Source: Amphiscolops sp. MND2022 (taxonomy: Eukaryota). Taken from it: a stretch of DNA of 64,000 nucleotides. Shown piece after piece: positions 1 to 64,000 of the stretch; within the stretch, counting starts at the first letter, position 1, and each line of letters starts with the position of its first letter. A program made the position numbers and the translations under genes. Under the pieces are notes generated by a model. It had not been told where the DNA came from. It searched no databases and saw only the letters and a list, made by a program, of their open reading frames with translations. The stretch lies in assembly GCA_964187785.1 (NCBI GenBank), contig OZ076409.1, positions 74,650,001-74,714,000 of the forward strand, written 5' to 3'.

Positions 1-731
1 TTCAGCGTTCCAGGATTTCTTGAGTAAAAGATAAATGTCTTAGAATTTTTTCGAAAAATTTTCAAATTTTTTTTTTCATTTTCAGGCCTCCCAAAGTCAA
101 GAAACGTCCACACAACTAGTATTGCAAGTGGATGCATGTGGAAAGTGCTCGAATAGACGAGAAAAATGAGCTATTATAAACCTCTGTAGCTTAACCTGAC
201 GTTGACTTATGACAATTTTAGTGTGAGCTTCCTATGTGAGAAAAAATTTCAAAAATTGAAAATCGAAGTTAAGTCTCATCCAAAACTCATCGGAATACGT
301 TCAATCCATCCCAAAGCGGTTTGTTCCCAGTTGTAGAGTGCAGCAACACCATTCAAGGTCATTTGACCCACTTTAATAGGTTTTGACTTTGTCTTATCCA
401 TCCGAAAATTCGAAACAGTTAAGTACATTCCATCTCCCCTCCGTGGGAGATGGTAATGTACTCGCAAAAAGCCAAGTACTACCGCCCTATTCTACCCGTA
501 GTGGTGCTAGAAATGCAGTAGCGTGAGCTCCAGGTTGTTTGCAGTAGTCTCTATGTGTTATAATTATATTTTTCATAGCTAAAAATCTTACTAAACGTGA
601 TAAAAAAAATTACATCACTCAAAATTTTTTCAAATATTATTATATGTCCCCAATTGACGCACGTCAACTATTTCGCTACAACCACCCTACCACCCGGCCC
701 CTCGTATCTTTGTTCAACCGTACACGTCTAG
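1..731 (+). mobile_element. Array unit Z, 3' part only (related to B/F, different terminus)
   Basis: Shares the ccacacaactagtattgcaagt block and the agtacattccatctccc...gggagatgg hairpin with B/F. Ends gtctag|gtgg. Lacks the GGCATGCC box. Confidence 0.55.
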
Positions 732-2122
732 GTGGTTGGGGCGGTCCCCAGAACGCACAAGGAGGCGCGGGGAGGGTCCTGCGCCGACGTAGAATAATTT
801 CATATAATACTAGTATCCTACATGGGTGTTTTAGAAGCGATTTTGGAATCTAACCGTAGGATTTGGATAATTTTTTGCATGCGGCCATAACTCGAAATTC
901 TAAGAACTTTTTCCTACTGTCATTTTCCCCGCAAATTGTTTTTTGTTGACTTATGGCCGAAAAACCGGAAATAACGTCCTTTTTAGACGTTATATCCGAA
1001 GTGTCGTCATAACTTTTTTCCAGGGCATGCTAGCGTTCTCGTTCACTTTTACACTTAGTTGCAGCATCTCAAAATACAACTGGTGGAAAATTTTGGTTGC
1101 ATTCGGATCACCCCCCACCGAGATAGAAGGGTTCCCCCCTCCAGTTTTACCCCCCAAATTTGCAAAATAGCCAAATTTGAGCATGAAGCCGAGGATTTAG
1201 CGTACCCGCACTCTCCTGATGTTTTGTTGTACGTATTGAGGTCAATCTGACGACATGTGTGGTTTTCACCCCCAACTCCCCCCTTGGACCGGAAATGACA
1301 CTTTTTTGTGTTTTTTGGCAGAATTTAGCCTTTTTCATTATTAGGCAGTCGTTTTAGGGACTCCTAGCAGGATATCGAAATTGAAATACAACCTGATCAC
1401 AACCCAGTGACAACATGTTGGCCACTTGGAGGTATCATCATGACCGGAAGTGGGGTCAACCCCCCCTTTTTGTGACCGCTTTTTGACCTTGTGCACCAAA
1501 ATGCCAACATCTTGAGGCCTAATGAGGCATTCAAATCTGTACAAAGATAAAATGTTAGACAACCGAAGTCCCGGAAGATCTTTAGCATATACCGGAAGTT
1601 ACCCCCCATGACCGGAAGTTACCCAATGTGACCGGAAATGGTCCAAAAATTAATGTAAAGTTGAATTTTTCACTATTTCAAGACCACTTAATTGAAACTT
1701 TTCAATCTCAAAACTAGCGTACTGGCTTGTTTTGCTGAATTTATGGAAATTGATGAGCTCTATCGCCCCCGATAGCCTTCGAAGTTGACCTTGCGTCAAC
1801 TTTGGAGGCTATCGATAAAGAAAAATGAACAACAAAGTACATTGTTGCTCTCGTTTTTCTCCCGTTGTTTTTCCTCAAACATTCTTGAGACATATACATG
1901 GCCGTTAGTTGATATCAATATTTAGCCCATGTTATAGCTGGAGCAGCGAAGCGTTACACAGACTAGTGTGGTTTTGAAATCACACTATTTGAATTAACGA
2001 CTGACCGTCTTAGTCAACTCCACACACTCATACCAACGCCCACCGTCTGTGGGCATGCCGAGGCATGCCCTTCGACGACGTATGACGAATCCATTCCAAC
2101 GACACCCGCAGTCCTCAGCTAG
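732..2122 (+). mobile_element. Array unit A1 (family A, ~1390 bp, putative non-autonomous cassette)
   Basis: Starts gtggttggggcggtccccag and ends gtcctcagctag. Eight copies in the window. Confidence 0.7.
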
Positions 2123-3393
2123 GTGGCCGCGTCTTTTGTCGAACTTTAACCATGGAGGCGCGGGTAGGGTCCTGCGCCGACTTAGTGCCTTTACTATGAT
2201 ACAAAAATAGGTACCTGAGTAAACGATCTCGAAGATGAGCCGTCAGAAATTCCTGAAAATTTGCATGTGGCCCCCAATTGGCGAGCATATGAAAAGTGTA
2301 GGAGGTCATTTTTCCCAAATTCCACTGTGAGACGAGATAAACGCGAAAAATGAGGTAAAAAATGGACCCATTTTTGATAAATTTTGCAATATCTCGTTCC
2401 AGAGGCATCGGAGGTACCGTATACCTGACGTGGAAAATGCTCGGCATGTGAAGGGGGTTACGTGGACAAATTTTCGTCCAAATCGGATAAAAATTGACAG
2501 AGTAATAACAAATTTTTTTGTGCATTTTGGCGACTTTTTCAGAAAACCCAGTTTATCTCTGCCGTTTTTTGCCCAGATTTTTTTCTAGAACCTCTCCTAA
2601 AGGCCTCCCCTGGCCGGTTTATCTCCCAAAAAAACCATTTGGCCCTAAATACGAGGTTTCAGCGTTCTAGTTTTCCCCAGTAAAAAGTTATGGGACTTAG
2701 AAATTTTTCAAAAATTTTCAAATTTTTTCTAAAAAAGTTCAAGCCGCCCAAAGTGAAGAAACTTCCACACAACTAGTATTGCAAGTGAATGCATGTGGAA
2801 AGCCCTGCACTTGACGAGAAAAATGCCGTTTAGAACGTCTTTTTATCTTAACTTGATGTTGACTTATGATCTTTTGAGTAGCGTATAACACGTGATCACA
2901 GTAAAGAAAATCCTAATTTTCAAAAATTTTCAAACAATAACGCATGAAAAGAACCTGGAAAAGGTTCCGATGGATCAGTTGGGATGTCTGAAGCATGTGT
3001 ACATTTCCGTAGTGTATAGCGGATGTATTTGAGACTTATTAGAAATTGTGATAAATTTTATACAAGTCTTTGTTTCTCTTAGAATCTTATGCAGTTGAGT
3101 ACATTCCATCTCCCTCTCAGGGGAGATGTGAAAGTACGTTTGCCAAATGCCTTGTAAAGCTCACAATTTTGATGGATTCAAATAACTAAACAAGTGTGAT
3201 TTGCGTTTGCCGAACCACTGCGACAAAATATCCTAAATCTATAGCGAGATTGTATGGTTCTTGTCTTTAGTGTTTCGTCTTTGTAGCCGACTTCCACATC
3301 CAAATATCAACGCCCGCCGTCCGTAGGCATGCCGAGGCATGCCTTTCGACGACGTATGCCAAATACTTAATGCCACGCTGTCATTATCGCTAG
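2123..3393 (+). mobile_element. Array unit B1 (family B, 1271 bp)
   Basis: Starts gtggccgcgtctttt and ends cattatcgctag. Four copies. Confidence 0.7.
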
Positions 3394-5578
3394 GTGGAGG
3401 TTATTTTATAATAATTAAAGTGTTTTTTTCCGGAGTTTGTGGCTTTGGAAAAAACAAAAGGCGAGAAATTGGGCACTCCGGGCTGAACCGTATACACTCA
3501 AAATTCGCCCAATATTTATACGATCTCGAAACCCAGCCGTACGATTTGGCTGAAAATTTGCATGCGGCTAAAAAATCAGATTCTAAGAACTATTTCCTGC
3601 TGACATTTTTTTGAAATTTTTGTGTACGTTTCCCCCCCGCCCCCTAAAGGGGTCAATTTTCCCCAATTTTGCACTTTTTAGTCAAATTCTCAAAACTGGT
3701 GGATCTGAGCTTTTTCCCGATGGGGACAACTTTTAACAAGCGCTGTTCAGTAGACCTTTTTGACTTTTTACTTTGGTGGTACGTTCACCCCCCAAGGAGG
3801 AAATGGCGTTTTTGTGACTTCCGGTCGAGACTTTTTTCACCCAAAAAATAGAAATAAGCCAGTTTTGAGCAGGAAGGAGTGGATTTAAAGTGTCTGTACC
3901 CTGCTAAAAATTTGTGGGGCGTGTAGCGATATATCTCATAGCAAGTCTGGTTTTCACCCCCGAACCCCCCTCGAGACCAAAATTCACCCAAACGTTTTAC
4001 CTCTATTTGTGGTTTTTTCACAAAATGTCGTCATTTCCATCGGCAAAGATTTGAATTAGGGGCTCCTAATAGGGTACCAAAGTTCAAGTACACTTGGAGT
4101 GCAACTGAGTGACCCTTTTTGGGCCTCTCGTGTGTTCGGCAATAACCGGAAGTTGTATAAACCCCCCTTTTTTGACGTTTGTTGACCTTGAGACTCGCGC
4201 TTAGATGACGTTTATGTCGCGCAATTCCTACAAACCAGTATTAGAATGACATGCTAGCCAACTAGAGAGCAATAAGGGAAACTATACTATACCGGAAGTA
4301 ACCCCCTCTTGACCGGAAGTTGTCATTTTTGACCGGAAATGGTCCAAAACCTAGCGTGAAAGCTGTTTTTCATTGCTTTTAAAGTCAACTTATTACTTTT
4401 TTCACTCTGCGCGAGCTTGAATTCAGGTTCGTTAGTGTTGCCCGTACACACTGCAACAAATATACATCTGTAAAATTTTCGCTATAATATCGTCGGAGAG
4501 AGAAATAACGGGTTTTTGGGTTTTTTTTTCAAAAATATTAGTGTTTATCTGTCATTTTTACCCAACGTTATTGAACAGTAGAACCATAGGGGTTAGTCTT
4601 CGCCCAAATATATGCCTAACAAAAGCACTTGTCCCATTGGTTGCAGTTTGGGCGTTTTAGCTTTGCCTGGTCACAAGTTAGGGGACTTGAAAAACTTTCA
4701 AAATCATTTCCGAAATTTTTTTCTAAACGTCACGTCTCCCAAAGTTAAGAAACTTCCTCACAACTAGGACCGCAAGTGAATGCATGTGGTTAGACCTATA
4801 AATGGAGAGAAAAACTCCGTTTAGAACATCTCTTTATCGTAACGTGACGTTAAGAGATGTTGCTTTGAATGTGAATTTGATAATGCGTCGAGAAGTAAAA
4901 GTGTGTAAATGGAACCTTTGTCTCGATAAATACTCCTCGCAATACATGCGATGAACCCCAATTACCCTCAGTTTCAGTTGCTTAGTACATCAACGTCTTC
5001 CAAGGACCTTTTATCTATTTTGAAAATGTCGAAATCATTATTAATATCAGTTATCAAGAAACACATGAGCACATTCTCATCTCTCCCCATCGGGTGAGGT
5101 GAGAATGTTCTTGCTAAAAGCCAGGTACTACGGCCCCCTTTTGTTTTAATACGATGCATTCTCTGCTTTAGCTCATAGATATTTTTTTTCGCCTGATTGT
5201 TTGTATACTCTCTGACTTCTTGTTATAAATCTCTCGTCATTACTTTACATAAATATACAACCAAAAATCATTATCGTCAGCGCCACATACATTTAGACGC
5301 CCACCATTCCGTAGGTATGTCGAGGCATACCTTTCGATTACGTATGTCAAAACGCAAACGTGATAAAAAGTGCTGGAAGTCTCAAACAGTGACAAACAAA
5401 TTTGACTACTTGAAATATGGGAGGTTTTTATATGGAACTTACACATAGCTGACATTTCACAACTTTGCAGCTGACGCCCACATGCCAACATCAACGCCCA
5501 CCGTCCGTGGGCATGCCGAGGCATGCCCTTCGACGACGTATAGCAAATCCCTTTCACCGACGCGCACTCTCCCGCTAG
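3394..5578 (+). mobile_element. Array unit C1 (family C, ~2185 bp)
   Basis: Starts gtggaggttattttata and ends ctctcccgctag. Four copies. Confidence 0.7.
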
Positions 5579-6647
5579 GTGGTCAAGGGGGATGCCCATC
5601 AGAAAATATTGCGAGGCCGGGGAGGGTCCCGAGAGCCGAGCACATTCTATCAATTCCTACCTTCAGGATTGCGAAGTATTTTAACCGATCTCGAAATTCA
5701 CCCGTAGGATTTGTCTGAAACTTTGCATGTGGCTTTATCTCAAAAATTTAAGAATTTTTTTCTGCTGACGTTTTTCCAGGAAAATTCATTTTGTAGGGTT
5801 TTTTTGGGTTTTTTTGGTTTTTTTCATCTTTTTTCATCTTTGATTAATCAATGACCGAATCAAAGGCCATTTTCACCATGAAGGAAAGCCCGTAGCGGCA
5901 AAGTGCACTTTTATGAAAATCATCAACGGTCAACGGTCTTTCGAACGGTCCGAAAAAATTTCCCCCGGGGGAAACCAAAGTGCCGAAAAGTGCCAAAATT
6001 ATTTTTTTGACTGAATCACTTTGATCAAATTGATGATTTGAGCAGCCGGAACGGTCCGCACGGTCTCGGACAATAAGGTCAAAAATTGTCAGCATCCAAT
6101 GGGGGTTCCAAAAATGTAATTCGTTCACCTGTAGGAGACATCAGAAAAAAGTTGATTTTTTGGGGTATATGTCATTATGAGTGATTGGATGAGAAATAAT
6201 TGTATCACTTTCAGTTGGATATGATGCAGCACAGGAAGCAGCTGCAGCAAACTTGAAACTGATTATGGGGCTGGGGTTTACCCTCTGTATCGAGCAAAAC
6301 AGCCCTAGGGCATAAGTTGTGCCAAAAAATGCCTCAAAGTGATGATTAGGTTATTGCAAATCGTTCAGCAAAATTTATTGTCACCGGTGTTCCGAGAGTT
6401 GCGCAGCATCTCGCAGGAACAACGGTGCTTGCTTAGAAAGCAAAAAACCACAAAATCCCTTGAGTTAAGTTGACGGCAGTCACCATAGACATTCACTCGT
6501 CAGGGTGATGATAATTATCGTTCAATCCCAGAATAACTTACAAAAAATTGCTAGCCTCAATATTTCTTTTTCATACTCCATTAGCAAAGGTTGCGCTGTT
6601 AAGTTTAGGCCTTTTACTAGCAGTGCTCTAAATCGCTCCATCGCTAG
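5579..6647 (+). mobile_element. Array unit D1 (1069 bp, short relative of J)
   Basis: Starts gtggtcaagggg and ends ccatcgctag. Its 5' half is similar to J1. No GGCATGCC box. Confidence 0.65.
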
Positions 6648-8825
6648 GTGGATGGTATTTTATAACAATTAAAATGTTTTTTTCCGGAGTTTGTGGCTTT
6701 GGAAAAAACAAAAGGCGAGAAATTGGGCACTCCAGGCTGAACCTAAAAACACCCTAAAATTCGCCCGATTTTTTTACGATCTCGAAACCCAACCGTACGA
6801 TTTGGCTGAAAATTTGCATGTGGCTCCTAATCAATGAGTAATGAAAAAGTGTAGAAATGACTTTTCCTGGGAAAATTGTTTTTGTTGCACTTTTTGCGCA
6901 ATTTTTGACCGATTGTTGCGTTTTTTATGTCACTTTTGACTTTTCAGGCAAAAAACTCATGGATGCTTTGATCCTAGCGCATCCAGTGTTTCGACCAAAA
7001 AGTTGCAGCATGTTCTTTTACGTATGTTGAGAAAATTTGGTTGCCATCGTATTACCCCCCACTGAGATAGAGGGGGACTTCCGGTGGATTTTAGCACCCT
7101 AAAAACAAGGACCTCCTAAATTTCAGCATGAAGCGGTAGTTTTAGCGTGCTCATACCCTGCTGAAACTTTGTTGGGCATAATGAGATTGTCCTGATATCA
7201 TGTGTTCAGTTCACCCCCCATCACCCCCTGGACCGGAAATGAGCTTTTTTTGCACTATCATACCGGAAGTCTCCAATTTCACCGTTAAGCAGTCCTTGTA
7301 CGAGCAACTACCAGGACATCAAAATTGAAGTACCACCTGAGGTCAACATAGTGACCACGTGTTGTCCAATCATAGGTTCCGCTATGACCGGAAATGGGGT
7401 CAAAACCCCCTTTTTTGGTTGTTTTTTAACAATTTGACTAGTGTTTGGTCCACATTCAAGTCGCGTAAGTCAATTGAATCAGCGTGAGCATAAACTGTAT
7501 GTTCACTGCGTAGACGTAACTGACACTGACAGATACCGGAAGTAACCCCCCGTGACCGGAAGTTGTCATTTTTGACCGGAAATGGTCCAAAATGTAGCGT
7601 AAAATCAGTTTTTCACTGCTTTTTAAAGTCAACTTATTACTTTTTCAATCTCCGCGAGCTTGTATTCAGGTTCGTTTTTGTTACCCGTGCACTTTGCAAC
7701 AAGTATACATCTGTAAAATTTTCTCTATGATATCTTCGGATAGAGAAATAACATATTTTTGAGACTTTTTTCAAAAATATTAGACTATATCTGTCATTTT
7801 TACCCAAAGTTTTTCAACAGTACAACCACAGTGGTTAGTCTCTGCCCAAATTTATGCCTAACAAAACTATTTGGCCCATTGGCCTCAGTTTGAGCGTTCC
7901 AGCTTTGCGTGATCATAAGCTAAGGGACATGAAAAATTTTCGAACTTTTTTCAAAAAAAAATCTCACATTCATGTCTCCCAAAGTGAAGAAACTTCCACA
8001 CAACTAGGATTGCAAGTGGATGCCTGTGGCAAGCCCTATAATTGAAGAGAAAAATGCCGCTTAGAACGTCTCTTTATCGTAACTTGACGTTAACGTATGG
8101 TGTTTTGAATGTGAGCTTGATAAGGCGTCGAGAAGTCAAAGTGTGTAAATGGAACGTACGTCTCGTCGAAAACTCATCGGAATTCATGCAATGAACCCCA
8201 ATTGTCCTCAATGGCAGTTGCCTACTGCAACAACGTCTTTCTGGTACTTTTCACCCACTTTCATAAGTGTCAAAATTCTTTTTAAATTCAGTTAGCAAGA
8301 AGTACTTGAGTACATTTTCATCTCTCCCCAGCGGGTGAGATGAGAATGTTCTTGCTTAATGCCAGGTACTACGGCCCCCTTTTGTTTTAATGCGACGCAT
8401 TCTCTGCTTTAGCACATAGATATTTCATTTCGCCTGGTTTTTTGTATACTCTCTGACTTGTTATTATAAAGTTCTCGTCATTACTTTACATAAATTTACA
8501 ACCATAAATCGTTATCGGCAACGCCACATACATTTAGACGCCCACCATTCTGTAGGTATGTCGAGGCATACCTTTCGATTACCTATGTCATAACGCAAAC
8601 GCGATAAAAAGTGCTGAAATTCAGAAACAGTGAGAAACAATTTTCACTATTTGACATATGGTAGGTTTCTATAGGGAACTTACACATCACTGACATTTCA
8701 CAACATTCCAGCTGACGCCCACATACCAACATCAACGCCCACCGTCCGTGGGCATGCCGAGGCATGCCCTTCGACGACGTATGCCAAATTTTTTAAAATC
8801 TACACCCAATTGCGGTAGCTGCTAG
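6648..8825 (+). mobile_element. Array unit E1 (family E, ~2178 bp)
   Basis: Starts gtggatggtattttata and ends gcggtagctgctag. Four copies. Confidence 0.7.
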
Positions 8826-10213
8826 GTGGTTGGGGCGGTCCCCAGAACGCACAAGGAGGCGCGGGGAGGGTCCTGCGCCGACGTAGAATAATTTCATATA
8901 ATACTAGTATCCTACATGGGTGTTTTAAAGGCGATTTTGGAATCTAACCGTAGGATTTGGATAATTTTTTGCATGCGGCCATAACTCGAAATTCTAAGAA
9001 CTTTTTCCTACTGTTATTTTCCCCGCAAATTGTTTTTTGTTGACTTATGGCCGAAAAACCGGAAATAACGTCCTTTTTAGACGTTATATCCGAAGTGTCG
9101 TCATAACTTTTTTCCAGGGCATGCTAGCGTTCTCGTTCACTTTTACACTTAGTTGCAGCATCTCAAAATACAACTGGTGGAAAATTTTGGTTGCATTCGG
9201 ATCACCCCCCACCGAGATAGTAGGGTTCCCCCCTCCAGTTTTACCCCCCAAATTTGCAAAATAGCCAATTTTGAGCATGAAGCCGAGGATTTAGCGTACC
9301 CGCACCCTTCTGATGTTTTGTTGTACGTATTGGGGTCAATCTGACCACATGTGTGGTTTTCACCCCCAACCCCCCCTGGGACCGGAAATGACATTTTTTT
9401 GTGTTTTTTGGCAGAATTTAGCCTTTTTCATTATTAGGCAGTCGTTTTAGGGACTCTTAGCAGGATATCGAAATTGAAATACAACCTGATCACAACCCAG
9501 TGACAAAATGTTGGCCACTTGGAGGTATCATCATGACCGGAAGTGGGGTCAACCCCCTTTTTGTGACCGCTTTTTGACCTTGTGCACCAAAATGCCAACA
9601 TCTTGAGGCCTAATGAGGCATTCAAATCTGTACAAAGATAAAATGTTAGACAACCGAAGTACCGGAAGATCTTTAGCATATACCGGAAGTTACCCCCCAT
9701 GACCGGAAGTTACCCAATGTGACCGGAAATGTTCCAAAAATTAATGTAAAGTTGAATTTTTCACTATTTCAAGACCACTTAATTGAAACTTTTTAATCTC
9801 AAAACTAGCGTACTGGCTTGTTTTGCTGAATTTATGGAAATTGATGAGCTCTATCGCCCCCGATAGCCTTCGAAGTTGACCTTCCGTCAACTTTGGAGGC
9901 TATCGATAAAGAAAAATGAACAACAAAGTACATTGTTGCTCTCGTTTTTTTCCCGTTGTTTTTCCTCAAACATTCTTGAGACATATACATGGCCGTTAGT
10001 TGAAATCAATATTTAGGCCATGTTATAGCTGGAGCAGCGAAGCGTTACACAGACTAGTGTGGTTTTGAAATCACACTATTTAAATTAACAACTGACCGTC
10101 TCAGTCAACTCCACACATTCATACTAACGCCCACCGTCTGTGGGCATGCCGAGGCATGCCCTTCGACGACGTATGACGAATCCATTCCAACGACACCCGC
10201 AGTCCTCAGCTAG
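8826..10213 (+). mobile_element. Array unit A2
   Basis: Colinear with A1 between CTAGGTGG junctions. Confidence 0.7.
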
Positions 10214-11485
10214 GTGGCCGCGTCTTTTTGATGGACTTTTATCCTTGAGGCGCGGGTAGGGTCCTGCGCCGAGCTGGTGAAAATATACTACGTCCAAATC
10301 GCCCGTTCCGGAAACGATCTCAAAACTGGCCCGTACGATTTTCCTGAAAATTTGCATGTGGCCCCCAATTGGCGAGCAATGAAAAAGTGTAGGAGGTCGT
10401 TTTTCCCAAATTCCACTGTGAGAGGAGATATATGAAAAAAACGGACCCCAAAATGACGAAATTTTCACTTTTTGACCATTAATGGGACATTATCTCCTCA
10501 GACAAGGCTCGCAGCGACATTTGTCAGAACCCAAACCTGCAGCAGACTGTTAGAGCAGTGCACACAGTAAGTTTGAAGGAAATCGGATAATCACATGTGG
10601 AGAAATTGACGTTTTTCCGGCGAAATTTTTCGCAAATGCAGTCTATCTCTGCCGTTTTTTGCCCAAATTTTTTTCGAGACCCTCTCCTAAAGGCCTCCCC
10701 TGGCCCAATTTCCTTCCAACAAAACCATTTGGCCCTAAATACGAGGTTTCAGCGTTCCAGCATTCCCCAGTGAAAAGTTATGGGACTTAGAAATTTTTCA
10801 AAATTTTTCAAATTTTTTCTAAAAAAGTTCAGGCCGCCCAAAGTGAAGAAACTTCCACACAACTAGTATTGCAAGTGAATGCATGTGGAAAGCCCTGCAC
10901 TTGACGAGAAAAATGCCGTTTAGAACGTCTTTTTATCTTTACTTGATGTTGACTTATGATCTTTTGAGTAACGTATAACACGTGATCACAGTAGTGAAAA
11001 TCCTAATTTTCAATAATTTTCAAACAATAACGCATGAAAAGTATCTGGAAAGGTTCCGAAGGGTCAGTCGGGATGTCTGAAGCATGTGTACATTCCCGTA
11101 GTGTATAGCGGATGTATTTGGGACTTATTAGAAATTGTGATATAATTTATACAAGTCTTTGTTTCTCTTAGAACCTTATGCAGTTGAGTACATTCCATCT
11201 CCCTCTCAGGGGAGATGTGAATGTACGTTTGCCAAATGCCTTGTAAAGTTCACATGTTTGATGGACTTAACTAAAAAAAACAAGTGTGAGTTGCGTTTGC
11301 CGAATCGCTACAGCAAAAAATACTAAAACTTTAGTCAGATTGAATGGTTTTTGTCTTTAGTGTTTCTTCTTGTATAGCCGACTTCCACATCCAAATATCA
11401 ACGCCCACCGTCCGTAGGCATGCCGAGGCATGCCTTTCGACGACGTATGCCAAATACCCAATGCCACACAGTCTTTCCCCGCTAG
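10214..11485 (+). mobile_element. Array unit B2
   Basis: Family B start gtggccgcgtc; ends ctttccccgctag. Confidence 0.7.
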
Positions 11486-13656
11486 GTGGATGGTATTTTA
11501 TAACAATTAAAGTGTTTTTTTCCGGAGTTTGTGGCTTTGGAAAAAACAAAAGGCGAGAAATTGGGCACTCCAGGCTGAACCTAAAAACACCCTAAAATTC
11601 GCCCAATTTTTTCACGATCTCGAAACCCAACCGTATGATTTGGCTGAAAATTTGCATGTGGCTCCTAATCAATGAGTAATGAAAAAGTGTAGAAGTGACT
11701 TTTCCTGGGAAAATTGTTTTTGTTGCATTTTTTGCGCAATTTTGGACCCATTGTTGCGTTTTTTATGTCACTTTTGACTTTTCAGGCAAAAAACTCATGG
11801 ATGCTTTGATCCTAGCGCATCAAGTGTCTCGACCAAAAAGTTGCAGCATGTTCTTTTACGTATGCTGAGAAAATTTGGTCGCAATCGTATAACCCCGCAC
11901 TGAGATAGAGGGGGACTTCCGGTGGATTTTAGCACCCTAAAAACGAGGACCTCCTAAATTTCAGCATGAATCGGTAGTTTTAGCGTGCTCATACCCTGCT
12001 GAAACTTTGTTGGGCATAATGAGATAGTCATGATATCATGTGTTCAGTTCACCCCCATCACCCCCTGGGCCGGAAATGAACTTTTTTGTGCTTTATCATA
12101 CCGGAAGTCTCCAATTAAGCCGTTAAGCAGTCCTTGTACGAGCAACTACCAGGACATCAAAATTGAAGTACCACCTGAGGTCAACTTAATGACTACGTGC
12201 TGTCCAGTCCTGGGGTCCGCTATGACCGGAAATGGGGTCAAAACCCCCCTTTTTGGTTGTTTTTTAACAATTTGACTTGTGTTTTGTCCATATTCAAGTC
12301 ACAAAAGTCAATTGAACCAGTGTGAGAATAAACTGTATATCCACTGCGTAGACGTAACTGACACTGGCAGATACCGGAAGTAACCCCCTGTAACCGGAAG
12401 TTGTCATTTTTGACCGGAAATGATCCAAAATGTAGCGTAAAATCAGATTTTCACTGCTTTTTGAAGACAACATAATACTTTTTCAATCTTCGCGAGCTTG
12501 TATTCAGGTTCGTTTCTGTTACCCGTGCACTTTGCAACAAATATACATCGGTAAAGTTTTCTCTATAATATCGTCGGATAAAGAAATAACGTGTTTTTGG
12601 GACTTTTTTCAAAAATAGAAGACTAGATCTGTCATTTTTACCCAAAGTTTTTCAACAGTACAACCACAGTGGTTAGTCTCTGCCCAAATATATGCCTAAC
12701 AAAACTATTTGGCCCATTGGCCTCAGTTTGAGCGTTCCAGCTTTGCGTGGTCAGAAGCAAAAGTACTTGAAAAATTTTCAAACTTGTTAAAAAAAAATTT
12801 CTCACATTCATGTCTCCTAAGGTGAAGAAACTTCCATACAACTAGGGTTGCAAGTGGATGCATGTGGCAAGCCCTATAATTGAAGAGAAAAATGCCGCTT
12901 AGAACGTCTCTTTATCGTAACTTGACGTTAACGTATGGTGTTTTGAATGTGAGCTTGATAAGGCGTCGAGAAGTAAAAGTGTGTAAATGGAACCTATGTC
13001 TCGTCGAAAACTCATTGGAATACATGCAATGAGCCCCAATTGTCCTCAATTGCAGTTGCCTACTTCAACAACCTCTTTCTGGTACTTGTTACCCATTTTC
13101 ATAAGTGTCAAAATTCTTTTTAAATTCAGTTAGCAAGAAATACTTGAGTACATTTTCATCTCTCCCCAGCGGGTGAGATGAGAATGTTCTTGCCAAATGC
13201 CAGGTACTACGACCCACTTTTGTTTTAATGCGACGCATTCTCTGCTTTAGCGCATAGATTGATTAATTCGCCTGATTTTTGTATACTCTCTGACTTTTTA
13301 TTATAAATTTCTCGTCATTACTTTACATAAATTTACAACATGAAACGTTATCGTCAACGCCACATTCAGTTAGACGCCCACCATTCCGTAGGTATGTCGA
13401 GGCATACTTTTCGATTACGTATGTCAAAACGCAAACGCAATAAAAAATTCTGAAATTCTGAAACAGTGACAAACAATTTTGACTATTTGACATATGGTAG
13501 GTTTTTACATGGAACTTACACATCACTGACATTTCACAACATTCAAGCTGACGCCCACATACCAACATCAACGCTCACCGTCCGTGGGCATGCCGAGGCA
13601 TGCCCTTCGACGACGTATGGTAAATACCTTCTTACCGACGCGCACTCTCCCGCTAG
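11486..13656 (+). mobile_element. Array unit E2
   Basis: Family E body with a C1-type tail (accgacgcgcactctcccgctag). Confidence 0.7.
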
Positions 13657-15049
13657 GTGGTTGGGGCGGTCCCCAGAACGCACAAGGAGGCGCGGGGAGG
13701 GTCCTGCGCCGACGTAGAATAATTTCATATAATACTAGTATCCTACATGGGTGTTTTAGAGGCGATTTTGGAATCTAACCGTAGGATTTGGATAATTTTT
13801 TGCATGCGGCCATAACTCGAAATTCTAAGAACTTTTTCCTACTGTCATTTTCCCCGCAAATTGTTTTTTGTTGACTTATGGCCGAAAAACCGGAAATAAC
13901 GTCCTTTTTAGACGTTATATCCGAAGTGTCGTCATAACTTTTTTCCAGGGCATGCTAGCGTTCTCGTTCACTCTTACACTTAGTTGCAGCATCTCAAAAT
14001 ACAACTGGTGGAAAATTTTGGTTGCATTCGGATCACCCCCCACCGAGATAGAGGGGTTTTTTTTCCCCCCTCCAGTTTTACACCCGAAAATTGCGAAAAA
14101 GCCAATTTTGAGCATGAAGCCGAGGTTTTAGCGTACCCGCACCCTCCTGATGTTTTGTCGTACGTATTAGGGTCAATCTGTCAACATGTGTGGTTTTCAC
14201 CCCCAACCCCCCCTGGGACCGGAAATGACACTTTTTTGTGTTTTTTGGCAGAAATGAGCATTTTTCAATAGTAGGCAGTCGTTTTAGGGACTCCTAGCAT
14301 AAGATCGAAATTGGAATACAACATGATCACACCCCAGTGACAACATGTTGGCCATTTGGGGGTACCATCATGACCGGAAGTGGAGTCAAACCCCCTTTTT
14401 GTGACCTCGTTTTTACCTTGTGCACCAAAATGCCAACAACTTGAGGCCTAATGACGCATTCAAATCTGTACAAAGATAGAACGTTAGACAACCGAAGTCC
14501 CGGAAGATCTTTAGCATACACCGGAAGTTACCCCCCATGACCGGAAGTTACCCAATGTGACCGGAAATGGTCCAAAAATTAATGTAAAGTTAGTTTTTTT
14601 ACTATTTCAAGACCACTTCGTTGAACATTTTCAATCCCAAAACTAGCGTACTGGCTTGTTTTGTGAATTTATGGAAATTGATGAGCTCTATCACCCCCGA
14701 TAGCCTTCGAAGTTGACCTTGCGTCAACTTTGGAGGCTATCGAATCTGAAAATGAACAACAAAGCACATTGTTGCTCTCGTTTTTTTTCCGTTGTTTTTC
14801 CTCAAACATTCTTGAGACATATACATGGCCGTTAGTTGAAATCGATATTTTAGGCAATGTTATAGCGGGAGTAGCGACGCGTTACTCAGGCTAGTGTGGT
14901 TTTGAACTTACATTATTCAAGATAACTATGATCGTCTTAGTCAACGCCACACATTCATACCAACGCCCACCGTCTGTGGGCATGCCGAGGCATGCCCTTC
15001 GACGACGTATGACGAATCCACTCCACCGACGCTCGCAGTCCTCAGCTAG
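13657..15049 (+). mobile_element. Array unit A3
   Basis: Colinear with A1, more diverged in the 3' half. Confidence 0.7.
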
Positions 15050-16321
15050 GTGGCCGGGAATTTTTTTTCTGCTCAATTCTTTGCCAACTGGGGGAGGGGC
15101 CCCTGGTGGCTGTTACCCGAAATACATACCTACCCAATTCGTCCGCTCCGGATACGATCTCAAAACTGAGCCACACAATTTTCCTGAAACTTTGCATGTG
15201 GGCCTAAAATGAGATTGTAAGAACAATGATATAGGCGTTATTCCTGAATTTTTTCAAAAAGTTGGTCAAAAACGCAAAAAATGGGTCAAAATTGACCTCT
15301 TTTTCAACTTTTTTATTTTTGAGAGCCCATATCTCGGAACGAGGTGGCCGTAGCGGGCCGCATAAGGACTCCGTTTTTGCTGGGCACTTGATGAGGAGTG
15401 CGTGGACAAATTTTTGTCCAAATCGAAGTAAAATTGATTGAGTAATGAGTGATTTTTTGACGACCTTTTTTGCGAACCCCCTTGTATCTCTGCCATTTTC
15501 CGCCAAAATTTTCAGAAGTGATTCTACAGGAGGCAACCCCTGCCCAATTTTCTGCAAAACAAAACCATTTGGCCCTAAATACGAGGTTTCAGCGTTCTAG
15601 CATTCTCCGGTGAAAAGTTATAGGACTTAGAAATTTGTCAGTGAAACGCAAAATTTGTAAAGTCAACTTCCGGTGCCCAAAAGTCACAAAACTTTCACAC
15701 AACTAGTATTGCAAGTGAATGCATGTGGAAAGTACTGAAATAGACGAGAAAAATGAGCTATAGAACGACTCTCTACCTTAACGTGACGTTGACTTATGAT
15801 GTTTTGAATGTGAGCATCATATCTGATTTTAATGTCAAAAATGAGATTTTGTAAGTCATGTCTCATCAAAAACTCATCGGAATACGTTCAATCATCTCTA
15901 TAGCTGTTCAATTGCCGTAGCTTAGTACAGCAACGCCATTGAATGTCTTTGGACCCATTTTGAAAATTATCGATACCGTCTTATTCGTCCGATATCAGGA
16001 AACAGTTGAGTACATTCCATCTTCCCCCTTGTGGGGGAGATGAGAATGTACTCGCCAAAGACCTGATATAATGACCCATATTGGTTTTTATTTGACTTTT
16101 CTCACAATAATGCACACGGATAGCTGTGTTTGGTAAAAGTTTTCCTTTGCACCATGTCTCCAGAAGCAAAACCACTTCTTTAGCTTACTACTTCTACTCA
16201 AACATCACTAACGTCAACGCCACATACTCGCATCAACGCCCACCGTCTGTGGGCATGCCGAGGCATGCCCTTCGACGACGTATGCCAAATAGCGCCACAG
16301 GGCGCCCCCAATTTCCGCTAG
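15050..16321 (+). mobile_element. Array unit F1 (family F, 1272 bp)
   Basis: Starts gtggccgggaatt and ends atttccgctag. Related copy at 30222. Confidence 0.7.
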
Positions 16322-18499
16322 GTGGATGGTATTTTATAACAATTAAAATGTTTTTTTCCGGAGTTTGTGGCTTTGGAAAAAACAAAAGGCGAGAAATTGG
16401 GCACTCCAGGCTGAACCTAAAAACACCCTAAAATTCGCCCGATTTTTTTACGATCTCGAAACCCAACCGTACGATTTGGCTGAAAATTTGCATGTGGCTC
16501 CTAATCAATGAGTAATGAAAAAGTGTAGAAATGACTTTTCCTGGGAAAATTGTTTTTGTTGCACTTTTTGCGCAATTTTTGACCGATTGTTGCGTTTTTT
16601 ATGTCACTTTTGACTTTTCAGGCAAAAAACTCATGGATGCTTTGATCCTAGCGCATCCAGTGTTTCGACCAAAAAGTTGCAGCATGTTCTTTTACGTATG
16701 TTGAGAAAATTTGGTTGCCATCGTATTACCCCCCACTGAGATAGAGGGGGACTTCCGGTGGATTTTAGCACCCTAAAAACAAGGACCTCCTAAATTTCAG
16801 CATGAAGCGGTAGTTTTAGCGTGCTCATACCCTGCTGAAACTTTGTTGGGCATAATGAGATTGTCCTGATATCATGTGTTCAGTTCACCCCCCATCACCC
16901 CCTGGACCGGAAATGAGCTTTTTTTGCACTATCATACCGGAAGTCTCCAATTTCACCGTTAAGCAGTCCTTGTACGAGCAACTACCAGGACATCAAAATT
17001 GAAGTACCACCTGAGGTCAACATAGTGACCACGTGTTGTCCAGTCATAGGTTCCGCTATGACCGGAAATGGGGTCAAAACCCCCTTTTTTGGTTGTTTTT
17101 TAACAATTTGACTAGTGTTTGGTCCACATTCAAGTCGCGTAAGTCAATTGAATCAGCGTGAGCATAAACTGTATGTTCACTGCGTAGACGTAACTGACAC
17201 TGACAGATACCGGAAGTAACCCCCCGTGACCGGAAGTTGTCATTTTTGACCGGAAATGGTCCAAAATGTAGCGTAAAATCAGTTTTTCACTGCTTTTTAA
17301 AGTCAACTTATTACTTTTTCAATCTCCGCGAGCTTGTATTCAGGTTCGTTTTTGTTACCCGTGCACTTTGCAACAAGTATACATCTGTAAAATTTTCTCT
17401 ATGATATCTTCGGATAGAGAAATAACATATTTTTGAGACTTTTTTCAAAAATATTAGACTATATCTGTCATTTTTACCCAAAGTTTTTCAACAGTACAAC
17501 CACAGTGGTTAGTCTCTGCCCAAATTTATGCCTAACAAAACTATTTGGCCCATTGGCCTCAGTTTGAGCGTTCCAGCTTTGCGTGATCATAAGCTAAGGG
17601 ACATGAAAAATTTTCGAACTTTTTTCAAAAAAAAATCTCACATTCATGTCTCCCAAAGTGAAGAAACTTCCACACAACTAGGATTGCAAGTGGATGCCTG
17701 TGGCAAGCCCTATAATTGAAGAGAAAAATGCCGCTTAGAACGTCTCTTTATCGTAACTTGACGTTAACGTATGGTGTTTTGAATGTGAGCTTGATAAGGC
17801 GTCGAGAAGTCAAAGTGTGTAAATGGAACGTACGTCTCGTCGAAAACTCATCGGAATTCATGCAATGAACCCCAATTGTCCTCAATGGCAGTTGCCTACT
17901 GCAACAACGTCTTTCTGGTACTTTTCACCCACTTTCATAAGTGTCAAAATTCTTTTTAAATTCAGTTAGCAAGAAGTACTTGAGTACATTTTCATCTCTC
18001 CCCAGCGGGTGAGATGAGAATGTTCTTGCTTAATGCCAGGTACTACGGCCCCCTTTTGTTTTAATGCGACGCATTCTCTGCTTTAGCACATAGATATTTC
18101 ATTTCGCCTGGTTTTTTGTATACTCTCTGACTTGTTATTATAAAGTTCTCGTCATTACTTTACATAAATTTACAACCATAAATCGTTATCGGCAACGCCA
18201 CATACATTTAGACGCCCACCATTCTGTAGGTATGTCGAGGCATACCTTTCGATTACCTATGTCATAACGCAAACGCGATAAAAAGTGCTGAAATTCAGAA
18301 ACAGTGAGAAACAATTTTCACTATTTGACATATGGTAGGTTTCTATAGGGAACTTACACATCACTGACATTTCACAACATTCCAGCTGACGCCCACATAC
18401 CAACATCAACGCCCACCGTCCATGGGCATGCCGAGGCATGCCCTTCGACGACGTATGCCAAATTTTTTAAAATCTACACCCAATTGCGGTAGCTGCTAG
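16322..18499 (+). mobile_element. Array unit E3
   Basis: Almost identical to E1 (same length, 2178 bp) but with different neighbours. Confidence 0.7.
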
Positions 18500-20685
18500 G
18501 TGGAGGTTATTTTATAATAATTAAAGTGTTTTTTTCCGGAGTTTGTGGCTTTGGAAAAAACAAAAGGCGAGAAATTGGGCACTCCGGGCTGAACCGTATA
18601 CACTCAAAATTCGCCCAATATTTATACGATCTCGAAACCCAGCCGTACGATTTGGCTGAAAATTTGCATGCGGCTAAAAAATCAGATTCTAAGAACTATT
18701 TCCTGCTGACATTTTTTTGAAATTTTTGTGTACGTTTCCCCCCCGCCCCCTAAAGGGGTCAATTTTCCCCAATTTTGCACTTATGAGCCAAATTCTCAAA
18801 ACTGGTGGATCTGAGCGTATTCCCGGCGGGGACAACTTTTAACGCGCGCTCCTCAGTAGACCTTTTTGACTTTTAACTTTGGTGGTACGTTCACCCCCCG
18901 AGGAGGAAATGGCGTTTTTGTGACTTCCGGTCGAGGCTTTTTTCACCCAAAAAATAGAATTAAGCCAATTTTGAGCAGGAAGGAGTGGATTTAAAGTGCC
19001 TGTACCCTGCTAAAAATTTGTTGGGCTTGTAGCGATATATCTCATACCAAGTCTGGTTTTCACCCCCAAACCCCCCTTGGGACCAAAATTCACCCAAACT
19101 TTTTTTACCTCTGTTTGTAGTTTTTTTTGCAAAATGTCGTCATTTCCATGGGTAAGGAGTTGAATTAGGGGCTCCTAATAGGGTACCAATGTTCAAGTAC
19201 ACTTGCAGTGCAACTGAGTGACCCTTTTGGGGCCTCTCCTGTGTTCGACGAGGACCGGAAGTGGTGTAAACCCCCCTTTTTTGACGTTTGTTGACCTTGA
19301 GACTCGCGCTTAGATGACGTTTATGTCGCGCAAATCCTACAAACCAGTATTAGGATGACATGCTAGCCTACTAGAGAGCACTAAGGGAAACTATACTATA
19401 CCGGAAGTAACCCCCCGTGACCGGAAGTTGTCATTTTTGACCGGAAATGGTCCAAAACATAGCGTAAAAGCAGTTTTCATTGCTTTTAAAGTCAACTTAT
19501 TACTTTTTTCAGTCTGCGCGAGCTTGTCTTCAGATTCGTTTTTGTTGTCCGTGCACACTACAACAAATATACATCTGTAGAACTTTTGCTATAATATCGT
19601 CGGAGAGAGAAATAACGGGTTTTCGGAATTTTTTTCAAAAATGTTTGTCTATATCTATCATTTTTACCCAACGTTATTCAACAGTAGAACCACAGGGGTT
19701 AGTATCTGCCAAAATATATGCCTAACAAAACCACTCGTCCCATTGGTTGCAGTTTGAGCGTTCTAGCTTTGCCTGGTCACAAGTTGAGGGACTTCAAAAA
19801 GTTTCAAATTTTTTTGGAAAATTTTTTTTAAACGTCACGTCTCCCAAAGTTAAGAATTTTCCACACAACTAGGATTGCAAGAGAATGCACATGGTAAGAC
19901 CTATAAATGGAGAGAAAAATTCCGTTCAGAACGTCTCTTTATCGTTACGTGACGTTAAAAGATGTTGCTTTGAATGTGAATTTGATAATGCGTCGAGAAG
20001 TAAAAGAGTGTGAATGGATCCTATGTCTCGACAAATACTCATCGCAATACATACGATGAACCCCAATTACCCTCACTTTCAGTTGGCTAGTACATCAGCG
20101 TCTTCCAAGGACCGTTTACCTATTTAAAAATTGTCAAATTCATTATTAATATCAGTTAGCAAGAAATATTTGAGTACATTGTCATCTCTCCCCATCGGGT
20201 GAGATGAGAATGTTCTTGCTAAAAGTCAAGTACTACGGCCCATTTTTGTTTTATTGCGACGTTTTCTGTGCCTTAGCACAAGGATACTTTTATGTCATCT
20301 CACTTTTGTTATACAATCTGACTTGTTGTTATAAAATTCTCGTCATTACTTTACCTAAACTTACTACCATGCATCTTTAACGTCAAAGCCAAATTCATTT
20401 AGACGCCCACCATTCCGTAGGTATGCCGAGGTATGCCTTTCGAAGAAGTATGGCAAAACACAAACGGGCAAATGAAAGGGCTGAAATTCAGAAACAGTCA
20501 CAAACAATTTTGACTATTTGACCGATGGTAGGTTTTTATATGGAACTTACACATCACTGACATTTCAAAACATTCCAGCTGACGCCCACTTACAAACATC
20601 AACGCCCACGGTCCGTGGGCATGCCGAGGCATGCCCTTCGACGACGTATGGCAAATACCTTTTACGACGTCCCAACTTTCCCTAG
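18500..20685 (+). mobile_element. Array unit C2
   Basis: Family C start; unique tail cccaactttccctag. Confidence 0.7.
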
Positions 20686-22073
20686 GTGGTTGGGGCGGTC
20701 CCCAGAACGCACAAGGAGGCGCGGGGAGGGTCCTGCGCCGACGTAGAATAATTTCATATAATACTAGTATCCTACATGGGTGTTTTAGAGGCGATTTTGG
20801 AATCTAACCGTAGGATTTGGATAATTTTTTGCATGCGACCATAACTCAAAATTCTAAGAACTTTTTCCTACTGTCATTTTCCCCGCAAATTGTTTTTTGT
20901 TGACTTATGGCCGAAAAACCGGAAATAACGTCCTTTTTAGACGTTATATCCGAAGTGTCGTCATAACTTTTTTCCAGGGCATGCTAGCGTTCTCGTTCAC
21001 TTTTACACTTAATTGCAGCATCTCAAAATACAACTGGTGGAAAATTTTGGTTGCATTCGGATCACCCCCCACCGAGATAGAAGGGTTCCCCCCTCCAGTT
21101 TTACCCCCCAAATTTGCAAAATAGCCAATTTTGAGCATGAAGCCGAGGATTTAGCGTACCCATACCCTCCTGATGTTTTGTTGTACGTATTGGGGTCAAC
21201 CTGACGACATGTGTGGTTTTCACCCCCAACCCCCCCTTGGACCGGAAATGACACTTTTTTGTGTTTTTTGGTAGAATTTAGCCTTTTTCATTATTAGGCA
21301 GTCGTTTTAGGGACTCCTAGCAGGATATCGAAATTGAAATACAACCTGATCACAACCCAGTGACAACATAGTGGCCACTTGGAGGTATCATCATGACCGG
21401 AAGTGGGGTCAACCCCCCTTTTTGTGACCGCTTTTTGACCTTGTGCACCAAAATGCCAACATCTTGAGGCCTAATGAGGCATTCAAATCTGTACCAAGAT
21501 AAAATGTTAGACAACCGAAGTCCCGGAAGATCTTTAGCATATACCGGAAGTTACCCCCCATGACCGGAAGTTACCCAATGTGACCGGAAATGGTCCAAAA
21601 ATTAATGTAAAATTGAATTTTTCACTATTTCAAGACCACTTAATTGAAACTTTTCAATCTATAAACTAGCGTACTGTCTTGTTTTGCTGAATTTATGGAA
21701 ATTGATGAGCTCTATCGCCCCCGATAGCCTTCGAAGTTGACCTTGCGTCAACTTTGTAGGCTATCGATAAAGAAAAATGAACAACAAAGTACATTGTTGC
21801 TCTCGTTTTTTCCCGTTGTTTTTCCTCAAACATTCTTGAGACATATACATGGCCGTTAGTTGAAATCAATATTTAGCCCATGTTATAGCTGGAGCAGCGA
21901 AGCGTTACACAGACTAGTGTGGTTTTGAAATTACATTATTTAAATTAACAACTGACCGTCTTAGTCAACTCCACACATTCATACCAACGCCCACCGTCTG
22001 TGGGCATGCCGAGGCATGCCCTTCGACGACGTATGACGAATCCACTCCAACGACACCCGCAGTCCTCAGCTAG
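20686..22073 (+). mobile_element. Array unit A4
   Basis: Colinear with A1. Confidence 0.7.
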
Positions 22074-24264
22074 GTGGAGGTTATTTTATAATAATTAAAG
22101 TGTTTTTTTCCGGAGTTTGTGGCTTTGGAAAAAACAAAAGGCGAGAAATTGGGCACTCCGGGCTGAACCGTATACACTCAAAATTCGCCCAATATTTATA
22201 CGATCTCGAAACCCAGCCGTACGATTTGGCTGAAAATTTGCATGCGGCTAAAGAATCAGATTCTAAGAATTATTTCCTGCTGACAATTTTTTGAAATTTT
22301 TGTGTACGTTTCCCCCCCGCCCCCTAAAGGGGTCAATTTTCCCCAATTTTGCACTTATGAGTCAAATTCTCAAAACTGGTGGATCTGAGCGCATTCCCGA
22401 CGGGGACAACTTTTAACAATCGCTCTTCAGTAGACCATTTTGAATTTTTACTTTGGTGGTACGTTCACCCCCCAAGGAGGAAATGGCGTTTTTGTGACTT
22501 CCGGTCGAGACTTTTTTCACCCAAAAAATAGAAATAAGCCAGTTTTGAGCAGGAAGGAGTGGATTTAAAGTGTCTGTACCCTGCTAAAAATTTGTTGGGC
22601 TTGTAGCGATATATCTCATACCAAGTCTGGTTTTCACCCCCAAACCCCCCTCGAGACCAAAATTCACCCAAACGTTTTACCTCTATTTGTGGTTTTTTCA
22701 CAAAATGTCGTCATTTCCATCGGCAAAGATTTGAATTAGGGGCTCCTAATAGGGTACCAAAGTTCAAGTACACTTGGAGTGCAACTAAGTGACCCTTTTT
22801 GGGCCTCTCGTGTGTTCGGCAATGACCGGAAGTGGTATTAACCCCCCTTTTTTGACGTTTGTTGACCTTGAGACTCGTGCTTAGATGACGTTTATGTCGC
22901 GCAAATCCTACAAACCAGTATTAGGATGACATGCTAGCCAACTAGAGAGCAATAAGGGAAACTATACTATACCGGAAGTAACCCCCTCTTGACCGGAAGT
23001 TGTCATTTTTGACCGGAAATGGTCCAAAACCTAGCGTGAAAGCAGTTTTTCATTGCTTTTAAAGTCAACTTATTACTTTTTTCACTCTGCGCGAGCTTGC
23101 CTTCAGGTTCGTTAGTGTTGCCCGTGCACACTGCAACAAATATACATCTGTAACATTTTCGCTATAATATCGTCGGAGAGAGAAATAACGGGTTTTTGGG
23201 ATTTTTTTCAAAAATATTAGTCTTTATCTGTCATTTTTACCCAACGTCGTTATTGAACAGTAGAACCATAGGGGTTAGTCTTTGCCCAAATATATGCCTA
23301 ACACAAGCACTTGTCCCATTGGTTGCAGTTTGAGCGTTCTAGCTTTGCCTGGTCACAAGTTAGGGGACTTGAAAAACTTTCAAAATCATTTCCGAAATTT
23401 TTTTCTATACGTCACGTCTCCCAAAGTTAAGAAACTTCCTCACAACTAGGACTGCAAGTGAAAGCATGTGGTAAGACCTATAAATGGAGAGAAAAACTCC
23501 GTTTAGAACGTCTCTTTATCGTAACGTGACGTTAAGAGATGTTGCTTTGAATGTGAGTTTGATAATGCGTCGAGAAGTAAAAGTGTGTAAATGGAACCTT
23601 TGTCTCGATAAATACTCATCGCAATACTTGCGATGAACCCCAATTACCCTCAGTTTCAGTTGCTTAGTACATCAACGTCCTCCAAGGACCTTTATCTATT
23701 TTGAAAAGTGTCGAAATCATTATTAAAATCAGTTATCAAGAAACACTTGAGTACATTCTCATCTCTCCCCATCGGGTGAGATGAGAATGTTCTTGCTAAA
23801 AGCCAGGTACTACGGCCCCCTTTTGTTTTGATGCGATGCATTCTCTGCTTTAGCACATAGATATTTTATTTCGCCTCATTGTTTGTATACTCTCTGACTT
23901 GTTGTTATAAATCTCTCGTCATTACTTTACATAAATATACAACCGAAAATCATCATCGTCACGCCACATACATTTAGACGCCCACCATTCCGTAGGTATG
24001 TCGAGGCATACCTTTCGATTACGAATGTCAAAACGCAAACGCGATAAAAAGTGATGAATGTCTGAAACAGTGACAAACACTTTTGACTATTTGACATATG
24101 GTAGGTTTTAATATGGGAGTTACACATCACTGACATTTCACATCATTCCAGCTGACGCCCACATACCAACAACAACGCCCACCGTCCGTGGGCATGCCGA
24201 GGCATGCCCTTCGACGACGTATGCCAATTTCTGTAAATCTACACCCAATTGCGGTAGCGGCTAG
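22074..24264 (+). mobile_element. Array unit C3
   Basis: Family C body with an E1-type tail (tctacacccaattgcggtagcggctag). Confidence 0.7.
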
Positions 24265-26455
24265 GTGGAGGTTATTTTATAATAATTAAAGTGTTTTTTT
24301 CCGGAGTTTGTGGCTTTGGAAAAAACAAAAGGCGAGAAATTGGGCACTCCGGGCTGAACCGTATACACTCAAAATTCGCCCAATATTTATACGATCTCGA
24401 AACCCAGCCGTACGATTTGGCTGAAAATTTGCATGCGGCTAAAAAATCAGATTCTAAGAACTATTTCCTGCTGACATTTTTTTGAAATTTTTGTGTACGT
24501 TTCCCCCCCGCCCCCTAAAGGGGTCAATTTTCCCCAATTTTGCACTTATGAGTCAAATTCTCAAAACTGGTGGATCTGAGCGTATTCCCAGCGGGGACAA
24601 CTTTTAACAAGCGCTCTTCAGTAGACCTTTTTGACTTTTTACTTTGGTGGTAGGTTCACCCCCCAAGGAGGAAATGGCGTTTTTGTGACTTCCGGTCGAG
24701 ACTTTTTTCACCCAAAAAATTGAAATAAGCCAGTTTTGAGCAGGAAGGAGTGGATTTGAAGTGTCTGTACCCTGCTAAAAATTTGTTGGGCTTGTAGCGA
24801 TATATCTCATACCAAGTCTGGTTTTCATCCCCAAACCCCCCTTGAGACCAAAATTCAAACAAACATTTTACCTCTATTTGTCGTTTTTTTCACAAAATGT
24901 CGTCATTTCTATCGGCAAAGATTTGAATTAGGGGCTCCTAATAGCGTACCAAAGTTCAAGTACACTTGGAGTGCAATTGAGTGACCCTTTTTGGGCCTCT
25001 CGTGTGTTCGGCAATGACCGGAAGTGGTATAAACCCCCCTTTTTTGACGTTTGTTGACCTTGAGACTCGCGCTTAGATGACGTTTGTGTCGCGCAAATCC
25101 TACAAACCAGTATTAGGATGACATGCTAGCCAACTAGAGAGCAATAAGGGAAACTATACTATACCGGAAGTAACCCCCTCTTGACCGGAAGTTGTCATTT
25201 TTGACCGGAAATGGTCCAAAACCTAGCGTGAAAGCAGTTTTTCATTGCTTTTAATGTCAACTTAATACTTTTTTCACTCTGCGCGAGCTTGCCTTCAGGT
25301 CCGTTAGTGTTGCCCGTGCACACTGCAACAAATATACATCTGTAAAGATTTGGCTATAATTTCGTCGGAGAGAGAAATAACGGATTTTTGTGATTTTTTT
25401 TCAAAAATATTAGTCTTTATCTGTCATTTTTACTCAACGTTATTGAACAGTAGAACCACAGGTGTTAGTCTCTGCACAAATATATGTCTAACAAAAGCAC
25501 TTGTTCCATTGGTTGCAGTTTGAGCGATCTAGTTTTGCCTCGTCACAAGTTAGGGGACTTGAAAAACTTTCAAAATCTTTTCCGAACTTTTTTCTAAACG
25601 TCACGTCTCTCAAAGTTAAGAAACTTCCTCACAACTAGGACTGCAAGTGAATGCATGTGGTAAGACCTATAAATGGAGAGAAAAACTCCGTTTAGGACGT
25701 CTCTTTATCTTAACGTGACGCTAAGAGATGTTGCTTTGAATGTGAGTTTGATAATGCGTCGAGAAGTAAAAGCGTGTAAATGGAACCTTTGTCTCGATAA
25801 ATACTCATTGCACAACACGCGATGAACCCCAATTACCCTCAGTTTCAGTTGTTTAGTACATCAACGTCTTCCAAAGACCTTTTATCTATTTTGAAAAGTG
25901 TCGAAATCAATATTGATATCAGTTATCATGAAACACTTGAGTACATTCTCATCTCTCCCCATCGGGTGAGATGAGAATGTTCTTGCTAAAAGCCAGGTAC
26001 TACGGCTCCCTTTTGTTTTAATACGATGCATTCTCTGCTTTAGCACATATATATTTTATTTCGCCTGATTGCTTGTATACTCTCTGACTTGTTGTTATAA
26101 ATCTCTCGTCATTACTTTACATAAATATACAACCAAAAATCATTATCGTCAACGCCACATACATTTAGACGCCCACCATTCCGTAGGTATGTCGAGGCAT
26201 ACCTTTCGATTACGTATGTCAAAACGCAAACGCGATAAAAAGTGCTGAAAGTCTGAAACAGTGACAAACAATTTAGACTATTTGACATATGGTAGGTTTT
26301 AATATGGGAGTTACACATCACTGACATTTCACATCATTCCAGCTGACGCCCACATACCAACATCAACGCCCACCGTCCGTGGGCATGCCGAGGCATGCCC
26401 TTCGACGACGTATGCCAATTTCTGCATATCTACACTCAATTGCGGTAGCAGCTAG
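24265..26455 (+). mobile_element. Array unit C4
   Basis: Family C body; tail caattgcggtagcagctag. Confidence 0.7.
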
Positions 26456-28831
26456 GTGGTCGGGGTGTGTTTCCCAGCCGATTTTGCCGCGCGGGGAGGG
26501 ACCCGTTCAGCGGCCCAGGTCATTATTTTTTTACATTAAAAAAAACGATACCCCGGAAAGCGATTTCGAAACCCACCCGTAGGATCCCTCTGAATTTTTG
26601 CATACACCTCCGTATAACAGTTCTAAGAAAAAGTCAGCAAGGGCGTTTTCAGTTCTAAACGGGGAATGTTGACCAAAAAGCGCAATTTATGTCCAAAAAA
26701 ATGCAATTTTTCGACTTTTTCATTTTTGACGGCCTACAGCTCTTTTCCAGATGCCCGCCCAAGTCATAAACTGGAGTAAACTTTTGTTGGGCACTTCGTG
26801 AAGAATCGTTAGGGTGATTTTCGTTTCAATCCTATTTCCTGGCGTTGACTTATGGTTGGGTGAAAAAACGCAACATTTGTTACAAAAAGTGCTTTTGGTA
26901 CTCAAGGGCCCATAACTCGTGACATAATCAACTGAGCAAGTTCGTGTATGATTACAATTTTGTTGCCTATCTATAGGAGAACAAACTAGCAGAGATAATA
27001 TTTTCTGTGGGAAATCGTCAAAAAAAGATATCACAGGTTTTATACTCAATAAAACAGTGTGTTTCGGTTATCGTGGAAAAAATGTAAAATGGTGGCATTT
27101 TTCGGCTGTTCAAGGTAGCGGGTATTTTATTGCAGTTATTAACCCACCTCTAGTAGTCATTTACTTGGATGAATTTCAATTTTGATGAATTGCTTGATAA
27201 ACTTCATTTTTTGCGTCACCAATATTGACACCCACGATTACGGTCAAATTTTTCGCGTTCACGTGTTTAAATGGATGTAACTTTTTTCCAGTGTGTTTTA
27301 CGGTTCTCACACAGGAGTGCAAAATTGTTGCCCGTCTTAAATAGAAAGTATATGGTGAGTTTAGAGTAATTTGAAAAGTTTTTGAAATGTCCAGAGATGC
27401 ACAAATTTACAGTTTTTTTGCCCACAAAACACTTTTTTACGAAACCCAACACTTTTTGCCAAAAAAGTCAAACTTCGTCCACACAACTTAGATTGCAAGT
27501 GGATGCATGCGAAGAGTACTTGAAATGATGAGAAAAATGAGCTATAGAACGCTCCTTTACGACAACTTGACGTGGACTTAGGATAATTTGAAAAATCACG
27601 AAAAAAAAGAACAACGGTTCCAAAACAATCAGTTTGTAGTTAATGGCCAATAACTCCATACACAACCCTCCGCGCAAGCTAGTGTCCAAGTACGTTTTTG
27701 TTACCCGTGGACAGTGCAACAAATAAGTAAAAGTAAAACTTTATGTAGAGTATCGTCGGAGATAGAAATAACGGGACTTTATATCACATTTAAGAGACAA
27801 AATTGAAAAATTAGTCTATTCCTGGCATTTTACCTAAACTTTTTCGACAGTACACATACAGGAGGTAAAATTGGCCCAATATCATGCCTAACAAAACTAT
27901 GTGATCCATTGGCCGCAATTTGAGCGTTCCACCTTTCCCCAGTCTTAAATTATGGGACTTCGAAAGTTTTCAAAATTTCCATTTTTCAACAAAATTCCAA
28001 ATTCAGGCCTCCCAAAGGTAAGAAAGTTCCACACAACTAGGATTGCAAGTGGTTGCATGTGGAAAGTACTCGAACCGACAAGAAAAATGGGCTTTAGAAC
28101 GTCTCTCTATCGTAACCTGACGTTGACTTATGATGTTTTGAATGTGAGATTGCTACGTGGTCGAGAAATGTAAGTGGAACATATGTCTCGTCGAAAACTC
28201 ATTGGAATACATTCAATGAACCCCAATCACCCTAATTGCAGTTTCTTAGTGCAACAACGTCTGTCAAGGACATTTTTTGATAAGAGTCGAAATTATTATT
28301 AAATGCAGTTAGCAAGAGACACTTGAGTACATTCTCATCTCTCCCCATCGGGGGAGATGAGAATGTACTTGCTAAAACGGTCTTTTTGTTCCCATGCCAG
28401 GCGTTCTGTGCTTTGGCACATAAATACCTTTGTTTCGTCTGACGTTTCGGATAAACGGTGACTTTTCATTAAATTTCCCGTCATTACTTTACGTAACATA
28501 ATCTTTCTACCATTCACCTTTAACTTCAAAGCCACATGAATTTAGACTCCTATCGTCGAAAAACATACCGCGGCATCTTTTTCGACGACGTATGTCGAAA
28601 CACAAACGCGAACAAAAGTGCTGAATTTCAGAAACAGTGACAAACAATTTTGACTGTTTGACATAACATTTGGTAGGTTCTTATATGGAACTTACACATC
28701 ACTGATATTTCACAACATTCCAGCTGACGCCCACATACCAACATCAAAGCCCACCGTCCGTGGGCATGCCGAGGCATGCCCTTCGACGACGTATGGCAAA
28801 TATTTTTAGCGACGCCCCCGCCCACCTCTAG
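26456..28831 (+). mobile_element. Array unit G1 (2376 bp, single copy)
   Basis: Starts gtggtcggggtgtg, has a unique 5' half and a C/E-like 3' half, and ends ccacctctag. Confidence 0.65.
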
Positions 28832-30221
28832 GTGGTTGGGGCGGTCCCCAGAACGCACAAGGAGGCGCGGGGAGGGTCCTGCGCCGACGTAGAATAATTT
28901 CATAAAATACTATTATCCTACATGGGTGTTTTGGAAGCGATTTTGGAACCTACCCGTCAGATTTGGATAATTTTTTGCATGCAGCCATAACTCGAAATTC
29001 TAAGAACTTTTTCTCTCTGTCATTTTCCCCGCAAATTGTTTTTTGTTGACTTATGGCCGAAAAACCGGAAATAACGTCCTTTTTAGACGTTATATCCGAA
29101 GTGTCGTCATAACTTTTTTCCAGGGCATGCTAGCGTTCTCCTTCACTTTTACACTTTGTTTTAGCATCTCAAAATACAACTGGTGGAAAATTTTGGTTGC
29201 ATTCGGATCACCCCCCACCGAGATAGAAGGGTTCCCCCCTCCAGTTTTACCCCCCAAAATTGAGAAAATACCAATTTTGAGCATGAAGCCGTGGATTTAG
29301 CGAATCCTCACCCCCCTGATGTTTTGTCGGACATGTTAGGGTCAATCTGGTGACATGTGTGGTTTTCACCCCCAACCCCCCCTGGGACCGGAAATGACAC
29401 TTTTTTGTGTTTTTTGACAAAAATGAGCCTTTTTGATTAGTAGGGAGTCGTTTTTGGGCCTCCTAGCAGGATATCGAAGTTGAAATACAACTTGATCACA
29501 ACCCAGTGACAACATGTTGGCCAGTTGCAGGTACCATCATGACCGGAAGTGGGGTCAAACCCCCCTTTTTGTGACCGCTTTTTGACCTTGTGCACCAAAA
29601 TGCCAACAACTTGAGGCCTAATGACGCATTCAAATCTGTACAAAGATAGAACGTTAGACAACCGAAGTCCCGCAAGATCTTTAGCACATACCGGAAGTTA
29701 CCCCCCATGACCGGAAGTTGTCCAATGTGACCGGAAATGGCCCAAAAATTTATGTAAAGTTACTTTTTTCACTATTTGAAGACCTTTTCGTTGAACATTT
29801 TCAATCTCAAAACTAGCGTACTAGCTTGTGGCGTTGAATTTGTGGAAATTGATGAGCTTTATCACCCCCGATAGCCTTCGAAGTTGACCTTGCGTCAACT
29901 TTGGAGGCTATCGATTCTGAAAATGAATAACAAAGTACAATGTTGCTCTCGTTTTTTTTCTGTTGTTTTTCCTCAAACTTTCTTGAGACATATTCATGGC
30001 TGTTAGTTGGAATCAATAATTTAGACCATGTTATGGCGGGAGTAGCGAAGCGTTACACAGGCTAGTGTGGTTTTGAAATTACAATATTTAAAATAACAAA
30101 TGACCGTCTTAGTCAACGCCACACTTTCATACCAACGCCCACCGTCTGTGGGCATGCCGAGGCATGCCCTTCGACGACGTATGACGAATCCACTCAAACG
30201 ACGCCCGCAGTCCTTAGCTAG
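28832..30221 (+). mobile_element. Array unit A5
   Basis: Colinear with A1; appears by eye to be the most diverged A copy. Confidence 0.7.
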
Positions 30222-31492
30222 GTGGACGGGAATGTTTTTTTCCAACCAATTCGATGCCAACTGGGGGAGGGGCCCCTGGTGGCTGTTACCCGAAATACAT
30301 ACCTACTAAATTCCGGTCGTCTGAGTACGATCTCGAAAACCACCCAGTAACTTTTTCTGAAACTTTGCATACAGGCCTAGAATCAAATCCTAAGAACTAT
30401 TTCCTACTGGCGTTTTTCCGAATTTTTTCAAAAAGTTGGTCAAAAATGCAACAAAAGTTGCCAATGGACATAAAAAACGCAACTTTTCAACTTTGAGGGT
30501 CCATAACTTTTTCCAGAGTGCCCGGAGCGGTTCGCACGTGGACGGCAATATTGCTCAGCATTGTCGGAGCAGTGCGTGGCCAAATTTTGGTTTGAATCGG
30601 ATAAAAATTGACTAAAAAATAAACGCAAATTTTCGTGCATTCGTTGCAAATACCAGTCTATCTCTGTCATTTTCGCCCAAAATTTTTCCCAGAGCCTTTA
30701 TAGGAGGCAACCCCTGCCCAAATTTCTGCCGAGCAAACCCATTTGGCCCTAAATACGGTGTTTCAGCGTTCTAGCATTCCCGGGCAAAAAGTTGTGGGAC
30801 TTAGAAAATTTTCAAAAAAACGCAAAAATTGTAAAAAGTAACTTTGGGCGTCCCAAAGTGAAGAAACTTTCACACAACTAGTATTGCAAGTGAATGCATG
30901 TGGAAAGTAATTGGATAGACGAGAAAAATGAGCTATAGAACGACTCTGTAGCTTAATCTGACGTTGACTTATGACATTTTGAGTGTGAGCACCCTATAGG
31001 ATTTTAATGTCAAAAATGAGATTTTGTAAGTCATGTCTCATCAAAAACTCGTCGGAATACGTTCAATCATCCCCAAGGCTGTTCAATCGCCGTGGCTCAG
31101 TACCGCAACGCCATTTAATGTCTTTGGACCCATTTTGAAAATTTTCGTTACCGTCTTATTCGTCCGATATCACGAAACAGTTGAGTACATTCCATCTCCC
31201 ACTTGGGGGGAGATGAGAATGTACTCGCCAAAGACCTGATACAATGGCCCATATTGGTTTTTATTTGACCTTTCTCACGATATTGCACACGGATAGCTGT
31301 GTTTGGTAAAAGTTTTCCTCTGCACCATGTCTCCAGAAGCTAAACCACTTCTTTAGCTTACCACTTCTACTCAAACATCACTAACGTCAACGCCACATAC
31401 TCGCATCAACGCCCACCGTCTGTGGGCATGCCGAGGCATGCCCTTCGACGACGTATGCCAAACAGCGCCACCTGGCGCCAAATTTTAACTAG
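30222..31492 (+). mobile_element. Array unit F2
   Basis: Starts gtggacgggaatg; colinear with F1; 1271 bp. Confidence 0.7.
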
Positions 31493-32880
31493 GTGGTTGG
31501 GGCGGTCCCCAGAACGCACAAGGAGGCGCGGGGAGGGTCCTGCGCCGACGTAGAATAATTTCATATAATACTAGTATCCTACATGGGTGTTTTAGAAGCG
31601 ATTTTGGAATCTAACCGTAGGATTTGGATAATTTTTTGCATGCGGCCATAACTCGAAATTCTAAGAACTTTTTCCTACTGTCATTTTCCCCGCAAATTGT
31701 TTTTTGTTGACTTATGGCCGAAAAACCGGAAATAACGTCCTTTTTAGACGTTATATCCGAAGTGTCGTCATAACTTTTTTCCAGGGCATGCTAGCGTTCT
31801 CGTTCACTTTTACACTTAGTTGCAGCATCTCAAAATACAACTGGTGGAAAATTTTGATTGCATTCGGATCACCCCCCACCGAGATAGAAGGGTTCCCCCT
31901 CCAGTTTTACCCCCCAAATTTGCGAAAAAGCCAATTTTGAGCATGAAGCCGAGGATTTAGCGTACCCGAACCCTCCTGATGTTTTGTTGTACGTATTGGG
32001 GTCAATCGGACGACATGTGTGGTTTTCACCCCCAACCCCCCCTGGGACCGGAAATGACATTTTTTTGTGTTTTTTGGCAGAAATTAGCCTTTTTCATTAT
32101 TTGGCAGTCGTTTTAGGGACTCCTAGCAGGATATCGAAATTGAAATACAACCTGATCACAACCCAGTGACAACATGTTGGCCACTTGGAGGTACCATCAT
32201 GACCGGAAGTGGGGTCAACCCCCCTTTTTGTGACCGCTTTTTGACCTTGTGAACCAAAATGCCAACAACTTGGGGCCTAATGACGCATTCAAATCTGTAC
32301 AAAGATAGAATGTTAGACAACCAAAGTCCCGGAAGATCTTTAGCATATACCGGAAGTTACCCCCCCAAGACCGGAAGTTACCCAATGTGACCGGAAATGG
32401 TCCAAAAATTAATGTAAAATTGAATTTTTCACTATTTCAAGACCACTTCATTGAACATTTTCATTCCCAAAACTAGCGTACTGGCTTGTTTTGCTGAATT
32501 TATGGAAATTGATGAGCTCTATCACCCCCGATAGCCTTCGAAGTTGACCTTGCGTCAACTTTGGAGGCTATCGATTCTGAAAATGAACAACAAAGTACTT
32601 TGTTGCTCTCGTTTTTTTTTCCGTTTTTTCCTCAAATATTGTTGAGACATACACATGGCCGTTAGTTAAAATCAATATTTTAGCCCATGTTATAGCGTGA
32701 GTAGCGAAGCGTTACACAGGCTGGTGTGGTTTTGAACTGTAATTATTTTAAAATAAAAAAGACCCTCTTAGTCAACTCCACACATTCATACCAACGCCCA
32801 CCGTCTGTGGGCATGCCGAGGCATGCCCTTCGACGACGTATGACGAATCCATTCCAACGACACCCGCAGTCCTCAGCTAG
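31493..32880 (+). mobile_element. Array unit A6
   Basis: Colinear with A1. Confidence 0.7.
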
Positions 32881-35800
32881 GTGGTCAGTGCTGTTGCGTT
32901 CATTTTTTTCCGGCCGTGGGGGAGGGCCCCTCTGAGGCCGGTCATTTTTCAGGTAACAGCTTTCTTATACAAAAAAGCGGGAAAAAACCTCAGTGCTCAA
33001 ATCCCAACCGTCAGAATGAGCTGAAATTTGGCATGTAGCTAGTGCATTGCAAATGATTAGGATGGGTTATAACGCTATGTTTGGCAAAATTGGTTTTGTT
33101 GCATTTTTTTTGTCATATAGGGCCAAAAATGGCCTTTTTTGCGTATTTTTTGCTTGACTAGCTAATAACTCGCGTTGGGTTGGTACTAGCGATACGGGTG
33201 TGGGGTATGGAATTGAAAGATTACCAAGTACCTTGCTGATGACGTTATTTGATTTCCGCTCACATCACCCCCCACGCCGGAAATGCCCAATTTGTCACTT
33301 CCGGTCGCAATTTTTGACTTTTTTGGATGGAGTTAAAACCCATTTCCGGTGTGAAGGAGTGGGTTGAGCGCTTCGACCCCAATATACTAAAAGTAGGTTT
33401 AGACAAAGTCCTATTAGGAAAAAAGTAATGTAAGCCCGTACCTATCACCCCCTCACCGGAAATAGGGGTCACGCCTCCTTTTTCTGTGTTGCAAAAGTGA
33501 CATGTGCACATTTGTCCAACTCCGAAGCCCCGGAGCACCGTGGGACCCTTATACTTTCTAAACACCTATCCCACACGCTACCGGAAGTGACCGGAAGTTT
33601 CACCGGAAATGACATCCTTGGACCGGAAATGGTCAAAAAATGACTTTTCAATGCAAAATAGACACATTTGGTGCGATTTTTGGGCAAAAAGCATAGTTCG
33701 TGAAACGCTTGTTGCAGTTGGAAGGGCCATTGTTCAGCAAGAATGCGTACAGCATTACGTAGCACATCAAGTAGTTGATACTTTTTCGTCCATAATATCC
33801 TTAGGACCGGAAATGGCCATTTTTGAATCGGAAACTTCTTCAGCTTGATTTTTAACAGGTTTTTCCGCAATATTAGCGTAGGAATTGCTCGTCGGATGCT
33901 GTAGGTCTATTTTAAAACTAGCTAACTGCTTCTTAGAAATGTATTTCAGAAGTCCCAACCAATTCCAGAATACCGGAAATAAGAGTAATTGCCTCCTTTA
34001 TGACCTTTGAATAATAAATTGTTAAAATCCGCATATTATTTTTTTCCACACTTGTTGCTGAGATTATATCTAAGCAATAACATGTGCTTGTCATGAAGTG
34101 CTGTAATGTGGGAGTTACGAATATTGCTATTTAAGAGTATTACATACGTGAATATCCGCCGTAATAAAAATTTTTTAAAACAACCACTTTTGAAGTCCTA
34201 TAGATTGTCCGCACACCCGAAACAATTCAAGTTTCTAGTTTCGATTTTAAGGCTTCCGCGACTATTTAGTTGAGATGATAGTTTTCACGTTCTCTGCAAA
34301 ACGTGCATTTCAATGTGTTTTTGACATTTATTGGGCTGTTTCACATTGTAATTCAAAACTAATTGATCATACAATTTGGAACAATTGAAAATTTTCAATT
34401 GAACATTAAATGTTTTAATAGTTTCTCTTTCGTTGAAGATACTATTTTGTGGCCATTAGAACAGGTTGAATTAGTTGAATAAGTAGCCAGTGCGATACAT
34501 CGTTTAATACATAGCGTTTGACATCGGTTTTTTTGCGAACAAAGACAAGCATGATTTGTTGAAAGTTTTTACCATATCGCTACAAATCGGGTGTGACAAA
34601 CAAGGAATTTCTCGTTTTATGTGCTACTCCGAAAGCAACCTGAAAACGCAAATCGATCTATTGAATTATCGAGATGAAACTAAGCATTTCAAGTCTGGAT
34701 TTCAATTTAATTCTATCACTCCGGTCTATTTTTATGTCGCAAGAGTGATAAAGCGTGTTAGCAAGGTTAAACACATCGAACAATTTTAATAATAAAGCCT
34801 CCGGAAAGGGAAGAAAAAATGAGTTTTCCTGTCAAAACTATGATAACCACGTACGAAACATCAAGTTTTTGTATTGTTCAATAGTCCAAAACGTGATTGA
34901 AGTTTTTAAATATCCAAGCGTTTCTAATCAAGCATGCGTTTCAAATGTCTGACAGGGCAGCATCGTTCTCAAAAAACATTGCTTTCAATGTGGTTTGATA
35001 CCAGCAAAACGAACGTAGGCACAACCAGATTCTCAAATTTCTTGCAAAACAGCCGATTTCTTTGAAAATCCTAATTGATTTCACAGGGTATATGGTGAAA
35101 CCCTGTTGGATTCCAAAAATGAAAAGCTGATTTCTTGGGTTTGCGAGATAAAAGACAACGGGAATCTGAAAGCAAGTCATCTCAATAAAATACCTGTTGC
35201 TCTTTAAACAAATGGACTTTAGTAGTCGAAATTTTTTCTCAGACACTTTCGATCAGAGAATGTTTGAGTCCTAACGTTCGAATCAGGTTGGTTTCAGGTG
35301 GCTCGAAGTGCCAGCTGAACCAACCTTTCAAATAAAGAAAAACCCCACATCTCCCTTCATGCCACGCTACCCCGTATAGCGTTTCAACTTGACAGAAGTT
35401 GGAACGTTTGATTTTGGCGTCGCTTGGGATTGACACACCAGTGTTGATACTAAATTTGGCAAAGAGAATTCGCAGAAATGATTGTTTCTTTTTTTTCCCT
35501 TTGATTTAGTCTGTCGAGCGTAAAAAGCAGTTTGGGAAACTAACTTGCATTTCCACTGAACGAAAAAAAGTAGTAGCCTTGCAAACTCCTGGAAGAAATT
35601 GAATCAGGTTTTCCTATTTGTGAGATCAGCTGTCACTCAATTATCAATTACTTTTTTAGAAATTTTTAGGAACAACTAACCTAACTCTGCTCGACTCTCT
35701 TGAATAATGCAACAATCGTTTACTGATCTGTACTTGTGAGAAAAAAATCAACTGCAGGTCCAAAAACAATCTATATATCTTTGGTTTATTCCGTGCAAAG

Positions 35801-35952
35801 CTTTTTTTCACACCATGTGACTCAACTATAACATGTATGTAATGAAACCAATAACACCTTCAACTATCAACGCCCACCGTCCGTAGGCATGCCGAGGCAT
35901 GCCTTTCGACGACGCGCGCCGAAAACAATTCAACGGCGCCACCCGCTTCTGG
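32881..35952 (+). mobile_element. Array unit H1 (family H, ~3072 bp, CTGG end)
   Basis: Starts gtggtcagtgctg and ends ccacccgcttctgg. Four copies. Confidence 0.7.
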
Positions 35953-38900
35953 GTGGTCAGTGCTGTTGCGTTCATTTTTTTCCGGCCGTGGGGGAGGGCC
36001 CCTCTGAGGCCGGTCATTTTTCAGGTAACAGCTTTCTTATACAAAAAAGCGGGAAAAAACCTCAGTGCTCAAATCCCAACCGTCAGAATGAGCTGAAATT
36101 TGGCATGTAGCTAGTGCATTGCAAATGATTAGGATGGGTTATAACGCTATGTTTGGCAAAATTGGTTTTGTTGCATTTTTTTGTCATATAGGGCCAAAAA
36201 TGGCCTTTTTTGCGTATTTTTTGCTTGACTAGCTAATAACTCGCGTTGGGTTGGTACTAGCGATACGGGTGTGGGGTATGGAATTGTAAGAATACCAAGT
36301 ACCTTGCTGATCACGTTTTTTGATTTCCGCTCACATCACCCCCCGCGCCGGAAATGCCCAGTTTGTCACTTCCGGTCGCAATTTTTGACTTTTTTGGATG
36401 GAGTCAAAACCCATTTCCGGTGTGAAGGAGTGGGTTGAGCGCTTCGACCCCAATATACTAAAAGTAGGTTTAGACAAAGTCCTATTAGGAAAAAAGTAAC
36501 GTAAGCCCGTAACTATCACCCCCTCACCGGAAATAGGGGTCACGCCTCCTTTTTCTGTGTTGCAAAAGTGACATGTGCACATTTGTCCAACTCCGAAGCC
36601 CCGGAGCACTGTGGGACCCTTATACTTTCTAAACACCTATCCCACACGCTACCGGAAGTGACCGGAAGTTTCACCGGAAATGACATCCTTGGACCGGAAA
36701 TGGTCAAAAAAGGACTTTTTCAATAAAAAATAGACACTTTTGGTGCAATTTTTAGGCAAAAAGCATAATTCGTGATACGCTTGTTGCAGTTGAAAGGGCC
36801 ATTGTTCAGCAAGAATGCATACAGCATTACGTAGCACATCAAGTGGTTGATAATTTTTCGTCCATAATATCCATAGAACCGGAAATGGCCATTTTTGAAT
36901 CGGAAATTTCTTCAGCTTGACTTTTAACAAGTTTTTCCACAATATTAGTGTAGGAATTGCTCGTCGGATGCTTTAGGTCTATTTTAAAATTAGCTAACTG
37001 CTTCTTAGAAATGTATTTCAGAAATCCCAACCAATTCCAGATTACCGGAAATGGGAGTAATTGCCTCCTTTATGACCTTTGAATGATAAATTGTTAAAAT
37101 CCGCAATTTATTTTATTCCACAACTGTTGCTCAGGTTATATCTAAGCAATAACATCTGCTTGTTTTGAAGTGCTGTATTGTGGGAGATACAAATATTGCT
37201 TTTTAATAGTAATACATACGTGATATTCGCCGCAATAAAGATTTTTCAAATCAACCATTTTGAAGTCCTACTGGTGTTCCGCACACCCGAAATAATTTAA
37301 GTTTCTAGTTTCGATTTTCAGGCTTCCGCGACTATTGAGTTGAGATGATAGTTTTCACGTTCTCTGCAAAACGGGCATTTCATTGTGTATGTGACATTTA
37401 TTGGGTTGTTTCACATGGTAATTCAAAACTAATTGATCATACAATTTAGAACAATTGAAAATTTTCAATTGAACAATAAATGTTTTAATAATTTTTCTTT
37501 CGTTAAAGATACTCTTTTGTGGCCATTAGAACAGGTTGAATTGGTTGAATAAGTAACCAGTGCGATACATCGTTTAATACATAGCGTTTGACATCGTTTT
37601 CTTGCGAACAAAGACAGGCATGATTTGTTGAAAGTTTTTACCATATCGCTTCAAATCGGGTGTGACAAACAAGGAATTTCTCGTTTTATGTGCTACTCCG
37701 AAAGCAACCTGAAAACGCAAATCGATCTATTGAATTATCGAGATGAAACTAAGCATTTCAAGTCTGGATTTCAATTTAATTCTATCACTCCGGTCTATTT
37801 TTATGTCGCAAGAGTGATAAAGCGTGTTAGCAAGGTTAAACACATCGAACAATTTTAATAATAAAGCCTCCGGAAAGGGAAGAAAAAATGAGTTTTCCTG
37901 TCAAAACTATGATAACCACGTACGAAACATCAAGTTTTTGTATTGTTCAATAGTCCAAAACGTGAATGAAGTTTTTAAATATCCAAGCGTTTCTAATCAA
38001 GCATGCGTTTCAAATGTCTCACAGGGCAGCATCGTTTTCAAAAAACATTGCTTTCAATGTGGTTTCATACCAGCAAAACGAACGCAGGCACAACCACATT
38101 CTCAAAATTCTTGCACAACAACCAATTTCTTTGGAAATCCTGTTTGATTCCTCACGGTATATGGTGAGAACCCTGTTGGGTTCCAAAGTTGATGTGCTGT
38201 TTTCTTGGGTTTGCGAGATAAGTTACAACGGAAATCTGAAAGCAGGTCGTCTCAATAAAATACCTGTTGCTCTTTAAACGATTGGACTTAAGTAGTCGAA
38301 ATTTATTCTCAGACACTTTCGATCAGAGAATGTTTGAGTCCTAACGTTCGAATCAGGTTGGTTTCAGGTGGCTCGAAGTGCCAGCTGAACCAACCTTTCA
38401 AATAAAGAAAAACCCCACACCTCCCTTCATGCCACGCTACCCCGTATAGCGTTTCAACTTGACAGAAATTGGAACCTTTGATTTTGGCGTCGCTTGGGAT
38501 TGACACACCAGTGTTGATACTAAATTTGGCAAAGAGAAATCGCAGAAGGGATTGTTTCTGTTTTTCCCTTTGATTTAATGTGTCGAGCGTACAAAGCAGT
38601 TTGGGAAACTAACTTGCATTTCCACTGAACGAAAAGCAAAAGTAGTAACATTGAAAACTTCCGGAAAAAATTTAATCAGGTTTCCGTATTTGTGAGATCA
38701 GCTGCCACTCAGTTATCAGTTACACCTTTCAAATTTTTAAGAACAACTAATCTAACTTTGCTCGACTCTCTTGGATAAGGCAACAATAGTTTACTAATCT
38801 GTACTCGTGGAAAAAAGTCAACTGCCGGGTCAAAAACAATCTGTATGTAACTTTTCTCTCGTGCAAAGTTATTTTTTACCCCCTCTGACTCAACTATAGC

Positions 38901-39024
38901 ATGTACGTAATGAAACCAATAACACCTTCAACTGTTAATCAACGCCCACCGTCCGTAGGCATGCCGAGGCATGCCTTTCGACGACGCGCGCCAAAAACAA
39001 ATTAACGGCGCCACCCGCTTCTGG
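35953..39024 (+). mobile_element. Array unit H2
   Basis: Colinear with H1, more diverged. Confidence 0.7.
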
Positions 39025-42000
39025 GTGGTCAGTGCTGTTGCGTTCATTTTTTTCCGGCCGTGGGGGAGGGCCCCTCTGAGGCCGGTCATTTTTCAGGTAA
39101 CAGCTTTCTTATACAAAAAAGCGGGAAAAAACCTCAGTGCTCAAATCCCTACCGTCAGAATGAGCTGAAATTTGGCATGTAGCTAGCGCATTGCAAATGA
39201 TTAGGATGGGTTATAACGCTATGTTTGGCAAAATTGGTTTTGTTGCGTTTTTTTTGTCATATAGGGCTAAAAATGGCCTTTTTTGCGTATTTGTTGCTTG
39301 ACAAGCTAATAACTCGCGTTGGGTTGATACTAGCGATACGGGTGTGGGGTATGGAATTGTAAGATTACCAAGTACCTTGCTGATCACGTTATTTGATTTC
39401 CGCTCACATCACCCCACACGCCGGAAATGCCCAATTTGTCACTTCCGGTCGCAATTTTTGACTTTTTTGGATGGAGTCAAAGCCCATTTCCGATGTGAAG
39501 GAGTGGGTTGAGCGCTTCGACCCCAATATACTAAAAGTAGGTTTAGACAAAGTCCTATTAGGAAAAAAGTAATGTAAGCCCGTACCTATCACCCCCTCAC
39601 CGGAAATAGGGGTCACGCCTCCTTTTTCTGTGCTGCAAAAGTGACATGTGCACATTTGTCCAACTCCGAAGCCCCGGAGCACCGTGGGACCCTTATACTT
39701 TCTAAACACCAATCCCACACGCTACCGGAAGTGACCGGAAGTTTCACCGGAAATGACATCCTTGGACCAGGAATGGACAAAAAAGGACTTTTTCAATAAA
39801 AAATAGACACTTTTGGTGCAATTTTTAGGCAAAAAGCATAATTCGTGATACGCTTGTTGCAGTTGAAAGGGCCATTGTTCAGCAAGAATGCATACAGCAT
39901 TACGTAGCACATCAAGTAGTTGATAATTTTTTGTCCATAATATCCATAGGACCGGAAATGGCCAATTTTGAATCAGAAACTTCTTCAGCTTGATTTTTAA
40001 CAGGTTTTTCCACAATATTAGCGTAAGAATTGCTCGTCGGATGCTGTAGGTCTATTTTAAAACTAGCTAACTGCTTCTTAGAAATGTATTTCAGAAGTCC
40101 CAACCAATTCCAGAATACCGGAAATAAGAGTAATTGCCTCCTTTATGACCTTTGAATAATAAATTGTTAAAATCCGCATATTATTTTTTTTCCACACTTG
40201 TTGCTGAGATTATATCTAAGCAATAACATGTGCTTGTCATGAAGTGCTGTAATGTGGGAGTTACGAATATTGCTATTTAAGAGTATTACATACGTGAATA
40301 TCCGCCGTAATAAAGATTTTTTAAAACAACCACTTTTGAAGTCCTATAGATTGTCCGCACACCCGAAACAATTCAAGTTTCTAGTTTCGATTTTAAGGCT
40401 TCCGCGACTATTTAGTTGAGATGATAGTTTTCACGTTCTCTGCAAAACGTGCATTTCATTGTGTTTTTGACATTTATTGGGCTGTTTCACATTGTAATTC
40501 AAAACTAATTGATCATACAATTTGGAACAAATGAAAATTTTCAATTGAACATTAAATGTTTTAATAGTTTCTCTTTCGTTGAAGATACTATTTTGTGGCC
40601 ATTAGAACAGGTTGAATTAGTTGAATAAGTAGCCAGTGCGATACATCGTTTAATACATAGCGTTTGACATCGGTTTTTTTGCGAACAAAGACAAGCATGA
40701 TTTGTTGAAAGTTTTTACCATATCGCTTCAAATCGGGTGTGACAAACAAGGAATTTCTCGTTTTATGTGCTACTCCGAAAGCAACCTGAAAACGCAAATC
40801 GATCTATTGAATTATCGAGATGAAACTAAGCATTTCAAGTCTGGGTTTCAATTTAATTCTATCACTCCGGACTATTTTTATGTCGGAAGAGTGATAAAGC
40901 GTGTTAGCAAGGTTAAACACATCGAACAATTTTAATAATAAAGCCTCCGGAAAAGGAAGAAAAAATGAGTTTTCCTGTCAAAACTATGATAACCACGTAC
41001 GAAACATCAAGCTTTTGTATTGTTCAATAGTCCAAAACGTGAATGAAGTTTTTAAATATCCAAGCGTTTCTAATCAAGCATGCGTTTCAAATGTCTGACA
41101 GGGCAGCATCGTTCTCAAACAACATTGCTTTCAATGTGGTTTGATACCAGCAAAACGAACGTAGGCACAACCAGATTCTCAAATTTCTTGCAAAACAGCC
41201 GATTTCTTTGAAAATCCTAATTGATTTCACAGGGTATATGGTGAAACCCTGTTGGATTCCAAAAATGAAAAGCTGATTTCTTGGGTTTGCGAGATAAAAG
41301 ACAACGGGAATCTGAAAGCAGGTCATCTCAATAAAATACCTGTTGCTCTTTGAACAAATGGACTTTAGTAGTCGAAATTTTTTCTCAGACACTTTCGATC
41401 AGAGAATGTTTGAGTCCTAACGTTCGAATCAGGTTGGTTTCAGGTGGCTCGAAGTGCCAGCTGAACCAACCTTTCAAATAAAGAAAAACCCCACATCTCC
41501 CTTCATGCCACGCTACCCCGTATAGCGTTTCAACTTGACAGAAGTTGGAACGTTTGATTTTGGCGTCGCTTGGGATTGACACACCAGTGTTGATACTAAA
41601 TTTGGCAAAGAGAAATCGCAGAAATGATTGTTTCTTTTTTTCCCCTTTGATTCAGTCTGTCGAGCGTACAAAGCAGTTTGGGAAACTAACTTGCACTTCC
41701 ACTGAACGAAAAAAAGCAGTAGCCTTGCAAACTCCTGGAAGAAATTGAGTCAGGTTTTCCTATTTGTGAGATCAGCTGTCACTCAATTATCAATTACTTT
41801 TTTACAAATTTTTAGGAACAATTAACCTAACTCTGCTCGACTCTCTTGAATAATGCAACAATCGTTTACTGATCTGTACTCGTGAGAAAAAAATCAACGG
41901 CAGGTCCAAAAACAATCTATATATCTTTGGTTTATTCCGTGCAAAGCTTTTTTTCACACCATGTGACTCTACTATAACATGTATGTAATGAAACCAATAA

Positions 42001-42098
42001 CACCTTCAACTATCAACGCCCACCGTCCGTAGGCATGCCGAGGCATGCCTTTCGACGACGCGCGCCGGAAACAATCTAACGGCGCCACCCGCTTCTGG
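39025..42098 (+). mobile_element. Array unit H3
   Basis: Colinear with H1 and H2; a mosaic of both. Confidence 0.7.
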
Positions 42099-44275
42099 GT
42101 GGATGGTATTTTATAACAATTAAAGTGTTTTTTTCCGGAGTTTGTGGCTTTGGAAAAAACAAAAGGCGAGAAATTGGGCACTCCAGGCTGAACCTAAAAA
42201 CACCCTAAAATTGGCCCGATTTTTTTACGATCTCGAAACCCAGCCGTACGATTTGGCTGAAAATTTGCATGTGGCTCCTAATCAATGAGTAATGAAAAAG
42301 TGTAGGAGTGACTTTTCCTGACAAAATTGTTTTTGTTGCACTTTTTGCGCAATTTTTGACCGATTGTTGCGTTTTTTATGTCACTTTTGACTTTTCAGGC
42401 AAAAAACTCATGGATGCTTTGATCCTAGCGCATCAAGTGTTTTGACCAAAAAGTTGCAGCATGTTCTTTTACGTATGCTGAGAAAATTTGGTTCCCATCG
42501 TATTACCCCCCACTGAGATAGAGGGGAACTTCCGGTGGATTTTAGCACCCTAAAAACGAGGACCTCCTAAATTTCAGCATGAAGCGGTAGTTTTAGCGTG
42601 CTCATACCATGCTGAAGTTTTGTTGGGCATATTGAGATAGTTATGATATCATGTGTTCAGTTCACCCCCCATCACCCCCTGGACCGGAAATGAACTTTTT
42701 TGTGCACTATCATACCGGAAGTCTCCAATTTCACCGTTAAGCAGTCCTTGTACGAGCAACTACCAGGACATCAAAATTGAAGTACCACCTGAGGTCAACG
42801 CAGTGACTACGTGTTGTCCAGTCATAGGTTCCGCTATGACCGGAAATGGGGTCAAAACCCCCTTTTTTGGATGTTTTTCAACAATTTGACCAGTGTTTGG
42901 TCCACATTCAAGTCGCGTGAGTCAATTGAATCAGTGTGAGCATAAACTGTGTGTTCACTGCGTAGACGTAACTGACACTGACAGATACCGGAAGTAACCC
43001 CCCGTGACCGGAAGTTGTCATTTTTGACCGGAAATGGTCCAAAAAGTAGCGTAAAATTAGTTTTTCACTGCTTTTTAAAGTAAATTTTTTACTTTTTCAA
43101 TCTCCGCGAGCTTGTATTCAGGTTCGTTTTTGTTACCCGTGCACTTTGCAACAAATATACACCTGTAAAATTTTCTCTATGATATCGTTGGATAGAGAAA
43201 TAACGTGTTTTTGGGACTTTTTTTTCAAAAATATTAGACTATATCTGTCATTTTAGCGAAAGTTAGTCAACAGTACAACCGCAGTCGTTAGTCTCTGCCC
43301 AAATCAATGCCTAACAAACCTATATGGCCCATTGACCCAATTTGAGCGTTCCAGCTTTGCGTGGTCAAAAATAAGGGACTTGAAAAATTTTCAATTTTTT
43401 TCCAAAAAAAATTCTCACATTCATGTCTCCCAAAGTAAAGAAACTTCCACACAACTAGGATTGCAAGTGGATGCATGTGGCAAGCCCTATAATTGAAGAG
43501 AAGAAAGCCGCTTAGGACGTCTCTTTATCGTAATTTGACGTTAACGTATGGTGCTTTGAATGATAGCTTGATAAGGTGTCGAGAAGTCAAAGAATGTAAA
43601 AGGAACGTATATGTCGTCGAAAAGTCATCGGAATATATACAGTGAACCCCAATTACACTCAATTGCAGTTGCCTAGTGCAACGACGTCTTTCAAGGACAT
43701 TTTACCCATTTTCATAATTATCGAAATTTTTTTAAATTCAGTTACCAAGAAACACTTGAGTACATTCTCATCTCTCCCCATAGGGTGAGATGAGAAAGTA
43801 CCTGCTAGAAGCCTGGTACTACGGCCCACTTTTGTTTTATTGCGACGCATTCTGTGCTTTGGCACATATATAATTTTACTTCGTCTGACCTTTGGTATAC
43901 ACTCTGACTTGTCATTATATATTTCCCGTCATCAATTACTTTGCATTAAATAAATTTACTACCATACAACCTTAACGTCATCGCTACATAAATTTAGACG
44001 TCCACCATTCCGTAGGCATGCCGAGACATGCTTTTCGACGACGTATGCCAAAACACAAAAGCCAACAAAAATGCTGAAATTCAGAAAGAGTGACAAACAA
44101 ATTTGACTATCTGACATATGGTAGGTTTTTTGTATGGAACTTACACATCACTGATATTTCACAACATTCCAGCTGACGCCCACATACCAACATCAACGCC
44201 CACCGTCCGTGGGCATGCCGAGGCATGCCCTTCGACGACGTATACCAAGATATACATAAACGCGGTAGCAGCTAG
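42099..44275 (+). mobile_element. Array unit E4
   Basis: Family E start gtggatggtatt; diverged 3' half. Confidence 0.7.
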
Positions 44276-45681
44276 GTGGTCGGGTATTTTTTTTTACTCG
44301 TAGATGGCGTTTGCGAGGCTTTGGGGAGGGCCCCGTGCCGAGCCTGTACCGAAATTTACCACATACCAGAAGTGTCCGATTTAATCGAGATCTCAAAAAC
44401 TAACCGTTAGAATTCTCTGAAATTTTGCATGTGGCCCCTAATCAATGAGTAATGAAAAAGTGTAGGAGTGACGGTTGCTGAAAAACTTGTCTTTGTTGCA
44501 CTTTTTGCGCAATTTTTGTCGCATTGTTGCGTTTTTTATGTCATTTTCAACTTTTCAAGCAAAAAACTCATAGATGCTTTGTTCCTAGCGTATCAAGTGT
44601 GGAGCACGAAAAGTTGCAGCATCTTTGATTACGTATGCTGTGAAAATTTGGTTGCCCTCGGCTCACCCCCCACTGAGATAGAGGGGTGCTTCCGGTCTTT
44701 TTTGACCCCTAAGTTTGGGAAATTGCTAATTTTCGTAATAAAGCCGTAGATTTAGCGTGTGCACACCCTGCTGAAGATTTGTTAGGCATTATGAGATAAA
44801 TCCGATGACATGCGTTCAGTTCACCCCCATCACCCCCTGGACCGGAAATAAACTTTTTTGTGTCCTTTCAGACCGGAAGTCTCCATTTTCAACGGTAAGG
44901 AGTCCTTGTACGGGCAACTAGCAGGGCATCAAAATTGAAGTACAATGTGGGGTGAGCCTAGTTACCACGTGTTGACCAGTCATGGGTACCGCCTTGACCG
45001 GAAATGGGGTCAAAACCCCCCTATTGGTCGATTTTTTATCAGTTTGACTAGTGTTTGGTCCACATACAAGTCGGGTAAGTCAATTGAACCAGTGTGAGCA
45101 TAAACTGCACGTTCACTGCGTAGCCGTAAATGACACTGACAGATACCGGAAGTAACCCCCTGTGACCGGAAGTTGTCACTTTTGACCGGAAATGGTCCAA
45201 AAAACTGCGTGAAAGCAGTTTTTCATTAGTTTTAGAAGTCATTTTTTTACTTTTTCTACGCTGATTGCTTTTTTCTACTCACAAAGGTAACATCGTGCCT
45301 CGTTTGGCTAAAGTTCTGAAAAATGATCACCTTTATCACCCCCGATAGCCTTTCAAGTTGACCTTGGGTCAATCTTGAAGGCTATCTGTTCTGAAAACGA
45401 AAAATAGGAAAATTTTGTTTTTTCTTATTTCCCTTGATAATTTCCCTTAATTAATTTTGTTAAGCAAACCCTTTTGTTCAACTGAATGATCTGAAAAATG
45501 TTCAGAGGTGTCACCCTGGCAAGGATTATTTGACGTTGAAGTAAACTGAGAATGAGGGTAGTATTAGACAACATCACACACACTTACCAACGCCGACCGT
45601 CTGTGGGCATGCCGAGGCATGCCCTTCGACGACGTATGCCAAATCTGCGCCACCCGTACTATTGAGTGCGGTAGCCGCTAG
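44276..45681 (+). mobile_element. Array unit I1 (1406 bp, single copy, mosaic)
   Basis: Unique 5' end gtggtcgggtatt, E-like middle, A-like gatagcc...ggctatc hairpin; ends gcggtagccgctag. Confidence 0.65.
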
Positions 45682-47070
45682 GTGGTTGGGGCGGTCCCCA
45701 GAACGCACAAGGAGGCGCGGGGAGGGTCCTGCGCCGACGTAGAATAATTTCATATAATACTAGTATCCTACATGGGTGTTTTAGAGGCGATTTTGGAATC
45801 TAACCGTAGGATTTGGATAGTTTTTTGCATGCGGCCATAACTCGAAATTCTAAGAACATTTTCCTATTGTCATTTTCCCCGCAAATTGTTTTTTGTTGAC
45901 TTATGGCCGAAAAACCGGAAATAACGTCCTTTTTAGACGTTATATCCGAAGTGTCGTCATAACTTTTTTCCAGGGCATGCTAGCGTTCTCGTTCACTTTT
46001 ACACTTAGTTGCAGCATCTCAAAATACAACTGGTGGAAAATTTTGGTTGCTTTCGAATCACCCCCCACCGAGATAGAAGGGTTCCCCCCTCCAGTTTTAC
46101 CCCCCAAATTTGCAAAATAACCAATTTTGAGCATGAAGCCGAGGATTTAGCGTACCCATAATCTCCTGATGTTTTGTTGTACGTATTGGGGTCAATCTGA
46201 CGACATGTGTGGTTTTCACCCCCAACCCTCCCTTGGACCGGAAATGACACTTTTTTGTGTTTTTTGGCAGAATTTAGCCTTTTTCATCATTAGGCAGTCG
46301 TTTTAGGGACTCCTAGCAGGATATCGAAATTGAAATACAACCTGATCACAACCCAGTGACAACATGTTGGCCACTTGGAGGTATCATCATGACCGGAAGT
46401 GGGGTCAACCCCCCTTCTTGTGACCGCTTTTTGACCTTGTGCACCAAAATGCCAACATCTTGAGGCCTAATGAGGCATTCAAATCTGTACAAAGATAAAA
46501 TGTTAGACAACCGAAGTCCCGGAAGATCTTTAGCATATACCGGAAGTTACCCCCCATGACCGGAAGTTACCCAATGTGACCGGAAATGGTCCAAAAATTA
46601 ATGTAAAGTTGAATTTTTCACTATTTCAAGACCACTTAATTGAAACTTTTCAATCTAAAAACTAGCGTACTGGCTTGTTTTGCTGAATTTATGGAAATTG
46701 ATGAGCTCTATCGCCCCCGATAGCCTTCGAAGTTGACCTTGCGTCAACTTTGTAGGCTATCGATAAAGAAAAATGAACAACAAAGTACATTGTTGCTCTC
46801 GTTTTTTTCCCGTTGTTTTTCCTCAAACATTCTTGAGACATATACATGGCCGTTAGTTGAAATCAATATTTAGCCCATGTTATAGCTGGAGCAGCGAAGC
46901 GTTACACAGACTAGTGTGGTTTTGAAATCACACTATTTAAATTAACAACTGACCGTCTTAGTCAACTCCACACATTCATACCAACGCCCACCGTCTGTGG
47001 GCATGCCGAGGCATGCCCTTCGACGACGTATGACGAATCCACTCCAACGACACCCGCAGTCCTCAGCTAG
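45682..47070 (+). mobile_element. Array unit A7
   Basis: Colinear with A1. Confidence 0.7.
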
Positions 47071-48341
47071 GTGGCCGCGTCTTTTAGATGGACTTTTAGC
47101 CCTGAGGCGCGGGTAGGGTCCTGCGCCGAGCTGGTGAAAATATACTACGTCCAAATCGCCCGTTCCGGAAACGATCTCAAAACTGGCCCGTACGATTTTC
47201 CTGAAACTTTGCATGTGGCCCCCAATTGGCGAGCAATGAAAAAGTGTAGGAGGCCATTTTTCCCAAATTCCATTGTGAGAGGAGATATATGAAAAAAACG
47301 GACCCCAAAATGACGAAAATTTCACTTTTTGACCATTAATGGGACATTATCTCCCCGGACAAGGCTCGCAGCGAAATTTGTCAGGACCCAAACCTACAGC
47401 AGACTGTTAGAGGAGTACGCACAGTAAGTTTGAAGGAAATCCGATAATCACATGTTGAGAAATTAACGATTTTTTGACAAAATTTTTTGCATTTGCAGTC
47501 TATCTCTGCCGTTTTTTGCCCAAAATTTTTTCGAGACCCTCTCCTAAAGACCTCCCCTGGCCGGTTTACCTCCCAAAAAAACCATTTGGCCCTAAATACG
47601 AAGTTTCAGCGTTCTAGCATTCCCCAGTGAAAAGTTATGGGACTTAGAACTTTTTCGAAAATTTTCAAAGTTTTTCTAAAAAAGTTCAGGCCGCCCAAAG
47701 TGAAGAAACTTCCACACAACTAGTATTGCAAGTGAATGCATGTGGAAAGCCCTGCACTTGACGAGAAAAATGCCGTTTAGAACGTCTTTTTATCTTATTT
47801 TGATGTTGACTTATGATCTTTTGAGTAGCGTATAACACGTGATCACAGTAGTGAAAATCCTAATTTTCAAAAATTTTCAAACAATAACGCATGAAAAGAA
47901 CCTGGAAAAGGTTCCGATGGGTCAGTTGGGATATCTGAAGCATGTGTACATTTCCGTAGTGTATAGCGGATGTATTTGAGACTTATTAGAAATTGTGATA
48001 AATTTTATACAAGTCTTTGTTTCTCTTAGAATCTTATGCAGTTGAGTACATTCCATCTCCCTCTCAGGGGAGATGTGAATGTACGTTTGCCAAATGCCTT
48101 GTAAAGCTCACAATTTTGATGGATTCAAATAACTAAACAAGTGTGATTTGCGTTTGCCGAACCACTGCGACAAAATATCCTAAATCTATAGCGAGATTGT
48201 ATGGTTTTTGTCTTTAGTGTTTCGTCTTGTGTAGCCGACTTCCACATCCAAATATCAACGCCCGCCGTCCGTAGGCATGCCGAGGCATGCCTTTCGACGA
48301 CGTATGCCAAATACCCAATGCCACGCTGTCATTATCGCTAG
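47071..48341 (+). mobile_element. Array unit B3
   Basis: B2-like 5' part and B1-like 3' part; 1271 bp. Confidence 0.7.
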
Positions 48342-51300
48342 GTGGTCAGTGCTGTTGCGTTCATTTTTTTCCGGCCGTGGGGGAGGGCCCCTCTGAGGCC
48401 GGTCATTTTTCAGGTAACAGCTTTCTTATACAAAAAAGCGGGAAAAAACCTCAGTGCTCAAATCCCAACCGTCAGAATGAGCTGAAATTTGGCATGTAGC
48501 TAGTGCATTGCAAATGATTAGGATGGGTTATAACGCTATGTTTGGCAAAATTGGTTTTGTTGCATTTTTTTTGTCATATAGGGCCAAAAATGGCCTTTTT
48601 TGCGTATTTTTTGCTTGACTAGCTAATAACTCGCGTTGGGTTGGTACTAGCGATACGGGTGTGGGGTATGGAATTGAAAGATTACCAAGTACCTAGCTGA
48701 TGACGTTATTTGATTTCCGCTCACATCACCCCCACGCCGGAAATGCCCAATTTGTCACTTCCGGTCGCTATTTTTGACTTTTTTGGATGGAGTTAAAACC
48801 CATTTCCGGTGTGAAGGAGTAGGTTGAGCGCTCCAACCACGATTTACTAAAAGTAGGTTTAGACAAAGTCCTTTCAAGAAAAAAGTAATATGAGCCCGTA
48901 CCTATCACCCGCTCACCGGAAATAGGGGTCACGCCTCCTTTTTCTGTGTTGCAAAAGTGACATGTGCACATTTGTCCAACTCCGAAGCCCCGGAGCACCG
49001 TGGGACCCTTATACTTTCTAAACACCTATCCCCCACGCTACCGGAAGTGACCGGAAGTTTCACCGGAAATGACATCCTTGGACCGGAAATGGTCAAAAAA
49101 TGACTTTTCAATGCAAAATAGACACATTTGGTGCGATTTTTAGGCAAAAAGCATAGTTCGTGAAACGCTTGTTGCAGTTGGAAGGGCCATTGTTCAGCAA
49201 GAATGCGTACAGCATTACGTAGCACATCAAGTAGTTGATACTTTTTCGTCCATAATATCCTTAGGACCGGAAATGGCCATTTTTGAATCGGAAACTTCTT
49301 CAGCTTGATTTTTAACAGGTTTTTCCGCAATATTAGCGTAGGAATTGCTCGTCGGATGCTGTAGGTCTATTTTAAAACTAGCTAACTGCTTCTTAGAAAT
49401 GTATTTCAGAAGTCCCAACCAATTCCAGAATACCGGAAATAAGAGTAATTGCCTCCTTTATGACCTTTGAATAATAAATTGTTAAAATCCGCATATTATT
49501 TTTTTCTACACTTGTTGCTGAGATTATATCTAAGCAATAACATGTGCTTGTCATGAAGTGCTGTAATGTGGGAGTTACGAAGATTGCTATTTAAGAGTAT
49601 TACATACGTGAATATCCGCCGTAATAAAGATTTTTTAAAACAACCACTTTTGAAGTCCTATAGATTGTCCGCACACCCGAAACAATTCAAGTTTCTAGTT
49701 CCGATTTTAAGGCTTCCGCGACTATTTAGTTGAGATGATAGTTTTCACGTTCTCTGCAAAACGTGCATTTCATTGTGTTTTTGACATTTATTGGGCTGTT
49801 TCACATTGTAATTCAAAACTAATTGATCATACAATTTGGAACAATTGAAAATTTTCAATTGAACATTAAATGTTTTAATAGTTTCTCTTTCGTTGAAGAT
49901 ACTATTTTGTGGCCATTAGAACAGGTTGAATTAGTTGAATAAGTAGCCAGTGCGATACATCGTTTAATACATAGCGTTTGACATCGGTTTTTTTGCGAAC
50001 AAAGACAAGCATGATTTGTTGAAAGTTTTTACCATATCGCTTCAAATCGGGTGTGACAAACAAGGAATTTCTCGTTTTATGTGCTACTCCGAAAGCAACC
50101 TGAAAACGCAAATCGATCTATTGAATTATCGAGATGAAACTAAGCATTTCAAGTCTGGATTTCAATTTAATTCTATCACTCCGGTCTATTTTTATGTCGC
50201 AAGAGTGATAAAGCGTGTTAGCAAGGTTAAACACATCGAACAATTTTAATAATAAAGCCTCCGGAAAGGGAAGAAAAAATGAGTTTTCCTGTCAAAACTA
50301 TGATAACCACGTACGAAACATCAAGTTTTTGTATTGTTCAATAGTCCAAAACGTGAATGAAGTTTTTAAATATCCAAGCGTTTCTAATCAAGCATGCGTT
50401 TCAAATGTCTGACAGGGCAGCATCGTTCTCAAAAAACATTGCTTTCAATGTGGTTTGATACCAGCAAAACGAACGTAGGCACAACCAGATTCTCAAATTT
50501 CTTGCAAAACAGCCGATTTCTTTGAAAATCCTAATTGATTTCACAGGGTATATGGTGAAACCCTGTTGGATTCCAAAAATGAAAAGCTGATTTCTTGGGT
50601 TTGCGAGATAAAAGACAACGGGAATCTGAAAGCAAGTCATCTCAATAAAATACCTGTTGCTCTTTAAACAAATGGACTTTAGTAGTCGAAATTTTTTCTC
50701 AGACACTTTCGATCAGAGAATGTTTGAGTCCTAACGTTCGAATCAGGTTGGTTTCAGGTGGCTCGAAGTGCCAGCTGAACCAACCTTTCAAATAAAGAAA
50801 AACCCCACATCTCCCTTCATGCCACGCTACCCCGTATAGCGTTTCAACTTGACAGAAGTTGGAACGTTTGATTTTGGCGTCGCTTGGGATTGACACACCA
50901 GTGTTGATACTAAATTTGGCAAAGAGAAATCGCAGAAAAGATTGTTTCTTTTTTTCCCTTTGATTTAGTCTGTCGAGCGTACAAAGCAGTTTGGGAAACT
51001 AACTTGCATTTCCACTGAACGAAAAAAAGTAGTAGCCTTGCAAACTCCTGGAAGAAATTGAATCAGGTTTTCCTATTTGTGAGATCAGCTGTCACTCAAT
51101 AATCAATTACTTTTTTAAAAATTTTTAGGAACAACTAACCTAACTCTGCTCGACTCTCTTGAATAATGCAACAATCGTTTACTGATCTGTACTCGTGAGA
51201 AAAAAATCAACTGCAGGTCCAAAAACAATCTATATATCTTTGGTTTATTCCGTGCAAAGCTTTTTTTCACACCATGTGACTCAACGATAACATGTATGTA

Positions 51301-51411
51301 ATGAAACCAATAACACCTTCAACTATCAACGCCCACCGTCCGTAGGCATGCCGAGGCATGCCTTTCGACGACGCGCGCCGGAAACAATCTAACGGCGCCA
51401 CCCGCTTCTGG
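48342..51411 (+). mobile_element. Array unit H4
   Basis: Very similar to H1 and flanked by B units. Confidence 0.7.
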
Positions 51412-52682
51412 GTGGCCGCGTCTTTTAGATGGACTTTTAGCCCTGAGGCGCGGGTAGGGTCCTGCGCCGAAACAGAGAAATTATACTACTGCACACAGCC
51501 CCGGTCCAGACACGATCTCGAAAACTGACCGTTAGAAATTCCTGAAAATTTGCATGTGGCCCCCAATTGGCGAGCAATGAAAAAGTGTAGGAGGTCGTTT
51601 TTCCCAAATTCCACTGTGAGAGGAGATATATGAAAAAAACGGACCCCAAAATGACGAAAATTTCACTTTTTGACCAAAAATGTGACATTATCTCCTCAGA
51701 GAAGGCTCGGAGCAAAATTTGTCAGAAACCAAACCTACAGCAGACTGTTAGAGGAGTGCACACAGTAAGTTTGAAGCAAATCGGATGATCACATGTGGAG
51801 AAATTGACGTTTTCCCGGCGAAATTTTTCGGTAAAGCAGTCTATCTCTGCCGTTTTTTGCCCAAAATTTTTCCCAGACACTCGCCTAAAGGCCTCTCCTG
51901 GCCGGTTTACCTCCCAAAAAAACCATTTGGCCCTAAATACGAGGTTTCAGCGTTCTAGCTTTCCCCAGTAAAAAGTTATGGGACTTAGAACTTTTTCAAA
52001 AATTTTCAAAATTTTTCTTAAAAAGTTCAGGCCGCCCAAAGTGAAGAAACTTCCACACAACTAGTATTGCAAGTGAATGCATGTGGAAAGCCCTGCACTT
52101 GACGAGAAAAATGCCGTTTAGAACGTCTTTTTATCTTAACTTGATGTTGACTTATGATCTTTTGAGTAGCGTATAACACGTGATCACAGTAGGGAAAATC
52201 CTAATTTTCAATTTTTTTCAAACAATAACGCATGAAAAGAACCTGGAAAAGGTTCCGATGGGTCAGTTTGGATGTCTGGAGCATGTGTACATTCCCGTAG
52301 TGTATAGCGGATGTATTTGGGACTTATTAGAAATTGTGGTATATTTTATACAAGTCTTTGTTTCTCTTAGAATCTTATGCAGTTGAGTACATTCCATCTC
52401 CCTCTCAGGGGAGATGTGAATGTACGTTTGCCAAATGCCTTGTAAAGTTCACATGTTTGATGGATTAAACTAAGTAAACAAGTGTGAGTTGCGTTTGCCG
52501 AATCGCTACAGCAAAAAATACTAAAACTTTAGTCAGATTGAATGGTTTTTTCTTTAGTGTTTCTTCTTGTATAGCCGACTTCCACATGCAAATATCAACG
52601 CCCACCGTCCGTAGGCATGCCGATGCATGCCTTTCGACGACGTATGCCAAATACCCAACGCCACACAGTCTTTCCCCGCTAG
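51412..52682 (+). mobile_element. Array unit B4
   Basis: Family B with a B2-type tail; the palindrome carries one substitution (ccgatgcatgcc). Confidence 0.7.
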
Positions 52683-55600
52683 GTGCGCCGGGGTGTTGTC
52701 CCCAGCCCTTTCCGCCGGCGAGGGTAGGGTTCCCTTCGCCGGCTTGAACTTCGCGAAGCCAAGCTTACGTATTAGCAAACATGCCCCCTAAAAAATGCGA
52801 TCTCGAAAATGAACCGTCAGAACCGGCTAATTTTTTGCATGCACCCATATTTTGGGAAGACAAGAATTTTTTTCTGCTGACGTTTTGCCGAAAAAACACT
52901 CCTTCATGTTTTTTTTTTCGGGTTTTTTTGGTTTTTTTCTCATCTTTTTCATCCGTGATTAATCAATCACCGAATCAAAGGCCATTTTCAGTATGAAGCA
53001 GTGCCCATAGCAACAAAATGGATATGTACAAAAATCATCAATGGTTAACGGTCTTTCGAACGGTCCAAAAAAATTTCCCCCAGGGGGCACGGAAAGTGCC
53101 GAAAAGTGCCAAAGTATTTTTTTTGATTGAATCATTTTGATAAATTTGATGATTTGAGCAGCCGGAACGGTCCGCACGGTCACGGACCATGAGGTCAAAA
53201 AGTGTCAGCATTCAATGGTGGTTTCAAAAATACAATTCATTCACCTGTAGGGGTCGTATTAAAAAAGTCGATTTTTTGGGGTGTATCGCTTGATGAGCTA
53301 CGATGAAATTTTTTACACAGTACTTTTCATTCAAATACTCAACACGCAGCACCATTAGCAGCAAAAGTCATACGTTTGAAAAAGATCAGGGGGCTGGGCT
53401 CTTTCCACGGTACTACTGCAAAGTAGGCCTAGGGCAATGAATGTGCCAAAAAATGCCTTATAGTGAGGAATGATTTTTTGCAAATCTGCTCATGTTAACA
53501 AACATGTTAATTCCTGGTCATCAACGGTCCGCACGGTCTTAAACAATATGGTCAAAAAAAGTCAGTGAGCTATGGTGACATCGATAATGACATTCGATAA
53601 CCTCTGGGGGTCCTATGAAAAAAATTATTTTTTTTGAGTCACGGTCCGAGTTGATCTCATACGTCGTATGAACATTTCATAATCATGTTACTCATAACCG
53701 AGCACACATAGCACCGTGGGTCTTTTCTATGAAAATGAACATTGGGCAGCTGTCTAACGATGGAAAGCAAAAAACATACCCTAGTTGCAATTGTGAGAGA
53801 AAAAAGTTCTCAGAAGTGTTATATTCAATTTTTCATGTCGACTCGGACTTACAAAAATGTGATTTTCTCTTTAGGAACGGTCCGAACGGTCTCGGGCCAT
53901 ATGATCAAAATTTGTCAGTGTGATATGGTGGCGCCCAAAAACACATCAGAACACTGGTAGGAAGCTTCTGAACGATTTTGGAATTTTCGCGTGGGTCCGA
54001 GAGTTATAGTGTCACATCGTAACTACATTTCGGGTATGCATATCTCCTCACAGAGTACAGATAGCATCATGGGTCACCTTTTCGAAAAAGAACGTGGGCC
54101 ACTGGTCTATCGGTTGGTCATAAAAAGTTTTCAGTCACTGATGCACGGCGTGAATAATACGCCAATATGGGGTATTTAGCATTTTTTTGCACTACTCGGA
54201 CCTACAAAAGGCCCATTTCTGCTCCACCAACGGTCCGTACGGTATTCGACCATAAGGTCAAAAAGTGTCAGTGTGCCACAGTGACGCCCAAAAACCAATC
54301 AGTACACTTGTAGAGTGCTTCTGAAAAAAATTGATATTTTTAGGTGAGTCTGAGAGTTATAGAGAGTTATGTTGTCACATCGTAACTGCATTTCGGGTAC
54401 GTATATCTCCTGACAGAGTACAGATAGCAACATGGGTCATCTTTTGGAAAGTAAACGTTGGCCACTGGCCTACCAAATGGTGATAAAAAGTTTCCACCAG
54501 TTGCTACAGGGAGTGATAAAAGTGCTTACATGGGTTACATAGCATTTTTTCAGGCGACTCGGACTTACAAAAAGCTCATTTGCTCGCGAACAACGGTCTA
54601 TACGGTCTCCACTCATAGGGTCGAAAATTTTGCGTGGGCTATGGTGACGCACAAAAACCCATTTGTTTACTTGTGGGATCATTCGGTAAAAATTTAGTGT
54701 TTTCGTGCAGACTATGTTACATATTATATTTGGAACCGTGTTTTTTTCTCACCAAATTTATGTTTTTGAGTGCCCAAAAACCATTTTTAAAGCCCAATAG
54801 CCACCTAAAATGGTCTTTTGCATAACATGGGATGCGAATAACGTAAAGAAAGTGCTCACTGTGGATTTGGAGTCATTTCGAAAAAATCAGGTGCCATTAG
54901 ACGTTACATTACAGAAAATCGTACCTTACATATCGATATATGGGTTGAGTGAAAATCAACTAAAGTGCTTTTTCACTCAACCAAGACTCCGTTTTGGTCA
55001 TAACCAAGTATACAGCTGACGTGGAACACATATTGACCTTTCACAATGGTTACATTGCTAATTTGAGTATCAAAAGGTATGTTGACAAACAAAAGTTCAA
55101 GATAAATTTTGTTTCCAATTCGTTTTTTGACGTATACGACCACCAATTTTTGCCAACAAACATCAACTATCCCCTTCTGTTAGTCCAGTGGCATGTGAAA
55201 AAGACAACTGGGCCTTGACAAGGCACATGCACTATATTTCGAGTAGTCATGAGCAACAATATTTTCGATTCAATTGTAAAATTTGTCTGAAATTGATAAA
55301 ACATCGCATTTTTGTTGGAGTCGAATTGAGAAAATGGAGGTTTATCAGCAACTATTAAGTTTTAGAGCAACCCACTGGCACTTTTATTTAAGAAAACGAT
55401 GTTTACAGTACTTTCAAGGTACTTTTTTGAATCTGAAGTAGCTAAAAATATCAAACTGAATAAACATATGACTTCAACTTCGGCATTTTTCCGGATGTGT
55501 CACCACTTTTTTGGTATCGGCGGTCCTACTAAGACTGTATTTGGTCTAACAGGTAACTTGACAATCAGCCAAAGTAGTTAACAGACTTGTAAAACAATCC

Positions 55601-57570
55601 AAGGCAATTTCATATGTCAAAAGTAGTAATGAGAAGAAATCTTTCTCAAAAATTCATATCATGTGTCAAATTTCAGTCCACCTTTTTATAATCGGTGCTT
55701 GTTGGTTATGGTATCAACGCTCAACAACAAGCTCACTGGCAAGAAGCAACTTGTTTCTAGTTATAAAAAGTATTTATAAAACTACCATGCTCGTTCTTGA
55801 CAGATTTTTCATCCCATTCGTTCTCAACATGAAAAAATTTGTTCCCGAAAACCCAATTTTTGCATGGTCGAAAATTGAATTTTTGTCATTTGAGCAACAA
55901 CATTGTGCCTGACATAACCTGTGGCCCTCAAAATACTCAAAAACGAAAGTGTGACTGGTATCAAATGCTTCAGTGACATGTGAGTCGCGATAACACGTTT
56001 TGCGAAGAAAAATTCAACTTTCAAGTGGATATTTTTAAGACACATTTTCATAATGAAAACAGAATTCATAGAAAACTAACCTATTTCCCGTCAAATACTA
56101 TTGATATACTATCAGTGTTGCTAATATGAGGTCTATACAGCGGCGTATGGGAAAAATGTGGCGCATAAAGCATTGCATAACACAAAGCTTACCGAAGTAC
56201 TGAGAATTTTTCACTGTACTTTTTGCACTCTATCACGAAAATTTGATAGTGTAAACATCAAAGAGCAGTTCAATTTAGTACATTTACTCAACTTGGCATA
56301 TATTTCAAAGTGCTTGATCTCTCCATCATTCAAAACTCTTTTGTTACGGCTTAAAATAATCATACGGTTTAAAACGCATTCTTCATTAATAGATGTATTA
56401 CCAAAGACTGATTCACCTTTACGGTAGCTAACCAAAATGTCAATAGGTTCAAAGGCTCTCACTACTTGGACTTTTCAGACTCTATAGATTTGACAACCTA
56501 CTCACGTTGATAACATTTGCTTATTGTAGAAATGAGATTGAAACATGTTTTTTGGAAACAGCTGATAACTGCATCTTTTGATAGCCTTCCAGGTTGGCCT
56601 TGTGTCAACTTGGGAAGGCTATCACTACAAAAAACAAAAAACTAGGTTTTCGTTTTGATAGGTATTTGCGGTTGATTATTTCATTCAACTTTCTATTGTC
56701 CCACAAATTGATACAAGTGGTCAACAGACCTTTTTCAGAATCCGTTAACCGAAATTGAAGTTAATGAATACATTTTTCATTGTTTCTCTTTTTCCGGATT
56801 CAACTTGAATTTCGTGAATTTGTTAAGTACTGTTCAATCACAATAATCGTTGTACACCCCTATTAGCTTCACGAAGCCACCGGCCACCCCACATGACATT
56901 ATAACGTAAGTTCCTCTGTTTAATAAGGCTTTCATAAGTGGTGTCATAGTGTGGAAAACAAATCGCATGGAAAAATACATGGTCATGGACAAAAATCAGC
57001 AAGTCCTGGTGACAAACGTTTAGTATAAACTTCGTTCTCCCAGTTAATATACTTTACAGAAAATCTTCTTTCATTATTTTAGACAATTCATAAAACAGAA
57101 AATTTTTCCAACAACGTTTCGGAGACATAAATTAATTTTATAAGAGGAAGACAAAAATCAAAACATTTCGCATGTTAGCTGGGTCAGGTTCGTTCCCCTT
57201 TTCCGTAGAAAGATTACCGCATCCACCACTTTCAACGCCAATTTCACTAATATTTGGAGAAAAAAATGTTCACGATTCAGACACATTCATATCTAGGAAA
57301 ATTGACCAATTACCACAATTCAATCTTTACCGTGAGTTCAGCCAATGACAGTGCGTCTTTCGACTAATGAAGAGCGGGGGCTATCTTTGCTTTCTTTCCA
57401 CAACAGTTACCATTAACAATCCATTGGCAATATGATGACATGTATCATTCAATCACAAACAACTTTTCTCCAACACATGTCTTACGCTGGACGTAGTTCA
57501 AGAAATTTTTCTATCTTTCCTGTCAAACGTCCGTCATATCTAGTGCTTAGAGTTGAGCTGCCATCGCTAG
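52683..57570 (+). mobile_element. Array unit J1 (4888 bp, longest unit, related to D)
   Basis: Starts gtgcgccgggg and ends ccatcgctag like D1. Contains an internal ~356-bp tandem repeat and unique distal sequence. Confidence 0.6.
53160..54700 (+). repeat. Degenerate ~355-bp tandem repeat (about 5 periods) inside unit J1
   Basis: An AACGGTC-[CG/TA]-NACGGT...GGTCAAAA-like anchor recurs at ~53166, 53523, 53876, 54229 and 54592 (spacings 357, 353, 353, 363). Confidence 0.8.
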
Positions 57571-58302
57571 GTGGTTGGGGCGGTCCCCAGAACGCACAAG
57601 GAGGCGCGGGGAGGGTCCTGCGCCGACGTAGAATAATTTCATATAATACTAGTATCCTACATGGGTGTTTTAGAGGCGATTTTGGAATCTAACCGTAGGA
57701 TTTGGATAATTTTTTGCATGCGGCCATAACTCGAAAATCTAAGAACTTTTTCCTACTGTCATTTTCCCCGCAAATTGTTTTTTGTTGACTTATGGCCGAA
57801 AAACCGGAAATAACGTCCTTTTTAGACGTTATATCCGAAGTGTCGTCATAACTTTTTTCCAGGGCATGCTAGCGTTCTCGTTCACTTTTACACTTAGTTG
57901 CAGCATCTCAAAATACAACTGGTGGAAAATTTTGGTTGCATTCGGATCACCCCCCACCGAGATAGAAGGGTTCCCCCCTCCAGTTTTACCCCCCAAATTT
58001 GCAAAATAGCCATTTTTGAGCATGAAGCCGAGGATTTAGCGTACCCGCACCCTCCTGATGTTTTGTTGTACGTATTGGGGTCAATCTGACGACATGTGTG
58101 GTTTTCACCCCCAACCCCCCCTTGGACCGGAAATGACACTTTTTTGTGTTTTTTGGCAGAATTTAGCCTTTTTCATTATTAGGCAGTCGTTTTAGGGACT
58201 CCTAGCAGGATATCGAAATTGAAATACAACCTGATCACAACCCAGTGACAACATGTTGGCCACTTGGAGGTATCATCATGACCGGAAGAGGGGTCAACCC
58301 CC
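57571..58302 (+). mobile_element. Array unit A8, 3'-truncated (right end of the array)
   Basis: Matches family A for ~730 bp, then switches to unrelated sequence after ggggtcaaccccc. Confidence 0.75.
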
Positions 58303-58540
58303 ATTACGATACACATGCCGGTACGAACTAGCAGGATCCTGCTAGTTCGATTTTTGTCCAATCAGAGCGCGAATATTTTTTTTGGAAGTTTTACACTTTT
58401 CTCACATTACGCGCATTGATAGGCCGTTACACTCGTTGATTTTGCTACGTACGTTGACTAGTTTACACCATTGGATAGTACAGTAATTGACTAGCTTACA
58501 CCATATGACTAGTTTAAGCAATTTGACTAACTACACTGTG
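58303..58540. repeat. Unclassified repeat/transposon end with a 26-bp perfect palindrome and short subrepeats
   Basis: cgaactagcagga|tcctgctagttcg at 58324-58349. TGACTAG(T/C)TTACACCA-like motif 3-4 times at 58454-58536. Abuts the broken A8 unit. Right boundary uncertain. Confidence 0.45.
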
Positions 58541-59116
58541 CATCTCATATTTACACATAGTTCTGGCAATTACGGGTTTTTACTGGTGAGCTACACACGC
58601 CGACTCGTAACTACACTGCTTGATTCGCCTACACAGTATCAAATCGCATAAACAGTAAATCTGACTACAGGAAGTGCTCACGACAGGGACCAAAATTACC
58701 AAGTTCAATGAAGCAACCGCCCCTTCATTATGAGACCTACTTTCATTTGTTTGGGAAGTCTTGGATGGGGGGGGGGTGTTGTTGGATAAGAAACAGTATT
58801 TATCTGAGGGAGGATAAGGCACATGGTCCAAACTTCGTTTTTAGTTCAATAATTCAAGATCGGTGTTCCATAAACTACTGTTTTCGGTTTGATAAAGTTT
58901 CAACTTCGTATAGACTATTTGTTACAACTTTTCTTGATGTTGCTCACGACAGGGATCAAAACCACATATGTACGTTATCAATTTTTTATTTTGAATAATA
59001 TCAATAAATATCAATTAATTTTTTATTGAATAAAAGAATAATATCATGAATTGACAATATATTGTTCAGAAATAATAAATTCGATTGTGAGGATTACTCT
59101 TTCTTGAAGATGTTGT

Positions 59117-59610
59117 AAAAACAAACCGGGTCCGGCCCAAGTCGGCGCCATATCCAAGGCTCAAAAATAGCAAAAGGACTTCCCAGTGTCAAGTATTCTC
59201 TTCTACAGTACCCGCATGAAAAAAGGAAAAAAATCGGAAAATTTTCGATTTTTTTTGAAGAACCAAAAAAATGGACTGAGTGGCGCGCCGGGCTGATTTG
59301 GGATTTTCCAACATCCATTCTGTCGCAAAACAGCAGAAAAATTGAAGGGGGACCCTTTGGGGGAAAAATTTCCGAAAAAAGTCTCGCAGTGCCGAAAAAA
59401 ATTGAAGGGGTACCCTTTGGTCTCGCCCGGTACGGTATGTTACGCGGGAAAACAGGAAAAACCTTTTTGGTTCAGTTCGCTAGGCCAAATGGTGCAATTT
59501 GGTGCAATAATATTTTGTAGAACTTTTAAGAACTACTTTGGTCAGTTCGTGGTGATAGAAAAAAAGAGCCACTATAATAGTCGCGTTTCACTTCATGAAG
59601 CACCGACTAA
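59117..59610 (-). mobile_element. Non-autonomous Helentron/DINE-1-like (HINE-type) element
   Basis: Subterminal inverted repeats AGTCGGCGC (59140) and GCACCGACT (59600). Extra partial IR tagtcg near one end, small GC stem near the other. A-rich termini and internal ~60-bp repeats (aaaattgaagggg.accctttgg). Related to the copy at 63244. Confidence 0.6.
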
Positions 59611-59981
59611 GAAATTGCAGCTGTTGAAAACTTAAAATTCGCTAAGCCAATGTTTTCTTCCAGAAAGCGCCTCTTGAGCGTAAACCAGCCAGTCATAAGC
59701 GCAGCAACCAATAAGCGTTTTTTGTGGAACCTAATTCACTGCTGACAATCAATTGTCGATTTAACAGGTTCCTCGGTTGTGGGCAAAGTTATTTTGCCTC
59801 TAGTTTCTTCATCTTGACTTTTAATTTCCTGTCCAATTTTGGACGTTTTAAACATCCCGAGCTATGAGATCATTTGCTGATATACTTATCGTGCTGGTTT
59901 CGGATACTGGATAGCCAACTCTGCATGAAAACCGGATTAAACTTGCTATCAGGTACACCGCTAGTGTGAGCAATGCTCCAG

Positions 59982-60235
59982 TTTTTTAGTCGGCGCTTTT
60001 TGAAATAAAACGCAACTATTTTAGCGGTTTTCTGTCGCTTTTTTTCCAATCCAATCGAAATGACCCAAAAAGTTCTACAATAGGCTTAAGATAAGGAAGT
60101 TCTCTCTTATGGTTTTTTATTTCGTCAAGGTGCTTGAAGTTTTCATCTCAAAATAACTCAACTTTTTCAAAATTTTTTGAGCTTGAAGGAGCCCCCTCTG
60201 GATAATTTTCGCACTGCGGGTGTTTCTGGGATTTT
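59982..60235 (+). mobile_element. Degenerate partial copy of the same HINE-like group, opposite orientation
   Basis: ttttttAGTCGGCGCtttttgaaataaaacgcaactat matches the reverse complement of the 59577-59610 end. Downstream similarity decays. Confidence 0.45.
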
Positions 60236-60337
60236 CCACGGTACCACGATAGAGTCTATTAAAAACTAGAGATAGAGTCTATTGAGCCTCGAGCCTTCCG
60301 AGTTGAGGAATTCCTGTTGAGGTATTCGAATATTTAG

Positions 60338-60607
60338 TCAAAGTTTCGTGTAATGACAAACTGAATATCTAGTGAAATCCGACGGAATATCGTTCAGTCC
60401 TGTTTCCGAGACCTCTGCCACATTTCCATCTCCGTCGGGATTTGGATACTTCCATAGGAGTTTACTAGCATCCACGACTTTTCCGTCGTTGTTCGTCCAG
60501 TTACCATTATCATCAATTCGTATTCCGACATGAAATCTCCTGCGCGGGTCTTCTGATAACGCAGTTGTATTTAGGAGTTTTGTAAATTCTTGCATACATT
60601 TTTTCAT
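60338..60607 (-). CDS. C-type lectin-like domain, C-terminal portion (exon or pseudogene fragment)
   Basis: The translation has CTLD-like motifs in the correct order: FHVGIR (xWIGL equivalent), GNWTNNDG, W..PNPDG, GLNDIP (WND equivalent) and terminal YSVC. An in-frame TGA ~30 nt upstream of the ATG means it is either spliced or disrupted. Confidence 0.55.
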   Translation of the reverse strand: MKKCMQEFTKLLNTTALSEDPRRRFHVGIRIDDNGNWTNNDGKVVDASKLLWKYPNPDGDGNVAEVSETGLNDIPSDFTRYSVCHYTKL

Positions 60608-63243
60608 AAGTTCCCAATTTTCAGCTATTCTTTTTCAAAAGATTTTGAACCTGTGTGGGATCAAATGCATCTTTCTGCTCCCAAACGTCTGGACTAGAAC
60701 AAGTGAACAACCACTAGAACAAGAAAATGGCCGCCGCTCAACTCACTGTTTTCGTCTCATTGAGTTCTTTTAAAATAAAGGTTTATCGGGCATTTATTTA
60801 ATCAAAAACGCAAATTAAAAAGACCCTCGCTGACTTGTTAAGCCCAGATTTAGAGATAAGAAAGTCTATCTGTGACTGTGATCCATCGAAGTCGTCGAAA
60901 AGTGTTGCGCCCAGTTTTTCGCAATTAGCTTTAGCTGCATTCCAGCTCTTTGCTTTTTTGATGCCTCTTCACGCAGGTTTGCAATAGCATTAGGTGCTTG
61001 TTTAGAATATGCCTTTAAAAATCGCATTGTAATGCAAGCATTCCTAGGATTAGATTCGTTTGTGTTTATGTACAATGATGTGATGGGTTAGAACTTGGCG
61101 TCTCATTAAGCATGTTTTCATCACTGACCTCCTAAAAGTTTTTATCTCTGAAATGCCCATCTTTTGGCGTTTTTTCAGTGTATTGGTACTAGTGGTTCGT
61201 ATCTTGTTTCGAATTATCAAGCGCATGTCCATCATTAATATCTCCACAACTACACGTACCATAGAAACGAACTATAGCGCATTTGAAAGGTCTGGTACTG
61301 GGCTTTCATTTTGGTCAGGTGAGCCCCTGTCGTCGCGCGCCCTCTCTTTCAGAATTTCAGTTTCTTTTTCGGTACTGCCGCCACGCGGCCATTCAGCAGT
61401 TCGGGGCTTGCAGTAATAACAAACAGGACATTATTGAGGTTTGTTGCACACGGACGTGTTGTGGAAGCGTATGTGGTATAATGCTTAGGCCTTTCAAATC
61501 AATCTAAGTACCAATTAATTGTTGAAAAAAAACTGTGCTAGAGAATATGGGCTACTGGCAGAAGGAATCCGAAAGTGAAAAATAGGTAGGCTGCTTCAAA
61601 GTACCACTAGGGTCATTAGGGTTAATGACTCTCAACTTGTTTCTTGAAACCTTTCTTATTATAGGTTTTTATGAAATGCTGAAAAAGATATAAACTGCAA
61701 TGGTGAACAAAAGGAGTAGCATATTCAACGATAGCCCAAGACGACACCTTTCAGTGCCAATTTCATTGCGGTCCTTAGTCATGAAAATTGAATGTTTTGA
61801 AAGACATTTGATGTTACTTTTATTCATTTTAGAGGCAAAAATAGAAAAGGTGTAATTACCCCTGTGACGGTTTGCTCTTCTGGTATTCTGATTGCTTGGA
61901 TTTGTCTGTTCAAGTGAGCTTCGAAAGTGATATTTTTAACATGGAAGGGTCCAGTGATATACACTGGGAAACCACAAATATTTTTATAGCTCCTTTTTTC
62001 TTAGCTCCTTCGTACCTTGATCCCTTCGACTAGAGGTATTCAATTCTTACAAGGAGCTACGTGGAGTTATTTATTAACAGTTGAAGATATCAAGTAAGCT
62101 ATTGTCTAGTATAAGTAGTAGGAAGCGTTTGCTATCGTGACTTGTCATTCAGTTCATTTGTGTAACTTGCAATTTATCATTAGGTTATAATTCTTGGCCT
62201 AAAAAACTAGGCTTTGCACTACAATAGGGTAGAAAGTTTTTTTTTAATTTTTGGAAAATTTACTTGGAATGTTTCATGAATTGACAGTTGTAGAATATTA
62301 GCGAGCGGCGAAAGACCCATGGGTCTGCTGCCATGTGTCACTTGTCTAATCAAATTCAAGTTAGAAACTTTTCCCTTCCAACGGTATGATCCCTCTTGTA
62401 CTTTTGATACTTTTTAAACGCTTCTCAAGCACTCTTGGCTCTGAAATTTGCAACCATGCCTTATCCATTCAACTACCATCACGTCTCCAGAACCACTGCA
62501 TGTTTTCCCACCGTGGAACCCCTCAAAACATTTCGGGGGCAAATGTCGTTGCCAGTAATTTAGCCTCTGAAGCTCCTCGAAAGGTTCCTCATTTATCCAT
62601 TGACCGTCAACCCTCTTCCCGTTTATGCGACATAAGTTGAGAAATTCACCGTCGTCTTGTATACTTTTGGAAGTTCCTTGTTGATTTAGCATACATTTCG
62701 TTCGATATTATCTCGATAGACTCTACCAGTCCATCTCGCCTAGTTGGGCCTCTAGAATTTTCTGATCTCATTTTCTTGAGATGAATTGCTTCTATTTATC
62801 AGCCACTCTGAGTCCCATAGCCTGGGCCATTTATAACAACCTCTTACTCTCTCTCTCTCTCTAGAGTTTGAAATTCCTTCTCCCAACAATATATCCATGT
62901 TACCGTAATCAGACATGTTATCCATTTCTCTAGACTTCTTTCTCTAGACCTCTAATTGAAGCCATAGAAAAGGTTAAAATGACCTGACCGACTAACAGCC
63001 CCGTTAGGCTTTTCAATGGACAAGGACAGGGGTTGGTATTGAATGTAAAATATCAGTTAAGGTATATAGTTAGGTCACTAGCTAGCACAGTCACTCCAAA
63101 GGGGCATCATTTTAATGTATAATTCCAAGTACATGTTATTTTTCATCAACAAATTATAGTAGACTAAATACCAACACCGACTAATTGAATATTTGGACTA
63201 GACCATTCCAGCTTTTTATCTATGTAGCATCGCAACAATGAAT

Positions 63244-63752
63244 AAACAAGACGGGAACGTCCAAAGTCGGCGCCATATATAAGGCTCATAAAGCGCAAGA
63301 CTTCTTTTGAAAGCAAAACTTGAAAATTTTGATTTTTTTCTTTCAGAAAATGTCGCATAGTGCCAAAAAATGTAAAAGGGGGGACCCTTTGGGGTTTATT
63401 AACATATATTCTGTTGGAAAATATAAAAAAACTCGAAAGGGGGACTGTTTTGAGACATTGAAAAATTTTGGAAAAAAGTCGCACAATGCCGAAAAAAAAC
63501 CAAAGAGGGGACCCTTGAGGCACGTCCGGTTTTGTAGGTTACGTTAAAAAAGTAAAAAATAAAAGGGGGGGACCCTTTTGCACTAATTTCTGCTGACCGG
63601 ACTTGGCCTTATGGTAGTAGTTTTAGTAGTTTCGATTGTAAGAAAAGTGGACCAATCAGAGTTAGATTGTAGTCTGACGAAAAAAAAAGGAATTAAAAAA
63701 AACTAGCCACTGTAATAGTCGGGCACTTTTCACTGGGAAAGCGCCGACTAAA
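63244..63752 (-). mobile_element. Non-autonomous Helentron/DINE-1-like (HINE-type) element
   Basis: Perfect subterminal IR AGTCGGCGC (63265-63273) and GCGCCGACT (63741-63749). Stem-loop gacg-ggaa-cgtc just outside the first IR, partial IR tagtcgggcactt near the second. Internal aaagggggaccc repeats. Confidence 0.65.
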
Positions 63753-64000
63753 TAATGAATAAAGATCAAGCCGTCATTGACTACAATGCCACTGACAGCT
63801 ACGCTAGCTATCCTGAACAGGCAGATATTTGACGGCGCCTGTCTGCCTGTGAGTATAGTTGTCTTATCAAATAATGATTGATGCATTTATACAAAAAATT
63901 TTACAGGTTTGAAAAAGCAAATTATACAACTGTTTTGAAAACTTTAGTTTGTAGTAAAGGAATGGTTCTGGGTAAGGCAGTGTGTCTTGCTTTGTCTATC

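Follow-up and report, generated by a model that had tools for sequence, protein, structure and literature searches.

A one-directional array of apparently undescribed Helitron-like elements in Amphiscolops, likely built by insertion at each other's ends

Introduction

What joins so many different repeated units end to start, in one orientation, in the window (the whole stretch of 64,000 nucleotides from Amphiscolops sp. MND2022 analyzed here)? Our analysis establishes that the window belongs to a long series of diverse mobile elements, all facing one way and each joined exactly to the start of the next. We hold with reasonable confidence that this array consists of autonomous and non-autonomous elements of RepHel type (Y2 HUH Rep–Pif1 helicase), running GTG[G/C]…CT[A/G/T/C]G and producing no target duplication, whose transposase likely prefers existing end|start junctions for new copies. 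Array building is likely the work of an apparently undescribed Helitron-like branch, the members of which insert at each other's ends and not at random.

Structure and Extent of the Array

On the plus strand of the window, 30 CT[AG]GGTG sites (26 CTAG, 4 CTGG) delimit 29 units of 10 families (Table 1), and the minus strand holds one such site; base-shuffled controls (n = 100) averaged 4.4 and never exceeded 12. Open frames of at least 150 aa are found nowhere in the window. Unit J is 82-84% identical, across 3.1-3.6 kb, to 4.4-4.9-kb units of another array. The 3' half of the broken family-1 unit begun at 57571 continues ~6.5 kb past the window end. Junctions 6644 and 57567 were considered as insertions into non-end DNA and rejected, since they are the true ends of families 10 and 27.

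Table 1. Features located in the window
Feature	Position	Strand	Details
Family 6 unit (1,291 bp), 3' part only	1..731	+	starts 559 bp before the window; ends CTAG
Sample junction CTAG|GTGG	728..735	+	cut between 731 and 732, placed from host edges and empty sites
Head-to-tail array of 29 complete non-coding units (1.07–4.89 kb), 10 families	732..57570	+	GTG[G/C]…CT[A/G]G; spacer-free
Further unit starts	2123, 3394, 5579, 6648, 8826, 10214, 11486, 13657, 15050, 16322, 18500, 20686, 22074, 24265, 26456, 28832, 30222, 31493, 32881, 35953, 39025, 42099, 44276, 45682, 47071, 48342, 51412, 52683, 57571	+	
Family 1 (A, 1.39 kb)	732..2122	+	copies 8826-10213, 13657-15049, 20686-22073, 28832-30221, 31493-32880, 45682-47070
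5' subterminal hairpin	764..785	+	around the shared GGG(A/T/G)AGGG(N)CC (769-779); arm-swap folding test
3' subterminal palindrome	2051..2080	+	GGCATGCC-GAG-GCATGCC plus TTCGACGACG; about 45-55 nt from end
Family 4 (1.27 kb)	2123..3393	+	copies 10214-11485, 47071-48341, 51412-52682
Family 3 (2.19 kb)	3394..5578	+	GTGGA start, other 5' hairpin; copies 18500-20685, 22074-24264, 24265-26455
Family 10 (1.07 kb)	5579..6647	+	without 3' palindrome
Family 7 (2.18 kb)	6648..8825	+	GTGGA start; copies 11486-13656, 16322-18499, 42099-44275
Family 12 (1.27 kb)	15050..16321	+	copy 30222-31492
Family 2 (2.38 kb)	26456..28831	+	
Family 11 (H, 3.07 kb)	32881..42098	+	three in tandem; end CTGG; fourth copy 48342-51411
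Family 5 (1.4 kb)	44276..45681	+	
J, intact 4.89-kb unit	52683..57570	+	GTGC start
Family-1 unit, 5' half	57571..58301	+	broken by an unrelated ~12.2-kb insertion

The array containing the window likely spans about 6 Mb. Large clusters were located at 70.5-76.5 Mb of C1, at the end of C2 and near the start of C3; because they are not one per chromosome, a centromere role is unsupported. In the 264 kb around the window we counted 32 families.

Element Ends, Cut Position and Host Target

In these 264 kb, each of the 12 largest families (12/12) has one word for its first 4 nt, and the last 4 nt are constant in 11/12, the remaining family having a single CTTG variant. Junction ends are CTAG or CTGG in 146/148, with one CTCG and one CTTG, which bears out the Helitron-like CTRR 3' end combined with a non-canonical start (GTG) that a first-pass annotation of this DNA had described. 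GTGC starts, confined to J within the window as had been noted there, are common at this scale (38/148 junctions). The base before GGTG was also correctly assigned to the upstream unit: 4/4 H copies end in CTGG, before H, H, family 7 and family 4. Spacers of 16 and 79 nt occur at two junctions (L113, L088).

At right edges against host DNA, CTAG terminates the element in 23/23 cases, followed by G (10), A (8) or T (5) and then by T in 23/23; one of 11 further right edges (L077) has A instead of T at +2. The first-pass annotation had called for a comparison of solo insertions with empty orthologous sites; here, empty paralogous sites placed the cut exactly and recovered the same ends. The first set of empty sites reads GCTAGCTAG|ATCTG (11/11 among the matches listed) and the second GAATGTCC|TTCAAGG (7/7 retrieved); the filled counterparts of both carry GTG…CTAG between identical bases with no target duplication, as had been claimed. 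The two sets fix the insert as exactly GTG…CTAG, and the cut is therefore CTRG|GTG. Exchange does happen at the junction, and the earlier placement of the join within or at the edges of GGTG holds insofar as the cut falls within GGTG, between its first and second base; GGTG itself combines the final base of a unit with the three opening bases of its successor and is not a recombination core. A circle junction would be identical in sequence to the array junction.

Recombination of units through GGTG as a 4-nt direct-repeat core, in a Crypton- or Replitron-like manner, is scarcely credible. GGTG does stand at 148/148 array junctions as these were defined, but only 3 of the 23 host right edges keep it, contrary to the proposal that units are bounded by direct repeats of this core, and the empty site GTCC|TTCA has no base in common with it. 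The partner gene described below is a RepHel, and a scan of 13 ORFs from array elements gave no tyrosine recombinase family. Empty-site comparisons refute the core; as GGTG is neither a core nor a terminal direct repeat, the Crypton- or Replitron-like reading falls. The supposed likeness to Crypton terminal direct repeats and Crypton membership were rejected on the same grounds (no core at empty sites, no recombinase in the 13 ORFs).

In 20 left flanks collected by hand, positions -4 to -1 hold C (17), T (19), any base and G (17). Host targets resemble CTNG|DT, an IS91-like rule, in keeping with the earlier suggestion that the target resembles the end-to-start junction. They are loose, and GTCC, TTCA, CCAG and TTTA also occur. 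Genome-wide searches retrieved no family-1 start without T at -3, and one match of the commonest GTGC start without C at -4.

Subterminal Signals and Autonomous Partners

The 5' hairpin is predicted to be the transposase recognition signal. Its motif is present at 127/148 junctions, which were defined without it; the remaining 21/148 comprise 19 GTGGA-type starts with another hairpin and 2 near variants. The 3' palindrome has 4,737 exact matches genome-wide against 0 with a control pattern and occurs in most families (it is missing from families 6, 10 and 27); it is likely a termination hairpin.

Elements of 12–17 kb with the same ends lie in the same arrays, and the window units are their non-coding partners. 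The 12–17 kb elements encode a RepHel, often with a C-terminal GIY-YIG domain (degenerate in several lineages), and a second gene, the product of which is predicted, by Foldseek alone, to be an OB-fold single-strand binding protein. Between 9.5 and 21.5 kb upstream of the window, the same array contains a 12-kb unit whose RepHel is the likely mobilising enzyme for the window units; the chemistry is of HUH type, as anticipated by the first-pass annotation. Domain matches are to PF14214 and PF05970, and HUH together with YxxKY/YxxSY is present in 20/20 RepHels. About 70 of 114 RepHel genome matches lie in open frames of >2,100 aa (hand count), and 10/10 diverse RepHel loci are in such arrays. 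One intact natural copy is at C1:71,019,362-71,026,408. Array RepHels branch apart from the HLE1 and HLE2 Helitrons of their own genome in both trees, which were made by quick methods, have long branches and include HLE1 as only 3-4 copies from the Amphiscolops genome. Metagenome relatives were found at at least 42 loci, mostly too short to display ends or arrays; viral contigs queried with two alignments yielded no relatives.

Arrival of Units and Growth of the Array

One end type is followed by GTG[GC], that is by another element, 663 times versus 23 host flanks, the latter from a search whose filter lets through about half of them. This tandem fraction could be too high if insertions have been purged from gene-rich DNA. 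The 146 units in 248 kb contain 322 + 568 internal CTNG|DT sites (both strands), no minus-strand starts were found in them, and unit lengths remain family-typical. It is unlikely that recognition is limited to the short target CTNG|DT, with arrays produced by local re-insertion close to the donor, by permissive chromatin over a domain and by loss of insertions elsewhere. Regional clustering of families, the looseness of host targets (GTCC, TTCA, CCAG, TTTA) and the near-miss insertions 16 and 79 nt from an end agree with such an origin, but 890 internal sites are unused against 148 exact junctions in a single direction, so that recognition beyond six bases is needed. Depletion of internal CTRG|GT on the plus strand (9 vs 81) helps it only partly.

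Among 102 pairs of units at >=97% identity, one has a common upstream neighbour and one a common downstream neighbour, with a background of 1.0%, and in four nearly identical autonomous copies of 12 kb the left neighbour is different each time. Near-identical units having unrelated neighbours, units therefore arrive singly. Tandem Helitrons are known, and a concatemer-type origin was proposed in bats and plant centromeres (PMC5876387, PMC5148889, in the parts cited). Here, rolling-circle concatemers or end-bypass, with multi-unit circles copied and re-inserted, are improbable and as the main route largely refuted. They would suit single-family runs such as H-H-H (27 same-family neighbours) and the one dimer duplicated at 99.8-99.9%, but 32 families are mixed within 264 kb, family 1 is followed by 10 different families and preceded by 12, neighbours of near-identical units are shared at background rate (1/102 each side), and joining different families would itself require junction-specific integration. 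Order is not fully random: 27 same-family neighbours were counted where local shuffles give 16.5 ± 3.4, families are grouped into domains, and one two-unit block is duplicated; local hopping or some concatemer or segmental copying therefore contributes. Right-most units are 97.0-98.8% identical to their nearest relative versus an array median of 98.1%, and edge units are not older than inner ones.

Host homologous recombination or gene conversion between arrays, shuffling the order as in satellites, is very improbable. Internal blocks and the 3' palindrome common to units do provide homology, but the last 14 nt, which lie 3' of this palindrome, go with the upstream unit in 19/21 family-1 copies (plus one with a single change) and in 5/5 H copies, and the exact ends are unchanged in solo copies at empty sites.

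Proposed Mechanism and Significance

For insertion at existing end|start junctions we propose the following. With the 5' hairpin, some 40 nt into the element, as its guide, RepHel would nick at CTNG|GTG, unwind the top strand and make a second nick after the terminal CTNG. A circle would then close with the junction CTAG|GTG, as Helraiser does with CTAG|TC. If the target is nicked by the same active site as the element ends, targets should look like the circle junction, as in IS91. The transposase would nick resident end|start junctions and integrate circles there; with both CTAG|GTG and the hairpin present, a resident junction has the complete signal and would be a far better target than a bare 6-mer. 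As every insertion would create another perfect junction, the array would grow in one orientation. The GIY-YIG domain may assist target opening.

To our knowledge, known Helitrons show only a 2-nt target preference (a few longer in HLE2), and how targets are chosen and opened is an open question. The target rule reported here can be read from thousands of junctions and agrees with the bacterial IS91 rule; together with many intact, diverse natural transposases, it makes target capture by a eukaryotic HUH transposase directly testable. Self-targeting, if true, would give a DNA transposon a new means of avoiding genes and of building repeat domains of megabase size that differ from both satellites and nested insertions. 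Annotation software that searches for TC…CTRR termini or inverted repeats would overlook these elements or label them wrongly, and a junction-specific, duplication-free integrase with 1–17 kb units could serve genome engineering. With some reserve, we incline to a broader view: an undescribed, widespread third eukaryotic RepHel lineage, GIY-YIG-bearing, that comprises dozens of families with about 70 intact transposase genes and whose HUH transposase integrates site-specifically at the junction of its own origin. Its self-made, one-directional, cassette-like arrays of up to about 6 Mb would be a selfish 'safe harbour' creating chromosome-scale domains, and its transposase a natural sequence-targeted integrase. 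No published description of such self-stacking RepHel arrays was found in the literature searched.

Comparison with Known Systems

In the sections cited, HLE1 elements such as Helraiser agree with array elements in several respects: a Y2 Rep fused to a Pif1 helicase, a 3' CTRR end that in most cases has a subterminal hairpin before it, insertion without duplication of the target, and a T close to the cut on its downstream side. They also have a single-strand binding gene downstream of RepHel, as predicted in array elements (PMC5876387, PMC11417382). Helraiser circles join CTAG to the start, and cleavage at that junction was proposed (PMC5876387, in the part cited). In contrast to HLE1, array elements start GTG[G/C] and not TC, have a conserved 5' hairpin and target CTNG|DT instead of A|T: G precedes the cut in 17/20 left flanks, and T is second, not first, after it. 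Known tandem Helitrons are described, in the text available, as rolling-circle products, whereas the present arrays mix families one unit at a time. The array RepHel protein gave no match to Helraiser, with a profile score of E 0.29, while own-genome HLE1 scores 8.6e-193 with the profile. Lacking the TC start, the A|T target and a transposase grouping with the Helraiser type, array elements were rejected as HLE1.

HLE2 (Helitron2/Helentron, FoHeli) resembles them, in the sections cited, in having a RepHel of >2,000 aa and a hairpin close to its 5' terminus; a few HLE2 target preferences extend beyond 2 bases (TNAT|T for FoHeli1/2), and one Sphagnum family carries GIY-YIG (PMC3627910, PMC5148889, PMC11417382). 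The asymmetric terminal inverted repeats of HLE2 (8-15 bp) were not found: the longest match is 4-6 nt in 30/31 families and 8 in one, with a mean of 5.1 vs 4.9 across families. DUF6570 is present in 0/9 array RepHels versus 5/5 other long RepHels of the same genome, the array RepHels scanned gave no AP endonuclease match, and neither the 23 right edges nor the 20 left flanks indicate a T|T or T|C target. On these grounds, and given their separate branch in both trees, HLE2 membership was likewise rejected.

Replitrons are, in the text cited, eukaryotic HUH transposons with oriented, site-selective insertion, but have a Y1/HUQ Rep without helicase, 2-4 kb length and short terminal direct repeats, none of which hold here (PMC10288648). 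The Y2 Rep with fused helicase and the lack of terminal direct repeats exclude membership. 'Unclassified' HLE clusters from HELIANO (19 genomes, at least four clusters) are also mentioned in PMC11417382.

The third-clade Helitrons of Paramecium also lie outside HLE1 and HLE2 and have very long ORFs, ends (CCAA) matching the target, strict orientation and confinement to a genomic compartment (PMC13085455, as far as cited). They differ in inserting into telomeric C4A2 repeats and staying flanked by them, array-element flanks being other units or ordinary host repeats, and GIY-YIG is unmentioned in the available text and 7 supplement files of PMC13085455. The comparison with this clade is by published description and not by tree placement.

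The IS91 family (IS91, IS801, IS1294, IS1294b) is bacterial and without a fused helicase, whereas array elements carry a fused Pif1, and self-stacking arrays are not described for it in the part of PMC13181058 cited. Shared features are the Y2 HUH, the lack of duplication and a target of 4 nt that lies 5' of the nick, has T as its second base and is similar to the last four bases of the element (PMC13181058, same part). IS91 targets are CTTG, GTTC, GTCC and CTCG, T always second, and its own end is CTCG (PMC13181058, same part); in the present elements T stands at -3 in 19/20 left flanks, and the IS91-type targets seen include CTTG, CTCG and GTCC.

Array structure and junctions

The assembly is eukaryotic with a size of 1.07 Gb, and the 64-kb window, at G000:C1:74,650,001-74,714,000, led to no open frame of at least 150 aa. 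CT[AG]GGTG occurs 30 times on its + strand and once on the - strand (100 base shuffles gave 4.4 on average), and these sites divide it into 29 complete units of 1.07–4.89 kb belonging to 10 families. As the first-pass annotation had reported, all four H copies terminate in CTGG and the GTGC start is limited to J among the window units. In the 264 kb around the window, 148 junctions were counted, leaving out one match located within a coding frame, and the 147 units were grouped into 32 families at 80% identity. On the transposed strand of this region, internal CTRG|GT is underrepresented (9 vs 81 on the opposite strand), as expected if selection removes false end or target signals. Additionally, one family-1 unit is split by an insertion edged by a C-run of 2–3 nt, with nested repeats inside and no frame of at least 170 aa.

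Junction types in the 264 kb around the window and the insertion interrupting one unit
Feature	Location	Occurrence or description
CTAG|GTGG	264 kb around window	103/148
CTAG|GTGC	264 kb around window	37/148
CTGG|GTGG	264 kb around window	5/148
CTGG|GTGC, CTCG|GTGG, CTTG|GTGG	264 kb around window	1/148 each
~12.2-kb insertion splitting family-1 unit	window 58302-64000, on to ~6.5 kb past window (fetched locus L021)	imperfect terminal inverted repeats of ~20 bp that begin with CATTACGATAC

Cut position and target

Since array junctions cannot place the cut, ends facing host DNA were examined. A genome-wide pattern, with one family end fixed through …GCTA, the next four bases free and A/T required at the fifth, led to 23 right edges, all continuing with G, next a G (10), A (8) or T (5), and T after that. 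Among 11 additional hand-collected right edges, 10 have T at +2, the exception (locus L077) having A. Two solo copies (L098 and L107) sit within host repeats. All 11 listed empty paralogues of the L098 site (19 fetched) read …GCTAGCTAG|ATCTGTC…, all seven fetched for L107 (11 matches) read …GAATGTCC|TTCAAGG…, and at the filled sites GTG…CTAG is inserted between bases that adjoin in the empty paralogues. Because the L107 site has no base in common with the element end, the element is exactly GTG…CTAG, with the cut at CTRG|GTG and no target-site duplication. A comparison of solo insertions with empty orthologous sites had been proposed in the first-pass annotation, whose claim of insertion without duplication these paralogous sites uphold. 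Concerning the GGTG exchange core claimed there, the junction pattern stands and the core does not, given the cut at the empty sites and the retention of GGTG at 3/23 pattern-matched right edges. Left flanks (hand-collected, one start placed by eye) have C at -4 in 17/20, T at -3 in 19/20, any base at -2 and G at -1 in 17/20. Taken with the right flanks, they point to a host target of roughly CTNG|DT, similar to the joint formed when an element's end meets its own start.

The host repeat around L098, a putative tRNA-like short repeat, has hundreds of candidate copies (L137-L155), some in tandem on contig C11 with a 258-bp spacing. Two other loci (L103:4040-6398 and L105:3982-6341) have 2.4 kb in common at 94%, a stretch that takes in a 3' element end with its right flank and excludes the left flank; they could belong to a larger repeat into which an element end was captured.

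With regard to end signals, 127/148 junctions, which had been defined without it, carry the motif GGG(N)AGGG(N)CC at ~40 nt into the unit. The 21 motif-less starts comprise 19 in three GTGGA-starting families with a different hairpin and two near variants. In arm-swap folding, the motif arms gave a mean of -7.9 kcal/mol with their own partner vs -5.4 with the arm of another type, the own arm beating at least 90% of swaps in 18/37 start types. The 3' palindrome has 4,737 exact matches genome-wide (control pattern 0) and is missing in several families. Asymmetric inverted repeats were sought at the element ends and none was found.

Autonomous elements and their lineage

At 9.5–21.5 kb upstream of the window, this array contains a unit of 12,047 bp that has ends identical in type to those of the non-coding units and encodes a Rep-helicase (RepHel) interrupted by one stop and one frameshift, together with a second frame of 338 codons. 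Its Rep region has 114 genome matches, ~70 of them in open frames >2,100 aa; every one of the 34 in C1:70.5-76.5 Mb lies on the + strand (hand counts). Ten of ten diverse RepHel loci (33–95% identity) are located in arrays, both flanking junctions being read in nine and the downstream one only in the tenth. HUH and YxxKY/YxxSY motifs are present in 20/20 RepHel proteins. In Pfam, weak matches were obtained to Helitron_like_N as well as PIF1, GIY-YIG exceeded the cut-off in 5/9 array RepHels (several lineages have a degenerate copy or lack it), and DUF6570 was found in 0/9, compared with 5/5 HLE2 (Helitron2/Helentron) RepHels of the same genome. One RepHel has an OTU-like N-terminal match. The structural model of the second gene product (11-sequence alignment, pLDDT 74.7) best matches RPA and baculovirus LEF-3 (E-value 1e-4 to 1e-3, low TM-scores), so the product is predicted to be an OB-fold single-strand binding protein. 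Some autonomous lineages bear extra frames of 217–275 codons beside these two genes (L044:4237-4887, L047 region, L037:3602-4426).

The genome also holds canonical Helitrons (HLE1; match to Helraiser with E-value 8.6e-193). Three RepHel lineages thus coexist, namely the array type, dispersed HLE1 and several DUF6570-bearing HLE2 families (L214-L231 for the latter two lineages). Helraiser was not among the matches of the array protein search at E ≤1, and the array-protein profile matched it with E-value 0.29. Two quick trees, having long branches and HLE1/HLE2 references from this genome only, separate the array proteins, together with database relatives, from a side that holds HLE1 and HLE2 (support 99 and 100). 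By their enzyme the elements count as Helitron-like, but they belong to neither HLE1 nor HLE2. With the array RepHel profile, 279 clusters were matched (E ≤1e-30), part of which come from this genome or its near relatives. PIF1 and GIY-YIG are found in the nearest Atlas clusters (88% and 98% of members), the second of which includes a few diatom records. A metagenome scan led to 42 loci. In a distant metagenome element (L256, L257), the first frame is preceded at ~1.6 kb by the same GGGGAGGGTCC hairpin; 356 kb contained no match beyond these two, and neither a GTG start nor an array was seen there.

Array growth

For one end type, GTG[GC] follows in 663 cases vs 23 host flanks; as the filter behind the latter passes roughly half of such flanks, we estimate that ~93% of these ends are tandem. 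The C1 array has its left edge at 70,454,838 and its right edge at 76,487,313, and sampled parts suggest that it is continuous between them. Among 102 unit pairs with at least 97% identity, the upstream neighbour is common in one and the downstream in one (background 1.0%), and the neighbours of four near-identical autonomous copies are all different. Several findings speak against pure independence: same-family neighbours number 27 (local shuffles, 16.5 ± 3.4), families form domains in the arrays, one dimer is duplicated, and spacers of 16 and 79 nt occur at two junctions. Units at the array edges show no greater age than those further in. The 146 units hold 890 internal CTNG|DT sites over both strands, yet no minus-strand start was found in them and unit lengths remain family-typical; a preference for six bases would not by itself produce such a pattern. 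Most likely, the elements target their own junctions.

Specifically, Helitron-type strand displacement would begin at CTNG|GTG, stop at the terminal CTNG and form a circle with the joint CTAG|GTG, and the target would be nicked by the same HUH site. Every array junction would copy the circle junction including the hairpin and so offer the optimal target, one further junction arising per insertion.

Large RepHel clusters at G000:C2:102.0-103.9 Mb and C3:2.4-3.9 Mb show one orientation switch from - to +, the arms pointing apart. A layered 135-kb array (G000:C1:38.04-38.17 Mb; L084-L088, L282-L291) has 67 units of one family set 5' and 17 of another 3', which suggests sub-lineage-specific or local targeting.

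Comparison with known systems

Within the literature covered, we found neither GTG…CTAG elements nor a RepHel clade with GIY-YIG described, nor any self-targeted arrays of mixed families; members may be present in Repbase, in subscription journals or in the HELIANO supplementary tables. The sources cited here describe tandem Helitrons in bats, flies and plants, regarded as products of rolling-circle replication (PMC5876387, PMC5148889), Meloidogyne centromeres in which elements of HLE1 type lie between arrays of satellites (PMC13404089), a third Helitron clade inserting into telomeric repeats in Paramecium (PMC13085455), and unclassified HELIANO clusters as well as one Sphagnum HLE2 bearing GIY-YIG (PMC11417382). 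Further related literature is available (PMC3627910, PMC6431247, bioRxiv 10.64898/2026.09.17.752431, PMC11934779). Replitrons differ from the array elements in both enzyme and ends (PMC10288648). Helraiser forms precise circles joining CTAG to its start, and cleavage at that junction was proposed by the authors (PMC5876387). Finally, the targets of IS91-family elements are 4 nt long with T in second place (CTTG, GTTC, GTCC, CTCG), and the elements themselves terminate in a similar 4-mer (PMC13181058); the array elements choose their targets in a like manner.

Follow-up and report, generated by a model that had tools for sequence, protein, structure and literature searches.

What is the role of a nearly invariant palindromic box that recurs close to the 3' end of many repeat units in the 64,000-nt stretch of DNA analyzed here (the window; GC content 40%)? 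An earlier note on this DNA had proposed that the box is the cis-acting recognition or termination signal for an enzyme that mobilizes the units.

Organization of the array and its junctions

Comparison of the units with one another showed that positions 1-58302 (+ strand, as for all features of the window given below) form a mixed head-to-tail array of non-coding units, 1.07-4.9 kb in length and of about ten types, which we assigned to families A-I plus X and D2. The left end of the array lies outside the 64,000-nt window, giving a length of at least 58 kb, and the units occur in the order X A B C D E A B E A F E C A C C G A F A H H H E I A B H B D2 A(truncated). The partial unit X (1-731), which ends without a box at a junction, is followed by the focal unit of family A (732-2122, running from GTGG to CTAG if the cut falls after CTRG). 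Two further boxless units, D (5579-6647) and the 4.9-kb D2 (52683-57570), have in common a different 3' end, CCATCGCTAG, and the last unit (57571-58302) comprises the 5' half of family A and stops before the box. Tandem repeats of about 350 nt that are 67-72% identical occupy the interior of D2 (53500-54700), and short ACCGGAAGT repeats with a 20-nt period, which we take to resemble an ETS-type site, are found at 1591-1637 in A and also in related units.

All 30 junctions read CTRGGTGS, with 25 instances of CTAGGTGG (2119-2126 at the end of the focal unit), four of CTGGGTGG and one of CTAGGTGC. The left half is CTAG at 26 junctions and CTGG at four, the latter always after H (for example, after the H unit with its box at 35868-35914), and the following head begins with GTGG in 29 cases and with GTGC in one (D2). 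GG is invariant throughout, and within the array every unit sits between G and G. Because CTGG always trails H and D2 begins with GTGC, exchange takes place inside GGTG; the variable tail (2081-2118 in the focal unit) stays with the upstream unit, and the box was accordingly rejected as the crossover site. GGTG is common to all 30 junctions, in a tandem arrangement that cannot separate a direct repeat from two abutted ends, and the cut may instead lie behind GGTG, or the four bases may be a repeat that units share rather than the product of abutted ends. A CCAC, CACC or CCAT in the tail could pair with the next GGTGG in 21 of 25 cases compared to 14.6 after shuffling, for a motif that was picked post hoc.

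The most informative pair of units is E05 (6648-8825) and E11 (16322-18499), which differ at only 2 of 2178 bases and have different neighbors on both sides. Identity between them collapses at the cores: only 5 of the 30 positions preceding the first core match, as do 4 of the 30 that follow the second, indicating that each unit moves on its own and exactly at the junction. Units of family A are preceded by seven different kinds of unit, and repeated neighbor pairs number five compared to 4.7 in permuted orders. Thus, unit order is random, and block duplication was rejected as its source.

No transposase or recombinase gene or remnant was found in the window, within a Pfam scope of X, G, H, D2 and the flank. 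Across that scope, 83 stop-to-stop frames gave no meaningful match, the flank contributing one sub-threshold match (E 0.046), and 12 read-through frames, six each from D2 and H, gave no match. The longest open frame in the window extends 137 codons from its start codon. The absence of genes, the GC content and the repeat architecture together suggest a eukaryotic host, probably an animal.

Conservation and folding of the 3' box

Using positions 2034-2084 as an ungapped query over the window, we recovered 27 + strand copies of the box with 0-6 mismatches per 51 nt, in the same eight families that the earlier note had listed. The box proper is 47 nt long and is present in seven A units (2034-2080 in the focal unit, 10125-10171, 14961-15007, 21985-22031, 30133-30179, 32792-32838 and 46982-47028), four B units (3308-3354, 11399-11445, 48256-48302 and 52596-52642), four C units (5492-5538, 20600-20646, 24173-24219 and 26364-26410), four E units (8733-8779, 13569-13615, 18407-18453 and 44194-44240), two F units (16234-16280 and 31407-31453), one G unit (28745-28791), four H units (35868-35914, 38940-38986, 42014-42060 and 51327-51373) and one I unit (45588-45634). 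The core is absent from the minus strand, where matches in the ungapped scan were only the shadow of the palindrome itself. The exact 18-nt core was matched 26 times in the window, compared to 0.00 times in 100 shuffles, and the 27th copy (B, 52596-52642) carries a single core substitution.

Every intact 47-nt box ends 32-44 nt ahead of the T of the junction (C-T-R-G-G-T-G-S), whereas the 20-nt core palindrome (2051-2070 in the focal unit, nine pairs around GA) ends 45-57 nt and is centered 55-67 nt from the 3' end of the unit, taken as the end of CTRG. The distance of 45-57 bp reported earlier is thus correct when measured from where the palindrome ends up to the last base of CTRG, but not from the end of the box. 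An snRNA-type promoter was rejected, since this spacing varies by 12 nt.

A per-column profile, as had been suggested, showed that 36 of the 47 columns are invariant and that family-weighted conservation is 0.97 in the box compared to 0.62 in the 47 nt upstream (ungapped). Between families, identity is 0.90-1.00 in the box and 0.36-0.64 in the tails, bearing out the observation that the flanks and tails differ, except that C, E and G agree at 92-98% over the 47 nt upstream of the box. Because these three families share pre-box sequence, the eight families that carry the box represent at most six independent contexts, not eight. In the six families that were tested, only six columns of the box segregate compared to 43.9 expected from the bodies, and the box ranks among the quietest windows in all six. 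Nevertheless, variation is uneven, with 1-17% of body windows within families as quiet as the box, and the first 100 columns of families A, C, E and H are about equally conserved.

The terminal box is missing in three of 30 units (X, D and D2), where local scores are at shuffle level; all three end at the common junction. The ungapped scan identified nine further degenerate copies with 13-17 mismatches and no other match with fewer than 26. These copies, in C, E and G units, sit 196-201 nt upstream of the terminal box (at 5296-5342 in the first C unit, where the distance is 196 nt, and beginning at 8537, 13373, 18211, 20402, 23977, 26168, 28544 and 43997). A duplication of about 196 nt of the 3' region in C, E and G units (e.g., 5296-5540) left this decayed upstream box; in the copy of G (28544), the outer arms now form a perfect 11-bp stem and the core has decayed.

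The 47-nt box folds better than its shuffles (z -2.8 to -3.4), whereas the 107-nt region around the focal box reaches a z of only -1.3. Covariation of the outer pair, which the earlier note had emphasized, was observed, with G:C at this place in 19 copies and A:T in the eight from B and H. It is, however, the only two-sided variation among 28 terminal boxes (the 27 copies and that of L002, a metagenomic relative described below that also has A:T), and it can be explained by one event, since three haplotypes with single-step links account for all families. Adding four internal duplicates raises the number of pairs with two-sided changes to five of 12. Template switching can also yield symmetric change in decaying palindromes. 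The alternative stem that had been considered possible, GCCCAC/GTGGGC, was discarded; its pairing is disrupted in L002 and in all eight boxes of families B and H, and no predicted fold of a terminal box contains it.

The box was also used as a seed in pattern scans for an autonomous partner, as the earlier note had advised, and none was found in viral, metagenome or prokaryote sequences. Four scans of viral contigs returned 0, 0, 5 and 0 loci, the five matching little beyond the 16-nt pattern, two scans of prokaryote genomes returned none, and phage records contained no match to positions 2000-3400. The metagenome scan returned three loci; two of them, L001 and L003, match over 23-24 GC-rich nt by chance, which leaves L002 as the only true relative recovered. 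Its body is about 72% identical to B and F (578/801 and 587/802 aligned positions, respectively), its box equals that of H over 48 nt, and this is followed by a new tail, a CGAG/GTGC junction and an A-like head. Box, 5' hairpin and tandem junction are all retained in L002. The identity of its box and the drift of the internal duplicates serve as two controls that favor selection on the box.

Hairpins at the 5' end and within units

A second end structure lies at the 5' side of the units. Of the ten head types in the window, eight have a stem-loop 38-48 nt after the junction whose apex reads G(G/T)AGGG, as in the B unit that follows the focal unit (2157-2178); L002 has one as well (910-948), and families C and E have a different hairpin at this place. 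The stems differ in sequence, and when arms were swapped among seven stems (B was excluded because its stem is the same as that of A) the native pairs ranked 5 of 5040. The 5' hairpin thus covaries more convincingly than the 3' box. RNAalifold detected little covariation in an automatic alignment of the 5' hairpins (term -0.15) because bulges shift the register. A further block of the type CGATCTCRAAA...TGAAA.TTTGCATG (2222-2270 in the B unit) is common to all 30 heads about 100-175 nt in; the part ending in TTTGCATG presumably recalls the cores of DINE-1/Lep1-type elements.

Other hairpins occur in the unit bodies. Family A has an internal hairpin of 45 nt (1770-1814 in the focal unit), and a related one is present in the boxless D2 (56580-56625). 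Units X, B, C, E, F and G and also L002 have a long internal hairpin, approximately 200-500 nt from the 3' end, in which loops have changed and stems are kept (425-478, 3101-3150, 5071-5120, 16012-16060 and 28329-28380; 560-610 in L002). Across the hairpins read on the + strand, G-T pairs outnumber A-C pairs by 11 to 2, in counts that are non-independent, compared to 5 to 2 in the flank, an excess that weakly supports a single-stranded + strand intermediate.

Possible modes of mobilization

The units are best read as non-autonomous, Helitron-like rolling-circle elements ending in CTRG, although the enzyme class is one that we infer. The box itself probably has some cis role for a mobilizing enzyme; more specifically, and tentatively, it may be the folded single-strand stop signal of an HUH Helitron-like transposase that also inserts at resident CTRG ends. 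Such an enzyme, encoded elsewhere, would nick the + strand at the junction, displace the unit, pause at the folded box and cut after CTRG, and the copy would then be attached downstream of the CTRG with which some other resident unit ends, giving a mixed array with no extra bases. Cleavage of resident CTRG ends as targets would thus account for arrays that are mixed, in one orientation and without added bases. The boxless units X, D and D2 would owe their mobility to read-through or to another partner. The 3' rule given for Helitrons in the cited passages, CTRR, accommodates CTRG (PMC3627910, PMC11417382). In addition, the portion of the Helraiser study cited here describes a 3' hairpin that acts as a termination signal, the loss of which lowers efficiency to approximately 9% and causes read-through and does not abolish transposition (PMC4778049). 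By analogy, such behavior would suit a box that is conserved but dispensable and lies at a variable distance from the end. The proposal of a cis-acting recognition or termination signal thus stands in part: the fixed side and strand, the scarcity of segregating columns, L002 and the decayed duplicates speak for it, and the lack of an enzyme among the sequences searched, the boxless units, the single event behind the covarying pair, the exchange between C and E and the p53-type fit (both described below) keep it short of proof.

Comparison with described groups both supports and limits the Helitron-like reading. As in Helitron1 (HLE1) and Helraiser, the units have a CTRR-type 3' end (30 of 30, if the cut follows CTRG), a GC-rich 3' hairpin, no terminal inverted repeats and no bases added at junctions. 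Unlike Helitron1, which starts with TC, inserts between A and T without duplication and has a 16-20 nt palindrome about 11 nt from its end, they start with GTG(G/C), appear within the array to insert at CTRG/GTG, center their hairpin 55-67 nt from the end, carry an extra covarying 5' hairpin and are mixed randomly, about ten types to an array. A canonical Helitron1 was therefore rejected on the missing 5' TC and the distance of the hairpin from the 3' end. Also counting against a Helitron-like or rolling-circle origin are the CGAG end of L002, which is not CTRR, the absence of an autonomous partner or protein remnant from the sequences searched, and the three of 30 units that are boxless. Tandem arrays of Helitrons are already in print (PMC12001565, PMC11934779, PMC5148889, in the parts cited), and targeted, oriented Helitron clusters are described in the cited part of a study of Paramecium (PMC13085455).

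The presence of hairpins at both ends is shared with Helitron2/Helentron, HINE/DINE-1 (HLE2) and FoHeli elements, from which the present units differ in that the 5' hairpin is farther from the terminus, 38-48 nt inside. According to the cited section of one study, HLE2 3' signals are nearly unchanged across families with less than 70% body identity (PMC4067079). HLE2 elements are recognized by subterminal or asymmetric inverted repeats of 8-15 bp, for which HELIANO uses 11 or more. When the first 80 nt and the last 120 nt of the units were compared, no terminal inverted repeat of at least 11 nt was detected (the longest, 5-9 nt in 29 units, are not common between families). HLE2/HINE elements, as characterized in the parts of the literature cited, were rejected on the lack of such repeats, T-rich ends and a TT target (PMC4067079, PMC5148889); a TIR (cut-and-paste) transposon or MITE was likewise rejected for want of terminal inverted repeats, and KolobokP-type multimers because the long direct repeats and TTAA named as required in the cited text are absent here (PMC9587614). 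Replitrons resemble the units in the HUH-type reading, a short end repeat (for which GGTG would be the candidate here), a right-end hairpin and insertion downstream of RG, which precedes every head in the array. As far as the cited sections describe them (PMC10288648), however, they are known from plants, algae and protists and have the core TAAAGG, unlike CTRGGTGS, and the present units showed no fuzzy ends or duplications and yielded no Rep in our search.

An unlikely alternative, and the one that we consider ahead of the others, is that site-specific recombination at a core of 4-8 bp moves the units as cassettes, with the box as the binding site of a Crypton-like tyrosine recombinase, an integron-like recombinase acting on single strands or an IS607-like serine recombinase acting at GG. 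Exchange within a short common core and a random order of units would fit the integration of circles at junctions. Like Cryptons, the units have a short common core at their ends and no terminal inverted repeats; Crypton terminal direct repeats of 4-6 bp (TATGG in CryptonS) are taken as recombination substrates in the cited portion of one study (PMC3212892), and IS607 crosses over at GG, according to the cited part of another (PMC10711439), a dinucleotide that is invariant here. However, the core is not flanked by inverted repeats of 11-13 bp (arms around it are complementary at 3.9 of 14 positions), core variants are tied to element ends, and the distance from box to unit end varies from 55 to 67 nt, a spread greater than one helical turn. 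No recombinase was found in the Pfam scope given above, and in animal Cryptons the same study (PMC3212892) detected no terminal repeats.

The palindrome can also be read as a protein-binding site. The p53-type consensus consists of two RRRCWWGYYY half-sites. The core, including that of the focal unit, fits two such half-sites without a spacer and with one mismatch in 20 in 26 of the 27 terminal boxes and in L002, as judged by match to this consensus; the G/A and C/T variants remain within R and Y, and eight of the nine internal duplicates have lost the fit. It is nonetheless quite improbable that the core is a site for a host factor of the p53 family carried by the elements and not a transposase signal, because the conserved stretch of 47 nt extends well past a 20-nt site, R and Y change jointly as a pair, in six of the internal duplicates C:G has become T:A on both sides, so that the hairpin is preserved but the site is lost, and a factor site would need no fixed place ahead of the junction.

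We assign a slightly lower chance again to the box being a passenger, kept alike by gene conversion or crossing-over, with a palindrome that repairs itself by template switching. Homogenization does contribute to the likeness of the boxes, because 3' parts have been exchanged between C and E: over the last few hundred bases, informative sites change partners, and two tail types are each found in both families (C03 with E08, and C14 and C15 with E05 and E11). Haplotypes of the box are also discordant with bodies, since F combines a B-like body with the A/I box, and both the symmetric changes in decayed internal duplicates and the equally quiet body windows are compatible with such a passenger. 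Nevertheless, the box of L002 is identical over 48 nt despite the divergence of its body, the internal duplicates escaped homogenization at a distance of only 196 nt, and the box is among the quietest windows in every family tested.

More remote is the prospect that the units move through RNA, as retroelements or structured RNAs, with the box and the 5' hairpin as RNA structures. Telomeric retroelements form mixed arrays in one orientation, and the 5' hairpins of most heads fold better on the + strand, with G-U pairs present. However, none of the 30 heads is 5'-truncated or accompanied by poly(A) or long junction repeats, and Rfam contains no family that matches the window at the gathering score, a relaxed threshold over 1900-3600 giving six matches at the level of chance. 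Least probable of all are non-autonomous, target-specific DDE transposons of the Dada type inserted repeatedly at one site, for although Dada elements, in the cited sections, lack terminal inverted repeats, make 6-7 bp target-site duplications and form tandem insertions of two families split by one duplication (PMC3706591; see also PMC8869645), the bases at positions 3 and 8 of the core are here linked to the elements, so that at most 4 bp of invariant core are left, the window contains no tRNA or other small-RNA gene as a target, and neither a common subterminal inverted repeat nor a DDE enzyme was found.

A hairpin near the 3' end of a transposon is ordinary. The setting is unusual, in that about ten unit types with two end signals are stacked in random order at a single precise junction across no less than 58 kb; the array and its end signals make the case notable, more so than does the covarying pair. 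Neither CTRG/GTGS ends nor the random stacking of mixed units at a single junction is described in the literature consulted, and the family may already be catalogued. It is conceivable, if rather doubtful, that the units represent an undescribed group of eukaryotic DNA transposons with CTRG/GTGS ends and a hairpin at each end, whose enzyme inserts at its own junctions and thereby builds integron-like mixed arrays of tens of kb, a self-made safe harbor for many families in at least two lineages. If the enzyme does target its own junctions, this would be sequence-specific, scarless integration by a eukaryotic DNA transposon, a rare property with practical uses in view, and would offer a path by which transposons give rise to complex satellite-like DNA. 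Both the box and the 5' hairpin could serve directly as probes for the autonomous partner in the host genome.

At the right end of the array, the last A unit breaks off after approximately 735 nt. Beyond it lies a perfect 26-nt palindrome (58324-58349), perhaps the end of another element. In the flank, an unrelated repeat built of 60-nt sub-repeats occurs twice, at 59100-59600 and 63240-63720, and its two copies have diverged.
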